This document shows positions 1 to 64,000 of a DNA stretch of 64,000 bases, piece by piece (the stretch's first letter is position 1; the number at the start of each line of letters is the position of its first letter). Source of the stretch: Minisyncoccota bacterium (lineage in GTDB: Bacteria; Patescibacteriota; Minisyncoccia; Phycocordibacterales; UBA9973). Under the pieces are notes generated by a model. That model was not told the origin of the DNA. It did no database searches and was given only the letters and a program-made list of their open reading frames with translations. The position numbers and the translations under genes were made by a program. The stretch lies in contig JBAZKU010000001.1 of the NCBI GenBank assembly GCA_041650615.1, forward strand, positions 458,750 to 522,749. Reading direction: 5' to 3'.

Positions 1-7
1 ATCTGTA

Positions 8-511
8 TTGCTTTTGGTCATTATTTTAATAGCTATAATTATTATTGGTTATTGGGCGGTCGTCACCCTTGAACCTGGTAATGTAGGGGTAGAAAGACAA
101 AAGCAAGAACAACTCAAACAGCAAAATGAGGAGCTTCAAAATGAGATTAAAAAACTAACAGATGAAATTCAATCATTAAAAGACTCTCAAGTTGTAAAGG
201 AAGAACCAGAAATTGAATCTTCAGAGGTGGCTTCTCCCACTCCTTTAAAATACCAAAGTCTGATAGATGATTTGCAAAAACTTGTGGATGATAATATTTT
301 AATGAAAGAAAAATCTCAAGGCACTAGGGTTGGCACTGTCCAAACATTTTTAAACTTATATAATAAAACTTCTAAAAAGGTGGATAATGATTATGGAGTA
401 GGCACCAAAACGGATATAATAAACTTCCAAAAAGCTGTCTCATTAACTGCCGATGGTCAAGCTGGTTCCAGTACTTTTCTTAAAATGATTGAATGGCTAA
501 AGAAACAATAA
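8..511 (+). CDS. Membrane-anchored coiled-coil protein with C-terminal putative peptidoglycan-binding domain
   Basis: N-terminal TM helix, heptad-rich middle, C-terminal PG_binding_1-like segment (DNDYGVGTKTDIINFQKAVSLTADGQAGSSTFLKMIEW); may extend beyond the window start. Confidence 0.5.
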   Translation: MLLVIILIAIIIIGYWAVVTLEPGNVGVERQKQEQLKQQNEELQNEIKKLTDEIQSLKDSQVVKEEPEIESSEVASPTPLKYQSLIDDLQKLVDDNILMKEKSQGTRVGTVQTFLNLYNKTSKKVDNDYGVGTKTDIINFQKAVSLTADGQAGSSTFLKMIEWLKKQ

Positions 512-730
512 CTAAATTTATTTTCAACATAGCTACAAAAAAGTGTCGTACGCTTTTATAATGATAACGTAAGCAAGAAAAGAACTTATTATTGTAAAAA
601 TAAGTATAAAGATAATTGACCTATCAAAAGCAGACATGACTTTTTAAGTATATCATTTATTTGTTTTAGTAAATAAAAATCCCTTGATTTTTAGGCTTAT
701 TTGCTATATATTTGAGTTATTCTATTTTCC

Positions 731-803
731 CCGCCCGTAGCTCAGCTGGTAGAGCAGATCCCTTTTAAGGATAAGGTCCTCGGTTCGATCCCGAGCGGGC
801 GGA
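731..803 (+). tRNA. tRNA-Lys (anticodon TTT)
   Basis: Cloverleaf read by hand: acceptor CCGCCCG/CGGGCGG, D-arm GCTC..GAGC, anticodon loop CTTTTAA, T-arm CTCGG-TTCGATC-CCGAG, discriminator A; no encoded CCA. Confidence 0.85.
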
Positions 804-845
804 CAAACATAAAAATCCCCAGCAGGGGAATTTTATGTTTGTCCA
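803..845 (+). terminator. Long perfect hairpin immediately 3' of tRNA-Lys (GGACAAACATAAAAATCCCC-AGC-AGGGGAATTTTATGTTTGTCC)
   Basis: 15-nt arms that are exact reverse complements around a GC core; overlaps the tRNA 3' end. Confidence 0.5.
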
Positions 846-856
846 AAGTAGACTGA

Positions 857-1036
857 TTAGTTATAATTTTCTCTTTCTGCCCCTAATGCTTTCGTTAATT
901 CTTCAAGAGAATCAAAGACCCCGACTGAACCATCTCTAAAATTATATATAATTTTCCCTCTCATTTCTTTGGCAGTCTTTTTGGTTTCTAAGACTTCTTT
1001 ATTAATTTGTTGCCCTTCAATATTTGGTTTTTCCAT
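857..1036 (-). CDS. Hypothetical small protein (59 aa), below the ORF-track size cutoff
   Basis: ATG-to-TAA ORF read by hand (MEKPNIEGQQINKEVLETKKTAKEMRGKIIYNFRDGSVGVFDSLEELTKALGAERENYN) in the gap between tRNA-Lys and holA-like gene. Confidence 0.25.
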   Translation of the reverse strand: MEKPNIEGQQINKEVLETKKTAKEMRGKIIYNFRDGSVGVFDSLEELTKALGAERENYN

Positions 1037-1065
1037 ATCTTATATAATAGCACATAAAGCAATTT

Positions 1066-1713
1066 TTACAAAGCTTCAAGTAAAAACTGTTCAAATACGG
1101 ATTCGGCATCTTTTCCTTCTTTTCGAGCTTCTGGAAGAAGGTAAGAAAGCTTGCCAGCAAAATCTTTAAGTTCCGATTCGGAAAATTTACTAAAATTCTT
1201 TTTTAAAAGCATTTCTTTAACTTTCCAAAAAAGAATACCTATTAATTCCTCCATTACTGCTCCGTTTTCTATAGCCTGGCGGAAATAAATCCACAAATTT
1301 AATTTATCTTTATCCCCAAATGCATTGGCTAATAAAAAATTATTGAATTTTTCTGTTTTTTCTTTTGGCAGTTCAAAAACGTTGATTTCCGCCCGGGCTT
1401 TTTTAAAAGCATCCAACACTCCCTTATTCAGTTTCCCTTCCAAAAAAATAAAGTAGTTCTCCGACTCACTTATAAGACTTAATTTGCTTAAAATAAAATT
1501 TAGAGTTTCCTCTTTTTCAAAAATATTCGTAAAAACTACTGCACATTTTGTAAAAAAAAGTCCCGCTCCCGAGTAAAGGCTTTCCGCTTCCATCGGGTCA
1601 AAATCATTTTTCCCGATAAAAAATGTCTCTGTCTCCATTGGCAGGGATTTTATGAATTTTTCATAACTGAAATGCTTATTTTTAACGTCGTCTCCGCAAA
1701 AAAGATAAATCAT
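1066..1713 (-). CDS. holA: DNA polymerase III delta subunit-like (short)
   Basis: N-terminus MIYLFCGDD resembles the HolA start motif; size 215 aa is short, so assignment is tentative. Confidence 0.4.
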   Translation of the reverse strand: MIYLFCGDDVKNKHFSYEKFIKSLPMETETFFIGKNDFDPMEAESLYSGAGLFFTKCAVVFTNIFEKEETLNFILSKLSLISESENYFIFLEGKLNKGVLDAFKKARAEINVFELPKEKTEKFNNFLLANAFGDKDKLNLWIYFRQAIENGAVMEELIGILFWKVKEMLLKKNFSKFSESELKDFAGKLSYLLPEARKEGKDAESVFEQFLLEAL

Positions 1714-1714
1714 A

Positions 1715-2221
1715 TTAAAATTTAACTGATTTCTTATACTCTACATAAGAGGTACCATATTTTTGAGTTAAAATTTTTTCTTCTTTTTTAAGGAATATAG
1801 ATTTCGTAATAAAAAAAGAAATAATTGAAAAAATAACTATAAATAAAGCATTAATCATGATTCCAAAACCTAACATCATCAAAAAGAGTCCAAAATGTGT
1901 AGGACTTTTGGTATAACGATAGGGTCCGTGACTAAATGTTTCTTTAGTTATATTTTCTTTTTTAAAATTAAGAGAAGATTTCTGTGCCCAAAGAATTAAA
2001 AATGTGCCAAGAATCAAAAATAAGATACCGATTGACGCTATAGCATAATTATCGAAAACTTTAAGAGGAAATAAAAAATCCAAAAAAAGACCAAACAAAA
2101 ATAAAATAAAATAAAAAAGGTAGGAGTATGCTAAAATCCTATGCACTTTGTTTTTATGAGGATTCTCGTTCTCGAATTGCCCCGCTGTATTTTCCATTTC
2201 CATAACCTTATTATACCACAA
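1715..2221 (-). CDS. Isoprenylcysteine carboxyl methyltransferase (ICMT/PEMT) family membrane protein
   Basis: Multi-TM protein with GPYRYTKSPTHFGLFLMMLG motif matching the ICMT RHPxY-G signature. Confidence 0.55.
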   Translation of the reverse strand: MWYNKVMEMENTAGQFENENPHKNKVHRILAYSYLFYFILFLFGLFLDFLFPLKVFDNYAIASIGILFLILGTFLILWAQKSSLNFKKENITKETFSHGPYRYTKSPTHFGLFLMMLGFGIMINALFIVIFSIISFFITKSIFLKKEEKILTQKYGTSYVEYKKSVKF

Positions 2222-2230
2222 AATATACCG

Positions 2231-4672
2231 TTATTTAACCTCTCCAAAATTATTACCTGAACCGGAATGCACTATCAAAGGAATGTCAGTTTTATAATGC
2301 AAATATGACCGTTCAAGCACTGTCTGCATGGCATTTTTTATTATTTTTTCAGCTTCCGAAAGCTCTTTCCCCTCTACTTCATAAACTAATTCATCGTGTA
2401 TTTGGAGCACAAGATGAGTCTTATTCAACAGATCTGCTTTTTTTAAGTCTTCCTCCGCATATCTTATGGCTAACTTTATTATATCGGCGGTAGCTGTCCC
2501 CTGGACCGGCGCATTAGTAGCGGTACGTTCAGCCATATTTTTTAAAAATGGAATTCTAGAATTTATATTTGGGAAATATCTGCGTCTGCCAAATAATGTT
2601 TCCGTATAAAAATTTTTCATCGCAAATACTTTTACTTTCTCCAAATAATTTCGCACGCCGGAAAATTGGTTAAAATAATTATCATAGAATTTTTGCGCTT
2701 CGGGACGAGTTCCTCCCAAGCTTTTGCGCAAAGACGAGACTCCCATGCCATAGATAATGCCGAAGTTTATTACCTTGGCTTTGCGTCGCATTTCATTATC
2801 TACTTTTTCCATAGGTATGCCAAAAACAAACGAGGCTACCCCTGCGTGAATATCTTTGCCTTCACGAAATATCTGGGTCATTTTTTTATCTCCTGAAAGC
2901 ATCGCTATCACTCGAAGTTCAATTTGACTATAGTCAAAGGTCAAAAGTTTATATCCTTTTTCCGCGATAAAACCATTTCTTATTTTCTTGCCCAATTCTG
3001 TTTTTATCGGCAAATTTTGCAAATTTGGATCTTGGGAAGAAAATCTTCCCGTAGTTGTGCCATTTTGTAAAAATTTTGCATGTAAACGGCCATCTTCACT
3101 GACCATTTTAGGAATCACATCAATATAAGTAGAAAGCAGTTTTTGTAATTCTCTATAAGCCAAAATTTCTTTTATGATCGGATTATTTTCCTCCAATTCT
3201 TCCAGGACTGAAACTTTAGTGGAAAAAGATCCGTTTACTCCTTTTTTCTTGCCTGATTTCATTCCCATTTTGCCGAAAATTATTTCACCTAGCTGTTTGG
3301 GTGAGTTGATATTAAATTCTGTACCAGCTATTTTATATATTTTAGCCGTCAGTTTATCCAGCTCTTGGTGATATTCTTTTGACAAATTTTCAAAATATTT
3401 TTTATCTATCAAAATACCGTAATTCTGCATTTCTTTTACTGTATGTATTATCGGTTTTTCTATTTCTTCATACACTTTGTCTAGTTTTTTTTCTTTTAAT
3501 TGTTTAAAAATATATTCCTGAGCTCTTTCAAAATTATCAGTTCTGGAAAAATGTAAAATATCTTCCAAAGATGGGTTAGTTATATCTGAATTTAAGAGCC
3601 AAAGAGCGATAGAAGTTTCTTGAAGTTTTTCTTCGTCTACAAATGATGCCAGACGACCATGCTCGGAGGAGTATTCGCTGCGACCAGAAATATCTTGCCC
3701 TTCCAAGATAGTGTGCGAACGACGGAGAGCATGGTCGTCTGGCATTTCCCCCTGTTTATTCCCAAAGAAGTTTTTTAGCCGCGCAAATAAGCTTCTGAAT
3801 TCAAATTCGGAGAAAATATTTTCAATTTTTTTCAAATCCGCATTTTCCCAAAAAGTTTTTTTAGGCAATTCAAAATTTATCGGGGCATCTGTTCTTATTT
3901 TTGCCAAAGTTTTTGAAAACAGGGCTTCTTCTTCGTTATTTTTTATAAGTTCCAATATTCTAGGGGAAATGCCATTTTTTATAAATGCATTTTCATCTTT
4001 TTTTAATTTTTTATAAATTTCTTCTATGGTTCCGAAGTTTACAATTAAATTAGTTGCGGTTTTTTCACCAATACCTTTAATCCCAATAATATTATCAGAC
4101 GGATCTCCTCGCAATCCTTTATAATCCGGTAAAAGTTTCGGCTTAAAGCCAAATCTTTCAACCACTTTTTCTTCATCATATAAAATAGTGTCATTGATTC
4201 CTTTTTTTAATGTATATACTTGCACTTTTTTATCATCTATCAGTTGCATAGTATCCATATCGCCTGAAGCAATAATTATATTCATATTTTTGTCTTTCTT
4301 TAGTTCTTTTACTATGGTACCCAACACATCATCCGCTTCAAACCCCGGCGCATCATAAATAGGAATATTAAATGCTTCAAAAATTTGTCTGGAGTTTTTT
4401 AATTGTGCAATAAGACCTTCTTCTGCCTTCGCTCTCCCTGCTTTGTATCCTTCATAAACCTCATGTCTGAAAGTTTTTTGTGGCAAATCATAACAAGCTA
4501 CAATGTAGTCTGGTTTTAGGTCAGTAATTATTTTCATCAACATAGTAGAAAGCCCATATAAAGCCCCTGTCGGCTCGCCCTTGGATGATAAAAACTCCGG
4601 CAGGGCATGATAGGCGCGGTGTATTATCGCATGCGCATCCAGTAATACTAATGTCTTATTTTCCTTAGCCAT
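2231..4672 (-). CDS. polA: DNA polymerase I
   Basis: 5'-3' exonuclease N-terminus, DYSQIELRV and QIHDELV polymerase motifs; carries an in-frame palindromic insert at 3649-3742. Confidence 0.95.
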   Translation of the reverse strand: MAKENKTLVLLDAHAIIHRAYHALPEFLSSKGEPTGALYGLSTMLMKIITDLKPDYIVACYDLPQKTFRHEVYEGYKAGRAKAEEGLIAQLKNSRQIFEAFNIPIYDAPGFEADDVLGTIVKELKKDKNMNIIIASGDMDTMQLIDDKKVQVYTLKKGINDTILYDEEKVVERFGFKPKLLPDYKGLRGDPSDNIIGIKGIGEKTATNLIVNFGTIEEIYKKLKKDENAFIKNGISPRILELIKNNEEEALFSKTLAKIRTDAPINFELPKKTFWENADLKKIENIFSEFEFRSLFARLKNFFGNKQGEMPDDHALRRSHTILEGQDISGRSEYSSEHGRLASFVDEEKLQETSIALWLLNSDITNPSLEDILHFSRTDNFERAQEYIFKQLKEKKLDKVYEEIEKPIIHTVKEMQNYGILIDKKYFENLSKEYHQELDKLTAKIYKIAGTEFNINSPKQLGEIIFGKMGMKSGKKKGVNGSFSTKVSVLEELEENNPIIKEILAYRELQKLLSTYIDVIPKMVSEDGRLHAKFLQNGTTTGRFSSQDPNLQNLPIKTELGKKIRNGFIAEKGYKLLTFDYSQIELRVIAMLSGDKKMTQIFREGKDIHAGVASFVFGIPMEKVDNEMRRKAKVINFGIIYGMGVSSLRKSLGGTRPEAQKFYDNYFNQFSGVRNYLEKVKVFAMKNFYTETLFGRRRYFPNINSRIPFLKNMAERTATNAPVQGTATADIIKLAIRYAEEDLKKADLLNKTHLVLQIHDELVYEVEGKELSEAEKIIKNAMQTVLERSYLHYKTDIPLIVHSGSGNNFGEVK
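3649..3742. repeat. GC-rich palindromic element inserted in frame in polA (16-nt terminal inverted repeats CCAGACGACCATGCTC / GAGCATGGTCGTCTGG)
   Basis: Perfect 16-nt inverted repeat flanking ~62 nt of GC-rich sequence inside a ~33% GC gene; encodes ...DDHALRRSHTILEGQDISGRSEYSSEHGRLAS... with no stop. Confidence 0.7.
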
Positions 4673-4750
4673 TGTGTAAATTATAGCAATAAACGAGGAG
4701 CATAAACAAACATCTTAAACAGGCAAGGCCTGTTGAATATTAAATAATAA

Positions 4751-4786
4751 AAAAAATCCCTCGAACAAAGTGTCCAAGGGATTAAG
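4751..4786 (-). terminator. Hairpin plus T-run downstream of the 204-aa GC-rich gene
   Basis: AATCCCT...AGGGATT stem followed by a T8 run on the minus strand. Confidence 0.4.
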
Positions 4787-4811
4787 AAAATAAGTGTCAG
4801 CAACATAAGAT

Positions 4812-5426
4812 TCAAATGGTCTGTTGCGGGACCACAACACGAAGAGCGTACCGAGCGCACCACACACGGGCGTCCTCAAACCGGTCCACGAAGACATGCA
4901 AGCCGTCAGAGTTCACGATCACGCAGGCAACAAAGAATTGATCCTCAACCTTAAATAGGAAGAAGGTCGCATAACCATCAGGACGTAATCGGTTTGAATA
5001 CTTTTTGCAAAACATTTTTATTTGGTGTTGTGTTAGGCACAACTTGTCCAAATCAGTTCCGAGAGAACCGAATATTTGTGCAAATGTGGCATCTTTCACC
5101 ATTTCGTGAACAGCAACCGCAGTTTCTTTGGTTGCCTTGCCTGACTTGTCGGTATTCCAATTTTTAAAATCTGAGTCGATACCAGACTTAAAGATTTCGT
5201 TGGCGGTTGCTAGTATTTCTGATCCATCACATGCGTCAATGATAATAGTTTCCGTCTCAAAAAGACGACGGAGATAAGTCTTAACATCAGCAACTTCGTC
5301 AACGACACCTTGGAGGATTTCTGCAACCTTTTCGGGGTCACGAACTCCATCCATAATCATTTTGCAAATCATGGCCCAAAGTTTAAAGAGCCGTTCATAT
5401 TTATTTACATTTTTCTCGTTACTCAC
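4812..5426 (-). CDS. Hypothetical protein, compositionally atypical (GC ~45%)
   Basis: 204-aa ORF with no family I recognise; GC visibly higher than flanking genes. Confidence 0.5.
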
Positions 5427-5594
5427 GATATGCTCCTTTCAAAGAAATTATTTGCCTGTTACTCACAAGCATATTCTGGGTCCTGCCAGATCAGTTGCAA
5501 GGAATCCCTTGCCTATCTACATGCTAGTATATCACTTTAAATTAAAAAGTCAAGGGGGTAATGGGGAGAACAATGTTGTATTATTAAAGGATAA

Positions 5595-7292
5595 ATGGCG
5601 ACTTTTGACGAAGAAAAACAAAATAAGCAATTGGATGAATTGCACAAGCAGGAAGAGGAAGAACTGGTAGCAGTATTGGCAGAATCAAAATATAAACTTC
5701 CTTATATTGATTTGGCTCGTTTGGGAATAGATAATGAAGCACTTCGGGCAATATCCGAAAAAGATGCCCGCGAACTAAAGGTTGCGCCCTTTAAGCTTTT
5801 TGGAAAAAATATTTTTATAGCCGTCCGTTCTCCTTCAGATGACCTTCTGGCAAAACTTAAGGACCAGATAGAAAGGTTGGATTTAATTCCTACTTTTTAT
5901 ATGGTATCTCTGGCTTCCTTGGAAAAAGTTTGGGGTAGGTACAAAGAACTTTCCTTGGCGGAAAGTTCAAGAGTTGGGGGGGTAGATATCTCTGCGGAAG
6001 TTTTAAGGGAAGCAGCCAAAAATATTAAAACGACAAAAGACATAGAAAAATTAATTGGAGATACAATAGCAGGAAATTCAGTTCATAAAATTTCCCACAT
6101 GCTTGAAATAATATTAGCCGGAGCGATAGCGGTAAAAGCTTCCGATATACATATAGAACCTCAACAAGAAAGAAGCAGATTGAGACTTCGATTAGATGGC
6201 GTTCTCTACGATGTGATATTTTTCGAAAATAGTATTTATCACCTTCTTAATTCAAGAATTAAACTGCTCTCCGGAATGAAATTAACTTCAAAAATTGCGC
6301 AAGATGGCCGTTTTAGTATTATTGAGAAAGCTGAAGAATTAAGTATTCGTTCTTCTATGATTCCCGGCGCCTATGGGGAATCGATAGTGATGCGTATTTT
6401 GGACCCAAAATCTATTCAAGTAAAACTTGAAGAATTGGGGATAGAACCTTATCTTTTTTCCGTGGTAGAACAGGAAATTGCAAAACCAAACGGTTTAATT
6501 TTAGTTACTGGACCTACTGGTTCTGGAAAAACAACCACTCTTTATGCATTTTTGAGAAAAATTTATTCTCCGGAAATAAAAATAATAACCATTGAAGACC
6601 CAATTGAATATCACTTGACCGGGATAACTCAAACCCAAACAAATGACGAAAAAGGATACACGTTTTTGGAAGGATTACGTTCCGGGTTACGCCAAGACCC
6701 GGATGTGGTAATGGTCGGAGAAATTCGTGATGCGGAAACAGCCAAAACCGCAATAGAAGCAGCTTTAACCGGACATATGGTCTTCTCCACTCTCCACACC
6801 AACAACGCCGCTGGTGTTATCCCTCGTCTGATTGACCTTGACGCAAACCCAAAAATTATGGTTTCGGCATTATCTCTTTCTATTGCCCAACGATTGGTTC
6901 GCAAGCTCTGCCCCTTCTGTAAAACTGAAAAGCCTCCTATTGAAAATGAAATAAAAACTATGAAAATGGTAATGGATGGGATAAAAGAAGAAGGAAAAAG
7001 TCTTTCAAATTACAATATAAACCCGGACGCGCCGATTAAACTTTTCTCGCCTGTTGGCTGCGAAAAATGCAATATGACCGGATACAGCGGGCGAATAGGA
7101 ATTTTTGAAGCAATTAAAACCGATGAAGCTATAGAAAAAATAATGCTCCAAAATCCAAGCGAGCGAGAAATAAAAAAAGCAGCGCGAGTGCAAGGAATTC
7201 TCTCTATGCGCCAGGATGGTGTAGTAAAAATTTTAAATGGAATCACTTCTTTTGCCGAAGTACAAAGCGTGGTTGATTTAAATGAAGAATAA
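5595..7292 (+). CDS. Type II/IV secretion / type IV pilus assembly ATPase (PilB/GspE family)
   Basis: Walker A GPTGSGKTTTLYA, Asp/His boxes, C-terminal tetracysteine CPFC...CEKC. Confidence 0.9.
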   Translation: MATFDEEKQNKQLDELHKQEEEELVAVLAESKYKLPYIDLARLGIDNEALRAISEKDARELKVAPFKLFGKNIFIAVRSPSDDLLAKLKDQIERLDLIPTFYMVSLASLEKVWGRYKELSLAESSRVGGVDISAEVLREAAKNIKTTKDIEKLIGDTIAGNSVHKISHMLEIILAGAIAVKASDIHIEPQQERSRLRLRLDGVLYDVIFFENSIYHLLNSRIKLLSGMKLTSKIAQDGRFSIIEKAEELSIRSSMIPGAYGESIVMRILDPKSIQVKLEELGIEPYLFSVVEQEIAKPNGLILVTGPTGSGKTTTLYAFLRKIYSPEIKIITIEDPIEYHLTGITQTQTNDEKGYTFLEGLRSGLRQDPDVVMVGEIRDAETAKTAIEAALTGHMVFSTLHTNNAAGVIPRLIDLDANPKIMVSALSLSIAQRLVRKLCPFCKTEKPPIENEIKTMKMVMDGIKEEGKSLSNYNINPDAPIKLFSPVGCEKCNMTGYSGRIGIFEAIKTDEAIEKIMLQNPSEREIKKAARVQGILSMRQDGVVKILNGITSFAEVQSVVDLNEE

Positions 7293-7312
7293 AAAAACTA
7301 AAAATAAAAAAC

Positions 7313-7465
7313 ACTAATCTCTAAACAATCCTTTTAGGGCTAAGCCCCGAAAGTAACAAATCATTAGAGGATAGTTCCAGGAACTCGTGAAAGCACCAGA
7401 ACGTCCTATGCAAATTTATATAACCAAAGGCTGATTGCTTAGAGATTAGTGTCTTCTTTTTCAAA
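7313..7465 (+). ncRNA. Candidate structured RNA or MITE-like element (20-bp closing stem CACTAATCTCTAAACAATCC / GGCTGATTGCTTAGAGATTAGTG)
   Basis: Long-range inverted repeat enclosing ~110 nt with internal hairpins (GGGCTAAGCCC, GTTCCAGGAAC, GTGAAAGCAC), followed by a T-rich tract; no ORF. Confidence 0.35.
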
Positions 7466-7612
7466 AACAAAAGAGGTTATACCCCTTTGTAAAAACAATT
7501 ATACTATGGTTCCAAATCAAGCAATTGTTGTAAAAATGCTATAATGTGGATAGTATGTTGATAAGTGGCTTACTTATTAACACTTGGAGAAGTATAGCAT
7601 ATAATAAAACCA

Positions 7613-8653
7613 ATGTCAAGAGAAGAAGATAAAACAAAAAAGAAAACTTCTTTAGAAAAAACGTCCAATATTGGAGATTCTTTTCTAGATCAGACTCTTC
7701 GCCCTACCCGTTGGGAGGAGTATATTGGCCAAAAACATATAAAAGACAACGTTAAAATCCTATTGCGAGCGGCGGAAGAAAGAGGACATATTCCGGAACA
7801 CATTCTTTTTTATGGTCCCCCTGGTTTGGGAAAAACTACCCTGGCACACCTCATAGCTAAAGAAACGGGGAAACAGATGAAAATTACTTCGGGCCCGGCT
7901 ATTGAAAAAGTGGGTGATTTGGCCTCTATTCTTACCAATCTTTCTTCCGGAGACATACTTTTTATAGATGAAATCCACAGACTGAATAAAACAGTGGAAG
8001 AAATACTCTACCCCGCCATGGAATCCGGCGTTTTGGATATAATTATCGGTAAAGGACCATCGGCTAGGACCATTCAATTAGAACTTCCACCCTTTACCCT
8101 AATCGCGGCAACTACTCGTGTTGCACTTGTGTCTTCTCCTCTCCGTTCACGCTTTTCAGGTGGAGTTTTTAGATTGGAGTTTTACTCTGACGAAGAAATA
8201 GCCAAAATTATAGAAAGATCTAGTAGATTACTAAAAACAAAGTTGGATGAAGGAGCTTTGAAGGAAATTGCTAAGCGAAGTAGGTTTACTCCCCGCACGG
8301 CAAATTATTTTTTAAAGAGAGCGCGCGATTTTGCTCAAGTACATAAGAAAAATTTGGATCAAAAGACAGTCAGAGAAGCTTTGAATATGCTTGCCATTGA
8401 TGATATCGGTTTAAACTCCTCGGATAGAAAATTTTTGGAAATATTGATTGATAAATTTACTGGCGGGCCAGTAGGATTGAAAACAATAGGCGCTGCCATG
8501 TCCGAGGAAGAAGCTACGGTGGAAGAAGTAATAGAACCATATTTGATTCAGCTCGGCCTCTTGGAACGCACCCCTCGTGGACGGGTGGCTACTCCCAAAG
8601 CATACAAACATTTAGGTTTTGATTTAAAAGAGAAACAAAGTAAGCTTTTGTAA
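7613..8653 (+). CDS. ruvB: Holliday junction branch migration helicase RuvB
   Basis: GPPGLGKTTLA Walker A, RuvB sensor and winged-helix regions. Confidence 0.95.
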   Translation: MSREEDKTKKKTSLEKTSNIGDSFLDQTLRPTRWEEYIGQKHIKDNVKILLRAAEERGHIPEHILFYGPPGLGKTTLAHLIAKETGKQMKITSGPAIEKVGDLASILTNLSSGDILFIDEIHRLNKTVEEILYPAMESGVLDIIIGKGPSARTIQLELPPFTLIAATTRVALVSSPLRSRFSGGVFRLEFYSDEEIAKIIERSSRLLKTKLDEGALKEIAKRSRFTPRTANYFLKRARDFAQVHKKNLDQKTVREALNMLAIDDIGLNSSDRKFLEILIDKFTGGPVGLKTIGAAMSEEEATVEEVIEPYLIQLGLLERTPRGRVATPKAYKHLGFDLKEKQSKLL

Positions 8654-8655
8654 TT

Positions 8656-9195
8656 ATGTCCGGGCATAATAAATGGGCTCAAATAAAACACAAGAAAGCA
8701 ATTACTGATGCTAAAAAAAGTAAAATTTTTTCTAAGCTTGTGCGTTATATATCCGTGGAAGCAAAACTAGCTAAAGGTGATGTTAATGCGCCTGGGCTTC
8801 GTGCTGCCATAGAAAAAGCTAAAAAAGTTAATATGCCTTCTGAAAATATTGAAAGAGCTGTTAAAAAAGCTTCCGAGCCGGGCACCCAAATGGAATTAAT
8901 AACTTATGAAGCATATGGTCCCGGAGGAGTTGGAATTATTATAGAAACACTAACAGACAGTAAGAATAGAACCGTTCAAGACATAAAACACATTTTATCA
9001 AAAAATGGTTTTACTCTTGCCGATGTTGGGTCTGTCGTCTGGTCTTTCGTTAAAGAAAAAACTCTAGAAGGAATAATTTGGAAACCGAATATGTTTATCC
9101 CTGTTTCTGACGCCGATTTAGAATTATTAGACAAACTTGTAGACGAATTGGAAGAAAATGACGACGTACAAGATGTTTATACTAATGCAGAATAA
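8656..9195 (+). CDS. YebC/PmpR (TACO1) family protein (short form)
   Basis: N-terminus MSGHNKWAQIKHKKA is the YebC signature; 179 aa is shorter than typical. Confidence 0.7.
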   Translation: MSGHNKWAQIKHKKAITDAKKSKIFSKLVRYISVEAKLAKGDVNAPGLRAAIEKAKKVNMPSENIERAVKKASEPGTQMELITYEAYGPGGVGIIIETLTDSKNRTVQDIKHILSKNGFTLADVGSVVWSFVKEKTLEGIIWKPNMFIPVSDADLELLDKLVDELEENDDVQDVYTNAE

Positions 9196-9272
9196 AAAAA
9201 TACTTGTCCCGTTAAAAAATCAGCGGAATAAGTACTGTCGAAAAATTTTATTAGTTTAAATTTTTTAATGGG

Positions 9273-9752
9273 ATGAGAATTTTGGGGATAGATCCGGGAT
9301 ATGAGCGATTGGGAGTCGCCATCCTTGAAAAGAATAAAGGCAATAAAAAAGAAAAAGTGTTATTTTCCGAATGTTTCAAAACTTCCGCTAACTTAGAATT
9401 TTCTAAAAGGTTGTTTCTAATCGGAAAAGAAATAAAAAATATAATAAAAAAATTCAAACCGGAAGTTTTGGCCATTGAAACCCTTTTTTTAACTACCAAT
9501 CAAAAAACAGTAATGCGTGTGGCGGAAGTGCGTGGAGCTGTTATTTATGAAGCATCTTCAAACGGACTTAAAATTTTTGAAGCTTCCCCGCCCCAGATAA
9601 AAATAGCCACAACTGGTTATGGGAAGGCAAATAAAGAACAAGTGATGAAAATGGTGAAAATATTGGTCGAAATAGACAATAAAAAGAAGTCTGATGACGA
9701 ATTAGACGCTATTGCTATTGCCTTAACAGCCTTTGCTCATATGAAGGTGTAG
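9273..9752 (+). CDS. ruvC: Crossover junction endodeoxyribonuclease RuvC
   Basis: MRILGIDPGYERLGVAILE start, RNase H-like fold motifs. Confidence 0.9.
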   Translation: MRILGIDPGYERLGVAILEKNKGNKKEKVLFSECFKTSANLEFSKRLFLIGKEIKNIIKKFKPEVLAIETLFLTTNQKTVMRVAEVRGAVIYEASSNGLKIFEASPPQIKIATTGYGKANKEQVMKMVKILVEIDNKKKSDDELDAIAIALTAFAHMKV

Positions 9753-9890
9753 GGCTTCTCTCGCCATTGGATGGGTTATCCACATATTCTATTGCCAACT
9801 CTTTGTGTTTTTGATAGAACTAAAGAAAATAATTTTTATTTAAATAACTTTGGTCGATTAATATTTTTTAAAAAGTAAAAAATATTTTAT

Positions 9891-10031
9891 ATGGATGAAG
9901 AAGAAAAAGATGAAAATTTAATGATGGATGGTATGGGGAACGAAGATGAACCATTGGATTTGCCGGACGAACCACTTGAGGAAATTGCTGATGATGAAGG
10001 AGAATACGACCCGGACAGCAGATATCATTAA
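9891..10031 (+). CDS. Small highly acidic protein (~46 aa)
   Basis: Hand-read ORF MDEEEKDENLMMDGMGNEDEPLDLPDEPLEEIADDEGEYDPDSRYH, followed by an intrinsic terminator; coordinates +/-1. Confidence 0.25.
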   Translation: MDEEEKDENLMMDGMGNEDEPLDLPDEPLEEIADDEGEYDPDSRYH

Positions 10032-10033
10032 GT

Positions 10034-10063
10034 AAAAAAACCGCCCTGCCGGCGGTTTTTTTA
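10034..10063. terminator. Bidirectional intrinsic terminator between the acidic ORF and tyrS (A7-ACCGCC-CTGCC-GGCGGT-T7)
   Basis: 6-bp GC stem flanked by an A-run and a T-run between convergent genes. Confidence 0.7.
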
Positions 10064-10066
10064 CTT

Positions 10067-11239
10067 CTATTTAATTTTTATAAATCTTTTCTTCCCTATT
10101 TTAAATTTCATCCCGTTTTCTGGAATAAAATTCACATCTGTTATTTTTTTATTAGTATCAAGATTTGTTATTGCTCCTTCTTCCACTAATCTTCTGAACT
10201 CCCCCTTAGAAGAAAGAATTTTTGCTTCTACTAAAACATCCATTAATGTTTTTCCTTTTCCTTTCAACTCTGTCATTTCTTCCGGAATTTCTTTTTTTTG
10301 AAAGGTATTGATAAAATTTTCTTCGGCTTTTTGGGCTTCTTTTTCTCCGTGGTAAATTTTTACTATTTCATAAGCAAGTTTTGTTTTTTGGTCACGAGGA
10401 CTCTCTTTTATAAAATCATTAAAATCAAGATTTGTACAAATCTCAAAACCTGAGGCAATCATACTATCAGGCCAACTCATTACTTTGCCGAACATATTCT
10501 CAGCTGAGTCGTTTAAGGTTACCATATTTTCTTCGGTCTTTCCCATCTTTTTACCAGTTGGGTCCGTTAATAATTTTGTAGTTAAAACAAACATTTCTTT
10601 ATTTTTTTTCTTTTTCATTAAATCGCGCCCGGCAAGCATATTAAACATTTGATCATTCCCGCCAATTTGAAGATCAACATCCATGGTCACGGCATCATAT
10701 GCCTGGAAAATAGGATAAAGAAACTCGTGAGCATAAACTTCTCGGCCAGTTTTAATTCTTTCCTGAAACATGTTTCTAGTAAGTAAATTTGAAACGGTAA
10801 AATGAGCGGCTAACTCTAACATATCTTTTGGGGTAAGTTTATTTGTCCATTTTTCATTATAAACAAAACGAATATTTGATTTCTTTAAATTCAAAATTTT
10901 GCTAATTTGTTTTTTATATCCGCTCGCATTCTCTAAAACCTGTTTATGTGTTAAAGGTTTTCTGGTCGCTTGTTTATCTGTGGGATCTCCAATCTGTGCA
11001 GTAAAATCACCAATCAAAATAATAATTTCATGGCCAAGATCTTGAAATTTTTTTAATTTAAGAAACTGTACTAAATGACCAAGGTGTAAAGTATTGCCTG
11101 TCGGATCAATCCCAAAATAGAGTTTGATTTTTTTACCGGACATTAAAATTTTTTTCAGCGCATCTTTATTAGGGTAGACGTTCTCCACCCCACGGTTTAA
11201 AATTTCATTTATTTTTTCTTCATCTACGATGACTTTCAT
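10067..11239 (-). CDS. tyrS: Tyrosyl-tRNA synthetase
   Basis: Class I HIGH (HLGH) and KMSKS-like (KKMGKT) motifs, C-terminal S4 domain. Confidence 0.9.
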   Translation of the reverse strand: MKVIVDEEKINEILNRGVENVYPNKDALKKILMSGKKIKLYFGIDPTGNTLHLGHLVQFLKLKKFQDLGHEIIILIGDFTAQIGDPTDKQATRKPLTHKQVLENASGYKKQISKILNLKKSNIRFVYNEKWTNKLTPKDMLELAAHFTVSNLLTRNMFQERIKTGREVYAHEFLYPIFQAYDAVTMDVDLQIGGNDQMFNMLAGRDLMKKKKNKEMFVLTTKLLTDPTGKKMGKTEENMVTLNDSAENMFGKVMSWPDSMIASGFEICTNLDFNDFIKESPRDQKTKLAYEIVKIYHGEKEAQKAEENFINTFQKKEIPEEMTELKGKGKTLMDVLVEAKILSSKGEFRRLVEEGAITNLDTNKKITDVNFIPENGMKFKIGKKRFIKIK

Positions 11240-11278
11240 AGTTCGGATTATATCACATTTTTTGCTATAATTAGAAGG

Positions 11279-13804
11279 ATGGAAAAGGGATTCAGGGAAA
11301 TAGGAATTTCGAAAAATCTGCTAATGTTTATAGCTGGTTTCTTTATTTTAGCGATTAGTACTGGAATTATTTGGGCTTCTTCTTTAAAAATTCCTGATTT
11401 TCACTCTTTTGAAGACAGGAAAGTCGTAAATTCCACTAAAATATACGACCGTACTGGGCAAGTTTTGCTTTATAATATACACAATGATATAAAAAGAACA
11501 AATATCCCCTTTGAACAAATGGGCGCAAACATTAAGAATGCAACCGTAGCTATTGAAGATTCCGAATTTTATAATCATAGCGGGATACGAATAACCTCTA
11601 TTATTAGGGCGATTCTTTCAAATTTATTTCAAGTTGGAATAGGCGGTGGTGGTTCAACCATAACTCAACAGTTGGTTAAAAATACTCTTTTAACTCAAAA
11701 AGTAAGCTATGTCAGAAAAATAAAAGAATGGATATTGGCAATAAAAATAGATAATTCAATTCCAAAGGAAAAAATTTTGGAAGCTTATTTAAATGAAAAC
11801 CCTTACGGTGGGAATATTTATGGAATAGAAGAAGCGGCTAAGACTTATTTAAACAAAGATGCGGCAAGCTTGACTCTGGCCGAGGCTGCTTATTTAGCTT
11901 CTATCCCGCAATCTCCAACCATACTCTCCCCTTACGGGAAAAACAGAGAAAAATTAGATACCAGAAAAAATTTGGTTCTTTCTAGAATGTTAACTCTTAA
12001 TTTTATTACCCAAGAAGAATATGACATCGCTAAAAATGAAGTAGTAAATTTTGTCCCACAATCAACTGTTGGAATTAAAGCTCCCCACTTTGTCTTTTTT
12101 ATCAAAGATTATCTTGAGCAAAAATACGGAAGCGAAATAGTGGAACAAGGCGGGCTTAAGGTCACTACCACCCTTGATTACAATTTACAAGAAAAGGGGG
12201 AACAAATAGTAAAAGATGGAGCTCTCCAAAATGAAAAAGACTGGAACGGGAAAAATGCCGCACTCGTAGCAATAGATCCGAAAACCGGGCAAATTTTGAC
12301 CATGATAGGTTCAAGGGATTATTTTGATAAAACAGTGGATGGAAATTTTAATGTTGCTACCGCGGACAGCCCAGGTAGACAACCTGGCTCTTCTTTTAAG
12401 CCCTTTATATACGCTACAGCCTTCAATAAAGGGTTTACCCCCGACACAGTGCTATTCGACCTACCCACGGAATTTCAAACAACCTGTGACGCTTATGGAA
12501 AAGCTTTGCCCGGACACAACCAGAAAGATTGCTATAAACCAGAAAACTATGATAATAAATACCGCGGACCAATAAAATTAAAAGATGCCTTGGCTCAATC
12601 CATAAACATCCCGGCGGTAAAACTTTTTTATTTGTCTGGGCTTAGAAACTCGCTTAAAACAGCGGAAGACATGGGTATCAGCACTTTGACTGATGTAAAT
12701 CGTTACGGCCTTACTCTTGTTATTGGAGGTGGGGAAGTTTCTCTTCTTGATATGACTTCCGCCTATGGGGTTTTTGCCAATAATGGTGTAAGAAATCCAT
12801 ATACCGGAATCTTGAAAGTTGAAGATATGAATGGAAATATTTTGGAGGGGTATATTCCAAATGCTAAAGAAGTTTTGCCTAAAAACACTGCTTTAACTAT
12901 TTCAGATATCCTTTCCGATAATACAGCTAGATCACCAACCTTTGGCTTAACTTCTCCTCTTTTTATCCCTGGGAAAGATGTTGCGGTAAAAACAGGAACT
13001 ACAAATAATAATAAGGATGCTTGGACTATTGGTTACACCCCCTCAATAGTTGTCGGTGTTTGGGCAGGAAATAACGATAATGAGGTAATGAAAAAAGGGG
13101 GTTCGGCGGTAGCAGGACCAATTTGGAATAGTTTTATAAATGAAGCGTTAAAAACCTTGCCAAATGAAAAATTTGAAGCACCTAATTGGGAAAGTGATCC
13201 AAAAACAGTGAAACCGGTGCTTCGTGGGTATTGGCAAGGAAATGAAAACTTTTTTATAGATAAAATTTCTGGCAAGTTGGTAACCGAATTCACACCAAAA
13301 GAGACAACAATAGAGAAAGTGGTAACCAATGTACACTCTATTCTTTATTGGGTAAATAAAAACGATATTTTAGGACCACCACTTGCAGACCCAAGCGATG
13401 ATTCACAATTCAATCATTGGGAAATTCCGGTACAAAATTGGTGGGTGCAAAATAAAGGAAAATATTCAATAACGACATGGGCTGAAAAACCAACAATGGT
13501 TGATAATGTACATACTGCTACGTCTAAACCTATTATCTCAATAATTAAACCTGATACAACAACAATTTACTCCCCTGATCAAAAAATACAACTATTAGTA
13601 TCTAATTCCGGCAATTTCCCGCTTCAAAAAATAGATATATTCATAAATGACACTTTTATAGACACTATCAAACCACCTTTTAATTTTTCTTTTATCCCTG
13701 AGGAATTAGATAGTCTGAAATCTGAAAACACCTTAAAATTAATTTCTTATGATACCGCTTATAATAATATAGAAAATACTCTGATCTTTCGAGTAAAACA
13801 ATAA
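11279..13804 (+). CDS. Class A penicillin-binding protein (transglycosylase/transpeptidase, PBP1A-like)
   Basis: N-terminal TM, GT51 motif EDSEFYNHSGI, transpeptidase SSFKP and KTGT motifs, C-terminal extension. Confidence 0.9.
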   Translation: MEKGFREIGISKNLLMFIAGFFILAISTGIIWASSLKIPDFHSFEDRKVVNSTKIYDRTGQVLLYNIHNDIKRTNIPFEQMGANIKNATVAIEDSEFYNHSGIRITSIIRAILSNLFQVGIGGGGSTITQQLVKNTLLTQKVSYVRKIKEWILAIKIDNSIPKEKILEAYLNENPYGGNIYGIEEAAKTYLNKDAASLTLAEAAYLASIPQSPTILSPYGKNREKLDTRKNLVLSRMLTLNFITQEEYDIAKNEVVNFVPQSTVGIKAPHFVFFIKDYLEQKYGSEIVEQGGLKVTTTLDYNLQEKGEQIVKDGALQNEKDWNGKNAALVAIDPKTGQILTMIGSRDYFDKTVDGNFNVATADSPGRQPGSSFKPFIYATAFNKGFTPDTVLFDLPTEFQTTCDAYGKALPGHNQKDCYKPENYDNKYRGPIKLKDALAQSINIPAVKLFYLSGLRNSLKTAEDMGISTLTDVNRYGLTLVIGGGEVSLLDMTSAYGVFANNGVRNPYTGILKVEDMNGNILEGYIPNAKEVLPKNTALTISDILSDNTARSPTFGLTSPLFIPGKDVAVKTGTTNNNKDAWTIGYTPSIVVGVWAGNNDNEVMKKGGSAVAGPIWNSFINEALKTLPNEKFEAPNWESDPKTVKPVLRGYWQGNENFFIDKISGKLVTEFTPKETTIEKVVTNVHSILYWVNKNDILGPPLADPSDDSQFNHWEIPVQNWWVQNKGKYSITTWAEKPTMVDNVHTATSKPIISIIKPDTTTIYSPDQKIQLLVSNSGNFPLQKIDIFINDTFIDTIKPPFNFSFIPEELDSLKSENTLKLISYDTAYNNIENTLIFRVKQ

Positions 13805-13811
13805 TAAATAA

Positions 13812-14069
13812 TTACACTATATCTCGCGGAGTTTTTTTACCCAGAATTTCTTTTAATTTTAAAAAAATTTGATCTTTTTTTAAAAAAATCTCATTTTTAT
13901 AAATAGGTTTTATATTTAAATAAACCGTATTGTTTTTTATTTTTATATCTTCGGATTTTATTTTTACTCCAATAACCTGATATAAAATATCTATAATAGA
14001 ATTTTTTTTAATTTCTTCAGAAAAAAGAATTTTGTTAAAATGTAATAGTAAATCTTTTATTTCAATCAT
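13812..14069 (-). CDS. Small protein downstream of dnaN (possible DUF721-like)
   Basis: 85-aa ORF in the position DUF721 proteins usually occupy after dnaN; weak assignment. Confidence 0.3.
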   Translation of the reverse strand: MIEIKDLLLHFNKILFSEEIKKNSIIDILYQVIGVKIKSEDIKIKNNTVYLNIKPIYKNEIFLKKDQIFLKLKEILGKKTPRDIV

Positions 14070-15163
14070 TTATTCATTGGCATTATAAGATAAGTAAAAG
14101 AATTATCAGAATTTCCTGATATTACTATGGGTTTTGAGGGTTGGTTTAGCTTTATAGAGATACTATCTGTATTTATGGACTGGAAACAATCAAGAAAATA
14201 TTTGTAATTAAAACCAAGTGAAACATCTTCTCCTTTTATGGCGGCATCTAAATATGTTTTATTTTCTCCGATATCATTATTCTGAGACGATAATTCAAAT
14301 ATTTTTTCTTTCTGTGAAATTTTTAGATTTATTTGATTAAATTTATCCGAAAAGATATTTGAAATTTTGAGTGCATTTAATAGATCTTGTTTTAACACCA
14401 CGGCTTCAACCTTAAATTCTTTCGGAATAATTTGACGATAATCAGGGAAAACTCCATCTATAATCCTTGATGTTAAGTAAATATTATTAGAAGAAAAAGA
14501 AATTTGGTTTTTATTAAAACATACTTTTATAACATCCTGTATTTCCCCAAAAATTCTCAATATCTCGGGTATGTTCTTAAAGGGAATAAGTATTCCGGGA
14601 ATTTCTTCAGTATTTTTAATTTTAATTTTTTTCTCTGCTAATCTAAAAGAATCTGTTGAAACAAACACTAAATTATTTTCGTCAGAAAATATATAAACAC
14701 TTGATATTTCGGGTTTTATATCAGATGGAGACGAACTGTAATATACGGACTTTATGCCTTCTATTAATTTTTTTGATTCTATTTCAAAAGTTTCTCCTTC
14801 TACTGCAGGGATAGTGGGAAAATCATCATAAGTCTGGCCTTTTAGTTTTATTCTATTCTTTTTTGTTTTAATTAATAAATTTCCATCTTCACTCTCTAGG
14901 CGTACATTCTCATTTTGAAAAACATTAGAGAAAACACCAGCTAAAACTGCTCCAGAGATGGCAACAATTCCTTCTTTCTCAATTTTTGCAGGAATTTCAA
15001 TCTCTACCCCAATACTTAAATTAGTAGCGCGAAGTTTTAGAGATTTACCTTCTGCTATAAAAAGGATTGAATTCAAAATAGGGAGTGTTAAATTTTTCCC
15101 TGTGATTTTTTCCACTTGTAAAATTCCATTTTTAATTTGTTCAATTCCACATTCTAGTTTCAT
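14066..15163 (-). CDS. dnaN: DNA polymerase III beta sliding clamp
   Basis: 365 aa, three-domain clamp-like sequence, immediately downstream of dnaA. Confidence 0.8.
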   Translation of the reverse strand: MKLECGIEQIKNGILQVEKITGKNLTLPILNSILFIAEGKSLKLRATNLSIGVEIEIPAKIEKEGIVAISGAVLAGVFSNVFQNENVRLESEDGNLLIKTKKNRIKLKGQTYDDFPTIPAVEGETFEIESKKLIEGIKSVYYSSSPSDIKPEISSVYIFSDENNLVFVSTDSFRLAEKKIKIKNTEEIPGILIPFKNIPEILRIFGEIQDVIKVCFNKNQISFSSNNIYLTSRIIDGVFPDYRQIIPKEFKVEAVVLKQDLLNALKISNIFSDKFNQINLKISQKEKIFELSSQNNDIGENKTYLDAAIKGEDVSLGFNYKYFLDCFQSINTDSISIKLNQPSKPIVISGNSDNSFTYLIMPMNK

Positions 15164-15399
15164 ATGTTTATATTTTATATATTTAATTTATTAATACTAT
15201 TAATACTGTTGATAAGTGAATAAGTAATATGTGGGTTGTTTTTTATAGTTATTTTAATAATTTAATATTGATTATGTTTCTAATAATTTTTATTAATCAT
15301 TGGTCTTTTTTTAAAAAAAATATGTTTTTACTTTTTGTGTTTTTTTTATTAACAATTTTTACTTTAATTAATACTGCCTTTTACCCTTTTATTCAACAA
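15164..15399. promoter_or_regulatory. AT-rich dnaA-dnaN intergenic region with DnaA-box-like TGTTGATAA; candidate oriC / DNA unwinding element
   Basis: 236 nt with very low GC; contains TGTTGATAA (one mismatch from TGTGGATAA) at ~15209. Confidence 0.35.
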
Positions 15400-16743
15400 C
15401 TATTTAAACAGAATTCGTATTTGTTCTAGCTCCTGCAGTAATTGTGGGTCATTTTTTAGGTCCGCTTTTATTTTTAAATATGAATGTATTACTGTCGTAT
15501 GGTCTTTACCACCCAATTTTTGCCCAATTAAAGGATAAGACACATTAAAATCTTCCCTAAGTAAATACATTACCACTTGTCTTGCTTTTACTATTTCTTT
15601 TCTTCTGGTTTTTTCATAAACCAAAGACTCTTCCAGTGAATAATAATCACTCACTGTTTTTACTACGTCTTTTATAGCTATATTTTTCTTAGGCTTTATA
15701 TTATTTTTTAATAAATTTTTAACCTCAGGCACCGTAAGAGGTTTATTTTTTAAGCGATATTGGCAAACAATGGTATTTAAACTCCCCTCAAGCTCACGGA
15801 TATTACCTTGGATAGTTTCTGCGACATACTCTACCAAATCTTCTCCTAAATCAACATTGAGATCTCTTAATTTTACCTTTAAAATTGCAAGGCGAGATTC
15901 ATATTCCGGCTCGGAAACATCCACTATCATCCCAGCCGCAAAGCGCGATTTTAAACGATCTGCTAATTCTGGGATATAATTAGGGTGTTTATCTGAAGAG
16001 AATATAATTTGTTTATTGTTTTCATAAAAAGTGTTGAATGTATGAAAAAGTTCTTCTTGAATTTTTTCCATTTTGCCGATAAACTGAATGTCGTCTATAA
16101 TTAAAAGATCATATTTGCGATATTTTTCTTTAAAAGAATTTGCTTTATTGTTTTGTAGAGAATTTATAAAATCAGTGGCAAATTTTTCCAAAGTCAGATA
16201 ATACACCTTTTTATTCGGGTATTTATCTTTTATTGAGTTTCCTATTGCTTGAATCAGGTGTGTTTTACCAAGCCCAGTACCCCCATAAACAAAAAATGGA
16301 TTATATTTTGTTCCTGGGTTCTCTATTATTGCTTGAGAGGCGGCATAAGCAAGTTCATTAAAAGATCCCACAATAAAAGAATTAAAACGATAACGCGGGT
16401 TTAAATTATCTTCTGGATTTATATATAAATCTTTTAAAGGTAATTCCTTATTTATATAAACTTCATTTGTTTTAGGTAATTCCTGTTTCCCGGTTTCTAT
16501 TTTAGTGATAACATACTCCACCGCTCTCATGTTTTCGTATGCATCAGCTATGGTTTTAGTGATAAGTTTATGGTATTTATTTTTAAGCCAATCACGAACA
16601 AATTCGTTTGGCACTCCAACATAAACAATACCTACTTCCTCTTTTAGAATACAAGTGTTTTTAAACCAGGTGCTAAAGTTTGCCTTAGAAACCCCTGCCT
16701 CAATTTCCACCAAACAATTTTTCCAAAGTTGCTTTGTATCCAT
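15400..16743 (-). CDS. dnaA: Chromosomal replication initiator DnaA
   Basis: AAA+ Walker A GGTGLGKTHL, IDDIQF box, C-terminal DnaA-box binding domain. Confidence 0.95.
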   Translation of the reverse strand: MDTKQLWKNCLVEIEAGVSKANFSTWFKNTCILKEEVGIVYVGVPNEFVRDWLKNKYHKLITKTIADAYENMRAVEYVITKIETGKQELPKTNEVYINKELPLKDLYINPEDNLNPRYRFNSFIVGSFNELAYAASQAIIENPGTKYNPFFVYGGTGLGKTHLIQAIGNSIKDKYPNKKVYYLTLEKFATDFINSLQNNKANSFKEKYRKYDLLIIDDIQFIGKMEKIQEELFHTFNTFYENNKQIIFSSDKHPNYIPELADRLKSRFAAGMIVDVSEPEYESRLAILKVKLRDLNVDLGEDLVEYVAETIQGNIRELEGSLNTIVCQYRLKNKPLTVPEVKNLLKNNIKPKKNIAIKDVVKTVSDYYSLEESLVYEKTRRKEIVKARQVVMYLLREDFNVSYPLIGQKLGGKDHTTVIHSYLKIKADLKNDPQLLQELEQIRILFK

Positions 16744-16838
16744 AGGCTATAGATTATACTACACAAATTTTTAATACAATTTTAAAAAACTTATTAACCA
16801 TGTTGATAAACTGTTAATAATTTTTTATAACTTGGTTT

Positions 16839-16867
16839 TTGACTTAAGGCAAGTATTTTAGTATACT
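16839..16867 (+). promoter_or_regulatory. Sigma70-like promoter of rpmH (TTGACT-17nt-TATACT); ATG lies ~7 nt after the -10
   Basis: Consensus -35/-10 with a 17-nt spacer, then ctttaacATG, implying a leaderless rpmH mRNA. Confidence 0.5.
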
Positions 16868-16874
16868 CTTTAAC

Positions 16875-17015
16875 ATGTCACAAACATATCAACCCAAAAA
16901 GAGAAAAAGAGCAAAAGCTCACGGATTTTTAGTCAGGGCTAAAAGTAAAACAGGTCAAAAGGTGCTTTTAAGAAGAAGGAGAAAAGGACGTGCTAAACTC
17001 ACTGTTTCTTCATAG
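16875..17015 (+). CDS. rpmH: 50S ribosomal protein L34
   Basis: Hand translation [46 protein letters not shown] matches the L34 family; absent from the ORF track (too short). Confidence 0.9.
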
Positions 17016-17035
17016 TTTAAGTCTATATATAATTA

Positions 17036-17365
17036 ATGCTTCCTAAAAAAAATAGAGTTGATAGAAAAGGAGTAAACCTTATTTTTAGAAAGGGACGTTT
17101 TGTTACTTCTCCTAGTTTTGCTTTTAAATTTACCAAAATCAATACCGATAAAAATAAAAAACAGATTAGTTTTATTGCCCCAAAGAATATAGCTAAATTA
17201 GCTGTTAAAAGAAATTTACTAAGGAGAAGAGGATATTCTGCCCTAAAAAAATATATAGGTCAGTTCCCCTATGGAATTTTAGGGGTTTTTGTTTTTAAAA
17301 AATATCAAGATAATATTCTAACAATTGAAAATGAAATTAAAGACATTCTTAATAAACTTAATTAA
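17036..17365 (+). CDS. rnpA: RNase P protein component
   Basis: Basic 109-aa protein with RNRLKRR-like motif (KRNLLRRR) right after rpmH. Confidence 0.85.
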
Positions 17366-17546
17366 TTTTTACCAGAAATATATTTCTATTTTTAAAAAAA
17401 GAAGTTGCGTTTTTTACCCTACTTGTTCGGAATATACAAAAGAGGCCATAAAAAGATACGGAATTATAAAAGGTTCTTATTTGGGATTTTTACGCATTCT
17501 TCGTTGTCATCCTTGGCAAAAAAATCATATTGATCCCGTGAAGTAA
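17325..17546 (+). CDS. yidD: Membrane protein insertion efficiency factor YidD
   Basis: YPTCSEY...RCHPW motifs; conserved operon position. Confidence 0.85.
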
Positions 17547-17585
17547 AAACTTGGATTTTTGAGTGTTTTCGTATAAGATAAGATA

Positions 17586-18329
17586 ATGCTGTCAAATATT
17601 TGGAATACTATTTTATACGGGCCGCTTTTAAACGCATTGGCCTTTTTAGTTTCTATTATCCCAGGTGGAGATATCGGTATTGCCGTTATTATCCTTACTC
17701 TTTTTGTTAAAACTGTGTTATTTCCCCTTTCCCAGCGCTCTATTGAAAGTCAGATCAAAATGAATTTACTTGCTCCGGAACTTAAAAAAATAAAAGATAG
17801 TGGAGTTTCCAAAGAAGAACAGGCAAAACAAACTTTTGAACTTTATAAACACCATAAAACTAATCCTTTTTCCGGATGCCTATTGATTTTTATTCAAATC
17901 CCTATTATTTTTGCATTATATTATGTTTTTTTAAAGGGAATAAACTTAGAAAGCGGGCTGTATTCATTCATTCACGCTCCAGAACATATAAATATGCTTT
18001 TTTTGGGAATTCTGGATATCAGCCAAAAGAATATCTTAATTTTAGCAATACTGGCAGGGATCTCTCAATATTTTCAAGCGAGCCTTATGCCCAAACCGGC
18101 TATTTCAGAAAAAATCGACAAATCTTCTTTCCAAGAAAATATGACCAAAAGCATGCAGACACAAATGAAATATGTTTTCCCATTTATAATTGCCTTTATC
18201 GCTTATAGTGTTTCAGGCGCAGTTGCATTATATTGGATTACGAGTAATATATTTGCCATAGGTCAACAAATGTATGCCAACAAGAAAAAACGATTAGCCA
18301 TTGAAGCAGTAAATAATATTCATGAATAA
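17586..18329 (+). CDS. yidC: Membrane protein insertase YidC/Oxa1 (short form)
   Basis: Five-TM 60-kDa_IMP core, conserved operon position. Confidence 0.85.
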   Translation: MLSNIWNTILYGPLLNALAFLVSIIPGGDIGIAVIILTLFVKTVLFPLSQRSIESQIKMNLLAPELKKIKDSGVSKEEQAKQTFELYKHHKTNPFSGCLLIFIQIPIIFALYYVFLKGINLESGLYSFIHAPEHINMLFLGILDISQKNILILAILAGISQYFQASLMPKPAISEKIDKSSFQENMTKSMQTQMKYVFPFIIAFIAYSVSGAVALYWITSNIFAIGQQMYANKKKRLAIEAVNNIHE

Positions 18330-18864
18330 AATTGAAATGCAAAATTTAATAAAAGAGCTTATTGAAAAAACCACTATCCCAGTAAATAAAATTTCTACAG
18401 ATGAAGATAGGCCTGTTTCTCTCAACTCAAATGGAGACAAAACCACCTGGTTTTCAGTGGAAGTAAGTCAACCGCATTTTTTCTGGGAACGCGGAGGTGA
18501 AGCTCTTTTTGCTATTAATCATCTTGCTCGCAGAATGATTGAAGCCAAAACTCTCAAAATAGCCCCCAAGTCGGACTTAGGGGATTCCCCTAAGTCCGAC
18601 TTGGGGATACCACAAGAAGGATTGGGAATTTTGATTGACATTAATGGTTTTCAAAAAAAACGTATAGAAAATATCCATGCAATAGCGCATATGATGGCCG
18701 AAAGAGCTAGATATTTTAAATCAAACATAGAAGTTGATCCGATGCCAGCCTTTGAACGTAGAATAGTTCATGAATTTTTATCTAGTGCAACTGATTTAAA
18801 AACTGAATCACAAGGCGAAGGTTTTGCCCGCCGAGTAGTTATCAAGTATATAGGGGCTATATAA
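18322..18864 (+). CDS. jag: Jag/KhpB-like RNA-binding protein (KH + R3H)
   Basis: R3H motif RRIVHEFL; contains an in-frame 43-nt perfect palindrome. Confidence 0.8.
   Translation: MNKIEMQNLIKELIEKTTIPVNKISTDEDRPVSLNSNGDKTTWFSVEVSQPHFFWERGGEALFAINHLARRMIEAKTLKIAPKSDLGDSPKSDLGIPQEGLGILIDINGFQKKRIENIHAIAHMMAERARYFKSNIEVDPMPAFERRIVHEFLSSATDLKTESQGEGFARRVVIKYIGAI
18564..18606. repeat. Perfect 20/20 palindrome (CCCCAAGTCGGACTTAGGGG-ATT-CCCCTAAGTCCGACTTGGGG) inside the jag coding sequence
   Basis: Arms are exact reverse complements; encodes the duplicated peptide PKSDLGDSPKSDLG in frame. Confidence 0.75.
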
Positions 18865-18883
18865 TAAAAAATTATTTCTTAGC

Positions 18884-20209
18884 TTATTTTAATTGTAATT
18901 CCCAAAAGTATGAGTCTTTTTTGTTTATAAAGAATAAATAGTTTTGATTTTCATCCAAACTGAGTTTTATCCCATCTATTTCACCCCCCCCCACCGAAGC
19001 TGGGTCCAATAACATTGTTGTATTACCACTTATAACATCTATTTTCCATATTTCATCGATAAAAGAGACCTCTCCTTGATACCAAGAATCCGGGTACTGA
19101 ACTCGATCTATAAATTTTGGCACGGCGCAATAAACAACATCGCTTGCCTTCCCCCAAGCGCATTTTTCCGGCAAAGTTTTTACGCCAAGTAAAGTAGAAT
19201 TTCCTGTATTTATATTAAAGGCACTTAGCGATAAATTATTGTCACCATAAAGAACCATTTTACTGTCCGGACTGGCGAGAGTTGTTAATCCATTTATCCC
19301 GCCTAAAATTTTATTAAAGTCTTTTTTGTCTGGATTAATTACATACATAAACCCGGGAACATTCGCAGAAGGTTTAGTTGTAACCGTAATCATTTTGTTA
19401 TTGGGCCAAAAAGACAGCCATTCGGTAAAAGGAGAACCAAATACTTGAATTTTTGTATTGGTTCCCAAAGCAAGGGTTACTCCCACTGCGGTATTTTCTG
19501 TGTTGAATAAATAAAATATTTTTGAGGCATCAGATGACACACTCATATCTGAAATGTTTTCTGGGAGAAAAGAGCCTTTAATTTCATCTGTTCCAACTGA
19601 ATCCGCTCCCAAATATTCTTTTGGAAGAGTGCCAATAAAAGTTTCTATGGTTTTGTTGTCTTCTTTCAAATATCGCATAACCACGGATTCTCCTTTGTTT
19701 CCGAAATATGCCTCATAAACCTTTGGTATTACTGTGGAAGAAAATTGTCGTTCATCTATCCTGTCTGCAAAAGTTTGATAAATGTTTCCTGTGGCTTTAT
19801 TAACATATCTTAAAGCTGGCATAAACTCAGTTGGAGGAGCAGTTGGAGTTACGGTTTGTCCCCTTTGATCTATTTGTTCTGTTGATGTTGTGATAGGCAC
19901 ATCTTTAAATCTTTCTTTTGTAAAGATTCCGTAACCAGCAATAGGAAAACTGGAAATTTTTTTTAATTTTACGTTTTGAGTTTCCGTTTCTGAAGTTGGT
20001 GTATTTTCTGAAACATTAGTAGGTGTCGTCGTATCTACGGGAGTCGTGTTTTTACTTTTTCCAAAAGGTAAAAAGTCCGCTAGAAAATTAGTTCCCTGTG
20101 TGGTTTCTGCTAGCTGGCTCGCCGGTTGATAAAAAAAGAAAAATCCAAAAGCAATAACCACAATGATTGCCAGAATTATTATTAATAAGATAAGATTTCT
20201 TGTTGACAT
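18884..20209 (-). CDS. Secreted/membrane-anchored protein, last gene of the T4SS-like operon (possibly beta-propeller)
   Basis: N-terminal TM, Thr/Pro-rich linker, beta-rich C-terminal domain; contains a G9 homopolymer at ~18977-18985. Confidence 0.5.
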   Translation of the reverse strand: MSTRNLILLIIILAIIVVIAFGFFFFYQPASQLAETTQGTNFLADFLPFGKSKNTTPVDTTTPTNVSENTPTSETETQNVKLKKISSFPIAGYGIFTKERFKDVPITTSTEQIDQRGQTVTPTAPPTEFMPALRYVNKATGNIYQTFADRIDERQFSSTVIPKVYEAYFGNKGESVVMRYLKEDNKTIETFIGTLPKEYLGADSVGTDEIKGSFLPENISDMSVSSDASKIFYLFNTENTAVGVTLALGTNTKIQVFGSPFTEWLSFWPNNKMITVTTKPSANVPGFMYVINPDKKDFNKILGGINGLTTLASPDSKMVLYGDNNLSLSAFNINTGNSTLLGVKTLPEKCAWGKASDVVYCAVPKFIDRVQYPDSWYQGEVSFIDEIWKIDVISGNTTMLLDPASVGGGEIDGIKLSLDENQNYLFFINKKDSYFWELQLK

Positions 20210-20215
20210 AAAAAA

Positions 20216-21577
20216 TTAGTATACATTTATTAAATGTTTTAATGAATCGCCATAAAAAGTAAGTGAACGACCTGATTTTATAGCTCCATTTGTTCCTCCA
20301 CTTCCACTAACTTCTATAGTTTTTCCATCCCCAATATACATAACCACATGGCCTACATTAGGGAATATAGCGCTTTCCCCAATTTTCCAACCCAACAAAT
20401 CTCCAATCTTTAATTCTTTCCCGTTTACCGAATTGCCAGAAATACTTATTGAAGTGTTATCAAGGAACATGCTAGATGTACGGTCGCCCGAAAAGTCTAG
20501 TCCTGCGCATTTATATACTTGTTTCACAAAAGAAGAACAATCAAGATATAAAGTCGGGACGGTTTTATTAATTTTATTTCTGTTGTTTTGACTATAAGTT
20601 ACTTTCCCCTCAAAACTATTAGCTATTTTTAGAAGTTCAGAACTTCTATTATTAGCTGTTGAAGTACCGGGACAATAAATTTGTAAAAAATCCAAGTCTG
20701 TTTTACTCGCGGCTACGAAGGCTTCGTTTGATTCTGCAGCAGGGCCATTTATTTCTATTGTTGCTTGGGGCAAATTATTCAAACACACACTAAGCAACTG
20801 AGGATTTATGGTATTTAAAATAAGATAAGAACCCAAAGCTAAGAGAAGTCCCAATACTGCATGAACAATTCTTTCCTTCCCAGCTTCCTTGGAAGACACA
20901 AGCTCGCTAGTCATGTATTCTATTCCCCCCATTACAATCATCACCATGGCCATTACCGCCGCAAAACCGATAACCAGTTTAATTATTATATTTAAGTAGT
21001 TTCCAAAAGGGCACGGATTGCTGTCAGAGCTCTGAGTATCAATTGTTGTATCTACTCCAGGCAATGAGGCAAGTGGAGTATAGGTTGTATCTGTGGTAGA
21101 AGTGGTTGCAGAAGAGAGAATTACGGTATCATATGGATTTTTAACTACTACTGAAACACCTGTGGTATCAAAAATCAACGGATTATTAGGGATGTCCTCT
21201 TGTTTTTCAAAAGCTAACCCAGCTATATAATAAGTTCCTTCTTCGGTGTAAGAAGATGTAAAATAAACTGAGCAAGTATTGTAACTTCCGGTTGAATTTG
21301 GGATCATGGTGCATGTTCCCCCGTCAGAAAAAGAATAGTCCTGACTAGGCCCGGTATTAACGCTAAATTCAAATATATTATTATATGGAGATTCTGACTT
21401 AACCGTTATTTTTACTGTTTGCCCTGGAACTGAAGTTGATGGTTCCGCGGACAGAGTTATTTTAAGATTTTGTGCCAAGCTTTGATTAAACGGAATAAAT
21501 AAACCAAATGAAAACATCATTAAGAATATCAGAACTATGGTTTTTTTAAAAAGTTTTTGCATATTAAAATGATACAC
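20216..21577 (-). CDS. Cell-wall hydrolase: NlpC/P60 peptidase C-terminus fused to a pilin-like two-helix hydrophobic hairpin
   Basis: Signal peptide; two hydrophobic helices separated by a short polar loop; NlpC/P60 catalytic Cys motif LDCSSFV and His in GHVVMYIGDG. Confidence 0.7.
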   Translation of the reverse strand: MYHFNMQKLFKKTIVLIFLMMFSFGLFIPFNQSLAQNLKITLSAEPSTSVPGQTVKITVKSESPYNNIFEFSVNTGPSQDYSFSDGGTCTMIPNSTGSYNTCSVYFTSSYTEEGTYYIAGLAFEKQEDIPNNPLIFDTTGVSVVVKNPYDTVILSSATTSTTDTTYTPLASLPGVDTTIDTQSSDSNPCPFGNYLNIIIKLVIGFAAVMAMVMIVMGGIEYMTSELVSSKEAGKERIVHAVLGLLLALGSYLILNTINPQLLSVCLNNLPQATIEINGPAAESNEAFVAASKTDLDFLQIYCPGTSTANNRSSELLKIANSFEGKVTYSQNNRNKINKTVPTLYLDCSSFVKQVYKCAGLDFSGDRTSSMFLDNTSISISGNSVNGKELKIGDLLGWKIGESAIFPNVGHVVMYIGDGKTIEVSGSGGTNGAIKSGRSLTFYGDSLKHLINVY

Positions 21578-22553
21578 TAATTTGCTTTGTCATACTTTGG
21601 AAAAGCGTATTAACATTATTTATGGCGACTTTAATTAAAGCGCTTCCGGATTGTCCGGCTTCCGGTTTGATGGACAATATATTTTTAGGATCTGGTGTTT
21701 GTATTTTCTCTCCATTTAAAGACCAATCAAAGACAAGGTCGGATGAATTTATATTTTTAGGTGAAAAGAAATAAGGTTCTACTATGAAGATTTCTCCGTC
21801 CGAATTTATTTTAAATCCATCACTCAAGGCTGTTTCCCATTGTACGCCGAGTAATGGGTCATTTCTATAAAAAAGTATTTTAGGATTTGCCGTGCTTAAG
21901 GTTATTTTTCCGGAGGCATTAGTACTCCCGGTAATATCGGACACTTTTACTTCAACAACATTTCCTTTATCCAAATAACTATTTTGAAAAATAAAATAAT
22001 TTTTACCCCATCCGGAAGAATTAGATTGAGCACTTCCATCCTTGGTCCATATATAAGACAAATTGTTTATATTCACTTTCCCGTATTGATTTACTAAATT
22101 CGGTATTGCTACCACTTTAAAGGTTCCTTGACTGGGGACCAGTGCTTTCCCTCTATAAAAAGGCGGAGTGTAAGAATCAGGGGCTTCCCAGAGTATATCT
22201 ACTCCCGATGGCGTTAAAGTCAGAGTTTTTGATATGGTTTCCCCGTCAATTGTGTTTATTATTACAGATAAAATAGTAGACGATCCTGCACTTCCCACCT
22301 TAAAAGAAAAAGATTTTTTCCCAATTCCTGCGCTTGCCTCTTGGCCATTTACTGACCAAGAAATATTCGCCTTATCAAGATTGATAGCATAACTATTTAA
22401 AGTGGCATCTGTATTTTGATTTGGACTTGGGTATTGGGGGGAAACATTAAGAACAATGTCCGTATCTTGTACCTGAGCACTCGCAAAAGACCCAAAAAGG
22501 GTAAAAATAAGCATAAAAAGCAACACTGAATATTTTTTTGCCATTATTCTCAT
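21564..22553 (-). CDS. Secreted beta-rich protein of the T4SS-like operon
   Basis: Cleavable signal peptide (FASAQV); overlaps the downstream gene by 14 nt (translational coupling). Confidence 0.5.
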   Translation of the reverse strand: MRIMAKKYSVLLFMLIFTLFGSFASAQVQDTDIVLNVSPQYPSPNQNTDATLNSYAINLDKANISWSVNGQEASAGIGKKSFSFKVGSAGSSTILSVIINTIDGETISKTLTLTPSGVDILWEAPDSYTPPFYRGKALVPSQGTFKVVAIPNLVNQYGKVNINNLSYIWTKDGSAQSNSSGWGKNYFIFQNSYLDKGNVVEVKVSDITGSTNASGKITLSTANPKILFYRNDPLLGVQWETALSDGFKINSDGEIFIVEPYFFSPKNINSSDLVFDWSLNGEKIQTPDPKNILSIKPEAGQSGSALIKVAINNVNTLFQSMTKQISVSF

Positions 22554-22557
22554 TGTA

Positions 22558-24405
22558 TCATTTTTTTTCTTCCATCTCTATTCTCTCCATGTCTTGTTTT
22601 GCTTTCTTGATTGATAATATCTGAGATGGGTCGGAAGTAATAATTTGATCTTCCGTATAAGAAGATATAACCTTTATGGCGACATGTTTTAATCCGGCGA
22701 AGAATATTCCTTCCCCCACTTCGGATTCCAAAAGCAAATATTTTTCTTCATCTGTAAGATTGAAGGTTTTTTGCAAAGCGTCTATGGTAGTTGGGGACTG
22801 TTTTAAAAGGAGTTGGATGGAAGAGTTGGTAATAATTGGAATTCCATATGGAGATTTCATAAAATCTGCCGCATCTTGGGTGATGGTGGAAAGCCCCAAA
22901 TAATATTTTCTGCCTCGCTTGGCGATGGAATACAAGAAAGAGGCCGTATCTTCGGATTTCATCATCCACCATGCTTCATCAACAATCAAAAGACGTTTTT
23001 TCAAATTCTTGCGTATGGTTATCCAAATATAATGCATTACGATATACATTGCGACTGGTTTTAATTCGTCTTCCATGTCGCGAACAGAAAATACCACGAA
23101 TTTTTTATTAATATCCACATTTGATGGTCTGTTAAGGAAAGTAGACCAAGACCCTTTTGTATATTTGACCAATCTTTGCATTACTGAATCACTTCCTTCC
23201 ATTCCTCCCAGCACCATTTCAAAATCCGAAAGGAGTGGCGGTTCAATGTTTGAAAAATCCGAATCCGGAGTTATATCTTTCATCGCATAAGTTTCTGAAA
23301 TAGCGCGGTCTACCATAGAATCTTCCTCCGGAGTGAGGCCACCTAACATCAATCTGAAAAGTCCGACTAGATTAATAATATTTGATCGGAGAACATCTTC
23401 GGCTGATTCATCTTCGCGCGGAATTGGCAAGTCAAAAGGGTTTATGTGATGGTCCGAAGAAAGAGAAATATTAAAATATCGTCCTCCTACGGCTTCAGCT
23501 AAATATTCATATTCTCGTTCAGGGTCTATTACTATAATATCCACATCAAACATTAAGGACCTCAAAATTTCCAGTTTTGTAGCATAACTTTTTCCTGAAC
23601 CGGATTTGGCAAAAGTCACAGAATTATAGTTTTCCAGTGAAAACCTGTCAAAAATTACCAAACTTGAATTGTGCCTGTTAACACCATAAAGTATTCCCAT
23701 ATCGGAAGTTAAGTCAAAAGAAATAAAAGGAAAGACGCTTGAAAGCGGTTCTGAATTTAATTTTTGATGAATGTCCAATAAATCATTGCCGAGTGGCATG
23801 ACGCTCTTAAAACCTTCTTCTTGCTGGAAAAGAGCCGGTTTGATATAAATCAACTTTGATTCAAGTATTGATTTTATTTCATTTTCAACTTTATAAAGTT
23901 CCAAATCATTATCGGCATAAATCGTAATATAAATGCTAACGTCAAACATTTTTTGTTGTGCTTGGATGAGATTATCACGGAGCCCCTCCAGGTCCTGATA
24001 TGCGGTATCAAGCATCGGATCGCGAACCATCCCCTTTCCTTCGCGTACATTTATTTGGCTTTGAACTTCGGCAACTTTTTTCTGAAATTGTCTTAAGGCA
24101 AGCGATGTATCTATGGGATGGATAAAAATTGAAACATCAAAAACCTTATCTAAATTAATTATCGGAGAAAACCAGTTATCACTTAAGAATCTAGGGTAAG
24201 AAATTATAAAAAAAGTACGGGCGATTTTGTCACCCAGGTTTATGGTCTTGGATTCAATTTTTAAAGCGGATGGCGCAATAATATCTTGAAGTTCCAGTTT
24301 AGCGGATTCATATATTTCTTCTGGCAATACCGCTAAAACTGAAGCATTTGCTCCTTTGGCTTCATCCGTTTTATTTTTCCCGAGCAGTTTATCAAAAATT
24401 CCCAT
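22558..24405 (-). CDS. VirB4/TrbE/CagE-family type IV secretion ATPase
   Basis: N-terminal FFIISYPRF...VSIFIHPID region typical of VirB4; Walker A FAKSGSGKSY; Walker B LLIVDEAWWMM (the DEAW motif). Confidence 0.85.
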   Translation of the reverse strand: MGIFDKLLGKNKTDEAKGANASVLAVLPEEIYESAKLELQDIIAPSALKIESKTINLGDKIARTFFIISYPRFLSDNWFSPIINLDKVFDVSIFIHPIDTSLALRQFQKKVAEVQSQINVREGKGMVRDPMLDTAYQDLEGLRDNLIQAQQKMFDVSIYITIYADNDLELYKVENEIKSILESKLIYIKPALFQQEEGFKSVMPLGNDLLDIHQKLNSEPLSSVFPFISFDLTSDMGILYGVNRHNSSLVIFDRFSLENYNSVTFAKSGSGKSYATKLEILRSLMFDVDIIVIDPEREYEYLAEAVGGRYFNISLSSDHHINPFDLPIPREDESAEDVLRSNIINLVGLFRLMLGGLTPEEDSMVDRAISETYAMKDITPDSDFSNIEPPLLSDFEMVLGGMEGSDSVMQRLVKYTKGSWSTFLNRPSNVDINKKFVVFSVRDMEDELKPVAMYIVMHYIWITIRKNLKKRLLIVDEAWWMMKSEDTASFLYSIAKRGRKYYLGLSTITQDAADFMKSPYGIPIITNSSIQLLLKQSPTTIDALQKTFNLTDEEKYLLLESEVGEGIFFAGLKHVAIKVISSYTEDQIITSDPSQILSIKKAKQDMERIEMEEKK

Positions 24406-24410
24406 AATAT

Positions 24411-25079
24411 TTATACATTTACGCTGGGCGTGACTGCGCCCGGCTCTAATTCTATCTTTCCTTCTAATTCCCCTGGGTTGAAAACTTTATAAAATACCTC
24501 CACGACTTCTTCCGTTCCTAATTGAGCTGATTTTATGCCACAGCGCGAAAGTCCTTGCTGTATTACACTTACTCTTTCTTCCAGCTGTGATCTTTTTTCT
24601 TCAAAATCCAATTGATTTTTGATCTCCTCTTCCTTTGTATTTCCCTTTGAAAACAAATTTTTTAATATTCCGGATTTTGGCCCCAAATTTACGTGTGTAT
24701 AAGGCACTACAATAAAAAAGTTTTTTGTCATAATACTTACCGATTCGGTAAAATTTCTGATAAATTCTATATATTCTTTTGTCTGCAATTTAAGTAACGG
24801 TTCATTTTGCACTTTCATTCTGTTTTCTAAAAGCAAAAGGTACGGTCTAATGTCCAGCCTTCTTGATTGTACGGATATTTGAATGGAAAAATCCAAAGTA
24901 TTCAAGAAATTTTGGAATTGAAGTATTGTAGCTTGCTGTTCATCATTTGATTTTAAGGACAAGTTCACTGAATTAGCCAGCACTACCGCCCTAAGCCCCC
25001 CGTCTTTTAAGACAACAATACCATCACGGACTTCCTTGATCGGGACAAACTCTTGAGTTGCTTTTGCTTTTAATGCCAT
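24411..25079 (-). CDS. Hypothetical protein of the T4SS-like operon
   Basis: 222 aa, no TM; tightly packed between the VirB3-like and VirB4-like genes. Confidence 0.45.
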   Translation of the reverse strand: MALKAKATQEFVPIKEVRDGIVVLKDGGLRAVVLANSVNLSLKSNDEQQATILQFQNFLNTLDFSIQISVQSRRLDIRPYLLLLENRMKVQNEPLLKLQTKEYIEFIRNFTESVSIMTKNFFIVVPYTHVNLGPKSGILKNLFSKGNTKEEEIKNQLDFEEKRSQLEERVSVIQQGLSRCGIKSAQLGTEEVVEVFYKVFNPGELEGKIELEPGAVTPSVNV

Positions 25080-25086
25080 ATATTAA

Positions 25087-25536
25087 TTACGAATTATTCT
25101 CTTCCTTTTTCAAATCAAGAACATCCAAACTCCAAGCTAAATCTCGGAGTTTGCTTCCGCTGAGTCGAACCCCATTTTGATTCATCGTTTCATTTTTTAA
25201 TTCAACTGCTGCTCCTATCTCTTTTTGTTGTTCCCTTTTTACTTTAATTGTGTGCCTTTTCCAAATATAAAGCTTATTTTGCAGAGTATATTTTATTCCA
25301 GCTTCAACCATATTGATAAAAGGCTTGCCGTTTGGATGGTAAAAAGTGAGAGCTACTGATAATCCTGCTACAATCAAAATTGGTATGGCCCCCAACCACA
25401 ATCCTAATAATTTAAATAATATGTAACATATCCCTGCTCCCCCTACCAAATACACAAATTCCTTAAAGGTAAATGGGCCAAAAATTTTATCTTCTATTTC
25501 CAAAAATTGTGGGACTTTGAATTGCATATGAATCAA
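25087..25536 (-). CDS. Small two-TM membrane protein, VirB3-like
   Basis: 149 aa with two adjacent TM helices (GAGICYILFKLLGLWLGAIPILIVAGLSVALTF), placed just upstream of the VirB4 region as in Gram-positive T4SS. Confidence 0.45.
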   Translation of the reverse strand: MIHMQFKVPQFLEIEDKIFGPFTFKEFVYLVGGAGICYILFKLLGLWLGAIPILIVAGLSVALTFYHPNGKPFINMVEAGIKYTLQNKLYIWKRHTIKVKREQQKEIGAAVELKNETMNQNGVRLSGSKLRDLAWSLDVLDLKKEENNS

Positions 25537-25568
25537 TTATAAACTACAAACTATCGGCCACCTAGCGT

Positions 25569-26240
25569 CTAATCAATGGGCATTCTGTACGGGTCTACTT
25601 TTGGAATTTCAGTGCTTGGTTTTATTGGGATACCGGAATCTTTTGTCATATTAGTAAGAGAATGTTCGGTTTCAACTGTTGGAATTTGAAAAGACCCGGA
25701 AAGTTTTTGTGCCAGTATTGGATGTATTTCCTTACCTGTTTCTGAATCAATAGGAAGATGGGCAAGTTCCTCTTTTGAAGGAGCAGGAAGTTCTTTTTCA
25801 GCCAACAAATCGGGAGTTTCCAAGTGTTTCAACATTTCTTCCCGGCTTTCCAGGGGTTGCTCTTTTGATTCCTCTGATGTTTGTGTTTGTTTATTTTCAG
25901 ATATTTTTTTTATTTCAATATTTTTTACAAGTTCCTCGCGAATTTTTTTAAAAACTCTTTCATTCATTTCATTTACTAATATATCTACCTGAGCTCTTGG
26001 GATATTCATTCTCTTTTCCAGTTCCTTCGGATAATCTTCTGGATTAATAAGCCCGCAAAGTAACAATTCCGTCTCAATCTCAAGGTCTTCCAACTGTGTA
26101 TAGCTGTATCCTTTCTCTGCTCTCATCCCCAAAATTATTCCCTTCCAATCAATTGCATCAATAGCGTGTTGGCTTTCTTCTGATAGTCCTGTCTTCGCTT
26201 TTTCTATTTTTATTTTTAGTAAATCTACTGTGTTTTCCAT
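25569..26240 (-). CDS. Hypothetical acidic protein, paralog of 26249-26749
   Basis: N-terminal ~70 aa align with the neighbouring ORF (ESQ.AI.A.DW...L..E.L). Confidence 0.5.
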   Translation of the reverse strand: MENTVDLLKIKIEKAKTGLSEESQHAIDAIDWKGIILGMRAEKGYSYTQLEDLEIETELLLCGLINPEDYPKELEKRMNIPRAQVDILVNEMNERVFKKIREELVKNIEIKKISENKQTQTSEESKEQPLESREEMLKHLETPDLLAEKELPAPSKEELAHLPIDSETGKEIHPILAQKLSGSFQIPTVETEHSLTNMTKDSGIPIKPSTEIPKVDPYRMPID

Positions 26241-26248
26241 AATATTTA

Positions 26249-26749
26249 TTATATAACAAACTTATTTTTAATATCCGTAATTTTAGAACTATTATCTAAC
26301 GTAGTTGTTCTAGAATCCTTAGTAGGTATATTTGAATTATTTTCTTTTTTTATAAAAGCAGAATAATCTCCGCCAGAAACTATAAAATTAAGGGTTTGTT
26401 TCCAATTTAGGTTTTTGTTTTTTAAATTGTCTTCAATTGTTTTTCTTATCGTTTCACTTATTGGGCTAAATATCTTTTTATTTACTTCTTCTGCAATTTT
26501 TTCCGCTTCTTCCTTGCTTGTTCCTACATTATTCTCAATATTAAGTGCATATTCATCTACATCTACCAATCCCACTAAAACTAATCCAGTTTCTACTTGG
26601 AGATCGTTTACCTCACTTTCAGTGAGTAAATTTTTTTTACCAATTTCTTCTGAGATATTCCCCCAATCAAAAGCATTAATAGCATCTTGTGATTCTTTTG
26701 GCAAATTTATCATTTCTTCTTTTATTTTTTGTTTTAATTTTTCAGTCAT
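26249..26749 (-). CDS. Hypothetical acidic protein, paralog of 25569-26240
   Basis: Shared N-terminal motif (LPKESQDAINAFDWGNISEEIGKKNLLTESEVNDLQVETGLVLVGL). Confidence 0.5.
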   Translation of the reverse strand: MTEKLKQKIKEEMINLPKESQDAINAFDWGNISEEIGKKNLLTESEVNDLQVETGLVLVGLVDVDEYALNIENNVGTSKEEAEKIAEEVNKKIFSPISETIRKTIEDNLKNKNLNWKQTLNFIVSGGDYSAFIKKENNSNIPTKDSRTTTLDNSSKITDIKNKFVI

Positions 26750-26761
26750 AAATTTTTATTT

Positions 26762-28726
26762 TTAATGCGGTTTTTCTCCACTATCTAATTTTGTTCCAGT
26801 TCTTATTTTTCTGGCAGCCTCATCTGCTCCAGCTCGGCTATATGCACCTAATTTAAATATTTGATTTAAGGTTTTACTTGTATTCCCTGATATCTTTTTT
26901 GCGTAAGCAGTTGTAATTTGATCACTCTTTACATCTAATCTTTGTTTTGCTTCACGTACATCTTTTTCAAAATCTTTTATACTACCAGAGCCCCCACTTG
27001 CCAGACTCCCCGCGTCTCTTATTGTTTCCTTTCTGGCTTTTGCAGCATCTAAACTAGCTTTTGCAGTGGCCATAGCTACTATGTCGTTAGCATTTTTTGC
27101 TTCTTTTAGATCTATTCTAGCCTTATCTATTTCTTTATCTACTTGTGCTAGGTCAAGTTTTACTGGGAGAGTAGCTTCTTTTAATTTAATCTCTGCGTCA
27201 GCTACTTCATCTTTTTCCTTTCCAATCCCTCTTTTTTCTAATTCATCCGCTCTCTTTTGTCTTCTCTCTACTTGCTGTTTCTTCATTTCTGTCCACCCCC
27301 CCTTTAAGTTTTCAGTACTGCCAATTCCCCCAACTAAAAATCCTCTACCTAGATTTATACCAGTCTGTTTTTGAAATGCTTTTCCCGCTCCAGTTTGTCG
27401 TATATCCCAACTACTCTTTTGCGTAAACTTACCTACATCTTTAAATACACTAGCAGTACGTTTGAGCCCCAATCTTTCCGCACCCTTTGCTGCTTGACTA
27501 GCAAGATATCCCCCACCCCCACCCAAAGCTACTCTTCCTGCCAAAGCAGCTCCTCCCGTTGCTGCCCCCAGCGCCAATCCTCCTGCCATTGCGCCAATAC
27601 TTGTTATTGCCTTCCCCATTTTGCCAGAATATTCTACTGCTAATTTTTTGGCCATGGTCAGGAGCATAAAAATAATAGCGAAAGGAATTATTACACTCAT
27701 TAAATGTTGCATTATATTTTCCATACCGGTTAAATTTGGGTTGTCAGCATAACTTATAATATCTGTAAGAAATTTAGTAAACAATACAATAATATACAAA
27801 AAGAATATAAACAAAGGAGCGAGCATTGCGTTTTCTATCAAATTTTTCCACCATTCTTTGTGACCGAAACCCGGGATATCAAAAGGAACACTGTATGATA
27901 TAAAAGCAATAGGAGAAAAAATCATAGATATCCAAAGAGAAACCACTCTCCCTACAAAAAGAAGAGCCACTGAAAAGAATATATAGGTCATATAAAGAAG
28001 AATTGCGGCAATTATGAGGGTCATAAAAATAAAAGTATACGCATTGGCGTCATATACTGGTTGCGTAATAAGTTCTACAGGATTGAATTTATCAACTAAT
28101 CCAACTGAAATAGTTTTTTGTCCACCAACCCCAGCTTCTGAATCTTGTAATTCACCATTTACTTTTGGAGCACTTGCATCTTTTGAAGTTATATTATTGT
28201 AAAATACTTTTGCCAGAATATTTGAACCATCAATAACTAACTTTGTAGTGAATAAGCTGAAATTTATAACTAAAGCAACTATAATAACTGCGCTAATTAA
28301 TTTTTTATTATCTGTAACATTTAAGCCGAGGATTGTTTTGATTGCTACATACAGTAAGGCAATTATAAAAAATATATTTGCGACATCTCTCACCGCCCCC
28401 CAGCCTTGTTTTACAAAATCATTGGTATATGAGGAACTATTGGTGGAATAATATACAAAGAAGTCAAGAAATTCTCCAGCAACCCGAGCAATAGCGGCAG
28501 ATACTGACCAAATTATATAAGTTAACTGCGCAGTACAAGCTGAAAGACTAATAGAAGTAAAACTAGTACAACCTAAATCAAGTTCTGTTTGTGCCCTAGC
28601 TTCATTAATTTCCACTCTCAATGTAAACTGTTGTTTATAATTTATTTTAAATCCAGCTGAAATAGGCGCCATAAAAATAGCCACCATGATCACCGATATT
28701 AAAATTTTTGATAAATGTTTTTTCAT
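26762..28726 (-). CDS. Polytopic membrane protein with C-terminal coiled coil, VirB6/TrbL-like
   Basis: Signal peptide, >=6 TM helices in the N-terminal 400 aa, Gly-rich segment, long charged coiled-coil tail. Confidence 0.55.
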   Translation of the reverse strand: MKKHLSKILISVIMVAIFMAPISAGFKINYKQQFTLRVEINEARAQTELDLGCTSFTSISLSACTAQLTYIIWSVSAAIARVAGEFLDFFVYYSTNSSSYTNDFVKQGWGAVRDVANIFFIIALLYVAIKTILGLNVTDNKKLISAVIIVALVINFSLFTTKLVIDGSNILAKVFYNNITSKDASAPKVNGELQDSEAGVGGQKTISVGLVDKFNPVELITQPVYDANAYTFIFMTLIIAAILLYMTYIFFSVALLFVGRVVSLWISMIFSPIAFISYSVPFDIPGFGHKEWWKNLIENAMLAPLFIFFLYIIVLFTKFLTDIISYADNPNLTGMENIMQHLMSVIIPFAIIFMLLTMAKKLAVEYSGKMGKAITSIGAMAGGLALGAATGGAALAGRVALGGGGGYLASQAAKGAERLGLKRTASVFKDVGKFTQKSSWDIRQTGAGKAFQKQTGINLGRGFLVGGIGSTENLKGGWTEMKKQQVERRQKRADELEKRGIGKEKDEVADAEIKLKEATLPVKLDLAQVDKEIDKARIDLKEAKNANDIVAMATAKASLDAAKARKETIRDAGSLASGGSGSIKDFEKDVREAKQRLDVKSDQITTAYAKKISGNTSKTLNQIFKLGAYSRAGADEAARKIRTGTKLDSGEKPH

Positions 28727-30469
28727 TTATTTTTGAAAATAATATTCATAACTGGAAGCGTCTTTAAAGACAGTGGTTAAATTTCGGATATCCACTATTT
28801 TGTTGTCAAAATATTCATACACAGTTAATCTATTCCCGATTAGTTGAAGCTGATAAGCTGCTATATCCGGGAAGCTGACTCGTATTTCCTGACCATTGGA
28901 ATCAATATAACCGAAGGCTTTGGCAAAAGTATGAGAAAGGTCTTCCGCAAAAGTTTGTAGATTGGTCCCTTCTTGGTACCCATACGTTTTTGCAAATAAG
29001 GAATTTTTAATAATTTGTCTGGTGAAAACTGTTTCAATCCCTTCGTGGTAACGAACGATAGCATCCGAAGGGGGGGTGCTTGTCTGCCCCAAAACAAGAT
29101 TTGTCCATGTTCCTGTTCCTGTACTGCTTGTTCCCGAAGTAGTTGTCCAAGTTCCGGAACCTGTACTGCTTGTCCATGTTCCTAAACCATTTCCTAGTCC
29201 GACCCAAGTAACACTTCCTGTTCCTCCTGTTCCCGAAGTAGTTGTCCAAGTTCCGGAACCTGTTCCAGTTCCCCAAGTTCCGCTAGTTCCTTCATTGTCA
29301 GTTGTCCAAATTCCGGATTCATTAGTTGTAGTTGTAGTTGTTGTAGTGGTGGTGGTAGGAGTTGTAGTTGTTGTAGTGGTAGTGGTAGTAGAAGTTGTAG
29401 TATCCCTGCTCCCTCCTCCACTTGTGCTTGCACTAGAAGAATTTGTCGTAGTAAAATTTATTATTTGTGGCGCTGGAAATATTTTTTCTTCACCGCTAGT
29501 TGTAATATTTTTTACTGTAGCTCTGAATTGGTATTCTGTGTTTGGTTTTAATCCGGACAAGCCAAATTTTATGTCTCCATAAAGATTGGCATTATTATCC
29601 ATATTATAAGTTTGTTCTCCGGCTGAAACCCACGATGCGACACAAGCAGGATATACTCCGGTCCAACCGGTCGGGCATCCATTATTAACATTTTCTCCTG
29701 TAGGTATCACTAATTTTGCTTCTCTATATTGAAAGTAAGTTTTGACTTTTTCATTTGTGATTGTTCCATCAGAATTTGTTTTTGGAGAGCAATAGGAACC
29801 GCTCAATTGAGCAGAAGTTGATTTTATATTTTTTACGCTTTTTGTTTCTACAGTTGTGTCATAACAATTGGTATGAAAGCTTTTTACGGCACTTTCTCCG
29901 CCATAAGATATATTTTCTTTATTGGAAAGTATTGCGCAATAATAATATGTTGTATTTGGGCTTAAGCCGGTTATTTGTTGATAAAAAGAATTTGTTTCCT
30001 GGGTAGAATTGAAAAGAGAACCTAAACCTGGGGTGAAAAATGGAGCAGAAGTATAATTATTTCCTTTTCCATCTTTAGTAAAGCTTGCTCCTAAGTGAAT
30101 ATCCCCTGTTGAAACCATATTAGTGCCATAAATATCATTGCAGAAAATCGGTGAAATAACCGCTTTTGAATATCTAAAATATGCGGTAATTGGAGACATT
30201 TGGGTGACTCCGGTATTACACGGTATCCCTGTTCTTGTGCTATATCCTTCAAATGAGGTGCATCCCAACTGGTAAGTTGTAGTTATAGTGCCTGTCCCAT
30301 GTAATGTCGCAGTAGTTTGAGTAATATTGTTTGCGGAATCGGTAGAAAAAGAAAGAAAAGAAGGTGTATAGGCTTGCAAAATAAATGGAGCAAGAAATAA
30401 TGAGATTATTAGAATTTTTAATATATTTTTTTTCATTTCTTTTTTAATAAATTCCGATTGTATTTTCAA
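28727..30469 (-). CDS. Secreted Thr/Gly-rich repeat surface protein
   Basis: Signal peptide; poly-Thr tract (T10-P-T11) and repeated GTGSGTWTTTSG units; tandem ACN-codon repeats at DNA level. Confidence 0.6.
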   Translation of the reverse strand: MKIQSEFIKKEMKKNILKILIISLFLAPFILQAYTPSFLSFSTDSANNITQTTATLHGTGTITTTYQLGCTSFEGYSTRTGIPCNTGVTQMSPITAYFRYSKAVISPIFCNDIYGTNMVSTGDIHLGASFTKDGKGNNYTSAPFFTPGLGSLFNSTQETNSFYQQITGLSPNTTYYYCAILSNKENISYGGESAVKSFHTNCYDTTVETKSVKNIKSTSAQLSGSYCSPKTNSDGTITNEKVKTYFQYREAKLVIPTGENVNNGCPTGWTGVYPACVASWVSAGEQTYNMDNNANLYGDIKFGLSGLKPNTEYQFRATVKNITTSGEEKIFPAPQIINFTTTNSSSASTSGGGSRDTTTSTTTTTTTTTTPTTTTTTTTTTTNESGIWTTDNEGTSGTWGTGTGSGTWTTTSGTGGTGSVTWVGLGNGLGTWTSSTGSGTWTTTSGTSSTGTGTWTNLVLGQTSTPPSDAIVRYHEGIETVFTRQIIKNSLFAKTYGYQEGTNLQTFAEDLSHTFAKAFGYIDSNGQEIRVSFPDIAAYQLQLIGNRLTVYEYFDNKIVDIRNLTTVFKDASSYEYYFQK

Positions 30470-33218
30470 ACGGATAAGGATTTCCTAACCGTATGTATTT
30501 TGATCCTTGGGTTTCATGACCATAAGTATCAACTAAGTCACCTATGTATAACCTTTCTGGTCCTTCTCCAGGGAATTTAGAAAGATCAGTTGCATTTGAG
30601 AAAAAGGTAAAATTTAGAAATCCGGGGTCATAGATAAGATCATCGTTTAGATAAAGTGATGGTCGCCCCGATACCAAATTAGAATTAGCATCTGGCATTG
30701 TATTTAAATAACCGCTTCCCCATGGGTCTGGGAGTACTTGAAATCCATTATTAATCTTTTTTGTAAAATTATTATAATCATAAAGTATTGGATGTGGATA
30801 AGTCATCCTTTTAACGGAATTAACATTAAAGTCACTCCAGTCTGGATTGTACACTAGATTAACTCCTGGTCCCGCTGAAGAGAAATTTGTTATGTTTTGT
30901 GGGTTACTGAGAAAGGCCTCACAACCATAAGGTCCTTTCAAAAGATCATTATAGATGTAATTTTTTTTGTCAACGATTTGCTTATATAAGTTATCAGCGC
31001 TAGCTATATCATTTCCATTAACCATCTCTAAAGATAATCTTCCGAAAGCATTTATTTGAGTTTTTAATTCGTTTTCATATACGTCACCTCCGTCCGGGTA
31101 TTGCGCATTCAACAAATCAACAGCATCTTTTATTTGTCCTAATATATTTACAGTAGTTTTTAAAGAAATTATTTTATCTTCGTTGTTTTTTATCATCTGA
31201 GAATATCCAGTCAATTGATTAAAACTAGCGGCTGCTTCTTTAGAAACTGCAGGTAAAATTTCCGGACTGGAAAAATAAGTTTTATTCATTATTTCAATGT
31301 ATCTGCTTAATATTTTATTCAAAATCTGAGCTAATCCAGCTTGAGTTGATATATTATTATCCTGTGGATCCATAGAAGTATTGTTATGGGCATTACTTCC
31401 ACCATCATCACGAACTCGGAGTCCATAACCTGTTAACAAATAAAATAGATAAGAGTATTGCTTTCTGGCTTCGTAGGAAAGTTCCCCTGGATCATCAGAT
31501 TGTCCGAAGATTGAACCTAATATACCGCCAATGACAGGGATAGAACTGACAATATTAACAAAGGTGCTGTTCCCGGGCGCTGAATTTGCTCCGGGAATCA
31601 CTATATTTGTCAATGTTTCTTGCGCGTCTTGTTCCCAGCCCGGATGAGGTCCTGGAATACAATAATCCAATTGATAGATAGCTGGTATAAGTCCATATGC
31701 ATTGGAACGTCCTGTAACTACATCAATTTTATAAGGTTTTCCATCGGTGGTGGAATTGAGTTCTTTATTTTGTAGCGCGAGTTTATCAGAATAAGTTCTT
31801 TGCTCGTCTATTAAAGCTTGAGTAAGGTCTGTGCGGATATTGAAATCCGGATTGGCAGCTAGCCAAGAACTTGTAAGTTGAGAAGGCTCAAAATCCTTTT
31901 CTGTTTGGGTTTGAAATATAACGCCTGTGCTTACGTTGCTTGTGGTATACAAAGTTCCATCTGCCCCCTGATTTGAGAGACCAGCAAACCCTTTTTCCAT
32001 AATAGTGGAAGAGAATTGGCCTAAGAGGGCATCTGTAATAGCCGCAACAGCATCATTTAAATCTGTTGCATTTAGATATGCATTATTTTGATAATTAATT
32101 GCTGTCGTAGCCGCCTCGGATATTAATTTCCCCGGTGTAACATACTCCCATCTTTTACATATGCCTATTATGTTTCCTTCAGAATCCTTTTCTCCCGCTA
32201 TTAAAGCTTTATTATGTTCTTCCCTTGTAAGACCCACTGGGTCGGCGCAACGTTGGTCACCCAAAAATCCATTTGCCTGCGCTAGGGCTTCATGCACAGC
32301 CTCCGCTGTTGACTGTGTTGTTCCTTCTAATCTTTGCTGTAATTCATTGTCAGCCATTAATTTAAAACCAAGAGGATTATTAGCCGGGACTTGGGTCATG
32401 GCTGTCCAAGCGTTCCATCCGCCTTGGCTGAAATCTTCTTGAAAAGTTATCGCGGAATATTCTGGGTTGGTTTTTTGAATAAGTTCATTCAAAGAATAGC
32501 GTGCGTTATCTTGAAATTTATTATTGAAAGCTATAGCTGTATTTTGCATCCAAACTTTACCGAATGGAAATAATTGCGGGTCGCTTATTTCTAAACCAAA
32601 TTGCAATACTTCATTTTTGGCAATATCTCCAAAGAATTTACTTGAATCTTGGATGAAGGCAGGACTGCCGTCAAAACCGCTATTAATCCAATTAACCGTA
32701 CTGACAGTTAATTTTTGCAGAAGCATTTTTATAATTAATCGCCCGATGCTTTGGATGCAAGTAGAGTTTGCATTCATAGATTCAGTAGCCGTCTTCGTTG
32801 CCTGGGTATTTGCATTAATTGTATCTATTTTTTTTGCTGTTGCTGTTCCTTCAATATTAACCTTAATGGAATCACTTTCACTTGTTAATGAACCCGCTGT
32901 ATCATCTAGCATTTTAATTTCTCTTCCATTAAGATCAGAAATGCTAGAAATTTCCCCAAAATCTGTTATTGTTTCCCCTGAAAAATTTTCTGAACTAGAA
33001 TTTAATAAATTTCCAATCCCACTAAACAAGCTTTTTACTCCGCTATTTATTACATTTTTACATTGTGGTAATATGGCAATAGCTGGGGCCAGTCCGGTAG
33101 CATATCCTGTTAAACTTTGTGCTTCGGCCTTTTTAGGAATAAAACTCAAAGGCATCAATATTGTACTTATAATTAGGATGGGAGGGATTATTAAATTAGT
33201 AAGATATTTTTTCTTCAT
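30444..33218 (-). CDS. Large secreted protein (924 aa) of the T4SS-like operon
   Basis: Signal peptide/TM at the N-terminus, no recognisable catalytic motifs; 26-nt overlap with the downstream gene. Confidence 0.6.
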   Translation of the reverse strand: MKKKYLTNLIIPPILIISTILMPLSFIPKKAEAQSLTGYATGLAPAIAILPQCKNVINSGVKSLFSGIGNLLNSSSENFSGETITDFGEISSISDLNGREIKMLDDTAGSLTSESDSIKVNIEGTATAKKIDTINANTQATKTATESMNANSTCIQSIGRLIIKMLLQKLTVSTVNWINSGFDGSPAFIQDSSKFFGDIAKNEVLQFGLEISDPQLFPFGKVWMQNTAIAFNNKFQDNARYSLNELIQKTNPEYSAITFQEDFSQGGWNAWTAMTQVPANNPLGFKLMADNELQQRLEGTTQSTAEAVHEALAQANGFLGDQRCADPVGLTREEHNKALIAGEKDSEGNIIGICKRWEYVTPGKLISEAATTAINYQNNAYLNATDLNDAVAAITDALLGQFSSTIMEKGFAGLSNQGADGTLYTTSNVSTGVIFQTQTEKDFEPSQLTSSWLAANPDFNIRTDLTQALIDEQRTYSDKLALQNKELNSTTDGKPYKIDVVTGRSNAYGLIPAIYQLDYCIPGPHPGWEQDAQETLTNIVIPGANSAPGNSTFVNIVSSIPVIGGILGSIFGQSDDPGELSYEARKQYSYLFYLLTGYGLRVRDDGGSNAHNNTSMDPQDNNISTQAGLAQILNKILSRYIEIMNKTYFSSPEILPAVSKEAAASFNQLTGYSQMIKNNEDKIISLKTTVNILGQIKDAVDLLNAQYPDGGDVYENELKTQINAFGRLSLEMVNGNDIASADNLYKQIVDKKNYIYNDLLKGPYGCEAFLSNPQNITNFSSAGPGVNLVYNPDWSDFNVNSVKRMTYPHPILYDYNNFTKKINNGFQVLPDPWGSGYLNTMPDANSNLVSGRPSLYLNDDLIYDPGFLNFTFFSNATDLSKFPGEGPERLYIGDLVDTYGHETQGSKYIRLGNPYPFENTIGIY

Positions 33219-33243
33219 TTTTTGCTATTTTCCTTTTATTATA

Positions 33244-34179
33244 TCATTGTTTTGACAAAGTTGTTTCTAGGGCCCCCACTGCTTTTATTAAATCATCGCT
33301 ATATTTTTGATACTGAGAAAGTCCTGAGAGCCCAATAATAGGATCACTTACAATTTTCTCCATATTTAATACGCTTATGCCGGTGTTATTGGAGCTATTT
33401 GCTATTTGCAGATGATATTCAGCCAAACTTTGTGGAACATTCATTTCTATTACTTTTTTGGCAAAATTCTGATATGCGTTTCCTATTGTAGATAATTTAT
33501 CATATTGATTAGTATCATTTATTGTTTCACTGGTAGAATCTGTGGCAAGTCCGTTACTAATAATAATTAACTCGTCCCCTAATCCAACTTCCTGATAACT
33601 TTTGAATAGTTTTTGCATATCTTCATAATATTTTTGTTTTGAAACCAAGTTATCGGTAGTACTTATCTTTATATCTGCCTCCGAATAACGATCAATTAAA
33701 TTGGGATTCACTATATTTTGCCCGAGAGAGCTGGAAAAATTATTAATAGTGTCATTGTCAACTTGCCCGGAAGATTTCAATGCTGAATAACTGGCAAAAA
33801 ACTCTCTGGCAAACTTTTCGGTTTCCGTTAAATTTGCTTCATTGGCACTTGTGTTTTCTTCTATGTTCAATTCTTTCTTTTTATTTTCTATATAAGTGGC
33901 GTCGGGGGTATCATTAAAAGTTATTTTTTTGTTCGGATTTGTCCCCCAGAGAGATTCTTCCCAATCAGGGATGTTGTCATTATCTGTGTCTTTTTCTATT
34001 AAGCCTGTAATAGATTGATTCTCTACTTTCAGGGCAGTATCTTTTTCCCCTCCTATGTTAAAATTTTCTCCACTGGAGGACATAAAGAAAATCACAAAAA
34101 TAATTATCACTAAAACAATAATAACACTTGTTATTATTATAAATTTTTTACTCGGTAAGTATTTAAAATATTTTTCCAT
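33244..34179 (-). CDS. Bitopic membrane protein with DTDNDNIPD calcium-binding-like motif (possible VirB8-like scaffold)
   Basis: Single N-terminal TM then a soluble domain; thrombospondin-type-3-like Asp-rich motif. Confidence 0.5.
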   Translation of the reverse strand: MEKYFKYLPSKKFIIITSVIIVLVIIIFVIFFMSSSGENFNIGGEKDTALKVENQSITGLIEKDTDNDNIPDWEESLWGTNPNKKITFNDTPDATYIENKKKELNIEENTSANEANLTETEKFAREFFASYSALKSSGQVDNDTINNFSSSLGQNIVNPNLIDRYSEADIKISTTDNLVSKQKYYEDMQKLFKSYQEVGLGDELIIISNGLATDSTSETINDTNQYDKLSTIGNAYQNFAKKVIEMNVPQSLAEYHLQIANSSNNTGISVLNMEKIVSDPIIGLSGLSQYQKYSDDLIKAVGALETTLSKQ

Positions 34180-34220
34180 TTTTACTTTTCAATTTTATGA
34201 ACTTTTTACTTGATAACTTT

Positions 34221-34616
34221 TTAATATCTTGATGTTCCAAAAAGATTTATCGTATCTAAACTGACTATTTGGACATCTCCTGCCGGATTAGTACAGGTTA
34301 TCATTGTTTGCCCGCTATACCTGCCTAATATTAATTGACTCATTGTTGGAGTAGTTCTGGTTTTTGAGGTTATATAAGATGGAATGAAGTAGTCTGTTGG
34401 AGTACCAATAGGTGAACCAATTGGTGTGATTGAAATAGAAGTACCAGACATGGGACAAACATAACCAGTTGCTTCCAATATTGTTACTTCTGTGGCTTTA
34501 GTGTTAATTATTTTCCCCCCAAAGACTCCCCCCAAAAAAGAATAAGCAAAAACTATCTTGGCGCTAATAGATACCAAAAAAACTATTAGCAAAACAAAAA
34601 TGGTGCCTTTTTTCAT
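34221..34616 (-). CDS. Small secreted/membrane protein, first gene of the T4SS-like operon (pilin-like candidate)
   Basis: 131 aa, N-terminal hydrophobic helix, Thr/Ser/Gly-rich; TATAAT 6 nt upstream of its ATG. Confidence 0.45.
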   Translation of the reverse strand: MKKGTIFVLLIVFLVSISAKIVFAYSFLGGVFGGKIINTKATEVTILEATGYVCPMSGTSISITPIGSPIGTPTDYFIPSYITSKTRTTPTMSQLILGRYSGQTMITCTNPAGDVQIVSLDTINLFGTSRY

Positions 34617-34648
34617 ATCTATATTATAACAATATTAAGAGGTGAGGG

Positions 34649-35515
34649 CTATCCTTTTTTGTTAATATCTATGGCTTTGGCAAGATTTAACCAATCTTCC
34701 AACGTCAGTTCTTCTGCCCTTTTATTCCCAAGTATCCTGGCGGAAGCTATTCTTCCGTATTTTGAGAGAGTTTTTAAATTTGAAGAGAGTTTTTTTCTCT
34801 TATGCGCAAAACCAGCGTGAATTATTTCCCAAAATTTCTCTTCATTTATTTTATTTTTAATAAAATTTTTTCTGGAAATATTTTTAATAGCAATGACCAC
34901 TGAATTCACATTAGGAACGGGTGAAAAGTACCGTGCCGGTACCTTCATAATCGTTTCAGGATTTCCATATGCTTTTACCGAGATTGAAAGAATGCTTTCT
35001 TTTTTATCTCTAGCCATAATTCTTTTGGCGACTTCGTTTTGAACCATCAATATCATTCTTTCCGGCTGATTTTTCTCCGTCAGAAATTTTTTTAATATTG
35101 CGCCAGTGATATTGTAAGGTATGTTGGCAATAATTTTATATTCAAAATCTGGGTGTTTCTTTCGATTTTGAGCTTCCCGAGGGGCCCACTCGGTAATCCG
35201 AGAAGGGCGCAGGGACGAAAAATCGGAAGAAACATCCAGATTTAAGATATCGTCATTTATTAGGATCAATTTCTCATCTTTAATTTCCTTAGAAAATTTT
35301 TCTTGCAAAAATTTAAAAAGTTCATAGTCTTTCTCTATGGCAATTACACAGCCAGCTCTTTCTAAAAGTTTTTCTGTCAGTGCGCCTTTTCCAGGACCGA
35401 TTTCTAAAATAATATCTTCTTCAGAGATTTCCCCAGCTTCCACTATTTTTTTTAGCGCCAAAGCAGACTTTAAAAAATTTTGCCCTAATGATTTTTTTGC
35501 CTTGTATATTTTCAT
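34649..35515 (-). CDS. rsmA: 16S rRNA (adenine1518/1519-N6)-dimethyltransferase
   Basis: LGQNFL motif and SAM-binding EIGPGKGALT; carries an in-frame GC-rich repeat insert at 35170-35223. Confidence 0.9.
   Translation of the reverse strand: MKIYKAKKSLGQNFLKSALALKKIVEAGEISEEDIILEIGPGKGALTEKLLERAGCVIAIEKDYELFKFLQEKFSKEIKDEKLILINDDILNLDVSSDFSSLRPSRITEWAPREAQNRKKHPDFEYKIIANIPYNITGAILKKFLTEKNQPERMILMVQNEVAKRIMARDKKESILSISVKAYGNPETIMKVPARYFSPVPNVNSVVIAIKNISRKNFIKNKINEEKFWEIIHAGFAHKRKKLSSNLKTLSKYGRIASARILGNKRAEELTLEDWLNLAKAIDINKKG
35170..35223 (-). repeat. Family C GC-rich palindromic element inserted in frame in rsmA
   Basis: ~54 nt nearly identical (reverse complement) to the intergenic copy at 51432-51481; encodes SLRPSRITEWAPREAQNR. 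Confidence 0.75.
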
Positions 35516-37584
35516 ATATAAATTGTTTTTATTCCGCCCTTTTCCCTTTCTTTTTCTATAATATCACTGGGAATATCAGAAATGAATTCTGATGGAGTAT
35601 TTATTTGGCGCGAACCGAAAATAGTGCGGAAATTTACAAACGATAAAAATAATTTTTCTTTGGCGCGAGTAAGCGCGACATAAAAAAGTCTACGTTCTTC
35701 TTCCTTATCTTCGGCATTTTTTATTTCACCATCTCTTTGGTGCGGAAAAAGTCCGTCTTCTAATCCTGTGACAAAAACATATTTGAACTCAAGTCCTTTT
35801 GAAGCATGCACGGTCATTAATTTTACGGCATTTTTATTTTCTTTTTTTTCTTGATTAAACATCATTCCGTCTTGATCCGAAGCCAAAGAAGCATCTTCTA
35901 AAAGTTTTTCTATTCCTGTCCCATCCTTTAAATCATTATATTTTAAGGCTAAAGTAGCCAATTCCTTTATATTTTCCAACCTTTCCATGTCTTCTTCGGT
36001 GCCGGAAAGAAGTTCTTTCTCAATGTCGGATTTTTTTATCGTAAATCTTATAACATCAGACGCTTTTTCAGTTACTATTTTTTCTTTTATTTCTTCCAAT
36101 GTTTTATAGAAATTATCAACTTTTGTTTTTACTTTTATTGGTAATGTTTCTTTTTCGCCGGCGAAAATTTTAGCTAGAGTTACTTTTCCTATTCCCCTTG
36201 CAGGGAAGTTTATTATTCTTTTTATATCAGACAAACTTTCTCTGTTAAGTGCAGCCCGAAGATATGCGAGAGTGTCTTTTATTTCTTTTCTTTCAAAAAA
36301 TTTAACACCCAAAACTTGATATGGAATATTATATCGGAGCATTGCTTCTTCCAACGCGCGCGATTGAAAATTCGCGCGGTATAAAACTGCGACTTCGGAC
36401 ATAGATGCGGGTGTGCTTTGAGGGGGTGTCTCAGATGGCGAAAGGCGAGGTATTCTCGAGCGAACCCTTGGTAGGAGCGACGGCGACGGACAGAGAAAAT
36501 TTTCAGCAGAAAATTTTCGTGGTGAGTCCGAGAATACCTCACCTGAAGCCCTGTCCATAATCTCTAAAACTTTTGTCGCGACAAAATCCGCTTCGTCACT
36601 TTCATCCAATGCTTCGTAAAAACCGATTTTCTCACCGATTTTATTTTTGGTGAATAAATTTTTATCCGGCCTGTATTTATTTTTCTTTATTATTTCGTTG
36701 GCCGCCTCTAAGATGTTTTGAGTGGACCTGTAATTTTCTTCAAGCAAAATTATTTTCGCACTAGGGTAATCTTTCTCAAAACTCAAAATATTTTTTAAAT
36801 TGGCTCCGCGCCAAGAATAAATATTTTGATCGGCATCCCCTACCACGCAGATATTTCTATTTTTTTCAGAAAGCAAGCGCGACATTAAATATTGTACTTC
36901 ATTTGTATCTTGATATTCGTCAATGTGGATGTAATCCCATTTTTCTTGATAAATTTTTCTAATTTGTTCATTTTCTTTTAACAACTTGGTTGCTTTTAAA
37001 AGCAAATCGTCAAAATCCAAAGAATTTTCTTTGACTTTTTTCTTTTCATATAAATTCCAAACTTGCGCCACTATCCCCCCAAAAAAATCATGCGTTCTTT
37101 CTTTATAATCCGCCAGAGGAGTAAATTTCCCCTTTTCCCGGCTGATTATGTTGCCTATTTTCTTAGGATCGTATTGTTTCGGGTCCAACCCCAGCTCCTT
37201 TAATGATTCCTTTATAAGGGTTGTTGAATCTGATTCATCTAAAATAGTGAAATGTCTGGTTAATCCTAAAATTCTTGCATTTTCCTTTATTATATAAACT
37301 CCCAAGGAATGAAAAGTACTAATAAAAGGTATAGTATTTTGGCCTTTGGCATTTTCCTTAATTTCCGAGATAATTCGTTCACGCATTTCTTTAGCTGCTT
37401 TATTAGTAAAAGTGACAGCTAGAATTTTCTCCGGAGCGATCCCATTTTTGATTAAATTTAGTATTCTATGCGTTATTGTCTTTGTTTTCCCCGCGCCTGC
37501 TCCGGCAACAATAAGAAGCGGTCCGTCTATATGGATTGCTGCCTCTCTTTGTTTACTGTTGAGTCCCCTTAAATGTTCGTCCAT
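35512..37584 (-). CDS. uvrD: ATP-dependent DNA helicase UvrD/PcrA
   Basis: Walker A AGAGAGKTKTITHRI and SF1 helicase motifs; carries an in-frame ~95-nt repeat element. Confidence 0.9.
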   Translation of the reverse strand: MDEHLRGLNSKQREAAIHIDGPLLIVAGAGAGKTKTITHRILNLIKNGIAPEKILAVTFTNKAAKEMRERIISEIKENAKGQNTIPFISTFHSLGVYIIKENARILGLTRHFTILDESDSTTLIKESLKELGLDPKQYDPKKIGNIISREKGKFTPLADYKERTHDFFGGIVAQVWNLYEKKKVKENSLDFDDLLLKATKLLKENEQIRKIYQEKWDYIHIDEYQDTNEVQYLMSRLLSEKNRNICVVGDADQNIYSWRGANLKNILSFEKDYPSAKIILLEENYRSTQNILEAANEIIKKNKYRPDKNLFTKNKIGEKIGFYEALDESDEADFVATKVLEIMDRASGEVFSDSPRKFSAENFLCPSPSLLPRVRSRIPRLSPSETPPQSTPASMSEVAVLYRANFQSRALEEAMLRYNIPYQVLGVKFFERKEIKDTLAYLRAALNRESLSDIKRIINFPARGIGKVTLAKIFAGEKETLPIKVKTKVDNFYKTLEEIKEKIVTEKASDVIRFTIKKSDIEKELLSGTEEDMERLENIKELATLALKYNDLKDGTGIEKLLEDASLASDQDGMMFNQEKKENKNAVKLMTVHASKGLEFKYVFVTGLEDGLFPHQRDGEIKNAEDKEEERRLFYVALTRAKEKLFLSFVNFRTIFGSRQINTPSEFISDIPSDIIEKEREKGGIKTIYI
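36447..36540 (+). repeat. Family B MITE-like element inserted in frame (antisense) in uvrD
   Basis: 12-nt terminal inverted repeats GAGGTATTCTCG/CGAGAATACCTC; ~65-nt core near-identical to the intergenic copy at 43664-43766. Confidence 0.75.
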
Positions 37585-37963
37585 TCTTTGTTAATATTAG
37601 CACATAATAAAAATAGCCCAAATTTTAAGGCTTTTTGGTGTTTTCTCTAATTTGGTTGTCATGGTTATATAACACTAAAAATATAATGTCAATTAGTTTT
37701 CCACAGACTGGGTGGACTTAAAGCATGAAGTGAGCTACCCTTTAAATAATCCCGAATATGAAGCGAAGATTAAACTGTCTAAAAGAATAGAAATGTCAGT
37801 AACCATCGCGAGAGCCTTATTTTGCAGCACAATTCTGGTCGTTCTGTGATTCTGCCCTTAATTTTAAAGGGGCTGAGAGGAAAACTTGCGGTAATTAATT
37901 TGCCTTATAAAACCTCAATTTAAAATATACAGCTCTATTCTAGCCTTTTCCCTTGTATTTGGG

Positions 37964-38935
37964 GTGTTTTTTGTGTCTGTTGGCCTTGTAAATGCCCAAG
38001 ATGTCACAGAAGTTGCTTTGGATCCTAGAAATGTTTCCATTTCCCCTATTATCGGTCAAAATAAGGATGAAATTGACTTAAGTGCAAATATCAACATTTC
38101 GGGCAATGCTCTTCTTCCTGCAGTCAACCATGTAAGTATTCCGGGAGAAGCTGAGGCTGGAGATTCCTCTTCTGATCAGATAATTGTTTATGTGGTAAGA
38201 AAAGGTGACTCCATCTCTCAAATAGCAGAAATGTTTGGAGTTTCTACTAATACTATTCTTTGGGCAAATGATTTAAAAAAGGGAGCAGTCTTAAAAGAAG
38301 GTGACGTTTTACTTATTTTGCCAGTTTCTGGAGTTAAACATATTGTTCAAAAAGGCCAGACCTTAAAGGGTATTGCTCAAAAATATAACGCTGAGGTGTC
38401 AGATATTGCTGCATTTAACGGTATTTCTGAAAGTGCTATTTTGGCTATTGGTGAAGAATTAATTATTCCGGATGGAGAAATGTATATTGAAGGAGCAACA
38501 AGTAACGACAGTACAAATAAAAATATAAAGACACCGAGCAAGAACTTAGCTGGTTATTTCGTAAATCCAGCTCCAGGAGCTATTAGAACTCAAAACTTGC
38601 ATGGGAAGAATGCGGTTGATCTAGCTGCCCCAATTGGCACTCCAATTCGAGCTGCTGCAGCCGGAACTGTCTTAGTCGCTCGTATGGGTTGGAACGGAGG
38701 TTATGGAGGTTTGATAATTATTCAACATTCAAATGGAACCAAGACCCTTTATAGTCACTTATCTAGCTTAAATACTGGTACCGGTAAAAAAGTTTCTCAA
38801 GGAGAGGTAATTGCTAAGATGGGTAATACTGGACATGTCAGAGCTGTTCCAGGTGGGACTGGTTCACACTTACACTTTGAAGTTGACGGAGCAAAAAATC
38901 CTGGGGCAACAACTCCAATGTCCTGGGCAAACTAA
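37964..38935 (+). CDS. LysM-domain M23 family metallopeptidase (peptidoglycan hydrolase)
   Basis: Two LysM repeats and M23 motifs (HxxxD-like region, HLHFEV); GTG start; ~370-nt ORF-free leader upstream. Confidence 0.9.
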   Translation: MFFVSVGLVNAQDVTEVALDPRNVSISPIIGQNKDEIDLSANINISGNALLPAVNHVSIPGEAEAGDSSSDQIIVYVVRKGDSISQIAEMFGVSTNTILWANDLKKGAVLKEGDVLLILPVSGVKHIVQKGQTLKGIAQKYNAEVSDIAAFNGISESAILAIGEELIIPDGEMYIEGATSNDSTNKNIKTPSKNLAGYFVNPAPGAIRTQNLHGKNAVDLAAPIGTPIRAAAAGTVLVARMGWNGGYGGLIIIQHSNGTKTLYSHLSSLNTGTGKKVSQGEVIAKMGNTGHVRAVPGGTGSHLHFEVDGAKNPGATTPMSWAN

Positions 38936-38969
38936 AAATAAAGATGCACATGTATTTATTGTTTTCGTG

Positions 38970-39040
38970 TGCGGGATGGGAGAATCGAACTCCCAACCTC
39001 AGTTTGGAAAACTGACGTTTTACCATTAAACTAATCCCGC
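38970..39040 (-). tRNA. tRNA-Gly (anticodon TCC)
   Basis: Hand-folded cloverleaf on the reverse strand; anticodon loop TTTCCAA; T-loop TTCGATT. Confidence 0.8.
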
Positions 39041-39079
39041 TTTCCGCTCATAGTCGAAGACCCTGAGCTTACCGAAGGG

Positions 39080-39150
39080 TCGGGCTGCTGGGAATCGAAC
39101 CCAGTCTAAACGCTCCCAAAGCGCTTGTACTACCGGTATACTACAGCCCG
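39080..39150 (-). tRNA. tRNA-Pro (anticodon TGG)
   Basis: Acceptor CGGGCTG/CAGCCCG, anticodon loop TTTGGGA, T-arm CTGGG-TTCGATT-CCCAG. Confidence 0.8.
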
Positions 39151-39189
39151 ATAAACGATATGATCATAAAAAACAACATATAACGACAA

Positions 39190-39237
39190 CAGTCTAAACG
39201 CTCCCAAGGTGCTTGTACTACTGGTACATACAGCCCA
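39190..39237 (-). pseudogene. Truncated tRNA-Pro fragment (5' acceptor/D/anticodon portion only)
   Basis: ~48 nt with ~88% identity to the 5' two-thirds of the adjacent tRNA-Pro; lacks the T-arm. Confidence 0.6.
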
Positions 39238-39256
39238 TGAAAACTTTTTGAGTATA

Positions 39257-39670
39257 TCATAAAATAATATCGCTCACCACTTTTACCCTTGCCTTTTTTT
39301 CTTTTTGGCATATGTAAACAACCAATAAATCAACCTGCCACTCTTTTTCTTCTTCATTGATATTTTTATTTAAAAGATAAGTTTGAATTGTCCTTGATAA
39401 TCTCTTTAATTTCCAAGGGTGCATATTGTCTTCAGGATGGTAATTATCTAATGTTTCATGATTAACACTACCCAAAGTTTCACGCAAAACACTTTTTACT
39501 TCCACAAAATATAATTTATTATCCTTCTCAGCCACAATATCTATTTCTCCCCATTTTTTAGTGTAATTTCGGTCTAATATTAAAAAACCATGTTTCATGA
39601 GAAACCCTTCAGCTATATTTTCACCTATTTCCCCTGTTTTTTGCGTTTCTGATGTAAAAACTTTTGGCAT
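39257..39670 (-). CDS. UPF0102/YraN family predicted endonuclease
   Basis: GE..A..FL...G..IL.RN......GEIDIVA......L.FVEVK pattern typical of YraN. Confidence 0.7.
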   Translation of the reverse strand: MPKVFTSETQKTGEIGENIAEGFLMKHGFLILDRNYTKKWGEIDIVAEKDNKLYFVEVKSVLRETLGSVNHETLDNYHPEDNMHPWKLKRLSRTIQTYLLNKNINEEEKEWQVDLLVVYICQKEKKARVKVVSDIIL

Positions 39671-39911
39671 TCTCTGCTTGTTTCATGTAAAACATCTATA
39701 ATTATGTTTCACGTGAAACTTTTTACTTAATTTTTATGTCTTTTATTATAATATCCTTATTTTACAACGCATTTTTAACAAAAATACCTCTTAAAGACAA
39801 CATTTTTCTATGTCCTTTATAAACATTACCAACATAGTTATCCACAGTTTTTTACAAAACCCTTATAAAATGAAGATAAAATAAAGAAAGTATAAAGGAC
39901 AGGAAAATTTG

Positions 39912-39982
39912 TGCGGCTAGGGAGAATCGAACTCCCGTCTCATCCTTGGCAAGGACGTGTTCTACCACTAAACCATAACCGC
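39912..39982 (-). tRNA. tRNA-Gly (anticodon GCC)
   Basis: Reverse-strand cloverleaf; anticodon loop TTGCCAA; T-arm GGGAG-TTCGATT-CTCCC. Confidence 0.8.
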
Positions 39983-39990
39983 TTTTTATT

Positions 39991-40142
39991 ATGTAAAAAG
40001 ACCACCAAATATAACCACAATTTAAACAATGTAAAAAGACCACCAAATATAACCACAATTTAAACAATGTAATAAAGACCGTTAAATATAACCACAATTT
40101 AAACAATGTAAAAAGACCCTGAATATAATCGCAATTTTAAAT
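39991..40142. repeat. Tandem direct repeat, 4 copies of a ~38-bp unit (ATGTAAAAAGACCACCAAATATAACCACAATTTAAACA)
   Basis: Copies 1 and 2 identical, copies 3 and 4 degenerate; no spacers, so not CRISPR; sits between two tRNA genes. Confidence 0.85.
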
Positions 40143-40261
40143 ATATTTTTATTATAATATTTTAATTAAACTAATGCAATTCTGAATCAGCTTTTATTTT
40201 AAGCATTATTTGTTTCTTTATAAAAAAGGTGTAAAATAATATGTATTATTATAATAATTTT

Positions 40262-40333
40262 GCGCCCGTAGCTCAACGGATAGAGTACCGGTCTTCGGAA
40301 CCGTGGATGTGGGTTCGATTCCTACCGGGCGCA
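40262..40333 (+). tRNA. tRNA-Arg (anticodon TCG)
   Basis: Acceptor GCGCCCG/CGGGCGC, anticodon loop CTTCGGA, T-loop TTCGATT. Confidence 0.75.
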
Positions 40334-40340
40334 CAAAACA

Positions 40341-41831
40341 ATGAATACTATAAAAAGTTTAATGTCAAAAATTCCCAAAGAGGTTTCACATGTAACGAAC
40401 ACACTTGAAAAAGCGGGGTTTAAAGCATATTTAATTGGTGGATGTGTTCGAGATCTCCTAATGGACAGGGAACCTAAAGATTGGGATGTAACGACAAGTG
40501 CCAAACCGGAACAGATCATTGAACTCTTTGAAAAAACAGTATATGAAAACGAATTCGGAACGGTAATGGTTATTCAAGATGATGTTTCACAAGAAACATT
40601 ACGCCAAATAGAAGTTACTCCTTATAGAATTGAGGCAAGATATAGCGATTTTAGACACCCTGATGAAGTAAAGTTTAGCGATAAGCTAGAAGATGATTTA
40701 AAAAGGCGTGATTTTACAGTAAATGCTATGGCTTATAGAAATGGGCAATTAACGGACATGTTTAATGGATTAAAGGACATAGAAGATAAAATGTTAAAAG
40801 CGGTAGGAGAATCTGATGACCGTTTTAAAGAAGATGCGCTCAGAATGCTTCGGGCTGTCCGTATAGCTTTACAGCTTGGTTTTTCTGTGTCTTATGAAAG
40901 TAGTGAAAGTATTTTAAAAAATGCGAATTTAATAAAAAAAATATCACCGGAAAGAATTCGCGATGAACTTATAAAAATAATTTTGTCTAAAAATCCTTCC
41001 GTTGGAATTATAATGCTTCAAAAATTTGGATTATTAAAAAACATAATTCCAGAACTAGAAGAGGGAATTAATTGCGAACAAGGAGGCGAGCATATTTATG
41101 ATGTTTTTAACCATTTACTTCATGCCTTGCAACACTCTGCAGATAAAAATTGGCCTTTAGAAGTAAGGCTCGCAGCGCTTTTTCATGATATAGGAAAGCC
41201 AAAAAGTAGAAGATTAGCAGAGAGCGCTGGTTCGGCTAATAAAAAGAAATTTACCTTCTATGGTCATGAAGTTTTGAGTGCACGAATGGCAAAAAAAATA
41301 ATGGAACGATTGAAATTTTCCAAAAAAGAAATTGAACTGGTTGAAAAACTTATTCGCAATCATATGTTTTTTTCCGATACGGAGTTAATCACACTTTCTG
41401 CAGTACGAAGAATTATTACCAAAGTTGGTCAGGAAAATATTTGGTTGCTAATGGACGTCCGTGAGTGCGATAGGGTAGGAATGAAGAAAAAAGAAGCACC
41501 TTATCGCCTGCGAAAGTATTTTGCCATGATAGAAGAAGCGTTACATGACCCGATTTCTGTCGGGCAGCTTAAAATTAACGGAGAATTTATGATAAAAGAA
41601 TTAGGAATAATTCCAGGTCCGCGAATGGGGTGGATTTTACACGCGCTTCTTGAAGAAGTTTTAGATGATCCGAAGAAAAATACGAAAGAACATCTTTCGG
41701 AGCTAGTTAAATCACTAAATATTCTTCCAGATGATGCATTAAGAACTTTAGGTGAGCGCGGGAAAGAAAAAAAAGAGGAATTGGAGGAAAAAGAAATAGA
41801 AAAACTGCACACAAAACATGGGGTGAGATAA
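40341..41831 (+). CDS. cca: CCA-adding tRNA nucleotidyltransferase with HD domain
   Basis: Pol-beta-type head GGCVRDLLM...DWD, HD domain HDIGK; starts 8 nt after tRNA-Arg. Confidence 0.85.
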   Translation: MNTIKSLMSKIPKEVSHVTNTLEKAGFKAYLIGGCVRDLLMDREPKDWDVTTSAKPEQIIELFEKTVYENEFGTVMVIQDDVSQETLRQIEVTPYRIEARYSDFRHPDEVKFSDKLEDDLKRRDFTVNAMAYRNGQLTDMFNGLKDIEDKMLKAVGESDDRFKEDALRMLRAVRIALQLGFSVSYESSESILKNANLIKKISPERIRDELIKIILSKNPSVGIIMLQKFGLLKNIIPELEEGINCEQGGEHIYDVFNHLLHALQHSADKNWPLEVRLAALFHDIGKPKSRRLAESAGSANKKKFTFYGHEVLSARMAKKIMERLKFSKKEIELVEKLIRNHMFFSDTELITLSAVRRIITKVGQENIWLLMDVRECDRVGMKKKEAPYRLRKYFAMIEEALHDPISVGQLKINGEFMIKELGIIPGPRMGWILHALLEEVLDDPKKNTKEHLSELVKSLNILPDDALRTLGERGKEKKEELEEKEIEKLHTKHGVR

Positions 41832-41851
41832 AAATATGTTAAGATAAAATT

Positions 41852-42778
41852 ATGAGAATTGGAATTTTTGATTCGGGGGTGGGAGGGCTGATTATTGCCA
41901 AAGCGATAAGAAAAATGATGTCGGAATATGATTATGTATATTTAGGAGACACCAAAAGAGTGCCTTATGGTAATCGCTCATATGAGGCAGTTTTTGAATT
42001 CACTAAAGAAGCGATGAATTATCTATTTAAGAAAGAAAATTGCGCCATTGTCATTATTGCTTGTAATACAGCCTCTGCTAGAGCTCTCCGAAGAATTCAG
42101 CGGGAATATTTGGTTGATTACAATGCTACTCGCAGAGTAATGGGGGAGTCTGTTGAAAGAAAAATATTGGGAGTTTTGATTCCAACGGCGGAAGAATGCA
42201 CTAAATATAAAAGAGTGGGGATATTGGGAACTGCGGGAACAATAAATTCGAATACTTTTCCGAAGGAGATAAAAAAAGTAAATTCACAAAAGAAGAAAAG
42301 TTTGCTGCTTTTTCACGGCTCGCACTCGAACTTGGATGCGGTTAACGAGAGTAATCTTGCGTATGCCGAAAAAAGCACAAACTTTTCTTCTTTTACAACA
42401 GTTTTCCAAAATCCTGCGCCGATGCTTGTGCCTTTGATTGAAGAAGGGGAGAGAGTTTTAGCCAAAGAATTTCTTAAAAAATATTTAAAGCCATTTTTAA
42501 ATAAAAAACTGGATGCAGTAGCGCTTGGTTGCACTCATTATCCGTTTTATAAAAGTGAAATCAAAAAAATTCTTGGTCCAAAAGTAAAAATTATTTCTCA
42601 AGACGAAATTATTCCTAAAAAACTAAAAGAATATTTTGCGAGACATCCGGAGGTCACAAAAAAATTAACCCAAAACAGTAAAGCTCAAATACTTGTCACA
42701 GACTTAACTCCCAATATCCTGAAACTTTCAAAAAAATGGTTTGGAGGGAAGATAAAACCAAAACTGATTAGCCTATAA
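41852..42778 (+). CDS. murI: Glutamate racemase
   Basis: GIFDSGVGGL and ACNTAS catalytic Cys motifs; contains a ~35-aa insertion relative to typical MurI. Confidence 0.85.
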   Translation: MRIGIFDSGVGGLIIAKAIRKMMSEYDYVYLGDTKRVPYGNRSYEAVFEFTKEAMNYLFKKENCAIVIIACNTASARALRRIQREYLVDYNATRRVMGESVERKILGVLIPTAEECTKYKRVGILGTAGTINSNTFPKEIKKVNSQKKKSLLLFHGSHSNLDAVNESNLAYAEKSTNFSSFTTVFQNPAPMLVPLIEEGERVLAKEFLKKYLKPFLNKKLDAVALGCTHYPFYKSEIKKILGPKVKIISQDEIIPKKLKEYFARHPEVTKKLTQNSKAQILVTDLTPNILKLSKKWFGGKIKPKLISL

Positions 42779-42783
42779 TTTTG

Positions 42784-42867
42784 TGCCGTGGGGGAGACTC
42801 GAACTCCCAAGGAATTGCTTCCACTAGTACCTGAAACTAGCGCGTCTACCAATTTCGCCACCACGGC
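42784..42867 (-). tRNA. tRNA-Leu (anticodon CAG), class II with long variable arm
   Basis: Acceptor GCCGTGG/CCACGGC, anticodon loop TTCAGGT, long variable arm, T-arm GGGAG-TTCGAGT-CTCCC. Confidence 0.8.
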
Positions 42868-42873
42868 ATTTAT

Positions 42874-43641
42874 TTAAATCTCCAGCCAAATAGGACAGTG
42901 ATCGGAACCGTAATAATCAGATAATATGCCTGTGCCTTTTATTTTAGCAATGATTTCGGAACTGGCGAAAAAGTAGTCGAAACGCCAGCCAACATTTCTG
43001 TCTCTGGCAAAAGTTTTCATATCCCAATAAGTATAAGCACCGATTTTATTGGGATAAAATTTTCTAAAGACATCTATAAAGTTATTTTTTATTACTTTAT
43101 CTATCCAAGCGCGTTCAATAGGCAAGAATCCGGTATTTTCTTCATTTGCTTTTGGGCGAGCGAGGTCTATTTCTTTATGGGAAGTGTTCACATCTCCGCA
43201 GAAAATAACATGTTCACCATTCTTTCGTAATCTCAGGATAAATTTCAAAAAAGTTTCGTAAAATTCAAGCTTGTATTTTAATCGATGAGGGCCTTGTCCG
43301 CCATTTGGAAAATAAGCAGTGATGATAGTAAAATTTTCAAATTTTGCGCCAACTATTCTTCCTTCACCGTCAAATTTTTTAATGCCCATGCCGTAAAAAA
43401 TTTCTTTTGGTTTTTCTTTTGAATAAATTGCTACCCCACTATATCCTTTTCTTAATTTTGAATATGAAAAATATGAATAATAGCCGGGGACATTGCGCGT
43501 TTCTTCTGTAAGTTGGTCTGGCTCTGCTTTTGTTTCCTGCAGACATAGAATATCGGGCTTCTCTTCTTTAAATAAAGGCATGAAAAAACCTTGTTTTACT
43601 GTTGCTCTTAGTCCATTTGTATTCCAAGAAATTATCTTCAT
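42874..43641 (-). CDS. xth: Exodeoxyribonuclease III (AP endonuclease)
   Basis: MKIISWNTNGLRA start and EEP-fold motifs. Confidence 0.9.
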   Translation of the reverse strand: MKIISWNTNGLRATVKQGFFMPLFKEEKPDILCLQETKAEPDQLTEETRNVPGYYSYFSYSKLRKGYSGVAIYSKEKPKEIFYGMGIKKFDGEGRIVGAKFENFTIITAYFPNGGQGPHRLKYKLEFYETFLKFILRLRKNGEHVIFCGDVNTSHKEIDLARPKANEENTGFLPIERAWIDKVIKNNFIDVFRKFYPNKIGAYTYWDMKTFARDRNVGWRFDYFFASSEIIAKIKGTGILSDYYGSDHCPIWLEI

Positions 43642-43663
43642 ACATTATTATGATAACATAAAG

Positions 43664-43766
43664 TCGTGAAACTAAGATTTTTTCACCACGAAAATTTTCT
43701 GCTGAAAATTTTCTCTGTCCGTCGCCGTCGCTCCTCCCAAGGGTTCAAAAATCTTAGTTTCACGAC
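43664..43766 (-). repeat. Family B MITE-like element, intergenic copy, with 20-nt terminal inverted repeats GTCGTGAAACTAAGATTTTT / AAAAATCTTAGTTTCACGAC
   Basis: Perfect TIRs flank a GC-rich core (GAACCCTTGGGAGGAGCGACGGCGACGGACAGAGAAAATTTTCAGCAGAAAATTTTCGTGGTGA) shared with the uvrD insert. Confidence 0.8.
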
Positions 43767-43767
43767 T

Positions 43768-44682
43768 TTATTTGTGACTGTGAAACTTTTTATGTACATC
43801 TAGTAATTGCCTGTCAGTAACGTGAGTATAAATTTGAGTTGTGGCGATATTGGAATGTCCAAGCATCATTTGAACAGAACGGATGTCTGCGCCGTTTTGC
43901 AATAAATCCGTAGCGAAACAATGCCTAATTATGTGCGGGGTAACTTTTTTTGAAATACCGGCCTTAATCGCATATTGTTTCACAATTCTTTCAATAGACC
44001 TCTTGGTTAATGGACCAGTTTCTTTTTGAGAAGTTTCCTTTCCCACTTTTACAAAGAGCGCATCATCCATATCTTTTCGCAATGCCAGGTATTTTTTAAT
44101 GGCATCTTTCGCTTCGGGAGATATAAAAACCACTCTGATTTTTCCCCCCTTGCCACGAATGGAAAATTGTTCAGATCCGAGATCAATATCATTAGTTAAA
44201 CTACAGAGCTCAGAAACACGAAGACCGGTGGAAAAAAGGAGTTCCAATATAGCTTTATCTCGCAATGATTTTATGTCATTTCCTTTAGGTGCATCAAGCA
44301 GGCGGCGAAGTTCTGTTTGGGTGATTAAATCAAGAGATCTTTCCGTGATTTTAGCCAATTCTATTCTTTCAGCTGGCATTGATTTTATTCCTTGTCGTGC
44401 AAGATATTTCAGAAAGGCTCTTATGGCTATCAGATAATAATTTTGGGTTTTTTTAGACAAAGTTTCGCCTGTAGCTTTATTATTACCGGTGGATTGGCGA
44501 TTAAGCCAAAGACGAAATTCCCGCACGGTGTTGTCGTTTATATTTGTTGGATTATCATTTTTTACGAAATCTAAAAAGCGAGTAAGGTAATGGTCATAAT
44601 TTCTAACCGTATTAAGCGCTCGGCCTCTTTCTATTTCTACATATTCCAAAAATTGAGTTTTAAGCTGTTTGAGGGATGCCAT
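43768..44682 (-). CDS. xerC: Tyrosine site-specific recombinase XerC/XerD family
   Basis: R..HxxR..Y catalytic region HIIRHCFATDLL...LGHSNIATTQIYTHV. Confidence 0.9.
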   Translation of the reverse strand: MASLKQLKTQFLEYVEIERGRALNTVRNYDHYLTRFLDFVKNDNPTNINDNTVREFRLWLNRQSTGNNKATGETLSKKTQNYYLIAIRAFLKYLARQGIKSMPAERIELAKITERSLDLITQTELRRLLDAPKGNDIKSLRDKAILELLFSTGLRVSELCSLTNDIDLGSEQFSIRGKGGKIRVVFISPEAKDAIKKYLALRKDMDDALFVKVGKETSQKETGPLTKRSIERIVKQYAIKAGISKKVTPHIIRHCFATDLLQNGADIRSVQMMLGHSNIATTQIYTHVTDRQLLDVHKKFHSHK

Positions 44683-44720
44683 AATCTAATTTTACCATGT
44701 CGCACAATATTTTAGAAGGA

Positions 44721-44812
44721 AAATCGTTGCCTATGAAGAATTTAAGAAACGTGTGGGTTCCCTGTCCTTTTGACTCCGAGGGCGCAATTTCGAAATTCTT
44801 CATAGGCAACGA
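44721..44812 (+). repeat. Family F structured element in the rpsO 5' region (21-bp closing stem ATCGTTGCCTATGAAGAATTT / AAATTCTTCATAGGCAACGAT around a GC core GTGGGTTCCCTGTCCTTTTGACTCCGAGGGCG)
   Basis: Perfect long inverted repeat; core is near-identical to the copy at 63621-63713. Confidence 0.7.
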
Positions 44813-44855
44813 TAAAACCTTGCAATTTCAACGACTTTATGCTAATGTGAAGTAC

Positions 44856-45119
44856 ATGTTAACCACAAAGAAAAAGCAAACAATTATAAAGAAAAATCAA
44901 ATTCATGAGAAAGATACTGGCTCTTCTGAGGTTCAGGTAGCTGTTTTATCCACTCAAATAGAAGAATTGGCAAAACATTTAAAAAAACACAAAAAAGACA
45001 ACAGTTCTCGCAGGGGGCTTATTAAAATGGTAGCTGATAGGCGTACTCATTTGAAGTATTTAGAACGCAAAAACAAGCCTCGTTATAATGCACTCATGAA
45101 AAAGATGAATCTCGTCTAG
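44856..45119 (+). CDS. rpsO: 30S ribosomal protein S15
   Basis: 87 aa, GSSEVQVAVLSTQIEELAKHLKKHKKDNSSRRGL matches the S15 family; the upstream part of the 44697 ORF is a spurious extension. Confidence 0.9.
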   Translation: MLTTKKKQTIIKKNQIHEKDTGSSEVQVAVLSTQIEELAKHLKKHKKDNSSRRGLIKMVADRRTHLKYLERKNKPRYNALMKKMNLV

Positions 45120-45139
45120 TCTTTTGCTATAATCTATTT

Positions 45140-45646
45140 ATGACAGTAATAAAAAATAAAGAACAAAGAGTTGGAGTTTTTATTGATACACAAAATTTAT
45201 ATCATTCGGCTCGCAATTTATATAATGCGCGAGTAAATTTTGGCGCGGTTTTGAAAGAAGCAGTAGCGGGAAGAAAACTTGTTCGCGCTGTGGCTTATGT
45301 TATTACTTCCGAAGCGGGTGATGAAAAGAATTTTTTTGAAGCGCTTAGTAAACTGGGCATTGAAACAAAGACAAAGGATTTACAGGTTTATGGTGGGTTT
45401 AAAAAAGGCGATTGGGATGTCGGTTTGGCGGTGGATGCTATTAAATTTGCGCCGAAACTGGATGCGGTTGTATTGGTTGCCGGTGATGGCGATTATGTGC
45501 CGATGGTTGAATATATTCAGAACATAGGCACGCAAGTGGAAGCTATTTCTTTTGGAAAATCAACCTCCGGCAAACTTCGCGAAGCCGTGGATGATTTTAT
45601 TGACCTTTCTCTGAACCCAAAGAAATATTTGATAAATGCGAGATAA
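45140..45646 (+). CDS. NYN-domain (LabA-like) predicted ribonuclease
   Basis: VGVFIDTQNLYHSAR...VLVAGDGDYVPMV NYN signature; inserted between rpsO and pnp. Confidence 0.75.
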   Translation: MTVIKNKEQRVGVFIDTQNLYHSARNLYNARVNFGAVLKEAVAGRKLVRAVAYVITSEAGDEKNFFEALSKLGIETKTKDLQVYGGFKKGDWDVGLAVDAIKFAPKLDAVVLVAGDGDYVPMVEYIQNIGTQVEAISFGKSTSGKLREAVDDFIDLSLNPKKYLINAR

Positions 45647-45659
45647 GATTTTATAAGTT

Positions 45660-45765
45660 AACCGGTTCGCGTTCGGACAAAAAGTAGTGTTCTCAAAAAT
45701 ATTGAGGAACAATACTGTAGTCTGAACACGAACTATAGTCCCGACCTAGGTCGGGATAAAAATAT
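45660..45765 (+). promoter_or_regulatory. Structured pnp leader (nested stems GTTCGCGTTCGGAC/GTCTGAACACGAAC, and palindrome TCCCGACCTAGGTCGGGA)
   Basis: 13/14-bp long-range stem and an 18-nt perfect palindrome directly upstream of the pnp start. Confidence 0.4.
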
Positions 45766-45768
45766 TTT

Positions 45769-47880
45769 ATGAAGAAAAAAGAGTATTCAGTTGAAATCGG
45801 CGGCAAGACATTGACTGCTATTTTCTCGGATTTAACAGAGCAAGCACATGGGTCCGTGATTTTAAAATACGGTGAAACAATTGTGTTGGCAACAGCTTGT
45901 ATGTCCAAAGACAGACAAGAAGGTTTGGGATTTTTTAATTTGACAGTAGATTATTTGGAAAAATTTTATGCTACCGGAAAAATTTTAGGGTCGCGCTTTA
46001 TGCACAGAGAAGGGAAACCATCAGAAGATGCAATTCTAGCTTGCCGAGTGATTGACAGAACTCTCCGTCCGCTTTTTAACCAATCTATCCGTCATGCTGT
46101 GCAAGTTATCACCACGGTCATTTCTTTAGACCAAGACGACCCGACAATTTTGGCCATCAACGCTGCTTCTCTTGCTTTGGCGGTATCTAATATTCCTTGG
46201 GCAGGACCAATCGGCGCAGTGCGTATTGGAAAATACGACGATGATAATTTGAAAATAAACCCCGCGCAGGGATTGCGACAAGATGATACAAAATATAAAT
46301 TTGACTTAACTATTTGCGGGAAAGATGGCAACTTGAATATGATTGAAGCCTCGGCTCATCAGGCCAAGGAAGAAGAATTGGAGGAAGCATTTAAAGTAGC
46401 AAGTGAGGAAATAACCAAATTAGAAAATTTTCAGAAAAAAATAGTGGCTGAAATAGGTATTCCAAAAAGGGTAATAGAAGAAGAAAAAATATCAGATGAA
46501 TCAGTAAAATTATTTAATGAAAATATATTACCGAAAATGAAAAGCGCCCTATTTGCCGGAGCCGGAAAAAAGAAAATAGACGAACTACATAATGTTTGGA
46601 ATAAAATGGTGGCAGAAAAATACCCGGACAGGGATGATTTCACTTTAGAGGATAATCTTTTTGATAACACGGAAAATAATATGCTACACGAAAAGGCTAT
46701 AAAAGAGAACAAGCGCGCCGATGGCCGGGCGATGGATGAAATTCGGGACCTTTATGTTCAAGCTGGAGGAATTTCTTCAATTTTGCATGGTAGCGGAATT
46801 TTTTATCGCGGAGGAACGCATGTGCTTTCTATCCTTACTCTCGCTGGCCCCGAAGAAAAACTTTTAGTTGACGGCATGGAAACAAAAGAAGAAAAAAGAT
46901 TTATGCATCATTATAATTTCCCGCCTTATTCCAGTGGGGAAGTTGGTCGTATAGGCACTACTAATCGCAGGGAAATCGGTCACGGGGCATTGGCTGAAAA
47001 AGCTTTAGCGATGGTTTTGCCGAGCGTGGAAGATTTTCCTTACACTATGCGCCTGGTTTCCGAATCAATGGCATCAAATGGTTCTACTTCTCAAGCTTCA
47101 ATCTGTGCATCCTCTATTGCCCTAATGGATGGAGGGGTTCCGATTAAAGCGCCGGTTGCTGGCATTGCTATGGGGCTGATGTATAAGAATAACAACGAGT
47201 ATAAAATTTTAACCGATATTCAGGGACCGGAAGACCATCATGGTGATATGGATTTTAAAGTTGCAGGGACAAAAGAAGGAATTACAGCCATTCAACTTGA
47301 TGTAAAAGTGGAAGGAGTGCCGATAAAAATATTAGCTGAAGCGATGGAACAATCCAAGAAAGCAAGAATCGCAATTTTGGATAAAATTGAAAAAGAAATT
47401 CCTACACCAAGAGCTCATATTTCTCCTAATGCACCAAAGATTCTGATTATCAGAATTAAGCAAGACCAAATCGGTATGGTTATCGGAAGTGGAGGAAAAA
47501 CTATTAAAGACATAAAAGATAAAACAGGGGCGGAAATAACTATTGAAGATGATGGCACAGTGTATTTAACTGGAAAAGATGATATGGCGGAAAAAGCTAA
47601 AGCTATTATAGAAGAAATGACTCATGAATTTAAAGTTGGAGAAGTGTTGAAAGGGGAAGTGGTTAAATTGGCGGATTTTGGAGTGTTTGTCAGATTAAAT
47701 CCTTTTACCGACGGGATGGTGCATATTTCCGAAATGGCTCCGTTTCGCGTAGAACGAGTTAGCGATATAATAAGAGAAGGGACAATTGTGCCAGTGAAGG
47801 TTATAAAGATTGATGAGGAAAGAGGGAAAATCAGCTTATCAATAAAAGAAGCAGATAAGAATTTTTTTAAGAAGCCTTAA
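45769..47880 (+). CDS. pnp: Polyribonucleotide nucleotidyltransferase (PNPase)
   Basis: Two RNase PH domains, KH and S1 C-terminal domains. Confidence 0.95.
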   Translation: MKKKEYSVEIGGKTLTAIFSDLTEQAHGSVILKYGETIVLATACMSKDRQEGLGFFNLTVDYLEKFYATGKILGSRFMHREGKPSEDAILACRVIDRTLRPLFNQSIRHAVQVITTVISLDQDDPTILAINAASLALAVSNIPWAGPIGAVRIGKYDDDNLKINPAQGLRQDDTKYKFDLTICGKDGNLNMIEASAHQAKEEELEEAFKVASEEITKLENFQKKIVAEIGIPKRVIEEEKISDESVKLFNENILPKMKSALFAGAGKKKIDELHNVWNKMVAEKYPDRDDFTLEDNLFDNTENNMLHEKAIKENKRADGRAMDEIRDLYVQAGGISSILHGSGIFYRGGTHVLSILTLAGPEEKLLVDGMETKEEKRFMHHYNFPPYSSGEVGRIGTTNRREIGHGALAEKALAMVLPSVEDFPYTMRLVSESMASNGSTSQASICASSIALMDGGVPIKAPVAGIAMGLMYKNNNEYKILTDIQGPEDHHGDMDFKVAGTKEGITAIQLDVKVEGVPIKILAEAMEQSKKARIAILDKIEKEIPTPRAHISPNAPKILIIRIKQDQIGMVIGSGGKTIKDIKDKTGAEITIEDDGTVYLTGKDDMAEKAKAIIEEMTHEFKVGEVLKGEVVKLADFGVFVRLNPFTDGMVHISEMAPFRVERVSDIIREGTIVPVKVIKIDEERGKISLSIKEADKNFFKKP

Positions 47881-47918
47881 TGTTATTTAAAAACTCTTTC
47901 TCGGTATATCTTTTTCTA

Positions 47919-47985
47919 GGGTACGGATTTTTTGAAGCTTAAAAAATCCTGAAGTTCTCGGCTCGTCAGCCTCGAAACCCCCTAA
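47919..47985 (+). repeat. Family A REP-like element (copy 1), 39 nt downstream of the pnp stop
   Basis: GGTACGGATTTTTTGAAGCTTAAAAAATCCTGAAGTTCTCGGCTCGTCAGCCTCGAAACCCC; contains a 9-bp hairpin GGATTTTTT/AAAAAATCC. Confidence 0.8.
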
Positions 47986-48021
47986 AAAAGATACACCTTC
48001 AACGAGTTTTTAAAATCAATT

Positions 48022-48894
48022 ATGGAAAACGAAAATAAATTTAAAAATAAAAATGTGGAAACCTATACCAGAGATATGGTAAAGGCTATTGAAAATGATA
48101 AAGGAGGATTGATAAAAAAAATAATTCACGAAGAAGAAGAGCATGAGGCTCAAAAGAAAAATTTATCTCCCGGCTCAAAGAAAAACAGGATATTTATGTT
48201 TATAAGCGTAGCACTTATATTTATAGCTTTAGCTGCTTTGTTTTTTTTGATATTTTTAAATAAAAAAATCGGCACCGTTTCAATTGTGCCACAAATGACT
48301 TCAATTATTTTTACCGATAAAAGTGATTTTAAAGCAATTGACGGACTTAATAAAGATAAAATAGAACAGACTGTTTTAAATCAGGTTAATGATACTGGAA
48401 CGAAGATAGGGGGAATAGATGGCATCTATCTTACGGAAAATAAAGAAACCGTAGGTTTTAAAGAATTTATAAAAATTATAAAAGGCAGTTTGATTGCTGA
48501 CCAGACGAGCTTAATTAGCGACAATTTTCTATTAGGAGCGTATGTAAGCGGCATAAAACAGACATCGCCCTCAGCAGGAGATTTTTTCATCTTGCTCAAT
48601 GTTCGTTCTTTCTCCGATATATTCCCAGTAATGCAAGCTTGGGAGAACAAAATGTTATATGACTTGGGTGGATTTTTCGGAATAGAAATAACTCCCAATA
48701 CCAATTATTTATTTACGAAAAATTTTGAGGATGGCATAGTGGCAAACAAAAATGCGCGAATTCTTTATGATAATAATGGGGGTATTGTTTTGATGTATAT
48801 ATTCGCCGACGATAATTTCATTATCATTTCCAATTCCGAATTAGCTACCCAGGAAGTAATCCTTCGACTGAATTCCAGTAAGATAAAAAAATAA
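48022..48894 (+). CDS. Hypothetical membrane-anchored protein
   Basis: 290 aa with one TM helix after a charged N-terminus. Confidence 0.5.
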   Translation: MENENKFKNKNVETYTRDMVKAIENDKGGLIKKIIHEEEEHEAQKKNLSPGSKKNRIFMFISVALIFIALAALFFLIFLNKKIGTVSIVPQMTSIIFTDKSDFKAIDGLNKDKIEQTVLNQVNDTGTKIGGIDGIYLTENKETVGFKEFIKIIKGSLIADQTSLISDNFLLGAYVSGIKQTSPSAGDFFILLNVRSFSDIFPVMQAWENKMLYDLGGFFGIEITPNTNYLFTKNFEDGIVANKNARILYDNNGGIVLMYIFADDNFIIISNSELATQEVILRLNSSKIKK

Positions 48895-48958
48895 AAAAGA
48901 TTTTTCTGCTTCTTTTGTCTGGCTATTTATTTGCCTTTTTGGGTGAAAGTGCTAGTAT

Positions 48959-49321
48959 TTGGGTATGTTAGACAAGAAAAAAATTAAAGAAAAATTGGAA
49001 AAGGAAAAAGAAGTTCTTCTTGAACAGCTTCGTGATATTGGAAAATTGAATCCGGAAACAAATGAATGGGAAGCAATTCCAGAAGAAAGAGATTCCAGAG
49101 AATCAGACCAAAATGACATGGCGGACAGATTTGAAGATTTTGAAGCAAGAAGCATTATGATAAAAGCCTTAGAAGGAAGAATGAATAGTGTTTTAAGCGC
49201 GCTTAAAGGATTGAATAGGGAGTCTTTTGGCAGATGTGAAGTATGCAAAAAAGATATTGAAATGGATAGAATGGAAGTCAACCCTGCAGCCAAAACCTGC
49301 AAGAAACATTTGAATGGGTAA
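48959..49321 (+). CDS. DksA/TraR-family C4 zinc-finger protein
   Basis: Coiled-coil N-terminus and CEVC-x17-CKKH zinc finger. Confidence 0.6.
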   Translation: MGMLDKKKIKEKLEKEKEVLLEQLRDIGKLNPETNEWEAIPEERDSRESDQNDMADRFEDFEARSIMIKALEGRMNSVLSALKGLNRESFGRCEVCKKDIEMDRMEVNPAAKTCKKHLNG

Positions 49322-49366
49322 TTAAAAAATAATATAAAATTAATGACAAAAGTAAAAAATTTTGTC

Positions 49367-49434
49367 GGTACGGATTTTTTGAAGCTTAAAAAATCCTGAA
49401 ATTGGCTCGCCGTCGCTCGCCAAACCCCTTAAAA
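49367..49434 (+). repeat. Family A REP-like element (copy 2), 46 nt downstream of the stop
   Basis: Near-identical to copies 1, 3 and 4 (GGTACGGATTTTTTGAAGCTTAAAAAATCCTGAAATTGGCTCGCCGTCGCTCGCCAAACCCC). Confidence 0.8.
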
Positions 49435-49466
49435 TCTTTTCTTTTGCCATTAATTTTTTAATAATC

Positions 49467-51008
49467 ATGAGTTTTGCAAAAGTTTATTCAGCACAAGTAA
49501 ACCTCCTTTCCGGTCAAATCGTAACCATAGAGGTTGATTTATCGCGTGGGTTGCACACTTTTAACGTGGTAGGACTTCCGGATAATGCCGTAAATGAATC
49601 AAAAGACAGAGTAAGTTCGGCTATAAAAAATTCCGGTTTTAAATCTCCCAAAGCCAAGAACCAAAAAATAATCGTCTCCCTTTCACCGGCCGACTTGAAA
49701 AAAGAAGGGCCGTTTTTTGATCTGGCTATTGCCCTCGCCTATATGCTGGCGTCGGAGGATTTAAAATTTGATTCTGAGAAGAAGATTTTTCTTGGGGAAC
49801 TGGGTTTAGACGGAACGCTGCGACGTATCAGGGGAGCGTTGCCCCTCGTTCAAGAAGCCAAGCGAGCCGGATATGAAGAAATCTTTTTGCCGAAAGAAAA
49901 TGCGGTTGAGGCGGCATTAGTGGAAGGGGTAAAAATTTTTGGCGCAAGCAGTTTAAAGGAAGTGGTGGAACATATTAATGAAGAAAAAAACAAGGAAAAT
50001 AAAAAAATAAAAATTCAACCGAAAACAGAAGTAAATTTTAAAAAAGAAAGAAAAAATTCCGACTTTTCTGATATTAGAGGACAAGAAGGCGCGAAAAGAG
50101 GATTGGAAATAGCGGCTGCCGGCGGACACAATATTGCTATGTACGGTCCTCCTGGTACGGGGAAAACAATGTTGGCGAGAGCCTTCTCTCAATTATTGCC
50201 GGACTTAGGGTTGGAAGAAGTTTTAGAGATCACCGGAATACACTCTGTTGCTGGAGTAACGCGAGGGGAATTAATTTCCACTCCGCCGTTTCGCTCTCCG
50301 CATCACACTTCTTCTTATGTCTCAATTATTGGCGGAGGAACTTATCCGAAGCCTGGGGAAGTGACCTTGGCACACAGAGGCGTTTTATTTTTAGATGAAT
50401 TCCCGGAATTTGAAAAAAGAGTAATTGAATCTCTACGACAACCATTGGAAGATAATGTTGTTTCAATTTCTAGAGCCAAAGGAACAGCTTCTTTCCCATC
50501 AAATTTTATTTTAGTGGCGGCAATGAATCCTTGCCCATGCGGGAATACCGGTTCAAAACAAAAAGTTTGTATTTGTAGGCCGTCTGATTTGGATAGATAT
50601 AAAAGAAAATTGTCGGGGCCGATAATGGATCGTATTGATTTGTGGGTTTCTGTCGGTAATGTTGATTATAAAAAGTTGGGGGAGGAGGGAAATGGGGAGA
50701 AAAGCGAAAAAATAAAATACAGAGTGACAAAAGCGCGGGAAATTCAAAAGAAAAGATTTGAAAAATTTGGTAGAAAAATACAAACAAATAGCGAAATGAA
50801 TGTGAAAGATTTATCCGGAATGATAAAACTGAAAGAAGAAGTAAGAAATCTACTGGATGATAGCGCCGAACGTTTGGCCCTCTCCGCTCGTGCTTATCAT
50901 CGGGTTATCAAAATCGCCCGCACTATTGCTGACCTGGAAAATTCAGAGGAAATTAACTCAAATCATATCTTAGAGGCTATACAATACAGACCGAAAGTGA
51001 ATAGTTAA
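49467..51008 (+). CDS. comM: Mg-chelatase-like AAA+ ATPase YifB/ComM
   Basis: N-terminal Lon-like domain, AAA+ Walker A GPPGTGKTMLA, C-terminal Mg_chelatase_C. Confidence 0.9.
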   Translation: MSFAKVYSAQVNLLSGQIVTIEVDLSRGLHTFNVVGLPDNAVNESKDRVSSAIKNSGFKSPKAKNQKIIVSLSPADLKKEGPFFDLAIALAYMLASEDLKFDSEKKIFLGELGLDGTLRRIRGALPLVQEAKRAGYEEIFLPKENAVEAALVEGVKIFGASSLKEVVEHINEEKNKENKKIKIQPKTEVNFKKERKNSDFSDIRGQEGAKRGLEIAAAGGHNIAMYGPPGTGKTMLARAFSQLLPDLGLEEVLEITGIHSVAGVTRGELISTPPFRSPHHTSSYVSIIGGGTYPKPGEVTLAHRGVLFLDEFPEFEKRVIESLRQPLEDNVVSISRAKGTASFPSNFILVAAMNPCPCGNTGSKQKVCICRPSDLDRYKRKLSGPIMDRIDLWVSVGNVDYKKLGEEGNGEKSEKIKYRVTKAREIQKKRFEKFGRKIQTNSEMNVKDLSGMIKLKEEVRNLLDDSAERLALSARAYHRVIKIARTIADLENSEEINSNHILEAIQYRPKVNS

Positions 51009-51032
51009 AAAGCAAAGAACAATATTTTTGCC

Positions 51033-51100
51033 GGTACGGATTTTTTGAAGCTTAAAAAATCCTGAAATTGGCTCGCCGTCGCTCGCCAAACCCCTTAAAA
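51033..51100 (+). repeat. Family A REP-like element (copy 3), 25 nt downstream of the comM stop
   Basis: Same sequence as copy 2. Confidence 0.8.
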
Positions 51101-51140
51101 ACATTGTTTTTTGCTTTTTAGGTTATCCACAGGTGGGTTG

Positions 51141-51169
51141 TTGACAGTGAACGCTCGTTCACTTATACT
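51141..51169 (+). promoter_or_regulatory. Consensus sigma70 promoter (TTGACA-17-TATACT) whose spacer is a Cheo-type LexA box GAACGCTCGTTC; TTATCCACA just upstream
   Basis: Palindrome GTGAACGCTCGTTCAC (GAAC-N4-GTTC) lies exactly between the -35 and -10; a LexA homolog is encoded 350 nt downstream. Confidence 0.6.
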
Positions 51170-51209
51170 TTAGGTAGGTCATTTATAAACAATTTAACCT
51201 ATATAAAAT

Positions 51210-51407
51210 ATGTCACAAAAACAATATATTAAAACTGTTGAAAGAGAAATCCAAAGAATCAATAGAATAATTGATTTGAAAATTCTTCGCGGGGAAGAAT
51301 ATTTTAGGGAAGCTAGAGACCATAAGCTTCTCTTGAAAAAAATACGCTTTTATAACAGGCAGAATTTTTTCAGAAAATTATTTCCAACTTTTTCTGTCCT
51401 TTTTTAA
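51210..51407 (+). CDS. Hypothetical small basic protein (65 aa) in the lexA operon
   Basis: ORF directly downstream of the SOS-box promoter; no recognisable family. Confidence 0.3.
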   Translation: MSQKQYIKTVEREIQRINRIIDLKILRGEEYFREARDHKLLLKKIRFYNRQNFFRKLFPTFSVLF

Positions 51408-51431
51408 ATTTCGCTCCGTTTCTTCAAATTT

Positions 51432-51481
51432 TTCGTCCCTGCGCCCTTCTCGGAGTACCGAGTGGGACCCTCGGGAAGCTC
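51432..51481 (+). repeat. Family C GC-rich palindromic element, intergenic copy
   Basis: TTCGTCCCTGCGCCCTTCTCGGAGTACCGAGTGGGACCCTCGGGAAGCTC; matches the rsmA in-gene copy. Confidence 0.75.
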
Positions 51482-51511
51482 AAAATTTAAAGAAACTTCG
51501 CTCAGATAAAA

Positions 51512-52078
51512 ATGAAAAACATTTATCAGACAAAACTGGAAAATTTCTACGGGAAAAATAAAAGAATGCCCACCTATTCTGAAATGCTGGAGCTTTTCAA
51601 TTTCAAATCCAAGAATGCTGTTTTTAAGATTGTAAATAAGCTGATTGAAGCGGGAATTGTTGCTAAGGACCATCTAGGAAGGTTGATGCCGACCGAGATT
51701 TTTAGTGAAATACCAAAACTCGGTTTTGTTACCGCTGGATTCCCAGCTACGGTAGAAGAAGAATTGACCGATACAGTAAATTTGGATGATTTTCTAATAA
51801 AAAATAAACCATTAACTTATATGTTAGAAGTGGATGGGGATTCTATGATTGATGCGCACATAGAAAAAGGGGATATGGTTCTCGTAGAAAAAACAAATCA
51901 AGCCAAAGACGGGCAAATTGTTATCGCGGAAGTGGATGGAGATTTTACAATGAAATATTTTAAAAAAAATGGTTCCAGGGTTTGGCTAGAACCAGCCAAT
52001 AAAAATTATAAACCAATTTATCCAACTCAAAGCTTGAATGTGATTGCGATATTAAAAGCTGTAGTTAGAAAATATTAA
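51512..52078 (+). CDS. lexA: LexA-like repressor (S24 peptidase)
   Basis: N-terminal winged-helix HTH, C-terminal S24 domain with GDSM Ser and MKYF Lys. Confidence 0.8.
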   Translation: MKNIYQTKLENFYGKNKRMPTYSEMLELFNFKSKNAVFKIVNKLIEAGIVAKDHLGRLMPTEIFSEIPKLGFVTAGFPATVEEELTDTVNLDDFLIKNKPLTYMLEVDGDSMIDAHIEKGDMVLVEKTNQAKDGQIVIAEVDGDFTMKYFKKNGSRVWLEPANKNYKPIYPTQSLNVIAILKAVVRKY

Positions 52079-52080
52079 AC

Positions 52081-52112
52081 AGAACAAAATAAAAAGCCCC
52101 TAAGGGGCTTTT
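52081..52112. terminator. Bidirectional intrinsic terminator between lexA and hup (AAAAAGCCCC-TAA-GGGGCTTTTT)
   Basis: Perfect 10-bp stem with an A-run and a T-run. Confidence 0.8.
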
Positions 52113-52136
52113 TATTTTTTATCTCGAGATAAAAGA

Positions 52137-52409
52137 TTAAGCAACTGCGTCTTTTAGGGCCTTGGCAGCTCTGAATTTTGGAACTTTCTTAGCAGCTACT
52201 TTGACTTGCTCTCCGGTCTTTGGATTGCGAGCTGTTCTAGCAGCGCGTGCCTTTACGGAAAAGATTCCGAAGCCGGCGATTGATACTTCGCCACCTTTCT
52301 TCATGGTGCCGATGATAGCGTCAAACAAACTGTCAACAATTTCTTCAGCTTGTACTTTTGTACCACCAAGCTTTCCATGTACTAACTCAGCTAATGCTTG
52401 TTTATTCAT
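52137..52409 (-). CDS. hup: DNA-binding protein HU
   Basis: 90 aa, GFGIFSVKARAARTARNPKTGE beta-arm motif. Confidence 0.9.
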   Translation of the reverse strand: MNKQALAELVHGKLGGTKVQAEEIVDSLFDAIIGTMKKGGEVSIAGFGIFSVKARAARTARNPKTGEQVKVAAKKVPKFRAAKALKDAVA

Positions 52410-52603
52410 ATTTTTAAAGGTTATTTTTATAATGCTTTCGACCGTTTGCTTATATAAATACTATCCATACATTATATATCAAGGGTTTTTTAAGGCAAGC
52501 TCCCACACTTTCTTCTCTGAAGCGCTAAAAAGCGTATTGTTATCAATATCAGGGAAGATAGTGTGGGGGCAAGTGTGTCTAAAATAGAAAAAGAATAATT
52601 TTT

Positions 52604-52669
52604 AAAGGGGTTTGGCGAGCGACGGCGAGCCAATTTCAGGAAATTTTAAGCTTAAAAATTTCCGTACCG
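52604..52669 (-). repeat. Family A REP-like element (copy 4, reverse orientation), 28 nt downstream of the rny stop on the minus strand
   Basis: Reverse complement matches copies 1-3, so it is sense to the upstream minus-strand gene. Confidence 0.8.
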
Positions 52670-52696
52670 ACTAAAAATTGATTCTTTTTCTATTTT

Positions 52697-54226
52697 TTAC
52701 CTCGCATATTCAATAATTCTGGTCTCTCTTATCATTGTAACCTTGATTTCGCCAGGGTATTTCAATTCTTGTTCTATTTTTACGGCAATATCATGAGCCA
52801 TTATCTTAGCTTCAGCGTCGGATACTTTTTCCGGAGTAACAAAGATGCGAATTTCACGGCCAGCCTGAAGCGCATACGATTTTTCCACTCCCGGAAAAGC
52901 ATTTACCAATCCTTCAAGTTCCTGTAATCTCTTCAAGTAATTTTCCACTGAATCACGGCGAGCTCCGGGTCTGCCACCGGAGATAGCGTCAGCTGTTTGG
53001 ACGATTACCGCTTCTATTGTTTCATACGGATAATCTTCATGGTGGGATTTCATTGCGGTGATAATGCGTTCGTCCGCTCCGAATTTCTGTAAAATTCTTA
53101 TCCCTATTTCAATATGTGTGCCTTGTACTTCGTGGTCCAACGCTTTACCGATATCATGTACCAGTGCCCCGGCTTTAGCTATCGCCACATCTGCGCCTAA
53201 TTCCTCGGCAATCATTCCAGCGATGTGCGCCATTTCAATGGAATGCTGAAGCACATTTTGTCCGTAACTGGTGCGGAAATATAATCGTCCAATAATAGCA
53301 ACAATACGTGGGTCAAAATTAAATATTCCGCATTCATATACCGCTTGTTCTCCTTTTTCTTTAATGATTTTATTTATTTCTTCTTTTGCTTTTTCTACTA
53401 GCTCTTCAATCTTGGCTGGTTGAATGCGCCCGTCTAAAATCAAGTTTTCAAGCGCAAGACGGGCAACCTGGCGTCTAATTGGGTCAAAGGAAGAAATAAT
53501 TATTGATCCTGGAGTATCATCCACAATAAGTTCAACCCCGGAAGCTCGTTCAAAAGCCCTTATATTTCGGCCTTCTTTTCCAATAACTTTGCCCTTAATT
53601 TCATTGTTTGGAATATTCACTATGGTTGTCATTAATTCAGAGGCGGTGCTTGAAGCAAGACGCTGGATAGAAGTGGCTAAAATGTCTTTTGCCCTGTTAT
53701 CTAGCTTTTCTTCATTGCTATTTTCAAGTTTTTGAATTCTGATCAAAAGATCTTCCTCGTATTTCTTTTCAATGTCTCTCATTAGCTCTCCTTTTGCTTC
53801 TTCTTCCGTTAGTTTTGATACCCTTTCTAATTCAATTATCTTTTCCGCTTCTATTCCCGAGACCTTTTCCTGAATTTTTTTTACTTCTTCTACCTTAAGT
53901 TTAATATTTTCAGTTTCTTTATTTATTTCCACTTGCCGAGCATCCAAAAACTCATCTTTTTTTATAAGTCTTTTTTCTGTTTCTTTATATTCCTCTTCTT
54001 TCTTTTTCTCTTCCTCTTTTAGCTCAGCAAGCCTTTTCTCTACTTTATTTTTAGCTTCATCTATAAGTTTCTGCGCTTCTTCTTTAGCGCCAACCAACAT
54101 CTGCTTTATATCTATTTCTATGGATTTTCTCTTTCCCAGCGCAACAACCATTCGCAAATAGTATCCGATTCCCGCGCCCAAAAGGAGCACTCCGACTCCG
54201 ATTAGAATTATTGTTAATAAGCTCAT
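52697..54226 (-). CDS. rny: Ribonuclease Y
   Basis: N-terminal TM, coiled coil, KH domain, HD domain HDIGK. Confidence 0.9.
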   Translation of the reverse strand: MSLLTIILIGVGVLLLGAGIGYYLRMVVALGKRKSIEIDIKQMLVGAKEEAQKLIDEAKNKVEKRLAELKEEEKKKEEEYKETEKRLIKKDEFLDARQVEINKETENIKLKVEEVKKIQEKVSGIEAEKIIELERVSKLTEEEAKGELMRDIEKKYEEDLLIRIQKLENSNEEKLDNRAKDILATSIQRLASSTASELMTTIVNIPNNEIKGKVIGKEGRNIRAFERASGVELIVDDTPGSIIISSFDPIRRQVARLALENLILDGRIQPAKIEELVEKAKEEINKIIKEKGEQAVYECGIFNFDPRIVAIIGRLYFRTSYGQNVLQHSIEMAHIAGMIAEELGADVAIAKAGALVHDIGKALDHEVQGTHIEIGIRILQKFGADERIITAMKSHHEDYPYETIEAVIVQTADAISGGRPGARRDSVENYLKRLQELEGLVNAFPGVEKSYALQAGREIRIFVTPEKVSDAEAKIMAHDIAVKIEQELKYPGEIKVTMIRETRIIEYAR

Positions 54227-54529
54227 AAGCCTTGTGTCGGCTTATAAAAACAAACCACTATATTTGCGATCCTATTTCTTTACTAGCAATTCTTGCAAAG
54301 ATTTGATTTATCCCGCTAAAGCGCGGGAATTTTCTCTTTAAAAACTTCATAAATATATGGAATATTCCTATAAACCAATCGAAAATAAATTTGTAAAATT
54401 CAACGGATATAGTATAACAAATTGCACTTATTTTGTCTACGGGTTGCATTTTTTCGTAATACGTGCTATGATTTTGGCAAATAAAAATGTTCTTAATGCA
54501 CTAATTCACTCATCTATTTTCAGGAGATT

Positions 54530-54820
54530 TTGATGAAAAAAACCCGAAAGTCTAAGAGAAAAAGAAATTCACTTGAAAAAGACATTGACGCGATAATCAG
54601 TTTTCTTGAAAAAGAAAAAATTAAGAGACTAATAATCAGAAGAGAGATGGATAAAGCCAGAATGGCCTTCTTAAAAGTTGCAGAAAAACTCACTACTCCT
54701 GATTTTAGAGAATTGGATAAATTAATTTCAAGAATTGGTCGGTGTTCTATGACGAGAATTAGCAATCCTCCCCGTTGCAGTAATAGGTATAGTCGTCGTT
54801 CAGGCCACGGGGCGAGATAG
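54530..54820 (+). CDS. Hypothetical basic protein
   Basis: 96-aa ORF with an AGGAG SD; no recognisable family. Confidence 0.35.
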   Translation: MMKKTRKSKRKRNSLEKDIDAIISFLEKEKIKRLIIRREMDKARMAFLKVAEKLTTPDFRELDKLISRIGRCSMTRISNPPRCSNRYSRRSGHGAR

Positions 54821-54833
54821 TTTTTAATACACA

Positions 54834-54873
54834 AAGCCTCATCAATAATATTGATGAGGCTTTTATTTTTCCT
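54834..54873. terminator. Bidirectional intrinsic terminator (AAAGCCTCATCAATA-ATA-TTGATGAGGCTTT + T-run)
   Basis: 13-bp stem between convergent genes. Confidence 0.75.
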
Positions 54874-54881
54874 TTTTAAAA

Positions 54882-55481
54882 CTAGGATTTGGAGAGAGGA
54901 GTTTTTGACTTAGTAACTATTTCATCAATAATCCCATATTTTTTAGCTTCTTCGGCATCCATAAAGAAATCTCTTTCTACATCTTTTTCTATTTGAGGTA
55001 GAGGCTTGCCCGTGTTTTTAGCTAAAATTTTATTTAAATTGTCTTTTGTTTTTAAAATATGTTTTGCGGTAATAGCAATATCCGTAGCTTGCCCTTCCAC
55101 TCCGCCCAATGGCTGATGAATCATTATTTCCGCATTCGGCAAAATAAATCTTTTACCTTTTTTCCCTGCGGATAAAATAATGGCCGCGCCGGACGCTGCT
55201 ACTCCCACACAGAAAGTGGAAATATCGGGGCGGACATGATTCATGGTGTCTACTATCGCCAAAGTGGAAGTGACAGATCCTCCAGGAGAATTTATATACA
55301 AAGCTATATCTTTTTTTGCGTCTTCGGATTCAAGGAAAAGAAGCTGAGCAATGACAATATTCGCCACATTATCGTCAATCGGACCGGCTAAAAAAACTAT
55401 TCTTTCTCGTAAAAGACGAGAATATATATCATAAGCTCTTTCTCCAAATTGTGATTTTTCTATGACTGTGGGTATCAACAT
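54882..55481 (-). CDS. clpP: ATP-dependent Clp protease proteolytic subunit
   Basis: Ser-His-Asp catalytic triad context ([17 protein letters not shown]). Confidence 0.95.
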
Positions 55482-55496
55482 ACAACTATTATAGCA

Positions 55497-56654
55497 CTAT
55501 TTTTGATTTTCTAGAAATTGAAAAACTTTTTCGTTTGTGAGAACATTTTCGGCATGAAGGGTGGCTCGTTCCGGGTCAGCATCTTTATAATGTTCCAATA
55601 TTTTTGCCACCTCATTGGCCACTTGTTCTTTATCTGCTTCAATTTTTTCTATTTCAGCAATTTTATTCAGAATAAGTCCAAGTTTTGCTTTCTTTTCCGC
55701 ATCGATCCTGAATTCTTTTCTTAAATCAGGGACTGTTTTATTCAGATGTTTCAAATAATCTTCAAATTTTAATCCCATTTGAGTGATGTCAGATTCCATC
55801 CTATACAAAATCTTATCCAATTCCACTTCAATCAAAACTTCCGGCATTTCAACTTTTAAGTCATCAATTATTTTTTCGACGATTTTCAATCTGGTTTTCT
55901 CTTTTGCTTGATTTACTTTTTCCAGCTTTATATTTTCCTTTAGTTTTTCTTTGAAATCTACGACATTCTTAAAGGGTCCAAGCGCTTGCACAAATTCATC
56001 ATTAAATTCAGGTAATTCCTGCTTTATTTCCTCTTTCTCTTTTTCGTTATCGTGTTCTTCTCCCTCTTTATGTATATGTTCCTCTGCCTTATCCGCCATA
56101 TGTATTTTAGGAGCGCGAGATTTTCTGATATCCGTGATGGTATCTTCTACTTCTTTTTCTGTTACCTCTGTGTTTTTTTCGGCATCCGTTGTTTCGGAAA
56201 TTATTTTTTTAGCAATCTGTTTGTAATCGGGAAGTTTCATTTCCGGCATAGTGGCTGTTTTAATTTTAAATCCCAATGGGTTTTTGCGGGCAAGTTTGGT
56301 AATAGAAATTTCCGGACGGCTTATAGCGTCAATCCCGTTAGAGGCAGAGGATCGCTGCGAGCCCTCGCGGCCTCTAACGGGATCAATTTTATTTTCTGTT
56401 ATCTCTCCGCTAAGAATTTTAGGGTAAATATCTGAGATAGCCATTTCTGCCATTTCTCCTAAAATTTGTGACTCGGGCACTTTGGAAAGCAAAATATTCT
56501 CTGGAACTTTTCCTTTTCTAAACCCATCTATTTCCAAATTATCCCCGATTCTTTTTAAGGCCTTGTTGAAATATGTTTCAAAAGCATCAGCTTCAATTTC
56601 ACCTTCAATTTCCACTTCGCTTTTTGGAAGTTTTTTAATACTTATCTTTGGCAT
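55497..56654 (-). CDS. tig: Trigger factor
   Basis: N-terminal ribosome-binding domain GFRKGKVP; carries an in-frame palindromic insert. Confidence 0.85.
   Translation of the reverse strand: MPKISIKKLPKSEVEIEGEIEADAFETYFNKALKRIGDNLEIDGFRKGKVPENILLSKVPESQILGEMAEMAISDIYPKILSGEITENKIDPVRGREGSQRSSASNGIDAISRPEISITKLARKNPLGFKIKTATMPEMKLPDYKQIAKKIISETTDAEKNTEVTEKEVEDTITDIRKSRAPKIHMADKAEEHIHKEGEEHDNEKEKEEIKQELPEFNDEFVQALGPFKNVVDFKEKLKENIKLEKVNQAKEKTRLKIVEKIIDDLKVEMPEVLIEVELDKILYRMESDITQMGLKFEDYLKHLNKTVPDLRKEFRIDAEKKAKLGLILNKIAEIEKIEADKEQVANEVAKILEHYKDADPERATLHAENVLTNEKVFQFLENQK
56332..56383. repeat. GC-rich palindromic element inserted in frame in tig (14-nt arms ATCCCGTTAGAGGC / GCCTCTAACGGGAT)
   Basis: Perfect inverted repeat around a GCGAGCCCTCGC palindromic core; encodes VRGREGSQRSSASNGID. 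Confidence 0.75.
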
Positions 56655-56896
56655 TAGTTTATAGCATTTACATCAACATCAATATTTGTGTCTATCGCGT
56701 TTAAATCTTGTTCCAGTATGTCTAGTTCATTAACATCTGTCTCCGCAGGGGTCATGTTTTCTGATTGAAGGTTTTTCTGTTCCAACGCGCTTTTTACTTT
56801 TGATTGCCAAATGTAAATCCCGCCGATAATAAGAATAATAACAATAATTATTGAGCCAAGGAGCGCTCCGTTTGATTTTTTTTCTTCTAGTTCCAT
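56654..56896 (-). CDS. Small membrane protein
   Basis: 80 aa with a single TM helix; stop overlaps the tig start. Confidence 0.35.
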   Translation of the reverse strand: MELEEKKSNGALLGSIIIVIILIIGGIYIWQSKVKSALEQKNLQSENMTPAETDVNELDILEQDLNAIDTNIDVDVNAIN

Positions 56897-56923
56897 ATAT
56901 ATTTATTTTAATTTATTTATAAT

Positions 56924-57664
56924 TTACTGAGTGGTTTCGACGTTACCATTTGTTTCTATTTCTGCCTCCATTTTGATCTTGAGATTGTCTTTCAATGATT
57001 TAACAGCATCATTAAGCGTTTGATGAATTTCTTTTATAAGGGTTTGTATTTCTCCCGCTAGCGTTTTTAATTTAGTTTTATCTTCTGTTGAAAGTTGATT
57101 GGTTGATTCGGCAAGCAAAACGTTTATCTCCGTGATTTTTATATTAACTTCAGCCAATTTCGTTTCAGTATTTGCTATAAGACTTTCTGCCTTTGCAACG
57201 TCAACACCCTTTGCTTTAAGTTTTGTTATCTGGGAATTAATTTTATCTTTTAAATTACTTATTCTCTCCACCGCGTTATCAAATCTTTCTAAAGCTTTTT
57301 CTCGGCCCTCAATCCTCGCCTCTTCTATTTTTGCCTTAACTTCATCCTTTTCATTTTTTAAAGCTTCTTTTAAAGCCTCCATTTTATTTTTTGCTTCTTC
57401 TCGTAAAGTTTTTACCCCTTCTTTTAATTTTTCAATTCGGGTATTGACTTCAGCCCTTACCGTAGCATTAACTTCAGTTTTTGTCTCAGTATTAACTTCA
57501 TTTCTTAACTTTACTTCTTCTCTTATATTTTTTATTTCTTGTCCTAAATTTTGTACGGAAATTGATGCAGCTGTATTAAGTTTAGCTGCCTGTGCTATTG
57601 AAAACGATCCTAAAGACGAAAGAACTAATGTACCTATAATAAACAAATTTAAATATTTTTTCAT
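56924..57664 (-). CDS. Secreted coiled-coil protein
   Basis: Signal peptide then heptad-rich Lys/Glu sequence. Confidence 0.5.
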   Translation of the reverse strand: MKKYLNLFIIGTLVLSSLGSFSIAQAAKLNTAASISVQNLGQEIKNIREEVKLRNEVNTETKTEVNATVRAEVNTRIEKLKEGVKTLREEAKNKMEALKEALKNEKDEVKAKIEEARIEGREKALERFDNAVERISNLKDKINSQITKLKAKGVDVAKAESLIANTETKLAEVNIKITEINVLLAESTNQLSTEDKTKLKTLAGEIQTLIKEIHQTLNDAVKSLKDNLKIKMEAEIETNGNVETTQ

Positions 57665-57751
57665 AATTTTACGACGTTAAATTGATAATCAAACTAAACT
57701 AGATTATAGCAAAAAATCAGGACAATTGCTATTCTCGTATGCTTGTTTGTT

Positions 57752-57780
57752 TTGACTTTTAATAAGTGTTCGGGTATAGT
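57752..57780 (+). promoter_or_regulatory. Sigma70-like promoter upstream of the H+-PPase gene (TTGACT-17-TATAGT)
   Basis: Consensus hexamers with a 17-nt spacer. Confidence 0.45.
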
Positions 57781-57852
57781 CATTTACAGTCAATAAATTA
57801 TAGAAAGTCGAAGATCTATAATCTTTTATTATTAATAATTTTAAAAAAAATT

Positions 57853-59883
57853 ATGTTATTAACTTCGTTTATCATTTCTATTCTTGCTTTGTTTTTTGCC
57901 GGCTATCTTGTTTTTTGGATTAAGAAAAACGATATGGGAACAGCAAAAATGCAAGAAATATATGAGGCAATTAAAAAAGGGGCAAACGCATTTTTAAAAA
58001 GACAATACAAAACAATTGGAATTATCACGATTGTTTTAGCCTTGATTCTTTTTGGGGTCTACGCTCTTAACGGAAAGCCAATTTCAGGTTTCCAGGTCAG
58101 TCTCGCTTTTATTTTGGGCGCTTTGTGTTCCTGTCTTTCCGGTCTTGTCGGCATGTGGATTTCTGTTCGTTCAAATATCAGAACGGCTTCCGCAGCTCAA
58201 ACAAGTTTCAGTAAAGCGTTAACTATCGCTTTAAGAGCCGGAGCGGTTTCCGGTATTACGATAGTGGCATTGAGTTTGATTGGCATTACTGGACTTTATT
58301 ATATTTATGGCGTTTTAGGATATACAGCTGTGGAAATACCCGCTTTGCTCGTTGGTTTTGGATTCGGAGCCAGCTTGGTAGCTTTATTTGCCCAACTTGG
58401 AGGAGGAATTTACACCAAAGCGGCGGATGTCGGAGCAGACTTGGTTGGTAAAGTAGAAAAAGATATTCCTGAAGACGATCCTCGCAATCCTGCCGTTATT
58501 GCTGATTTGGTTGGGGATAATGTTGGAGACTGCGCTGGTAGAGGAGCGGACCTTTTTGAATCAACAGCGGCGGAAAATATTGGAGCAATGATAATAGGGG
58601 TTGCTCTTTTCCCTCATTTTGGCATTAGTGGAATTATTTTTCCCTTAGTTATCAGAGGATTTGGATTACTTGCGGCAATGATTGGAGTTTTGTCAGCAAA
58701 AGCAAAAGAAGAAGATGAACCTCTAAAAGCATTAAACAAAGGATACTTTGTGACTTCTGTTTTAGTGACTATTGCTTTTTATTTTGTGACAATGAACATG
58801 CTAGGCAATATTTTATATTTCTTTGCAGGATTAGTCGGTTTATTGGCCAGTATCGCTTTCGTATTTATTACTCAATATTATACGGAACATAAATACAAAC
58901 CGGTGCAATCAATAGCAAATGCTTCAAAAACTGGACACGCTACGAATATAATTGCCGGACTTTCCGTAGGATTTGAATGTACCTTTGCAACAGTAGTAAC
59001 AATTTCAGCAGCTTTGCTTGCTTCTTTTAAATTAGGAGCCATGACCGGTTTTGCTTCCGGCGGACTTTATGGAACAGCAGTAGCTACGATGGGAATGTTG
59101 GCTACCGCCGCTTATGTTTTAGCTATGGATACTTTCGGACCGATTACCGATAATGCCGGTGGAATTGTGGAAATGTCTGGAGCTTCAGAGCAAGTCAGGG
59201 AGAGAACGGACAAACTTGATGCTGCCGGAAATACAACCAAAGCTTTGACTAAGGGATATGCAATGGGTAGCGCGGCCTTAGCGGCTTTCTTGCTTTTCTC
59301 TTCATATTTACAAGAAGCGGGAATAACAACCGTTGATTTGGCAAAAGTGGAAGTTTTCGTGGCCGCTTTGATAGGGGCAATGTTAATCTTTTTCTTCTCC
59401 GGTTTCACTATGAGAGCGGTAGGAAAAGCGGCTGGAAAGATTGTGGATGAAGTTAGGCGTCAATTTAAAGCAGACCCCGGACTGATGGCGGGGACCAGCA
59501 AGCCTGATTATGCAGCTTGCGTTGATATCACCACCAAAGCGGCTTTGAGAGAAATGATTTTGCCTGGATTATTGGCAGTGGTAGTTCCAATCCTTGTTGG
59601 AGTCTTTTTGAAAGCGGAAGCGGAAGCGGGACTGATAATGGTTGGCACTATTGCCGGCATCCTCTTGGCTACTCTAATGAACAATGCTGGTGGCGCTTGG
59701 GATAATGCTAAGAAATATATTGAAATGGGAAATCTGGGTGGAAAGGGAAGCGATGCTCACAAAGCAGCCGTCACAGGAGACACTGTTGGCGATCCGTTCA
59801 AAGACACAGCTGGGCCATCCTTACACGTGTTAGTAAAATTACTCGGAACTCTTTCTCTGGCCCTGGTTGCGTTGTTTATGTAA
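57853..59883 (+). CDS. hppA: K+/H+-translocating inorganic pyrophosphatase
   Basis: Multi-TM protein with GDNVGDCAGRGADLFES motif; likely start at the internal ATG 57853 rather than the track start 57766. Confidence 0.9.
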   Translation: MLLTSFIISILALFFAGYLVFWIKKNDMGTAKMQEIYEAIKKGANAFLKRQYKTIGIITIVLALILFGVYALNGKPISGFQVSLAFILGALCSCLSGLVGMWISVRSNIRTASAAQTSFSKALTIALRAGAVSGITIVALSLIGITGLYYIYGVLGYTAVEIPALLVGFGFGASLVALFAQLGGGIYTKAADVGADLVGKVEKDIPEDDPRNPAVIADLVGDNVGDCAGRGADLFESTAAENIGAMIIGVALFPHFGISGIIFPLVIRGFGLLAAMIGVLSAKAKEEDEPLKALNKGYFVTSVLVTIAFYFVTMNMLGNILYFFAGLVGLLASIAFVFITQYYTEHKYKPVQSIANASKTGHATNIIAGLSVGFECTFATVVTISAALLASFKLGAMTGFASGGLYGTAVATMGMLATAAYVLAMDTFGPITDNAGGIVEMSGASEQVRERTDKLDAAGNTTKALTKGYAMGSAALAAFLLFSSYLQEAGITTVDLAKVEVFVAALIGAMLIFFFSGFTMRAVGKAAGKIVDEVRRQFKADPGLMAGTSKPDYAACVDITTKAALREMILPGLLAVVVPILVGVFLKAEAEAGLIMVGTIAGILLATLMNNAGGAWDNAKKYIEMGNLGGKGSDAHKAAVTGDTVGDPFKDTAGPSLHVLVKLLGTLSLALVALFM

Positions 59884-59953
59884 GAAAAACACCTTGTCTT
59901 TTAAAGATAAAGTTATTCACACATAAAATTCATAGTTATGTTAGAATAAAAAA

Positions 59954-60529
59954 ATGGGAAATAAAAAACCACATTTGATTTTCATTTACGGATTTGTAGC
60001 CGTTGGAAAGCTTACTGTTGCCAAAGAACTTGCGAAATTAACTAAATATAAAATTTTACATAATCATATGATTGTTGATCTTTTCGGTGATCTTTTTGGC
60101 CATGAAAGGCCAGGAACTGTCGAGAAAGCTGAAATTAAAGAATGGTTTTATTTTGAATTAACAAAAAAATTAATAGGTACAGGAGATAATTTTATTTTTA
60201 CTCATACGTATTCAGACTCATATGTTTCTAAAACTGGAATGACTGATTTAGATTTTGTAAAAAAAATTAAAGAAATAGTAACTGAATTAGGAGGTATTTT
60301 TTGTCCAGTGTATCTCTTTTGTTCCGAACAAGAAATGCTTAAAAGATTAAAAAATAAATCACGTAAGTCGCATAAAAAATTAAGATCCTTGAAAATTATG
60401 AAAGAATTAATGAAAAGAGAAAATTTTAAAACACCAGCACCACTTAGAAATAATTTTTTAATGGATACAACTGAAAATTCTCCTAAAAAAGTTGCAAAAA
60501 TGATAAAAGAACATTTTAAATTAGATTAA
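59954..60529 (+). CDS. P-loop NTPase / small kinase-like protein
   Basis: Degenerate Walker A GFVAVGKLT at the N-terminus. Confidence 0.45.
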   Translation: MGNKKPHLIFIYGFVAVGKLTVAKELAKLTKYKILHNHMIVDLFGDLFGHERPGTVEKAEIKEWFYFELTKKLIGTGDNFIFTHTYSDSYVSKTGMTDLDFVKKIKEIVTELGGIFCPVYLFCSEQEMLKRLKNKSRKSHKKLRSLKIMKELMKRENFKTPAPLRNNFLMDTTENSPKKVAKMIKEHFKLD

Positions 60530-60541
60530 GTTTTTTAATAT

Positions 60542-60578
60542 AAAAAAGCCGAACATATTTCTATGTCCGGCTTTTGTC
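60542..60578. terminator. Bidirectional intrinsic terminator (AAAAAAGCCGAACATA-TTTC-TATGTCCGGCTTTTG)
   Basis: ~10-bp stem with one mismatch, A/T runs on both sides, between convergent genes. Confidence 0.7.
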
Positions 60579-60655
60579 TTGACGGGTTAGTTAAATTAAT
60601 TAACTTCCCCATCCGTTTTTTAGTACCATAGTAATCACCTCCTTTCTTTGTAAAA

Positions 60656-61792
60656 TTAATCTATCATTGCCTTTACATTATTTTCGTTGATATTGGGGTA
60701 TGTTCCTTCTTGATCTATTAAACTAGAAAAAGCTAATCTTTCACCGTCTCCCAATAGAGGCAAGATAACTTTTTCTACCCTAGGCATTATACAACATGAG
60801 TTAGGATCAATAACATTTATTTTCCCTAACCACCTAAATGGAGTAGCGCGACAGCCCCCACCACATATTTTTATATATCGACAATTGCCGCAACCAAGAG
60901 AATTTACTGTTATTTTTTTGAAATCAGTAAGCCAATCAGAATCTTTTATTGCATCCTTTATGGATTTGTTCTTTACTGATCCGTATTTGATGTTTAATGC
61001 TGGACAGAATATCAAATCACCATTTGCATTAATGCAAATATTTGCAAAATTATACTCACAAGAGTGACCAGAAAGATTCATTGGAGCATAATCTTCTTTT
61101 TCTATCCAAGAATAATAAACATTATCTATCCTTAGAAGAAAAGGTTTGGCATCTAATTGATGATTTTTTATAACATCAACATACACATTGAACAACCTAT
61201 CATAATCAGAGAAATTTACAATATGGCTGTTTTTTTGTGTTCTGATTGTTTTCCAGAGCTGGCTTAAACGCCAGCAATAAATTCCAGTTTCTTTTAGCTC
61301 TTTATATAAAGGTAATAATTCTGAAACATTTTGCTCATAAACAACCGTTTGAATCATGATTTTACATCCTGGTAGAAACGATTTTAAATTCTTAATGTTT
61401 TTTATGGAAGACAAATAACTACTACCTTCGCGTATTATATCGTTAGTTGCCAACCCATCTAAACTAGTTCTAAACTCTTTTACCTGAGAGAGTTCAGAAA
61501 TAATATTAAGATTTTTTTGAGAAAAATGTTTCCCATTGGTTGATATTATTACTCTTGATTCTTGACCACAGGCCTCTATTATTTCAGGCCAACGAAGGTA
61601 GCGGAAAGGTTCTCCGCCAGTGAGTGTAAAATTTACCACTCCAAGTTCTTTACATTCAGCAATAATTTCCAGCCATCTTTGATGAGATAATTCATCTTTG
61701 CGATATAGAACTGAATTTTTTTCTCCAGCATGACAGTAAAGACACTGCATATCACAATCCCCAGTCAATTCTAATCTAACTGAATTAAACAT
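60656..61792 (-). CDS. Radical SAM enzyme with C-terminal SPASM domain (peptide/protein maturase family)
   Basis: CDMQCLYC (Cx3Cx2C) radical SAM cluster motif; C-terminal CxxC...CGNCRYIKICGGGCRA auxiliary-cluster Cys array; AAGGAG SD. Confidence 0.8.
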   Translation of the reverse strand: MFNSVRLELTGDCDMQCLYCHAGEKNSVLYRKDELSHQRWLEIIAECKELGVVNFTLTGGEPFRYLRWPEIIEACGQESRVIISTNGKHFSQKNLNIISELSQVKEFRTSLDGLATNDIIREGSSYLSSIKNIKNLKSFLPGCKIMIQTVVYEQNVSELLPLYKELKETGIYCWRLSQLWKTIRTQKNSHIVNFSDYDRLFNVYVDVIKNHQLDAKPFLLRIDNVYYSWIEKEDYAPMNLSGHSCEYNFANICINANGDLIFCPALNIKYGSVKNKSIKDAIKDSDWLTDFKKITVNSLGCGNCRYIKICGGGCRATPFRWLGKINVIDPNSCCIMPRVEKVILPLLGDGERLAFSSLIDQEGTYPNINENNVKAMID

Positions 61793-61924
61793 TTTTGTTC
61801 TCCTTATTTTGTTTTCAATGAATTAGTTATTTATTTATAAAATAACAAATTAAATTGATTTTGTCAATACTAAAATATTTTTAATATTTTTTTATGTTAT
61901 TTTAATAAGTGATATACTTTTTAT

Positions 61925-62446
61925 ATGAAAAAATTAACAATAGCTGTTGGAACAACTTCTCTTCAAAAAATTAGCTATCTTAAAGAAGTTTTAAAAGAAC
62001 TTGGGATAAAAGCAGTTATTAAGTCTATTGAAGTAAAAAGTGGAATTTCTACTCAGCCGATAACATCAAAAGAAACTAAAATAGGTTCCATTAATAGAGC
62101 AAAAAATGCGTTAAAGAAAGTTGAGAATGCTGATTTTGCTTTGGGAGTGGAAGTTGGGTATCACAAATATTTAAAAAATAAATATGAAATTTTTTGCTGG
62201 GCTACTATTATTGATAAACATAGTCACCAGATATCAGGACAGTCATATAAATTTTCATTACCGGAATATCATCAAAAAATCTTAAAAAGTGGCAAATATC
62301 TGGGTGATAATTTAGATGGATATTCAAAAAAAGTAAAAGATTCTATTGGTGTATATATAGATAATGCGATTCGTCATCGTAAGCCTTTTATAATAAGCGC
62401 CCTAAAAGACACCCTGGTTAGATATTTAAGAAAAGAAGATTTTTAA
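61925..62446 (+). CDS. Inosine/xanthosine triphosphatase (YjjX/DUF84 family)
   Basis: VKSGISTQPITSKETKIGSINRAKNA and DSIGVYIDNAIRHRKPFIISAL align with YjjX motifs. Confidence 0.65.
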   Translation: MKKLTIAVGTTSLQKISYLKEVLKELGIKAVIKSIEVKSGISTQPITSKETKIGSINRAKNALKKVENADFALGVEVGYHKYLKNKYEIFCWATIIDKHSHQISGQSYKFSLPEYHQKILKSGKYLGDNLDGYSKKVKDSIGVYIDNAIRHRKPFIISALKDTLVRYLRKEDF

Positions 62447-62448
62447 TT

Positions 62449-63609
62449 TTATTCCTCCTTCACTTCCACTTTTTCGCCGTCGGTGGAGGCGACTTCTTTG
62501 CCGTCGCCTTTGATGTCTATTCTCCAGCCAGTGAGCTTGGCAGCCAGGCGCACATTTTGTCCACCTTTGCCGATAGCTAGAGAAAGCTGGTCATCAGCGA
62601 CTTCTATAATAGCTTTATGTTCTTTTTCATCTATTTCTATGGAAAGGACTTTAGCCGGAGAAAGAGAATTGGAAACAAATTGTTTTGGGTCTTCGGACCA
62701 AGGAATAATATCTATCTTTTCACCCAAAAGTTCTTGAGTAATGGTATTTACCCGAGTGCCTTTTTGTCCGACACATGAACCAACCGGGTCAATATGTTCA
62801 TCATTTGAATGCACGGCTATTTTTGAACGAGCGCCCGCTTCTCGAGCCACCGATTTTATTTCTACAATTCCATTTTCCACTTCCGGCGCTTCAATAGCAA
62901 AAAGTTTTTCTATAAATTTAGGATGAGTACGAGAAAGACGAAGATTGATGCCTCTGACTGTGTCTTCCACTGAATATAAATAAGCTCGCACGCGCTGGCC
63001 TCTTTGGAAAAATTCTCCCGGAATTTGCTCTTCCGCAGGCAGAATTCCAGTGGCGCGGTTAAAATCAACATAAACATTTCCTCTTTCTATTTTCTGCACG
63101 ATGCCTGAGACTATTTCTCCTTCTTTTGTTCCATATTCATCTATAATAGATGTTCGTTCCGCTTCTCGAATTCTCTGAATAATAACTTGTTTGGCGGTCT
63201 GGGCAGCAATACGTCCATAATCTTCCTTGGCTTCAAGCGGGAAAACAACTTCATCGTTCAATTCCACATCTTTTTTTATTTTTTTTGCGTCCTCCAGCAT
63301 TATATGATGCTCTCCATTGAAGCGAACACGCTCATCGCCTTCATCTTTCACCGAATATTCCTCGTCTGTTTCATTTTCTTCTCCTATTTTTGCGATAGTA
63401 TCATCCACCACTATTTTTATTTGAAAAAAATCCGTTTTGCCGGTTTCCAAATCAAACTTTGCTCGGATGATTTGTCCTTTTTTACCATAATCTTTTTTAT
63501 AAGCGGCGGCCATAGCTTGCTCTATGGCGTCTAATATTTTTTCTTTTGGAATTTTCTTCTCCTCCTCTAATTGTTCCAAGGCTGATTTGAATGTTTTTAT
63601 ATCTAACAT
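62449..63609 (-). CDS. nusA: Transcription termination/antitermination factor NusA
   Basis: N-terminal domain, S1 and two KH domains. Confidence 0.9.
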   Translation of the reverse strand: MLDIKTFKSALEQLEEEKKIPKEKILDAIEQAMAAAYKKDYGKKGQIIRAKFDLETGKTDFFQIKIVVDDTIAKIGEENETDEEYSVKDEGDERVRFNGEHHIMLEDAKKIKKDVELNDEVVFPLEAKEDYGRIAAQTAKQVIIQRIREAERTSIIDEYGTKEGEIVSGIVQKIERGNVYVDFNRATGILPAEEQIPGEFFQRGQRVRAYLYSVEDTVRGINLRLSRTHPKFIEKLFAIEAPEVENGIVEIKSVAREAGARSKIAVHSNDEHIDPVGSCVGQKGTRVNTITQELLGEKIDIIPWSEDPKQFVSNSLSPAKVLSIEIDEKEHKAIIEVADDQLSLAIGKGGQNVRLAAKLTGWRIDIKGDGKEVASTDGEKVEVKEE

Positions 63610-63620
63610 AATGATTTAAA

Positions 63621-63713
63621 ATTATGAAAATTAAAAAATTTAAGGCGTCGTGGGTTCCCTGTCCTGTTGACTCCGAGGGCGAAGGCGCAAAAATTTTTTG
63701 AATTTTTATAATT
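63621..63713 (+). repeat. Family F structured element upstream of nusA (antisense to it), with imperfect ~21-bp flanking stem
   Basis: Core GTGGGTTCCCTGTCCTGTTGACTCCGAGGGCG near-identical to the rpsO-leader copy; flanked by ATTATGAAAATTAAAAAATTT / AAAATTTTTTGAATTTTTATAAT. Confidence 0.7.
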
Positions 63714-64000
63714 TATATTAAATTTTTAAATTAAAAAGCCCTGTTTCGACAGGACTTGTACAATTCATAGAGTATCACAAGCTATATTAAAATGCAAGGA
63801 CTTTAGAAAAAGTAATAAAAATGTTGGAATTAGAAAAACAAGAAAGGTTAGTCCATAATTATTGGCATTTGTTTAAAGATTATAAGAAGGCTAATAATTT
63901 AGTTGGAGAAGATATAGTTTTTTAAAAATAAATTTAGAAGCTTTGCTAGATCTTTTCCCGCGGTGATAAAAACAAAGTCTGAGTTTTTTTTATTTGTTTA

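Follow-up and report, generated by a model that had tools for sequence, protein, structure and literature searches.

The 64,000-nt stretch of DNA analyzed here (the window), which derives from a small-genome groundwater bacterium of the Paceibacteria (Patescibacteria/CPR), contains at least 14 hairpin-forming repeat elements, six of them in genes (polA, jag, rsmA, uvrD, tig, and murI) and eight intergenic, that form at least four multi-copy families. These elements probably are non-autonomous mobile hairpin DNA, comparable to Rickettsia palindromic elements (RPEs) and to MITEs, that is translated as disordered hydrophilic loops. They are 43–150 nt long, lack coding capacity of their own, and share one anatomy: inverted-repeat arms pair into a stem, at the apex of which sits a GC-rich core that contains one or two small hairpins. 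Family membership follows from the core, which hardly varies, whereas the arms vary between copies yet remain complementary. As the original prediction held, these are mobile or repeat elements: the same core can occupy several genes as well as intergenic DNA, in either orientation, and recurs in genomes whose housekeeping proteins share only 60–80% identity, and close relatives differ in the elements that they have gained or lost.

Census and Coding Properties

The original prediction described palindromes in at least five essential genes of a genome with ~33% GC. All five inverted repeats (in polA, jag, rsmA, uvrD, and tig) are present with slightly larger bounds, a sixth in-gene element (42288–42394) and the eight intergenic ones come in addition, and the GC content of the window is 35.3%. 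Each of the five lies inside an uninterrupted ORF whose Pfam identity agrees with the gene name; “housekeeping” is a safer word for these genes than “essential.” The host reading frame stays open in every in-gene copy. The peptides inserted in the five genes comprise 15–48 aa, against 14–45 predicted, and their expected richness in Arg, Ser, Pro, and Gly is borne out (48% vs. 17% in the remainder of the five proteins). In-gene copies encode hydrophilic, R/S/P/G-rich peptides, and the places that accept them are a small number of loops or linkers of variable length. The conserved-core/variable-stem architecture and the wide spread across the lineage had not been part of the prediction.

Inverted repeats with arms of at least 12 nt, at most one mismatch, and a loop of at most 100 nt number 29 in the window, compared to 14.6 ± 4.7 in dinucleotide shuffles. 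When folded as single strands, the five in-gene elements reach z-scores of −5.6 to −8.5, and none of 200 shuffles folds equally well. An Rfam search with the elements returned no family match, and in the searches made they were found only in Paceibacteria-type (Patescibacteria/CPR) assemblies.

Insertions in Host Proteins

Alignment with orthologues identified the segments in RsmA, UvrD, Tig, Jag, and polymerase I as insertions; rather than containing the same peptides as conserved domain features, orthologues have empty sites or elements of other families. The family A element in rsmA (35155–35233, minus strand; ORF 34649–35515) encodes VSSDFSSLRPSRITEWAPREAQNRKKH and consists of AT-rich arms of 15–16 nt around a GC-rich core. 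Its predicted intergenic twin (51418–51496, plus strand) is, as reverse complement, 92% identical to it over 79 nt, with compensatory CG→AA/CG→TT changes in the arms, and further copies with 93–99% identity occur in L001, L002, L004, L084, L150, and others. The length of the RsmA loop is bimodal in 55 distinct loci (7–19 aa in 44, 29–45 aa in 11), and the insert, the one loop modeled, has a pLDDT below 50 in an AlphaFold model. The sixth in-gene element (42288–42394, plus strand) lies in an Asp/Glu-racemase-like ORF (41852–42778), probably murI, and encodes KKKSLLLFHGSHSNLDAVNESNLAYAEKSTNFSSF; compared with typical MurI sequences, this segment presumably is an insertion as well. It has arms of 17 + 8 nt around a GC-rich core, folds with z = −8.2, and matches L145:8603–8675 at 82%.

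The element in the trigger factor gene tig (56329–56387 including direct repeats, minus strand; ORF 55497–56654) encodes PVRGREGSQRSSASNG. It comprises 48 nt (56334–56381), with perfect 14-nt arms within 56332–56383, and is flanked by the 5-bp direct repeat TCAAT (56329–56333 and 56383–56387; ATTGA in gene sense), the only clear target-site duplication among the elements. The insert is absent from most orthologues (79–88% identity); the site is empty in L173 and filled in L172 with 47 of 48 nt identical, and a further copy of this type is present at L160:2115–2162. In jag, a 43-nt perfect palindrome (21/21; 18564–18606, plus strand; z = −8.5) within the R3H-encoding ORF 18322–18864 encodes PKSDLGDSPKSDLG, and the palindrome marks the exact point at which the protein has 14 aa more than the closest homologue. 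The SDLGxSxxSDL peptide of this element recurs at a different site in Tig of P0184 and P0188.

Length variation is common in variable loops and linkers such as these, and the segments could in principle be native low-complexity linkers, or assembly artefacts, whose palindromy is incidental. This is extremely improbable, as the inverted repeats are perfect over 19–21 nt, the loop lengths are bimodal, and independent assemblies from different projects (JGI, ENA, NCBI, and Logan) contain the elements as well; the nucleotide identities of 92–100% to copies in other genes, intergenic DNA, and other genomes already refute such a reading.

Conserved Cores on Divergent Stems

The architecture is best seen in family B, whose consensus has 102 nt, equaling 34 codons. 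Its element in uvrD (36443–36544, minus strand; ORF 35512–37584), which encodes a peptide including SDSPRKFSAENFLCPSPSLLPRVRSR, has a core at 36462–36525 between 16-nt arms (36443–36458 and 36529–36544); a GC-rich stretch that comes next in uvrD (36387–36442) encodes LSPSETPPQSTPASM. The site is empty in ten orthologues (L003, L005, L008, L012, L014, L016, L020, L022, L026, and L030). The intergenic twin (43656–43773, plus strand; z = −8.2), also predicted and with an orthologous copy in L167, has AT-rich arms of 27–30 nt around a core at 43683–43746, the reverse complement of which is 98% identical to the uvrD core over 64 nt; the arms are unrelated. Over 82 nt, the family B element of the window and a copy in L004 agree at 98.8% of positions, in contrast to the 69.6 and 61% identity of UvrD and RsmA, respectively, between the two genomes.

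An exact match to 27 nt of the family B core retrieved 88 distinct copies from metagenomes, 63 inside ORFs and in frame and 25 intergenic. The in-frame copies, which run in either orientation, are spread over roughly a dozen sites in proteins, with uvrD (both orientations), rsmA, fmt, polA, and other genes as hosts. Of the four frames that are open, genic copies use only two (57 and 6 copies); the commoner one is the most hydrophilic (GRAVY −1.13), but one unused open frame is nearly equal (−0.89). Among these copies, pairwise identity is 0.89 in the core, 0.395 (near random) in the arms, and 0.31 in the flanks, the apparent core conservation being inflated because the 27-nt match was pre-selected. 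Despite this divergence, the arms remain paired: both partners have changed in each of the 21 stem pairs, cells with such double changes number 590 compared to 211 ± 11.5 in shuffles, and 85.9% of the stem cells are paired vs. 56–58% with the register slid by one.

Stems and cores behave as separable modules, one arm family bearing either B or C cores. A family C element that fills the spacer downstream of pnp (47875–48025, plus strand) shares a homologous arm module with copies in L083, L107, L128, and L133 that have a B core, and two core subtypes are found on the orthologous arms at the fmt site. Similarly, the family D elements in the rpsO leader (44723–44813, plus strand; perfect 21-nt arms, GC-rich core) and upstream of nusA (63629–63732, plus strand) differ in their arms, and their cores are 97% identical over 32 nt. 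Such exchange, the unrelated arms around near-identical cores, and the stacking of several families at the same gene sites would also be expected if the core alone were mobile and targeted the tips of DNA hairpins that were already in place (terminators or stems of earlier elements), the stems being resident or nested. This scenario, which implies a hairpin-apex-specific mechanism of insertion or replacement, seems improbable to us. The pnp-downstream site in L167, one of two sites at which family C presence differs between that genome and the window, is an empty 10-nt spacer that lacks the arms and any hairpin, so that arms and core share their presence or absence. Nor is there a palindrome at the empty uvrD, rsmA, and tig sites, and in one family B subfamily the copies at no fewer than six gene sites have a common arm consensus, GGACAAAATATTCTCG.

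Possible Constraint on Core Sequences

The polA element (3646–3745, minus strand) lies in the linker of DNA polymerase I (ORF 2231–4672), encodes MPDDHALRRSHTILEGQDISGRSEYSSEHGRLAS, and folds with z = −5.7; perfect 19-nt arms (3646–3664 and 3727–3745) enclose a 62-nt core. The core peptide is also found in 38 of 120 orthologues, and the linker is a hot spot where the element family differs between orthologues. In a comparison of four of them, the arms diverge by 24–72%, yet 16–19 of 19 positions are complementary within each genome, and the element has clearly resided at this one site since before these genomes diverged. In the same four genomes, the 21 core codons show 0–2 synonymous changes where about 7 are expected, and the core is more conserved than the rest of DNA polymerase I, itself a conserved enzyme. 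Unless the cores are renewed through conversion by other copies, this fits purifying selection on nucleotides better than neutral selfish DNA, and the elements may thus have a function at the nucleic-acid level.

It is accordingly conceivable, though rather unlikely, that the cores are functional RNA or DNA signals presented at the stem tip under purifying selection, for example in mRNA processing, stability, or termination, in translational pausing at domain boundaries, or as protein-binding sites, and that the in-frame peptides are a tolerated by-product. The polA core is in line with this (no synonymous change in 21 codons between the window and L175, compared to 33% of codons elsewhere), as are the retention of stem pairing while the stem sequence drifts at a near-neutral rate and the covariation of the small hairpins inside the cores. 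Furthermore, family C, with additional copies at 49330–49463 (plus strand), 51006–51120 (plus strand, beginning at the stop codon of the upstream ORF), and 52581–52696 (minus strand, its AT hairpin showing compensatory changes), lies between genes throughout, and 8 of 8 copies have the orientation of the gene upstream of them, which hints at a role at the RNA level. Stem mismatches of in-gene family B copies are mostly G·U in mRNA sense (58 vs. 11), but this excess largely reflects one mismatch inherited in a subfamily. In the stems overall, G–U pairs are rare and one-sided changes far rarer than double changes, which points to complementarity at the DNA level. Moreover, family B occurs in both orientations within genes, its two window copies are opposite in transcriptional sense, many close relatives lack elements at the same sites, single sites are occupied by different families, and the Rfam search was negative.

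Proposed Mobilization and Comparison with Known Repeats

If the elements are mobile hairpin DNA, as we favor, they would be moved in trans by an enzyme that recognizes the folded core. Genic copies would persist only when in frame, stop-free, hydrophilic, and located in a permissive loop, and the survivors would be translated as disordered insertions. Arm complementarity might be preserved through arm-to-arm conversion or intrastrand template switching at the DNA hairpin, through selection that favors folding into a hairpin, or through both, and spread between genomes probably involves DNA uptake and homologous recombination via conserved flanking genes. Family B copies are flanked on both sides by a loose TTC/GAA without clear target-site duplication. 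No transposase or other candidate mobilizing gene was identified among the ORFs scanned, a minority of the ~55 in the window, and the window yielded no cognate autonomous element.

Structure-recognized hairpin sites such as integron attC, REP/BIME with RAYT, and IS200/IS605 ends offer a mechanistic parallel, in which recognition would require a folded single-strand hairpin whose structure is conserved while its stem sequence is little conserved, and BIMEs likewise are mosaics of modules. However, attC sites have a variable center and conserved stem ends and flank gene cassettes beside the IntI integrase, and REPs, about 35 nt in length, contain the motif GTAG and go together with a RAYT gene; our elements show none of these hallmarks.

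The predicted parallel to RPEs (PMC10969869) holds as an analogy, both being palindromic repeats that sit in frame within genes of a reduced genome, but does not extend to homology. RPE-1 to RPE-10 are elements of about 150 bp (Ogata et al., 2000, as summarized in PMC10969869). Like the elements described here, they form short palindromic repeat families that are intergenic and frequently in frame in unrelated housekeeping ORFs, adding a family-specific peptide to the host protein. They differ in belonging to Alphaproteobacteria, with no sequence relationship to the shorter patescibacterial elements (43–118 nt) seen or expected. Distinctive of the latter are the conservation of the apical core on stems that are specific to each copy and pervaded by compensatory change, the near identity of cores between genomes separated at the species level or deeper, and the modular relation of stems and cores. 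For RPEs, too, we know of no mobilizing enzyme. Bacterial MITEs and intragenic small mobile repeats, such as ERIC, Correia/NEMIS, Nezha, and BOX (reviewed in PMC10969869), are equally small and without coding capacity, have terminal inverted repeats, hairpin-forming transcripts, and occasional in-frame intragenic copies, and are flanked by a short direct repeat, as is at least the tig element. In classical MITEs, however, the conserved parts are the terminal inverted repeats, which the transposase of a cognate IS recognizes, and the interior varies; our elements show the reverse, with variable termini around a conserved center, no cognate IS was found, and target duplications are unclear for most families. 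In agreement with the original prediction, we found no description of such elements for Patescibacteria, and as far as the literature searched goes, in-frame palindromic elements resembling RPEs are new for this group. The only recombinase seen in the window is encoded by an XerC/D-like gene (43768–44682) that adjoins one family B copy.

Inventory of the elements

The window holds at least 14 elements in its 64 kb, six in genes and eight between them, and at least four of their families are multi-copy, a family being defined by the GC-rich apical core that the inverted-repeat arms enclose. The in-gene elements lie in polA (arms 3646–3664 and 3727–3745, paired over 19/19 nt), jag (18564–18606, 21/21 nt), rsmA (35155–35233, family A), uvrD (arms 36443–36458 and 36529–36544, core 36462–36525, family B), tig (56332–56383, 14/14 nt) and, as a sixth case, a racemase-like ORF (42288–42394, fold z −8.2). 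Inverted repeats had been claimed for the first five of these genes in the original prediction and were located in all of them; as single strands they fold with z between −5.6 and −8.5, and none of 200 shuffles reached an equal fold. Pfam agrees with the five gene names, and the ORFs of these five genes, like that of the sixth, are uninterrupted. The genome had been put at about 33% GC; the window measures 35.3%. Between genes we found one copy each of family A (51418–51496) and family B (43656–43773), four of family C (47875–48025, 49330–49463, 51006–51120 and 52581–52696) and two of family D (44723–44813 and 63629–63732). The rsmA and uvrD elements do have the intergenic twins proposed for them, with 92% identity over 79 nt and 98% over 64 nt, respectively.

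A uniform scan recovered 29 short-range inverted repeats in the window vs. 14.6 ± 4.7 in dinucleotide shuffles, and nearly all those with arms of at least 16 nt are the elements described here, plus a few terminators. At gathering score, Rfam 15 returned only six tRNAs from the window; under permissive thresholds the sole match to an element was the generic hairpin MIR7504 (41.7 bits vs. 83, on both strands). Known structured RNA families were therefore ruled out, as no Rfam 15 covariance model matches. Two further repeats were noted in the window. Three tandem copies (91–93% identical) of a 38–39-nt AT-rich unit, AAAGACCACCAAATATAACCACAATTTAAACAATGTAA, occupy 39997–40118 in the interval from tRNA-Gly(GCC) to tRNA-Arg(TCG). 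The other case is internal to the ORF at 28727–30469 (−), where, especially at 29105–29401, a pair of 78-nt units lies 99 nt apart, together with a run of 9/12-nt units rich in AGT, TGT and GGT. This ORF encodes a low-complexity repeat protein that has no relation to the hairpin elements.

Insertion into host genes

Alignment with orthologs identifies the segments in rsmA, uvrD, tig, jag and polA as insertions. Eight close RsmA orthologs (252–263 aa; 60–75% identity) have nothing between “DDILxF” and “YKIIANIPY”, and the peptide SSxFSSLRPS..REAQN is present in the window protein and five other orthologs; among 55 distinct loci the length of this loop is bimodal, with 7–19 aa in 44 and 29–45 aa in 11. 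An AlphaFold model of RsmA of moderate quality (mean pLDDT 71) gives residues 105–121 within the insert a pLDDT below 50, while the flanking strands are well predicted. The uvrD site is empty in ten orthologs, where the anchors are 69–81 nt apart, and eight orthologs carry GC-rich palindromes of several kinds. Most Tig orthologs (79–88% identity) read YPKILEENKIDAISRPEIS, and PVRGREGSQRxSASNG is inserted in the window protein and in the orthologs P0184 and P0188. The Jag protein of the window exceeds that of its closest relative by 14 aa precisely at the palindrome. In PolA, the linker bounded by FEFRSLFARLK and LQETSIALW is a hot spot with at least five element-derived peptides among the orthologs, the window-type peptide occurring in 38 of 120. 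All these positions are, according to the sequence alignments, length-variable loops or linkers. That the segments are simply native linkers, or else artifacts, is scarcely credible.

The inserted peptides of the five host proteins are hydrophilic and, as had been proposed, rich in Arg, Ser, Pro and Gly (48% vs. 17% elsewhere in the same proteins); their lengths, put at 14–45 residues, are in fact 15–48 aa. Predicted junction-spanning peptides of in-gene copies include SDGDGQRKFSAENFR and LRRSHxILEGQ.

Frame preservation

All in-gene copies examined are free of stop codons and keep the host frame, as the original prediction had stated for five of them. The 102-nt consensus of family B corresponds to 34 codons and leaves four of six frames open. 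Its in-gene copies (n = 63, in open ORFs) use two frames, 57 in one and six in the other, each encoding one of two conserved peptides; the dominant frame is the most hydrophilic (GRAVY −1.13), with one unused open frame close to it (−0.89). The sizes of the inserts at a single site vary among genomes by whole codons, as selection on translated inserts predicts. The alternative that the inserts are cut out of the RNA is disfavored, because the frame would then not matter, and the open, stop-free frames of the in-gene copies examined, with size differences among orthologs in multiples of three, make intron-like or excised RNAs improbable. The in-gene inserts are thus presumably translated.

Conserved cores on covarying arms

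The core of the family B element in uvrD is 98% identical to that of the intergenic copy in the window, and the arms of the two are unrelated; conserved cores with divergent arms likewise characterize the four family C and two family D copies of the window. Scanning metagenome contigs with a 27-nt core of family B yielded 89 stretches, and together with the genome loci and the window we obtained 88 distinct copies, a sample skewed toward conserved cores because it was gathered by exact core match; diverged variants such as GRSVDDGQRKFSAENFRGES and GDGQKKFSGEFWSG exist. In an alignment of 78 of the 88 copies, pairwise identity is 0.89 in the core (computed without the 27 nt used as query), 0.395 in the arms and 0.31 in the flanks. 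Changes on both sides occur at 21 of 21 stem pairs, with 590 cells changed on both sides vs. 211 ± 11.5 in shuffles, and 85.9% of cells are paired, a value that drops to 56–58% once the register is shifted by one. One-sided changes of the G-U type are rare, which argues for true DNA-level inverted repeats and not for selection on RNA pairing alone. A consensus of the arms is common to one subfamily of family B only.

Three further ideas about the arms were rejected. They are not longer where coding constraint is absent, as the median stem span of family B is 24 nt both in genes and between them (p = 0.45). An excess of G.U over A.C mismatches was not accepted as a sign of RNA-level selection: the ratio is 58:11 in genes and 22:23 between them, and the in-gene bias is not independent evidence because it is due to a mismatch common to one subfamily. 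Lastly, the fmt copies, in which one arm encodes the PDFFLV motif beside VVAYG, had suggested that arms are inverted duplications of the target flank, but as a general rule this fails because one arm consensus recurs at six or more gene sites and the empty sites examined, which are at genes other than fmt, contain no arm sequence.

Evidence for mobility

The elements were held in the original prediction to be mobile or repetitive, and the occurrence of their cores in other genes and genomes, together with presence and absence between relatives, confirms this. Family B resides in uvrD (two sites), rsmA, fmt and polA, about a dozen protein sites having been found overall, and is inserted in both orientations, encoding ..RTLGRSDGDGQRKFSAENFRGE.. 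or ..SDSPRKFSAENFLCPSPSLLPRV... Tig proteins from other genomes likewise contain the jag-type peptide, and a further copy of the tig-type element lies at L160:2115–2162 (L numbers denote loci in related genomes). The elements are much more alike than their host proteins: family B of the window and of L004 agree at 98.8% over 82 nt in hosts with 69.6% (UvrD) and 61% (RsmA) identity. Similarly, the tig elements of the window and L172 share 47 of 48 nt despite many differences in the codons on either side.

The window is from a Paceibacterota (Patescibacteria/CPR) MAG, its RsmA being 100% identical to P0001, and its syntenic relatives are Nomurabacteria and Paceibacterota MAGs. Compared with the relative L167 (81–85% nucleotide identity), the presence of family C differs at two sites: a copy lies 3′ of pnp in the window, where L167 has a 10-nt spacer, and another 5′ of pnp in L167, a position occupied in the window by an unrelated short hairpin. 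Since the empty L167 site contains no arm sequence, arms and core were gained or lost as one. Arms and cores are also modular: the arm module of the family C copy at 47875–48025, including its asymmetric bulge, is that of B-core copies in L083, L107, L128 and L133. Mobility of the cores alone, which would target the apices of hairpins, might account for conserved cores on unrelated arms; in view of the empty site we regard this explanation as improbable. A 5-bp direct repeat, ATTGA (ATAGA in L172), borders the 48-nt tig element on both sides and occurs just once in the empty L173 site. Family B has only a loose TTC/GAA on either side, and at family A and C elements no direct repeat was recognized. 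In the window Tig, the insert and the adjoining “SDIYPKILSGEI” are common to more distant orthologs (69–70% identity) and absent in the closest, a pattern of the alignment that hints at recombination.

Candidate vehicles were also considered. Neither of the two cores searched had a match in 2.9 million viral contigs, and phage vectors were rejected on this basis. Among the 17 window ORFs (of about 55) scanned with Pfam, no transposase was detected. Hidden split genes were discounted as well, because in silico excision of “intergenic” copies gave long ORFs only when the stop codon of a neighbor was deleted; in the window, it simply fuses xth and a xerC-like gene. The latter (43768–44682, −) encodes a XerC/XerD-like tyrosine recombinase, and its stop codon (43768–43770) falls within the right arm of the window's intergenic copy of family B, an arrangement repeated in L167. 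Tyrosine recombinases are able to act on folded hairpin DNA. Between polA and a gene for a T2SSE-type ATPase, the window contains an 880-bp segment (4689–5590) that is missing in three syntenic relatives, including L171, where the flanks have 92–98% nucleotide identity. Its ORF (4812–5426; 204 aa, GTG start, a stretch of 70% GC at 4817–4909) has no Pfam match, and the segment resembles an accessory gene of recent acquisition. The encoded protein was dismissed as a mobilizing factor, as nothing ties it to the elements.

The polA core and family C

The polA element has, in the four orthologs compared, occupied the same site since before the divergence of their genomes. Its arms shift gradually (ATGCCAGACGACCATGCTC, ATTTCTGGCGACAATGCTC, CCTCTTGATGATAATTCTC, TTTCCTGATAGTAATTCTC) and are 24–72% divergent between genomes, with 16–19 of 19 nt complementary within each. 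The 63-nt core differs at 4.8–12.7% of positions and has 0–2 synonymous changes in 21 codons, compared with 29–35% of codons elsewhere in the gene; between the window and the close relative L175, no synonymous change was observed and about seven were expected. No second copy of the polA type was found in the window or any retrieved locus.

All eight copies of family C, the four of the window and those at L102:1271–1356, L118:8647–8679, L148:6779–6856 and L167:5517–5578, are intergenic and in the same orientation as the upstream gene. The core consists of GGTACGG, an AT-rich palindrome centered on AAGCTT, CCTGAA.., a small GC hairpin with a CGTC loop, and AAACCCC. Family C often occupies the entire spacer from stop to start codon, its internal hairpins covary, and it matches no Rfam family; it could be a 3′-end or processing RNA motif. 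As to family D, the copy at 44723–44813 overlaps a 140-aa rpsO ORF call (44697–45119) that is probably over-extended judging from the alignments: the S15 domain begins at residue 60, and the stretch homologous to relatives at 40–54, once at 68. This late start places the hairpin in the rpsO leader, outside the protein. The copy at 63629–63732 lies upstream of nusA, and a third core is located at L002:568–621.

The conservation of the polA core and the orientation of family C fit poorly with purely selfish elements; the cores may have a function at the nucleic-acid level or be replaced frequently by conversion. That the cores are functional modules in general we consider unlikely. A broader version has slightly more in its favor but is still speculative: the cores might be not junk but sequence-specific nucleic-acid modules under purifying selection, seated on stems that need only to pair, in 3′ or intergenic regions as well as in frame in housekeeping mRNAs. 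They could then represent either an RNA or DNA signal used by the host within coding sequence, or the recognition module of a new mobility system that depends on hairpin structure and exchanges cores and stems independently.

Relation to known elements and proposed mechanism

Rickettsia palindromic elements (RPEs) are families of about 150 bp, roughly half of whose copies are in frame in unrelated genes (PMC10969869). Like RPEs, the elements described here form palindromic families of many copies, both intergenic and intragenic (88 distinct copies of family B in metagenomes), and their intragenic copies are in frame, keep the host ORF and add a family-specific peptide. Unlike RPEs, they reside in Paceibacterota instead of Rickettsiales and have an inverted conservation pattern. 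The proposed likeness to RPEs hence applies to how the elements appear to work, and membership in the RPEs does not seem to follow, the phylum and the conservation pattern being different. MITEs have conserved terminal inverted repeats, but here the arms are the least conserved part (39.5% vs. 89% in the core), and no cognate IS is known. The attC, REP and IS200-type hairpin sites offer mechanistic leads only. Architecture and conservation pattern are unusual, and, in agreement with the statement that such elements are not established in CPR genomes, the literature searched contained no report of them in Patescibacteria, although its coverage was incomplete and an earlier description is possible.

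The initial observation is real, and its interpretation as mobile in-frame palindromic repeats is supported. We favor the view, and think it probable, that these repeat families, which are inserted and mobile and preserve the reading frame, are non-autonomous mobile hairpin elements with a mode of action like that of RPEs and MITEs. The folded core of such non-autonomous elements would be recognized by a trans-acting enzyme, for which HUH or tyrosine recombinases, the XerC/D-like recombinase and the UPF0102/YraN-like nuclease are candidates. Quasi-palindrome correction by intrastrand template switching is an established mutational process; the complementarity of the stems might be kept by it, by selection for hairpin formation, or by both. 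Spread between genomes may involve DNA uptake, with homologous recombination taking place in the conserved genes on either side.

In-frame “coding palindromes” have hitherto been a Rickettsia curiosity. Their independent and apparently richer occurrence in another lineage with reduced genomes suggests that the phenomenon accompanies this lifestyle. CPR bacteria are regarded as symbionts that take up DNA. Dozens of families with hundreds of copies and pairs of empty and filled sites provide a comparative resource on element movement and protein tolerance. The consequences for CPR genomics are practical: protein lengths are inflated and profile alignments broken by the inserts, which can also distort phylogenies and orthology calls and which create recombination hot spots, and assembly and binning can be led astray by the near-identical cores. 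The combination of a conserved core, drifting complementary stems and synonymous-site conservation in polA merits experiment.

Other features of the host genes and their relatives

In the more distant relatives L015 (6686–7495 and 8525–9679) and L060 (3723–4496 and 5595–6734), homology to uvrD is interrupted, with about 1 kb between its two blocks, which suggests a larger insertion such as an intein, an intron or an inserted gene. Within uvrD of the window, the region 35633–35730 (−) has a sub-threshold match (42.6 bits vs. a gathering score of 65.2) to Rfam n00280, a “Clostridioides difficile sRNA included into helicase gene”; conserved coding sequence of the helicase is the most likely cause, not an sRNA. 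Four RsmA orthologs (P0017, P0022, P0114 and P0119) have N-terminal extensions with one to three repeats of their own start motif, KKSLGLK..INGF.RAKKALG (alignment columns 1–70), and others contain further families of inserts, TSPQPSPTPP..LSGE.. after “ISRKxF” and PLLISP..GGEK after “NLK”. Finally, L175 encodes bAvd and a reverse transcriptase (RVT_1), hallmark genes of a diversity-generating retroelement, beside rpsT (18523–19841).

Follow-up and report, generated by a model that had tools for sequence, protein, structure and literature searches.

The gap between pilB and ruvB in the 64,000-nucleotide stretch of Minisyncoccota DNA analysed here (hereafter the window) harbours a real, previously uncatalogued family of structured non-coding RNA, which is conserved, with strong covariation of base pairs, across the Paceibacteria, a lineage of ultra-small CPR bacteria. 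The functional strand is the minus strand, and the RNA is antisense to both of its neighbours: it is convergent with pilB and divergent from ruvB. The element is likely a stand-alone RNA gene, transcribed independently, whose product would be abundant and trans-acting and whose closing stem would double as terminator or processing stem. A full-text literature search did not find a description of this RNA.

The window belongs to a Candidatus Paceibacterota (Parcubacteria, CPR) genome with a G+C content of approximately 35%, and its RuvB is identical to a protein of an NCBI MAG assigned to that taxon. Gene calls and Pfam searches place pilB, encoding a PilB-type T2SSE ATPase, at 5595-7292 and ruvB at 7613-8653, both on the plus strand, with yebC and ruvC next. 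The neighbours annotated at the locus are the T2SSE ATPase, RuvB, YebC, RuvC, TyrRS and PolA. The order ruvB-yebC-ruvC (7613-9752), with no adjacent ruvA, is the same in the relatives L001 and L208. Between pilB and ruvB, starting approximately 10-20 nt past the pilB stop codon, lies the element, which was detected in a repeat search as an inverted repeat with arms of 29 nt (7302-7330 and 7433-7461) that are 86% complementary and 102 nt apart. A pattern search of the whole 64 kb window with the arm motif, allowing three mismatches, returned two matches, i.e., these two sites, where 0.02 were expected by chance. The first-pass annotation of this DNA had reported the sequence at 7313-7465 as a closing stem around local hairpins. 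The sequence is indeed as described, and the stem enclosing approximately 100 nt of hairpins is borne out. The individual hairpins also have counterparts in the structure presented below: GGGC-UAA-GCCC corresponds to P4, GUUC...GAAC to a part of P3, and GUG-AAAG-CAC to the variable tip of P3.

That the minus strand is the functional one follows from its G.U pairs, its UNCG and GNRA loops, the alignment-fold energy, the U-run after the stem and the consensus promoters upstream. In the window, the minus strand folds with -62.1 kcal/mol (z -7.3 vs dinucleotide shuffles), compared to -44.3 kcal/mol (z -5.1) for the plus strand. The minus strand is the more stable one in 115 of the 116 homologues among the matches listed, with means of -60.5 and -44.2 kcal/mol, respectively. 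For the alignment, RNAalifold yields energies of -42.6 (minus strand) and -6.3 kcal/mol (plus strand). Many helix positions that are G.U on the minus strand are A.C on the plus strand, as illustrated by the column pair 24/170, with 62 G.U, 29 G-C and 9 A-U. Hairpin loops of the homologues comprise 23 UNCG, 18 GNRA and one CUUG on the minus strand, against no UNCG and five GNRA on the plus strand. The covariance model R1, described below, scores 147 bits on the minus strand of the window and 44 bits on its plus strand. A T-rich tract had been noted after the stem in the first reading. It is present on the plus strand at 7453-7461, but the stronger tract is on the minus strand (UUUUUUAUUUUUAGUUUUUUU, from 7311 down to 7293). 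The proposal of a small structured RNA thus stands as far as the structure is concerned; the strand is opposite to the one that was assumed, and the RNA belongs with ruvB.

At its conserved core, the RNA forms a four-way junction in which the closing helix P1 encloses P2, P3 and P4 (Table 1). Three helices branch from the loop closed by P1 in 122 of 132 minimum free energy (MFE) folds of family members. In the MFE fold of the window, P1 is a helix of 22 bp (7454-7433 with 7330-7309), while the aligned P1 counts 26 pairs (7458-7433 with 7330-7305; columns 4-29 and 165-190 of the alignment A2). The closing helix measures 22-30 bp and the core 128-150 nt. Free covariation is seen in the outer 11 pairs of P1, and near invariance in the inner 14 pairs (AAUCUCUAAGCAAU with AUUGYUUAGAGAUU), even in the unbiased sequences, where L010, L011 and L208 show occasional double changes. 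P2, which is weak in the window, has 4-17 bp in other clades and is often capped there by UUCG, UCCG, GCAA, GUAA or CUUG. Within P3, the conserved UGG/CUG element consists of tandem G.U pairs and one G-C pair, and the apical hairpin varies in length and sequence and is missing in L010. P4 is preceded by the conserved junction nucleotides UUA. Inspection of the RNA by eye for a K-turn, loop E, tetraloop receptor or T-loop gave no convincing example.

Table 1. Features of the RNA locus, in window coordinates; promoters are predicted from matches to consensus sequences.
Feature	Position	Strand	Description
Conserved core of the RNA	7305..7458	-	Four-way junction, P1 enclosing P2, P3 and P4; from consensus fold and covariation
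P1, 5' strand	7433..7458	-	Inner part AAUCUCUAAGCAAU conserved in sequence; outer part covaries freely
P1, 3' strand	7305..7330	-	GAUUGUUUAGAGAUUAGUGUUUUUU; pairs with the P1 5' strand
P2	7422..7432	-	Short 5' hairpin, weak in the window: AGCC-UUU-GGUU
P3	7356..7419	-	Long arm: covarying basal helix, invariant AGGA/UCCU, covarying 4-bp helix, UGG/CUG, variable apical hairpin
P4	7331..7353	-	Hairpin CUUU-GGGGC-UUA-GCCCU-AAAG; inner pairs compensatory
U-rich tail	7293..7311	-	UUUUUUAUUUUUAGUUUUUUU; after P1, abuts the pilB stop codon (7290-7292)
P0	7462..7488	-	Small 5' hairpin and U-run, AAAGGGGUAUAACCUCUUU UGUUUUUG; between proximal promoter and P1
Proximal -10 box (predicted)	7498..7503	-	TAGTATAAT; predicted start near 7490 (A), followed by P0
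Distal promoter (predicted)	7591..7619	-	TTGACA-17-TATACT with TG; 11/12 matches plus TG in the consensus scan
Divergent ruvB promoter region (predicted)	7537..7605	+	Extended -10 TGCTATAAT (7537-7545); TTAACA-17-TATAAT (7577-7605)

Covariation was evaluated in two alignments. A2 contains 101 sequences from the set retrieved by a sequence pattern, and A3 contains the 16 loci retrieved through RuvB homology alone. Part of the invariance seen at many core positions of A2 stems from the search pattern with which its sequences were collected, and only the 16-sequence set A3 is unbiased in this respect. Standard pairs occupy 93.5% of the cells in A2, compared to 81.3% in column shuffles, and 28 of the 50 pairs show compensatory changes, values that are reached in none of 500 shuffles. 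When the 3' partners are slid by 1-3 columns as a control, pairing falls to 40-53%. The results for A3 are similar: 93.6% of the cells are paired, 31 of the 50 pairs are compensatory, no shuffle out of 500 attains such values, and the register-shifted controls give 36-53%. For P1 separately, 96.6% of the cells are paired in A2, with compensatory changes at 15 of its 26 pairs, and this number rises to 19 of 26 in A3.

The element is non-coding. No reading frame is conserved among the 116 homologues, whose longest open frames fall into each of the six possible frames (28/27/20/15/14/12), and within clades the length of the element differs by 1-2 nt, i.e., not by multiples of three. A small protein-coding ORF was therefore rejected as an explanation. 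The earlier description as free of ORFs holds for the strand that was read there, on which no long ORF is found; on the minus strand, a 49-aa ORF with a TTG start (7321-7470) does lie over the element. It is not conserved in the homologues, and a Pfam search with it gave no match. An ORF of 49 aa over the RNA is also present in L212 (1165-1314), where it has been called as a gene in the public assembly. Neither ORF is conserved, and both are probably spurious.

The distribution of the family was established from the ruvB loci outward. Among the GTDB species representatives, seven close relatives, with RuvB proteins that are 71-79% identical, were obtained through their ruvB loci. Six of these (L005-L009 and L011) align to the element directly upstream of ruvB, four of them with approximately 73% nucleotide identity over the whole element, and L009 and L011 in part only. 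The invariant positions of this alignment were turned into a degenerate pattern for a search of metagenomes, which found at least 120 contigs with one match each; the matches listed include 116 distinct sequences. The same pattern had no match in viral contigs, and a phage or mobile origin was rejected. The covariance model R1, built from 101 of the pattern-retrieved sequences, has a single match in the window (minus strand, 7302-7461; 147 bits, E 7e-33), and it also recognizes the seventh relative, L010 (58 bits). Moreover, in all nine further Taylorbacteria and Paceibacteria loci that were chosen purely through RuvB homologues, R1 identifies the RNA on the minus strand upstream of ruvB, with 54-127 bits. 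Conservation in relatives, which the first-pass annotation had proposed as a test of function, is thus present, and it is accompanied by covariation. Upstream of ruvB in the Doudna-, Buchanan-, Falkow- and Moranbacteria-type, other Parcubacteria and non-CPR loci searched, R1 has no match. In one more distant member of the Parcubacteria (L017, RuvB 57% identical), the region at 2090-2356 on the minus strand is divergent from ruvB and has a consensus promoter and an AGAG start. Approximately 200 nt of highly structured sequence (z -6.9) lie there upstream of a 187-aa minus-strand gene. This region matches neither R1 nor Rfam and may be a separate leader RNA.

Comparison with Rfam 15 (4227 models), which had been suggested earlier as a check, did not retrieve a relevant family for the element, either at gathering thresholds or at permissive E-values. 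At gathering thresholds only tRNAs were found in the whole window. At E<=10, the region 7250-7650 gave noise only, and no relevant match was obtained in 16 homologous loci at E<=5 or in eight Taylorbacteria-type loci at permissive E-values. Five of the tRNA genes in the window form a cluster at 38970-42867 and a sixth is located at 731-803. The cumulative GC skew has its minimum at approximately 38-40 kb and rises after it, which may mark a replication origin or terminus.

The neighbour on the ruvB side is constant. In all 116 pattern-retrieved loci among the matches listed that have sequence there, the gene next to the element on the right is ruvB, encoded on the other strand, and in all 16 loci retrieved through RuvB alone the element is found just upstream of ruvB and divergent from it. 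The distance between the element and ruvB is 41-285 nt, with two loci in which the start of the called ORF overlaps the end of the element by 13 nt. On the left side, PilB is encoded in 82 of the 111 loci among the matches listed that have a neighbour there, and unrelated genes in either orientation take this place in the other 29. Because the ruvB neighbour is constant while the left neighbour varies, the element belongs with ruvB and not with pilB. The flank survey and the unrelated left neighbours likewise rule out a pilB-linked element, and termination of pilB, for which an elaborate terminator had been proposed initially, is at most a by-product, as the element is kept in the 29 loci without pilB at the left and its interior is conserved, with covariation, on the strand antisense to pilB. 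The simplest explanation for the linkage to ruvB is that both genes share a region in which their divergent promoters overlap and which cannot be split. Regulatory coupling through interference with the transcription of ruvB is possible.

Two candidate promoters for the RNA are predicted on the basis of consensus matches. The -35 box of the distal one overlaps the start codon of ruvB, since ATGTCAA is the reverse complement of TTGACAT. Among the matches listed, 106 of 108 loci show this arrangement at the ruvB start, and the codon is ATG in 96. A similar promoter is present in L010 and L205, where it lies apart from the ruvB ATG. Taylorbacteria-type loci have approximately 200 nt, including a separate terminator, between the promoter and the ruvB ATG, and the RNA is still conserved. 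The proximal -10 box is conserved as TATAGTATAAT or TATAGTACAAT in the clade of the window and is followed by A(U/C)AGAG. A scan for terminator-like sequences gave one match for P0, compared to 0.1 expected. The order of promoter, AGAG and small hairpin is seen again in other clades, immediately behind the consensus promoter. Hairpins resembling P0 directly follow the predicted start in L010, L205, L143-type loci and other clades, and P0 may protect the 5' end or act as an attenuator. The leader that separates promoter and P1 ranges from approximately 10 to approximately 190 nt, and several clades carry a terminator-like hairpin within it. Since the leader is variable and contains such a hairpin in some clades, the 5' end is a predicted one and either of the two candidate promoters may serve the RNA.

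The region around the ruvB start has further features. At 7577-7619, two near-consensus promoters on opposite strands interdigitate. The plus-strand promoter TTAACA-17-TATAAT, which ends at 7605, would start transcription at the ruvB ATG (7613), resulting in a leaderless mRNA. The minus-strand promoter overlaps that ATG with its -35 box, and the N-terminal 'MS' of RuvB may be under constraint from the promoter. At 7537-7582, the extended -10 TGCTATAAT is followed by the octamer repeats TGTGGATA and TGTTGATA and the inverted TTATTAACA. Relatives from the same clade have three direct repeats similar to TGTTGATA at a spacing of approximately 11 bp, an arrangement that resembles an operator for a transcription factor at the ruvB promoter.

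At the 3' end, P1 is followed in the window by UUUUUUAUUUUU on the minus strand, and this stem with U-run matches the definition of an intrinsic terminator. A run of at least four U after P1 is present in 97 of the 116 homologues among the matches listed, and approximately 16% have no clear U-run. P1 is thus not a terminator everywhere, as these homologues have no clear U-run and Taylorbacteria-type loci have extra 3' hairpins instead. In L205 (740-1005) and L010 (2200-2250), such a conserved extra hairpin of the Taylorbacteria type, AUCCGC...GCGGAU UGCGAC, is located after P1. Taylorbacteria-type loci have approximately 270 nt of further ORF-free, well-folding sequence before pilB, and the RNA may be longer in that clade. 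The arrangement is similar to that of bidirectional terminators and RNase III stems in its long stem, its A-run and U-run, its position between convergent units and its variable outer part around a conserved inner, mature part. Plain terminators differ in that they do not enclose approximately 100 nt of conserved, covarying structure. As the interior is conserved, the element is much more than a terminator.

The overlap with ruvB raises the question whether the embedded minus-strand promoter and its transcript act mainly in cis, controlling ruvB by promoter competition, interference or antisense overlap of the 5' ends, or insulating pilB from ruvB as a bidirectional terminator. The complete linkage to ruvB next to a variable other neighbour, among the matches listed, is in line with such a module, as are the overlap of the -35 box with the ruvB ATG in approximately 100 loci, the interdigitating promoter elements of both strands and the resemblance of P1, with T and A runs on either side, to a bidirectional terminator. 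We nevertheless regard it as unlikely. Neither interference nor termination needs a four-way junction, whereas 28-31 pairs of this one are kept by compensatory change. In addition, the RNA is conserved in the Taylorbacteria-type loci in spite of the distant promoter and the intervening terminator, and the length over which the two transcripts overlap is not conserved.

Several known RNA classes were compared with the element. tmRNA, RNase P and known ribozymes and riboswitches were rejected, as Rfam gave no match. A riboswitch or other cis-acting leader does not fit the locus, in which the next gene on the RNA strand is the convergent pilB (82 of the loci listed) or an unrelated gene and the terminator ends the RNA; a T-box-like leader was ruled out on the gene context as well. 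There is no reverse transcriptase among the neighbours, which excludes a retron msr/msd. Bacterial Y RNAs (YrlA/Yrn1) have a comparable long terminal stem and a cloverleaf-like multi-helix domain; they differ from the present RNA, in which the stem is without bulge, Rfam yields no match, and no rsr/TROVE gene is found among the annotated neighbours. SRP 4.5S RNA (ffs), which had been considered in the first-pass annotation, is likewise small, with paired ends and a long arm with conserved internal elements. This idea has to be abandoned: no SRP model matches, a conserved domain IV (GNRA apical tetraloop with adjacent symmetric and asymmetric loops) is not found, and the tip of P3 varies or is missing.

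The likeness to 6S RNA (ssrS) goes further. The RNA might be a lineage-specific analogue of it, an abundant RNA that, as a mimic of open promoter DNA, binds the holoenzyme of RNA polymerase. The length is similar (approximately 150-190 nt), the two ends form a long closing stem with a second long helix opposite it, two long helices flank a central region, expression would probably be high, and the promoter is of consensus strength. 6S RNAs are, moreover, notoriously difficult to detect via homology. Still, searches with RF00013 and the other 6S covariance models, run with E<=10 on the window and with E<=5 on 16 homologues, gave no match. The RNA has a closed four-way junction with hairpins on both sides in place of a large unpaired central bubble, and the pairs of P4 covary. 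The closing stem is uninterrupted, without bulges, and conserved in sequence, unlike that of 6S. All this makes a 6S analogue decidedly unlikely.

The RNA is probably an orphan structured ncRNA class of the kind that comparative genomics has revealed. Orphan classes such as raiA, OLE and those of the HEARO type are likewise restricted to lineages, intergenic, composed of multiple helices, supported by covariation and equipped with their own promoter and terminator. The present RNA differs from them in that it has no match in Rfam 15, is found in Paceibacteria only and holds an invariant position divergent from ruvB. A more specific and very improbable version would be an undescribed class of abundant CPR four-way-junction RNAs that is coupled to the recombination module. 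Such RNAs could, for example, mimic a Holliday junction and thereby titrate or regulate RuvA, RuvB or RuvC, or act as a sensor that sets the expression of ruvB via the overlapping promoter.

A role on the plus strand, as a structured 3' UTR, a terminator or a small RNA derived from the pilB transcript, is highly improbable. The proximity to the pilB stop, the plus-strand fold (z -5.1) with a T-rich tract after it and the presence of PilB at the left in 82 of 111 loci among the matches listed would agree with it. The alignment fold of this strand is far weaker, however (-6.3 vs -42.6 kcal/mol); its helices contain A.C mismatches, its loops are not stable tetraloops, and the element is still present in loci that have unrelated genes, in either orientation, in place of pilB. 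Finally, a mobile or repetitive DNA of the MITE type, which had been suggested at first and to which the ORF-free sequence and the 29-nt imperfect terminal inverted repeats could point, is practically untenable, as the element occurs as one copy in the window (by pattern and covariance model) and in every metagenome contig listed, keeps its position across genomes whose RuvB differs by up to approximately 30%, shows RNA-type covariation in its interior and is found in none of the viral contigs.

For the stand-alone RNA gene, the following course can be proposed. Transcription would start from sigma-70-type promoters upstream of ruvB, either the proximal one (TAGTATAAT) or the distal one (TTGACA-N17-TGnTATACT). 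The transcript would consist of a variable leader, often with a small 5' hairpin, and the four-way-junction core. P1 would join both ends of the RNA and, together with the U-run, form its own intrinsic terminator; as a side effect, it probably ends the transcription of pilB on the other strand. RNase III cleaves long uninterrupted duplexes. Because the outer part of P1 varies, the inner 14 bp are conserved and a helix of this length without interruption suits RNase III, the outer part may be a terminator or processing stem, and the mature, stable species may be the core of approximately 130 nt. A recognition surface for a protein or ligand is most likely formed by the conserved parts, namely inner P1, the nucleotides of the junction, the CUUU/AAAG base of P4 and, in P3, AGGA/UCCU and UGG/CUG. 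Reading these conserved parts as a binding surface suggests that the RNA acts in trans, as a housekeeping-type ribonucleoprotein or as a regulator.

CPR bacteria, or Patescibacteria, make up a large share of bacterial diversity, and their genomes are very small (approximately 0.6 Mb here), with very few ncRNAs known beyond the universal ones. The alignment and the covariance model provide an annotation marker for the lineage, and annotation of the RNA removes spurious small-ORF calls, such as the 49-aa gene in L212. With a promoter embedded in the ruvB start codon, the locus neatly illustrates how divergent promoters can overlap in nature, and the RNA itself is a concrete target for metatranscriptomic, structural and pull-down work. 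Its retention at a fixed place, with a structure that is conserved across many species and a near-consensus promoter, suggests that it has an important function in these bacteria that has so far gone unrecognised.

What the first reader, a model, noticed from the sequence alone, without database searches (positions are those of the whole stretch)
18884..34616. 13-gene type IV secretion-like operon without coupling protein or relaxase
A single tightly packed minus-strand operon (gaps of 4-40 nt, several overlaps) encodes the following, in transcription order:
- a small pilin-like protein
- a bitopic membrane protein with a Ca-binding-like motif
- a 924-aa secreted protein
- a Thr-rich repeat surface protein
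- a VirB6/TrbL-like polytopic membrane protein
- two paralogous acidic proteins
- a VirB3-like two-TM protein and a 222-aa protein of unknown role
- a VirB4 ATPase (Walker A FAKSGSGKSY, Walker B DEAW)
- a secreted beta-rich protein
- a protein with a VirB2-like hydrophobic helix-loop-helix fused to an NlpC/P60 cell-wall hydrolase (DCSSFV...GHVV)
- a beta-propeller-like secreted protein.

No VirD4-type coupling ATPase, relaxase, oriT or integrase lies within or next to the operon. The architecture is therefore not a standard conjugative element.

In an organism with CPR-like genome features (likely an episymbiont), a chromosomally encoded minimal T4SS with large adhesin-like components could mediate host attachment, effector delivery or DNA uptake. 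The hydrolase-pilin fusion and the paralogous acidic pair are unusual. A PilB-type ATPase is encoded separately at 5595-7292.
Basis: partly seen in the sequence, partly recalled or inferred. Interest (0 to 1): 0.8.

Follow-up and report, generated by a model that had tools for sequence, protein, structure and literature searches.

The report
Chromosomal Patescibacteria type IV secretion operon
This is the chromosomal, relaxase-free type IV secretion system that nearly all ultrasmall CPR/Patescibacteria carry next to their replication origin; it is real but was described in 2023-2025, and the one possibly new detail is that its pilin gene carries cell-wall enzyme modules that differ between close relatives.

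Summary
The 13 tightly packed minus-strand ORFs at 18884-34616 are real. No coupling protein or relaxase lies in the 64-kb window. The flanks are housekeeping genes at the replication origin.

The organism is a Candidatus Nomurabacteria (Paceibacteria). The gene order uvrD-ksgA-[operon]-jag-yidC-rnpA-dnaA-dnaN recurs across the 80 related genomes fetched. So this is a vertically inherited core trait, not a mobile element.

This is the "Patescibacteria-clade T4SS" of Quinonero-Coronel et al. 2025 (PMC12102498), shown essential in a Saccharibacterium by Wang et al. 2023 (PMC10633639).

Corrections:
- The first gene is neither pilin-like nor conserved.
- The 441-aa protein is a membrane-anchored beta-propeller.
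- The 924-aa protein is a helical orphan.

One extra: orthologues of the pilin gene keep only the hairpin. Their C-terminal domains (NlpC/P60, VanY/M15, YkuD, SLT, amidase, unknowns) differ even between the closest relatives.

The parts
34221..34616 (-). g1, 131 aa. Small secreted protein specific to this lineage; not a pilin and not a conserved member of the cluster.
   Evidence: One N-terminal hydrophobic segment only. No Pfam hit. The pilin-hairpin HMM does not hit it. In 17 of 29 relatives ksgA abuts g2 directly, and a g1 homologue is seen in 2 loci.
33244..34179 (-). g2, 311 aa. Bitopic membrane protein with an extracellular DxDxDG..DWEE..LWGTDP calcium-loop-like motif.
   Evidence: TM peak at residues 13-31. 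Motif at residue 64, conserved in 30 of 37 orthologues. First conserved gene of the cluster.
30444..33218 (-). g3, 924 aa. Secreted, mostly alpha-helical protein with no recognisable relative.
28727..30469 (-). g4, 580 aa. Variable Thr-rich repeat surface protein.
   Evidence: Poly-T and SGTWTTTSGT repeats in the translation. Weak match to the Pur_ac_phosph_N domain. Detected in only 14 of 80 loci.
26762..28726 (-). g5, 654 aa. Polytopic membrane protein with a hydrophilic C-terminal extension; VirB6-like by position and topology.
   Evidence: Signal plus about 6 TM peaks. NCBIfam MMCAP2_0566 1.3e-4 over 71-360 against 20-306 of 322. 11 of 44 orthologues hit MMCAP2_0566 (best 4.8e-7) and 4 hit the Mbov_0396 ICE TM protein. 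No Pfam TrbL hit. hhalign against a CD1112 VirB6 is insignificant. It occupies the same position as VirB6 in pCDC3875.
26249..26749 (-). g6, 166 aa. Acidic cytoplasmic protein, paralogue of g7.
   Evidence: 31% identity over 102 aa to g7, E = 2e-13. pI 4.9, no TM. No Pfam or PDB profile hit.
25569..26240 (-). g7, 223 aa. Acidic cytoplasmic protein, paralogue of g6, with a C-terminal DPYR motif.
   Evidence: One or both paralogues are present in most loci.
25087..25536 (-). g8, 149 aa. PrgI/VirB3-like two-TM protein.
   Evidence: Pfam PrgI 1.6e-9, 38.6 bits against a cut-off of 27; TcpE 1.3e-3. Detected in 76 of 80 loci, median 58% identity.
24411..25079 (-). g9, 222 aa. TrsD/TraC-like protein, equivalent to a separately encoded VirB4 N-terminal domain.
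   Evidence: NCBIfam hits: VirB4_plasma residues 101-257 (6.7e-11), TrsD (4.3e-6), CD1110 residues 2-109 (1.9e-5). Precomputed PF26593 TraC-like. Present in 80 of 80 loci, median 75% identity.
22558..24405 (-). g10, 615 aa. VirB4 ATPase lacking its N-terminal domain.
   Evidence: Matches CD1110 profile positions 182-733 of 752. 75-95% identical in the 80 loci kept. 28-35% identical to CD1110-type VirB4 of Firmicutes and Actinobacteria plasmids.
21564..22553 (-). g11, 329 aa. Secreted or anchored beta-rich protein, probably three Ig-like repeats.
   Evidence: N-terminal hydrophobic segment. Weak PKD_3, GldM_2nd and Ig_3 hits. Conserved W/G/Y/P pattern recurring about three times along the sequence. 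No PDB sequence relative. Detected in 75 of 80 loci.
20216..21577 (-). g12, 453 aa. Signal peptide (1-36), Ig-like head (37-160), VirB2-like pilin hairpin (about 161-265; nt 20783-21097) and NlpC/P60 endopeptidase (266-453; nt 20219-20782).
   Evidence: Catalytic Cys 347 and His 410 are invariant in the 13 orthologues with a P60 tail. A 143-aa bare pilin 79% identical to the core sits at the same position in a sibling genome. It is the only VirB2-like gene in the window.
18884..20209 (-). g13, 441 aa. N-terminal TM anchor, disordered linker (30-79) and an extracellular beta-propeller.
   Evidence: AF2 pLDDT 81, pTM 0.74. Foldseek hits WD40, RACK1, TolB and tricorn at about 1e-10. 1483 homologues, all hypothetical, two of them carrying PF01471. 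Detected in 70 of 80 loci.
34649..37584 (-). ksgA (rsmA) and uvrD/pcrA. Co-oriented housekeeping genes directly upstream; they form the conserved upstream boundary.
   Evidence: Pfam RrnaAD 1.9e-61 and UvrD-helicase 4.4e-85. Synteny.
14066..18864 (.). dnaN, dnaA, rnpA, yidC and jag. The origin-of-replication gene block forming the conserved downstream boundary.

Best explanation
Identity (high confidence). The locus is the chromosomal, vertically inherited 'Patescibacteria-clade' type IV secretion system. This is a derivative of the monoderm MPF-FATA conjugation machinery that has lost its coupling protein and relaxase. Here it sits in a Candidatus Nomurabacteria (Paceibacteria) genome beside oriC.

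Shown parts:
- a VirB4 ATPase split into a TrsD/TraC-like N-domain (g9) and an ATPase body (g10);
- a PrgI/VirB3 membrane adaptor (g8);
- a polytopic VirB6-position membrane protein (g5);
- a VirB2-like pilin (g12) that in this genome carries an Ig-like module on its N-terminus and an NlpC/P60 peptidoglycan endopeptidase on its C-terminus.

The order VirB6-PrgI-x-VirB4-x-hydrolase is collinear with clostridial CD1110-type conjugation modules.

Inferred mechanism (moderate confidence, about 0.4):
1. The VirB4 hexamer docks on PrgI and the VirB6-like channel.
2. It drives extraction of the pilin hairpin from the membrane and its assembly into a short envelope-spanning tube.
3. The positive-inside rule puts both pilin termini outside the cell. 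The attached hydrolase is therefore extracytoplasmic and cuts peptidoglycan. It supplies the VirB1 function in cis and possibly opens the wall of the host bacterium.
4. The anchored beta-propeller (g13), the Ig-like protein (g11), the Ca-motif bitopic protein (g2) and the 924-aa helical protein (g3) form the extracellular scaffold or adhesion layer.
5. The two acidic cytoplasmic paralogues (g6, g7) could be adaptors or chaperones that stand in for the missing coupling protein.

The cargo and its direction (effector export or import of host macromolecules) are not known.
For: Component assignments:
- VirB4.
- TrsD/TraC-like domain.
- PrgI.
- Pilin plus NlpC/P60.
- A bare pilin orthologue at the same position.
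- g5, weak but repeated hits to the polytopic proteins of Mollicutes ICEs.
- Topology.

Context:
- Collinearity with pCDC3875.
- VirB4 is 28-35% identical to Firmicutes and Actinobacteria CD1110-type proteins. It is 75-95% identical in the 80 related loci kept, out of 581 that encode a relative.
- Recurrent synteny uvrD-ksgA-[g2..g13]-jag-yidC-rnpA-dnaA-dnaN.
- No T4CP, relaxase or adjacent integrase in the window.
- G+C of the operon, 0.35-0.37, falls within the range of the rest of the window.

Literature:
- The same system, its missing relaxase and its position near dnaA, dnaN, rnpA and ksgA are described phylum-wide (PMC12102498).
- It is essential for epibiotic growth in Southlakia (PMC10633639).
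- Tubular structures at a parasite-host interface may be T4SS pili (bioRxiv 10.64898/2026.06.21.733656).
Against: - The VirB6 assignment is weak. No Pfam TrbL hit appears in any of 44 orthologues, and hhalign against a CD1112 VirB6 is insignificant.
- No VirB8-like component was recognised. g13 is a propeller, and g11, g2 and g3 have no NTF2-like signal. Only g13 and g3 were modelled.
- Whether a pilin carrying about 125 and 190 extra residues on its termini can polymerise is unknown.
- A sibling genome has the bare pilin, so the hydrolase is not obligatory in cis.
- A T4CP may be encoded elsewhere in the genome. The literature finds VirD4-like genes far from virB4 in most Patescibacteria.
- The function is extrapolated from a different class (Saccharimonadia).
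- I did not build a VirB4 tree.
Confidence: 0.85

Rival explanations
1. Uptake machine. The relaxase-free, T4CP-free T4SS works inward, like the Helicobacter ComB system or the archaeal Ced system. It imports host DNA, RNA or nucleotides-rich macromolecules to feed an organism that cannot make nucleotides.
For: - No T4CP or relaxase in the window, as in ComB.
- The literature raises this possibility explicitly (PMC11665869; bioRxiv 2026).
- In the ABY1 class, T4SS loci co-localise with comF, recG and radA.
- A ComM-like gene (49467-51008) and PilB (5595-7292) lie in the same window.
Against: - ComB-type systems are diderm machines with VirB7, VirB9 and VirB10, which are absent here.
- In Southlakia comEC is dispensable while the T4SS is essential.
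- Nothing in the operon binds or processes nucleic acid by any profile used.
- This rival concerns cargo direction and is compatible with the same machine identity.
Confidence: 0.25
2. Armed-pilin effector system. The main output of the machine is the pilin itself. A conserved VirB2-like hairpin serves as carrier for rapidly exchanged enzyme modules aimed at the host cell wall, analogous to polymorphic toxins.
For: - Among 78 orthologues only the hairpin is conserved.
- 69 have tails of 130-280 aa, falling into at least 26 BLAST clusters.
- Recognised tail domains are NlpC/P60 (12), VanY (8), M15_4 (3), YkuD (5), SLT (2), SLT_2 (2), Amidase_2 (1) and Amidase_5 (5, overlapping NlpC/P60 in the window protein).
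- The largest unknown cluster has an invariant H-x7-D...H-x-H pattern, which resembles LAS zinc peptidases (inference from the motif only).
- Tail type does not track VirB4 identity. Relatives at 95, 94, 91 and 90% carry four different tails.
- The catalytic Cys and His are invariant in the P60 group.
Against: - No variable immunity-like gene follows; the downstream gene g13 is conserved.
- Bare pilins exist at the same position.
- About half of the tails are unassigned.
- The enzymes could simply remodel the cell's own wall for machine assembly, the VirB1 role.
- No biochemical data exist.
- I cannot exclude that this has been noted somewhere outside the searchable library.
Confidence: 0.3
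3. Decaying remnant of an integrated conjugative element that has lost its relaxase, coupling protein and integrase.
For: - VirB4, PrgI and the gene order resemble clostridial conjugative modules.
- A tyrosine recombinase lies 9 kb away at 43768-44682.
Against: - The same gene order between the same housekeeping genes recurs in dozens of species-level genomes.
- VirB4 is 75-95% identical and TrsD 54-91% identical across them, which implies strong purifying selection.
- All ORFs are intact.
- Composition is native.
- The recombinase has the XerC/D architecture and is separated from the operon by tRNAs and housekeeping genes.
Confidence: 0.03

Closest known systems
Patescibacteria-clade T4SS (Quinonero-Coronel et al. 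2025, Microb Genom, PMC12102498). The experimentally essential example is SEML1_0006-0019 of Southlakia epibionticum (Wang et al. 2023, Cell, PMC10633639).
   Same: - VirB4 with a TrsD partner, PrgI/VirB3, a VirB6-like protein and VirB2-like (PF18895) pilins.
- A peptidoglycan hydrolase downstream of virB4.
- No relaxase and no T4CP near virB4.
- Chromosomal position beside dnaA, dnaN, rnpA and ksgA, as reported for Paceibacteria.
- Large lineage-specific secreted proteins.
   Different: - Southlakia has an array of six stand-alone pilins and a separate triple-lysozyme protein. Here there is a single pilin gene, and it carries the hydrolase itself.
- The Southlakia NTF2-like (VirB8-like) protein has no recognised counterpart here.
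- The beta-propeller (g13), the g3 helical protein and the acidic paralogue pair are Nomurabacteria/Paceibacteria-specific, as far as the searches show.
MPF-FATA conjugative T4SS of Firmicutes, CD1110/CTn2 type (for example Clostridium botulinum pCDC3875, NZ_KJ776578.1).
   Same: - VirB4 is 28-35% identical and passes the CD1110 NCBIfam cut-off.
- PrgI is present.
- The order VirB6-PrgI-x-VirB4-x-cell-wall hydrolase is the same.
   Different: - The plasmid has a VirD4-like CD1115 coupling protein and a MOBP relaxase; neither is present here.
- Its VirB4 is one polypeptide; here it is split.
- It has no VirB2-like pilin.
- It is mobile; this operon is fixed at oriC.
Mollicutes ICE conjugation module (Mbov_0395 pilin-like, Mbov_0396 TM protein, Mbov_0397 VirB4).
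   Same: The g12 hairpin, g5 and g9/g10 give their best or only NCBIfam hits to these three neighbouring ICE families. This is one of the few monoderm systems with a VirB2-like protein.
   Different: - The hits are weak and far below the curated cut-offs.
- Mollicutes have no wall and no hydrolase.
- Those elements are mobile.
VirB1-type T4SS peptidoglycan hydrolases of Gram-positive systems (PrgK of pCF10, TraG of pIP501, CwlT of ICEBs1).
   Same: Each is a membrane-anchored, extracytoplasmic muralytic enzyme (NlpC/P60, CHAP or SLT) encoded just downstream of virB4.
   Different: In those proteins the anchor is an ordinary TM segment or a lipobox. Here the anchor is the VirB2-like pilin hairpin. 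This comparison rests on my own knowledge of those proteins and was not tested here.

Membership tests
Type IV secretion system (VirB4-based) | VirB4-family ATPase with Walker A and Walker B motifs | tested here: met
   NCBIfam CD1110 family, 377 bits against a cut-off of 325. Pfam P-loop_TraG 7.5e-25. PDB 4AG5 1.4e-39. Motifs at residues 265 and 476.
Type IV secretion system (VirB4-based) | VirB3/PrgI-type small membrane partner next to virB4 | tested here: met
   Pfam PrgI, 38.6 bits against a cut-off of 27.
Type IV secretion system (VirB4-based) | VirB6/TrbL-type polytopic channel protein | tested here: inconclusive
   About 6 TM segments and the right position. Only sub-threshold hits to MMCAP2_0566 and Mbov_0396. 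No TrbL hit. hhalign probability 1%.
Type IV secretion system (VirB4-based) | VirB8-like (NTF2-fold) bitopic protein | tested here: inconclusive
   No profile hit in any operon protein. The g13 model is a propeller. g2 and g11 were not modelled. The literature also finds VirB8 rare outside ABY1.
Patescibacteria-clade T4SS (PMC12102498) | TrsD-like protein associated with virB4 | tested here: met
   g9 hits TrsD (4.3e-6, below cut-off), the VirB4 N-terminal regions of two families, and precomputed PF26593 TraC-like.
Patescibacteria-clade T4SS (PMC12102498) | VirB2-like (PF18895) pilin near virB4 in a monoderm system | tested here: met
   PF18895 at 1.9e-4 in the window protein and in 66 of 78 orthologues, best 4.7e-10. 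A 79%-identical stand-alone pilin exists.
Patescibacteria-clade T4SS (PMC12102498) | No relaxase and no coupling protein near virB4; chromosomal, near dnaA, dnaN, rnpA and ksgA | tested here: met
   The rest of the genome could not be searched.
Patescibacteria-clade T4SS (PMC12102498) | VirB4 falls inside the monophyletic Patescibacteria clade nested in MPF-FATA | not tested
   No tree was built. Proxy evidence: 75-95% identity in the 80 related loci kept, against at most 35% to any plasmid VirB4.
Conjugative element (ICE or plasmid) | Relaxase (MOB) and oriT | tested here: not met
   No relaxase domain in any ORF of 290 aa or more in the 64-kb window. oriT cannot be tested without a relaxase family.
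Conjugative element (ICE or plasmid) | VirD4/TcpA-type coupling ATPase | tested here: not met
   All ORFs of 440 aa or more outside the operon are housekeeping, and those inside it give no VirD4/TcpA hit. Not testable for the rest of the genome.
Conjugative element (ICE or plasmid) | Variable presence and insertion site, integrase at one end | tested here: not met
   Fixed position between ksgA and jag in the related loci long enough to show it. The only recombinase is XerC/D-like and 9 kb away.
ComB-type DNA-uptake T4SS | VirB7, VirB9 and VirB10 outer-membrane core together with VirB2, 3, 4, 6 and 8; works with ComEC | tested here: not met
   No VirB9 or VirB10 profile hits. The organism is presumed monoderm. 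ComEC is not in the window.
Polymorphic toxin/effector systems | Conserved N-terminal carrier with interchangeable C-terminal enzymatic domains | tested here: met
Polymorphic toxin/effector systems | Cognate, co-varying immunity gene immediately downstream | tested here: not met
   The downstream gene g13 is conserved, at a median of 48% identity in 70 loci, whatever the tail type.

The most novel reading that the evidence does not exclude
In the Nomurabacteria-type relatives, the single T4SS pilin would be a modular 'armed pilin'. The VirB2-like hairpin is a conserved carrier, and its two extracellular termini accept swappable modules. These are Ig, TIG or CBM domains at the N-terminus and peptidoglycan endopeptidases, carboxypeptidases, L,D-transpeptidases, lytic transglycosylases or amidases at the C-terminus. 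The modules are exchanged between very close relatives. This suggests a pilus or stalk that carries host-wall-specific enzymes and so sets host range. I found no description of such an effector-display logic for any T4SS in the library searches I ran.
Probability: 0.3. Interest if true: 0.65.

Novelty: new member of a known kind. Interest (0 to 1): 0.35.

Why it matters
The operon itself adds one more instance to a system already catalogued in about 2,400 Patescibacteria genomes, so it changes little. That system's function is still called "completely unknown" (PMC11665869), although it is essential in the one species tested.

The comparative picture here gives two concrete handles:
1. A defined conserved set for Nomurabacteria: g2, g3, g5, g6/g7, PrgI, TrsD, VirB4, g11, the pilin and the propeller. 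It separates core genes from lineage add-ons (g1, g4).
2. A pilin whose cell-wall-enzyme cargo is swapped between near-identical machines.

If the tail enzymes match host wall chemistry, they would be a sequence-readable predictor of host range for uncultivated episymbionts. They would also argue that the machine's job includes breaching the host wall.

Tried and rejected
- Profile-versus-PDB sequence searches found no relative for g13, g11, g5, the g6/g7 family or the largest unknown pilin-tail cluster.
- Pfam scans of all g5 and g6/g7 orthologues gave nothing meaningful.
- hhalign of the g5 family against a clostridial CD1112 VirB6 gave probability 1%.
- The g13 propeller matches WD40, TolB and tricorn alike, so no specific family follows.
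- Promoter and terminator scans were at or near chance level, so the transcription unit is not defined.
- A search with the 113-aa pilin core returned only 22 short pilins, because the word index found few candidates. It did not give the hoped-for census of architectures.
- The AFDB library was unavailable.
- The pCF10 accession was not in the plasmid collection.
- The ICE-remnant and ComB-type readings are rejected or downgraded, as set out in the rival explanations and the membership table.
- I considered g1 as a pilin and rejected it.

Full report

Yes. The ORF listing gives thirteen minus-strand ORFs at exactly the stated coordinates. In transcription order they are 131, 311, 924, 580, 654, 166, 223, 149, 222, 615, 329, 453 and 441 aa. 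Gaps are 0-41 nt and there are two overlaps. I call them g1 (34221-34616) to g13 (18884-20209).

Two more co-oriented genes sit directly upstream. They are ksgA (34649-35515, 32-nt gap) and uvrD/pcrA (35512-37584, 4-nt overlap with ksgA). Consensus promoter and terminator scans were at or near chance level, so the limits of the transcription unit are open.

**2. What the genes are**

- **g10 (VirB4).** Pfam P-loop_TraG 7.5e-25 and AAA_10. NCBIfam 'VirB4-like conjugal transfer ATPase, CD1110 family' 1.4e-112, 377 bits against a curated cut-off of 325. PDB 4AG5, a Thermoanaerobacter VirB4, at 1.4e-39, and TrwK at 2e-7. Walker A is at residue 265 and DEAW at 476. The match covers profile positions 182-733 of 752, so the N-terminal domain is missing.
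It supplies that missing domain. It hits the N-terminal regions of two VirB4 families and TrsD. It also carries a precomputed PF26593 TraC-like assignment.
- **g8.** PrgI/VirB3, above the Pfam cut-off.
- **g12.** One ORF holds a signal peptide, an Ig-like head and a two-helix hairpin. The hairpin matches T4SS_pilin (PF18895), TrbC/VirB2 and the Mbov_0395 pilin-like family. An NlpC/P60 domain above the Pfam cut-off follows. The short loop between the helices is Lys/Arg-rich, so both termini, and therefore the hydrolase, should be outside the cell (inference from the positive-inside rule).
- **g5.** A signal sequence, about six TM segments and a hydrophilic tail. Homology to VirB6 is weak. There are sub-threshold hits to the polytopic proteins of Mollicutes ICEs, in 11 and 4 of 44 orthologues. 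No orthologue hits TrbL. hhalign against a clostridial CD1112 VirB6 is insignificant.
- **g6 and g7.** True paralogues (31% identity over 102 aa, E = 2e-13). Both are acidic and cytoplasmic. No family is recognisable.
- **g13.** An AlphaFold2 model (pLDDT 81) shows a TM helix, a disordered linker and a beta-propeller. Only generic WD40 and TolB neighbours appear.
- **g3.** An AlphaFold2 model (pLDDT 70, C-terminal half above 90) shows long helices. There is no specific structural neighbour.
- **g2.** A bitopic protein whose DxDxDG..DWEE motif is conserved in 30 of 37 orthologues.
- **g11.** A beta-rich protein with weak Ig/PKD signals, probably three repeats.
- **g4.** A Thr-rich, variable protein.
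- **g1.** One hydrophobic segment and no pilin signature.

**3. Surroundings**

Downstream lie jag, yidC, rnpA, dnaA and dnaN. Upstream lie ksgA, uvrD, an M23/LysM peptidase and tRNAs.

Every other ORF of 290 aa or more in the window is housekeeping, except a 290-aa ORF at 48022-48894 with no Pfam match. The list is PolA, PilB, RuvB, TyrRS, PBP1, the CCA enzyme, a racemase, a XerC/D-type recombinase, PNPase, ComM, RNase Y, trigger factor, H+-PPase, a radical SAM protein and NusA.

No VirD4/TcpA-type ATPase and no relaxase are present. G+C of the operon (0.35-0.37) is within the window's range.

**4. Relatives**

A scan of one genome per species found 581 stretches that encode a relative of VirB4. 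The best 80 are 75-95% identical. They come from MAGs labelled Candidatus Nomurabacteria, Paceibacterota, Parcubacteria, generic Patescibacteria or, in many cases, 'uncultured Candidatus Saccharibacteria'.

Among the loci long enough to show it, the recurring order is uvrD-ksgA-[g2, g3, (g4), g5, g6, g7, PrgI, TrsD, VirB4, g11, g12, g13]-jag-yidC-rnpA-dnaA-dnaN.

TrsD, VirB4 and PrgI are the most conserved, with median identities of 75, 86 and 58%. g13, g12 and g11 follow. The upstream secreted proteins diverge faster.

g1 is not part of the conserved set. In 17 of 29 loci ksgA abuts g2. g4 was detected in 14 loci only.

The operon is therefore a vertically inherited core feature at the replication origin, not a mobile element.

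**5. Comparison with what is known**

This is the system described by Quinonero-Coronel et al. 2025 (PMC12102498). That paper reports:
- a monophyletic Patescibacteria VirB4 clade nested in MPF-FATA, present in 2,417 of 3,035 genomes;
- TrsD as the commonest partner, with PrgI/VirB3, VirB6 and VirB2-like pilins nearby;
- hardly any relaxases, and T4CP genes rarely near virB4;
- in Paceibacteria and Microgenomatia, a location next to dnaA, dnaN, rnpA, ksgA and rpmH.

Wang et al. 2023 (PMC10633639) showed by Tn-seq that the homologous cluster SEML1_0006-0019 is essential for epibiotic growth of Southlakia. That cluster is also origin-proximal. They noted its lack of a coupling protein and relaxase.

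Reviews call the function unknown and list effector delivery or nucleic-acid uptake as options (PMC11665869, PMC12857230). A 2026 preprint reports tubular structures at a parasite-host interface that may be T4SS pili.

Against plasmids, VirB4 is 28-35% identical to CD1110-type proteins of Firmicutes and Actinobacteria. In C. botulinum pCDC3875 the order is VirD4-x-VirB6-PrgI-x-VirB4-x-SLT hydrolase. This is collinear with the window apart from the missing VirD4.

**6. What goes beyond the published description, as far as I could check**

I aligned 78 proteins homologous to g12 from the related loci, nearly all at the same position two genes downstream of virB4 (four loci contribute two copies). 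Only the hairpin is conserved. It corresponds to window residues 166-261, with the motif Y.LLAPLP...G.Y...K...GLLLALG...L.T.NP.L. PF18895 is found in 66 of the 78.

Sixty-nine of the 78 have a 130-280-aa tail after the hairpin. The tails fall into at least 26 BLAST clusters. Recognised tail domains are:
- NlpC/P60: 12
- VanY: 8
- Peptidase_M15_4: 3
- YkuD: 5
- SLT and SLT_2: 2 each
- Amidase_2: 1
- Amidase_5: 5 (overlapping the NlpC/P60 region in the window protein)

The largest unassigned cluster has an invariant H-x7-D ... H-x-H pattern that resembles LAS zinc peptidases. That reading rests on the motif only, and no PDB sequence hit supports it.

N-terminal heads also vary, from 23 to 478 aa. 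They include TIG, Big_1, Filamin and CBM_10 domains.

Tail type does not follow relatedness. The four closest relatives (VirB4 95, 94, 91 and 90% identical) carry four different tails, and none is the window's NlpC/P60.

In a sibling genome the same position holds a bare 143-aa pilin. Its signal peptide and core are 79% identical to g12, and the sequence ends where the hydrolase begins in the window. So g12 is an ordinary Patescibacteria pilin with one module inserted after the signal peptide and another appended to the C-terminus.

The NlpC/P60 catalytic Cys and His are invariant in all 13 orthologues with a P60 tail, and an acidic third residue is conserved.

g12 is the only VirB2-like gene in the window.

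The 2025 paper does not mention pilin-hydrolase fusions. Two further literature searches found nothing on them. This is absence of evidence within a limited library.

**7. Mechanism**

Shown: the identities of VirB4/TrsD, PrgI and the pilin-hydrolase, the topology predictions, the propeller fold, the conserved synteny, and the absence of conjugation-specific genes in the window.

Inferred:
- A VirB4 hexamer docks on PrgI and the polytopic g5. It drives membrane extraction and assembly of the pilin into a short tube.
- The enzyme on the pilin's outer terminus cuts peptidoglycan. This may be the cell's own wall (the VirB1 role), the host's wall, or both.
- g13, g11, g2 and g3 form an extracellular scaffold or adhesion layer.
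- g6 and g7 might act as cytoplasmic adaptors in place of a coupling protein.

Cargo and direction are unknown. I give about 0.85 to the identity and about 0.4 to this mechanistic sketch. The uptake variant gets about 0.25 and the 'armed pilin' effector reading about 0.3; neither excludes the identity. The ICE-remnant reading is effectively excluded.

**8. Verdict**

- Novelty: a new member of a known kind.
- Interest is modest (0.35), because the headline claim, a relaxase-free chromosomal T4SS in a CPR bacterium, is published and even reviewed.
- The residual interest lies in the polymorphic pilin-enzyme modules and in the defined Nomurabacteria-specific accessory set.

Noticed in passing
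window 20216-21577 and loci L001-L080 (alignment A1): Orthologues of the pilin gene keep only the VirB2-like hairpin. The C-terminal domains (NlpC/P60, VanY/M15, YkuD, SLT, amidase and several unknown clusters) and the N-terminal heads differ even between genomes whose VirB4 proteins are 90-95% identical. A sibling genome has a bare 143-aa pilin at the same position.
   Followed up: yes
window 18564-18606 (inside jag, 18322-18864 +): A perfect 43-nt G+C-rich palindrome (20-bp arms, 3-nt loop) lies inside the variable linker of the Jag/R3H protein, about 280 nt beyond the convergent end of the T4SS operon. It is in frame and encodes the repeated peptide PKSDLG..PKSDLG. The exact arm sequence is absent from all 80 related loci. 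It could act as a terminator for the convergent operon or be a small inserted repeat.
   Followed up: partly
window 37964-38935 (+): An M23 peptidase with two LysM domains lies just beyond uvrD, divergent from the operon. The 2025 paper notes M23/LysM domains among VirB1-like proteins of Patescibacteria. Whether this gene works with the T4SS was not examined.
   Followed up: no
homologues of g13 (P0093, P0115): Two homologues of the anchored beta-propeller carry an added PF01471 domain, which I know as the peptidoglycan-binding PG_binding_1 domain. This hints that the propeller works at the cell wall.
   Followed up: no
window 25569-26240 and alignment A7: The g7 branch of the acidic paralogue family ends in a conserved D-P-Y-R-E-like C-terminal motif (KVDPYRMPID in the window). 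g6 lacks it. It might be a docking or recognition tail.
   Followed up: no
window 43768-44682 (-): A 304-aa tyrosine recombinase with XerC/D-type architecture (Phage_int_SAM_1 plus Phage_integrase) lies 9 kb from the operon. tRNAs and housekeeping genes separate the two. It is probably the chromosome dimer resolvase rather than an element integrase.
   Followed up: partly
window 57766-59883 (+): The H+-translocating pyrophosphatase gene sits in the most G+C-rich 2-kb bin of the window (0.42, against about 0.35 elsewhere). This may reflect codon or amino-acid bias of a polytopic protein, or foreign origin.
   Followed up: no
window 5595-7292 (+) and 49467-51008 (+): A PilB-type T2SSE ATPase and a ComM-like Mg-chelatase-family protein are encoded in the same window. 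This fits the type IV pilus and competence equipment typical of these bacteria.
   Followed up: partly
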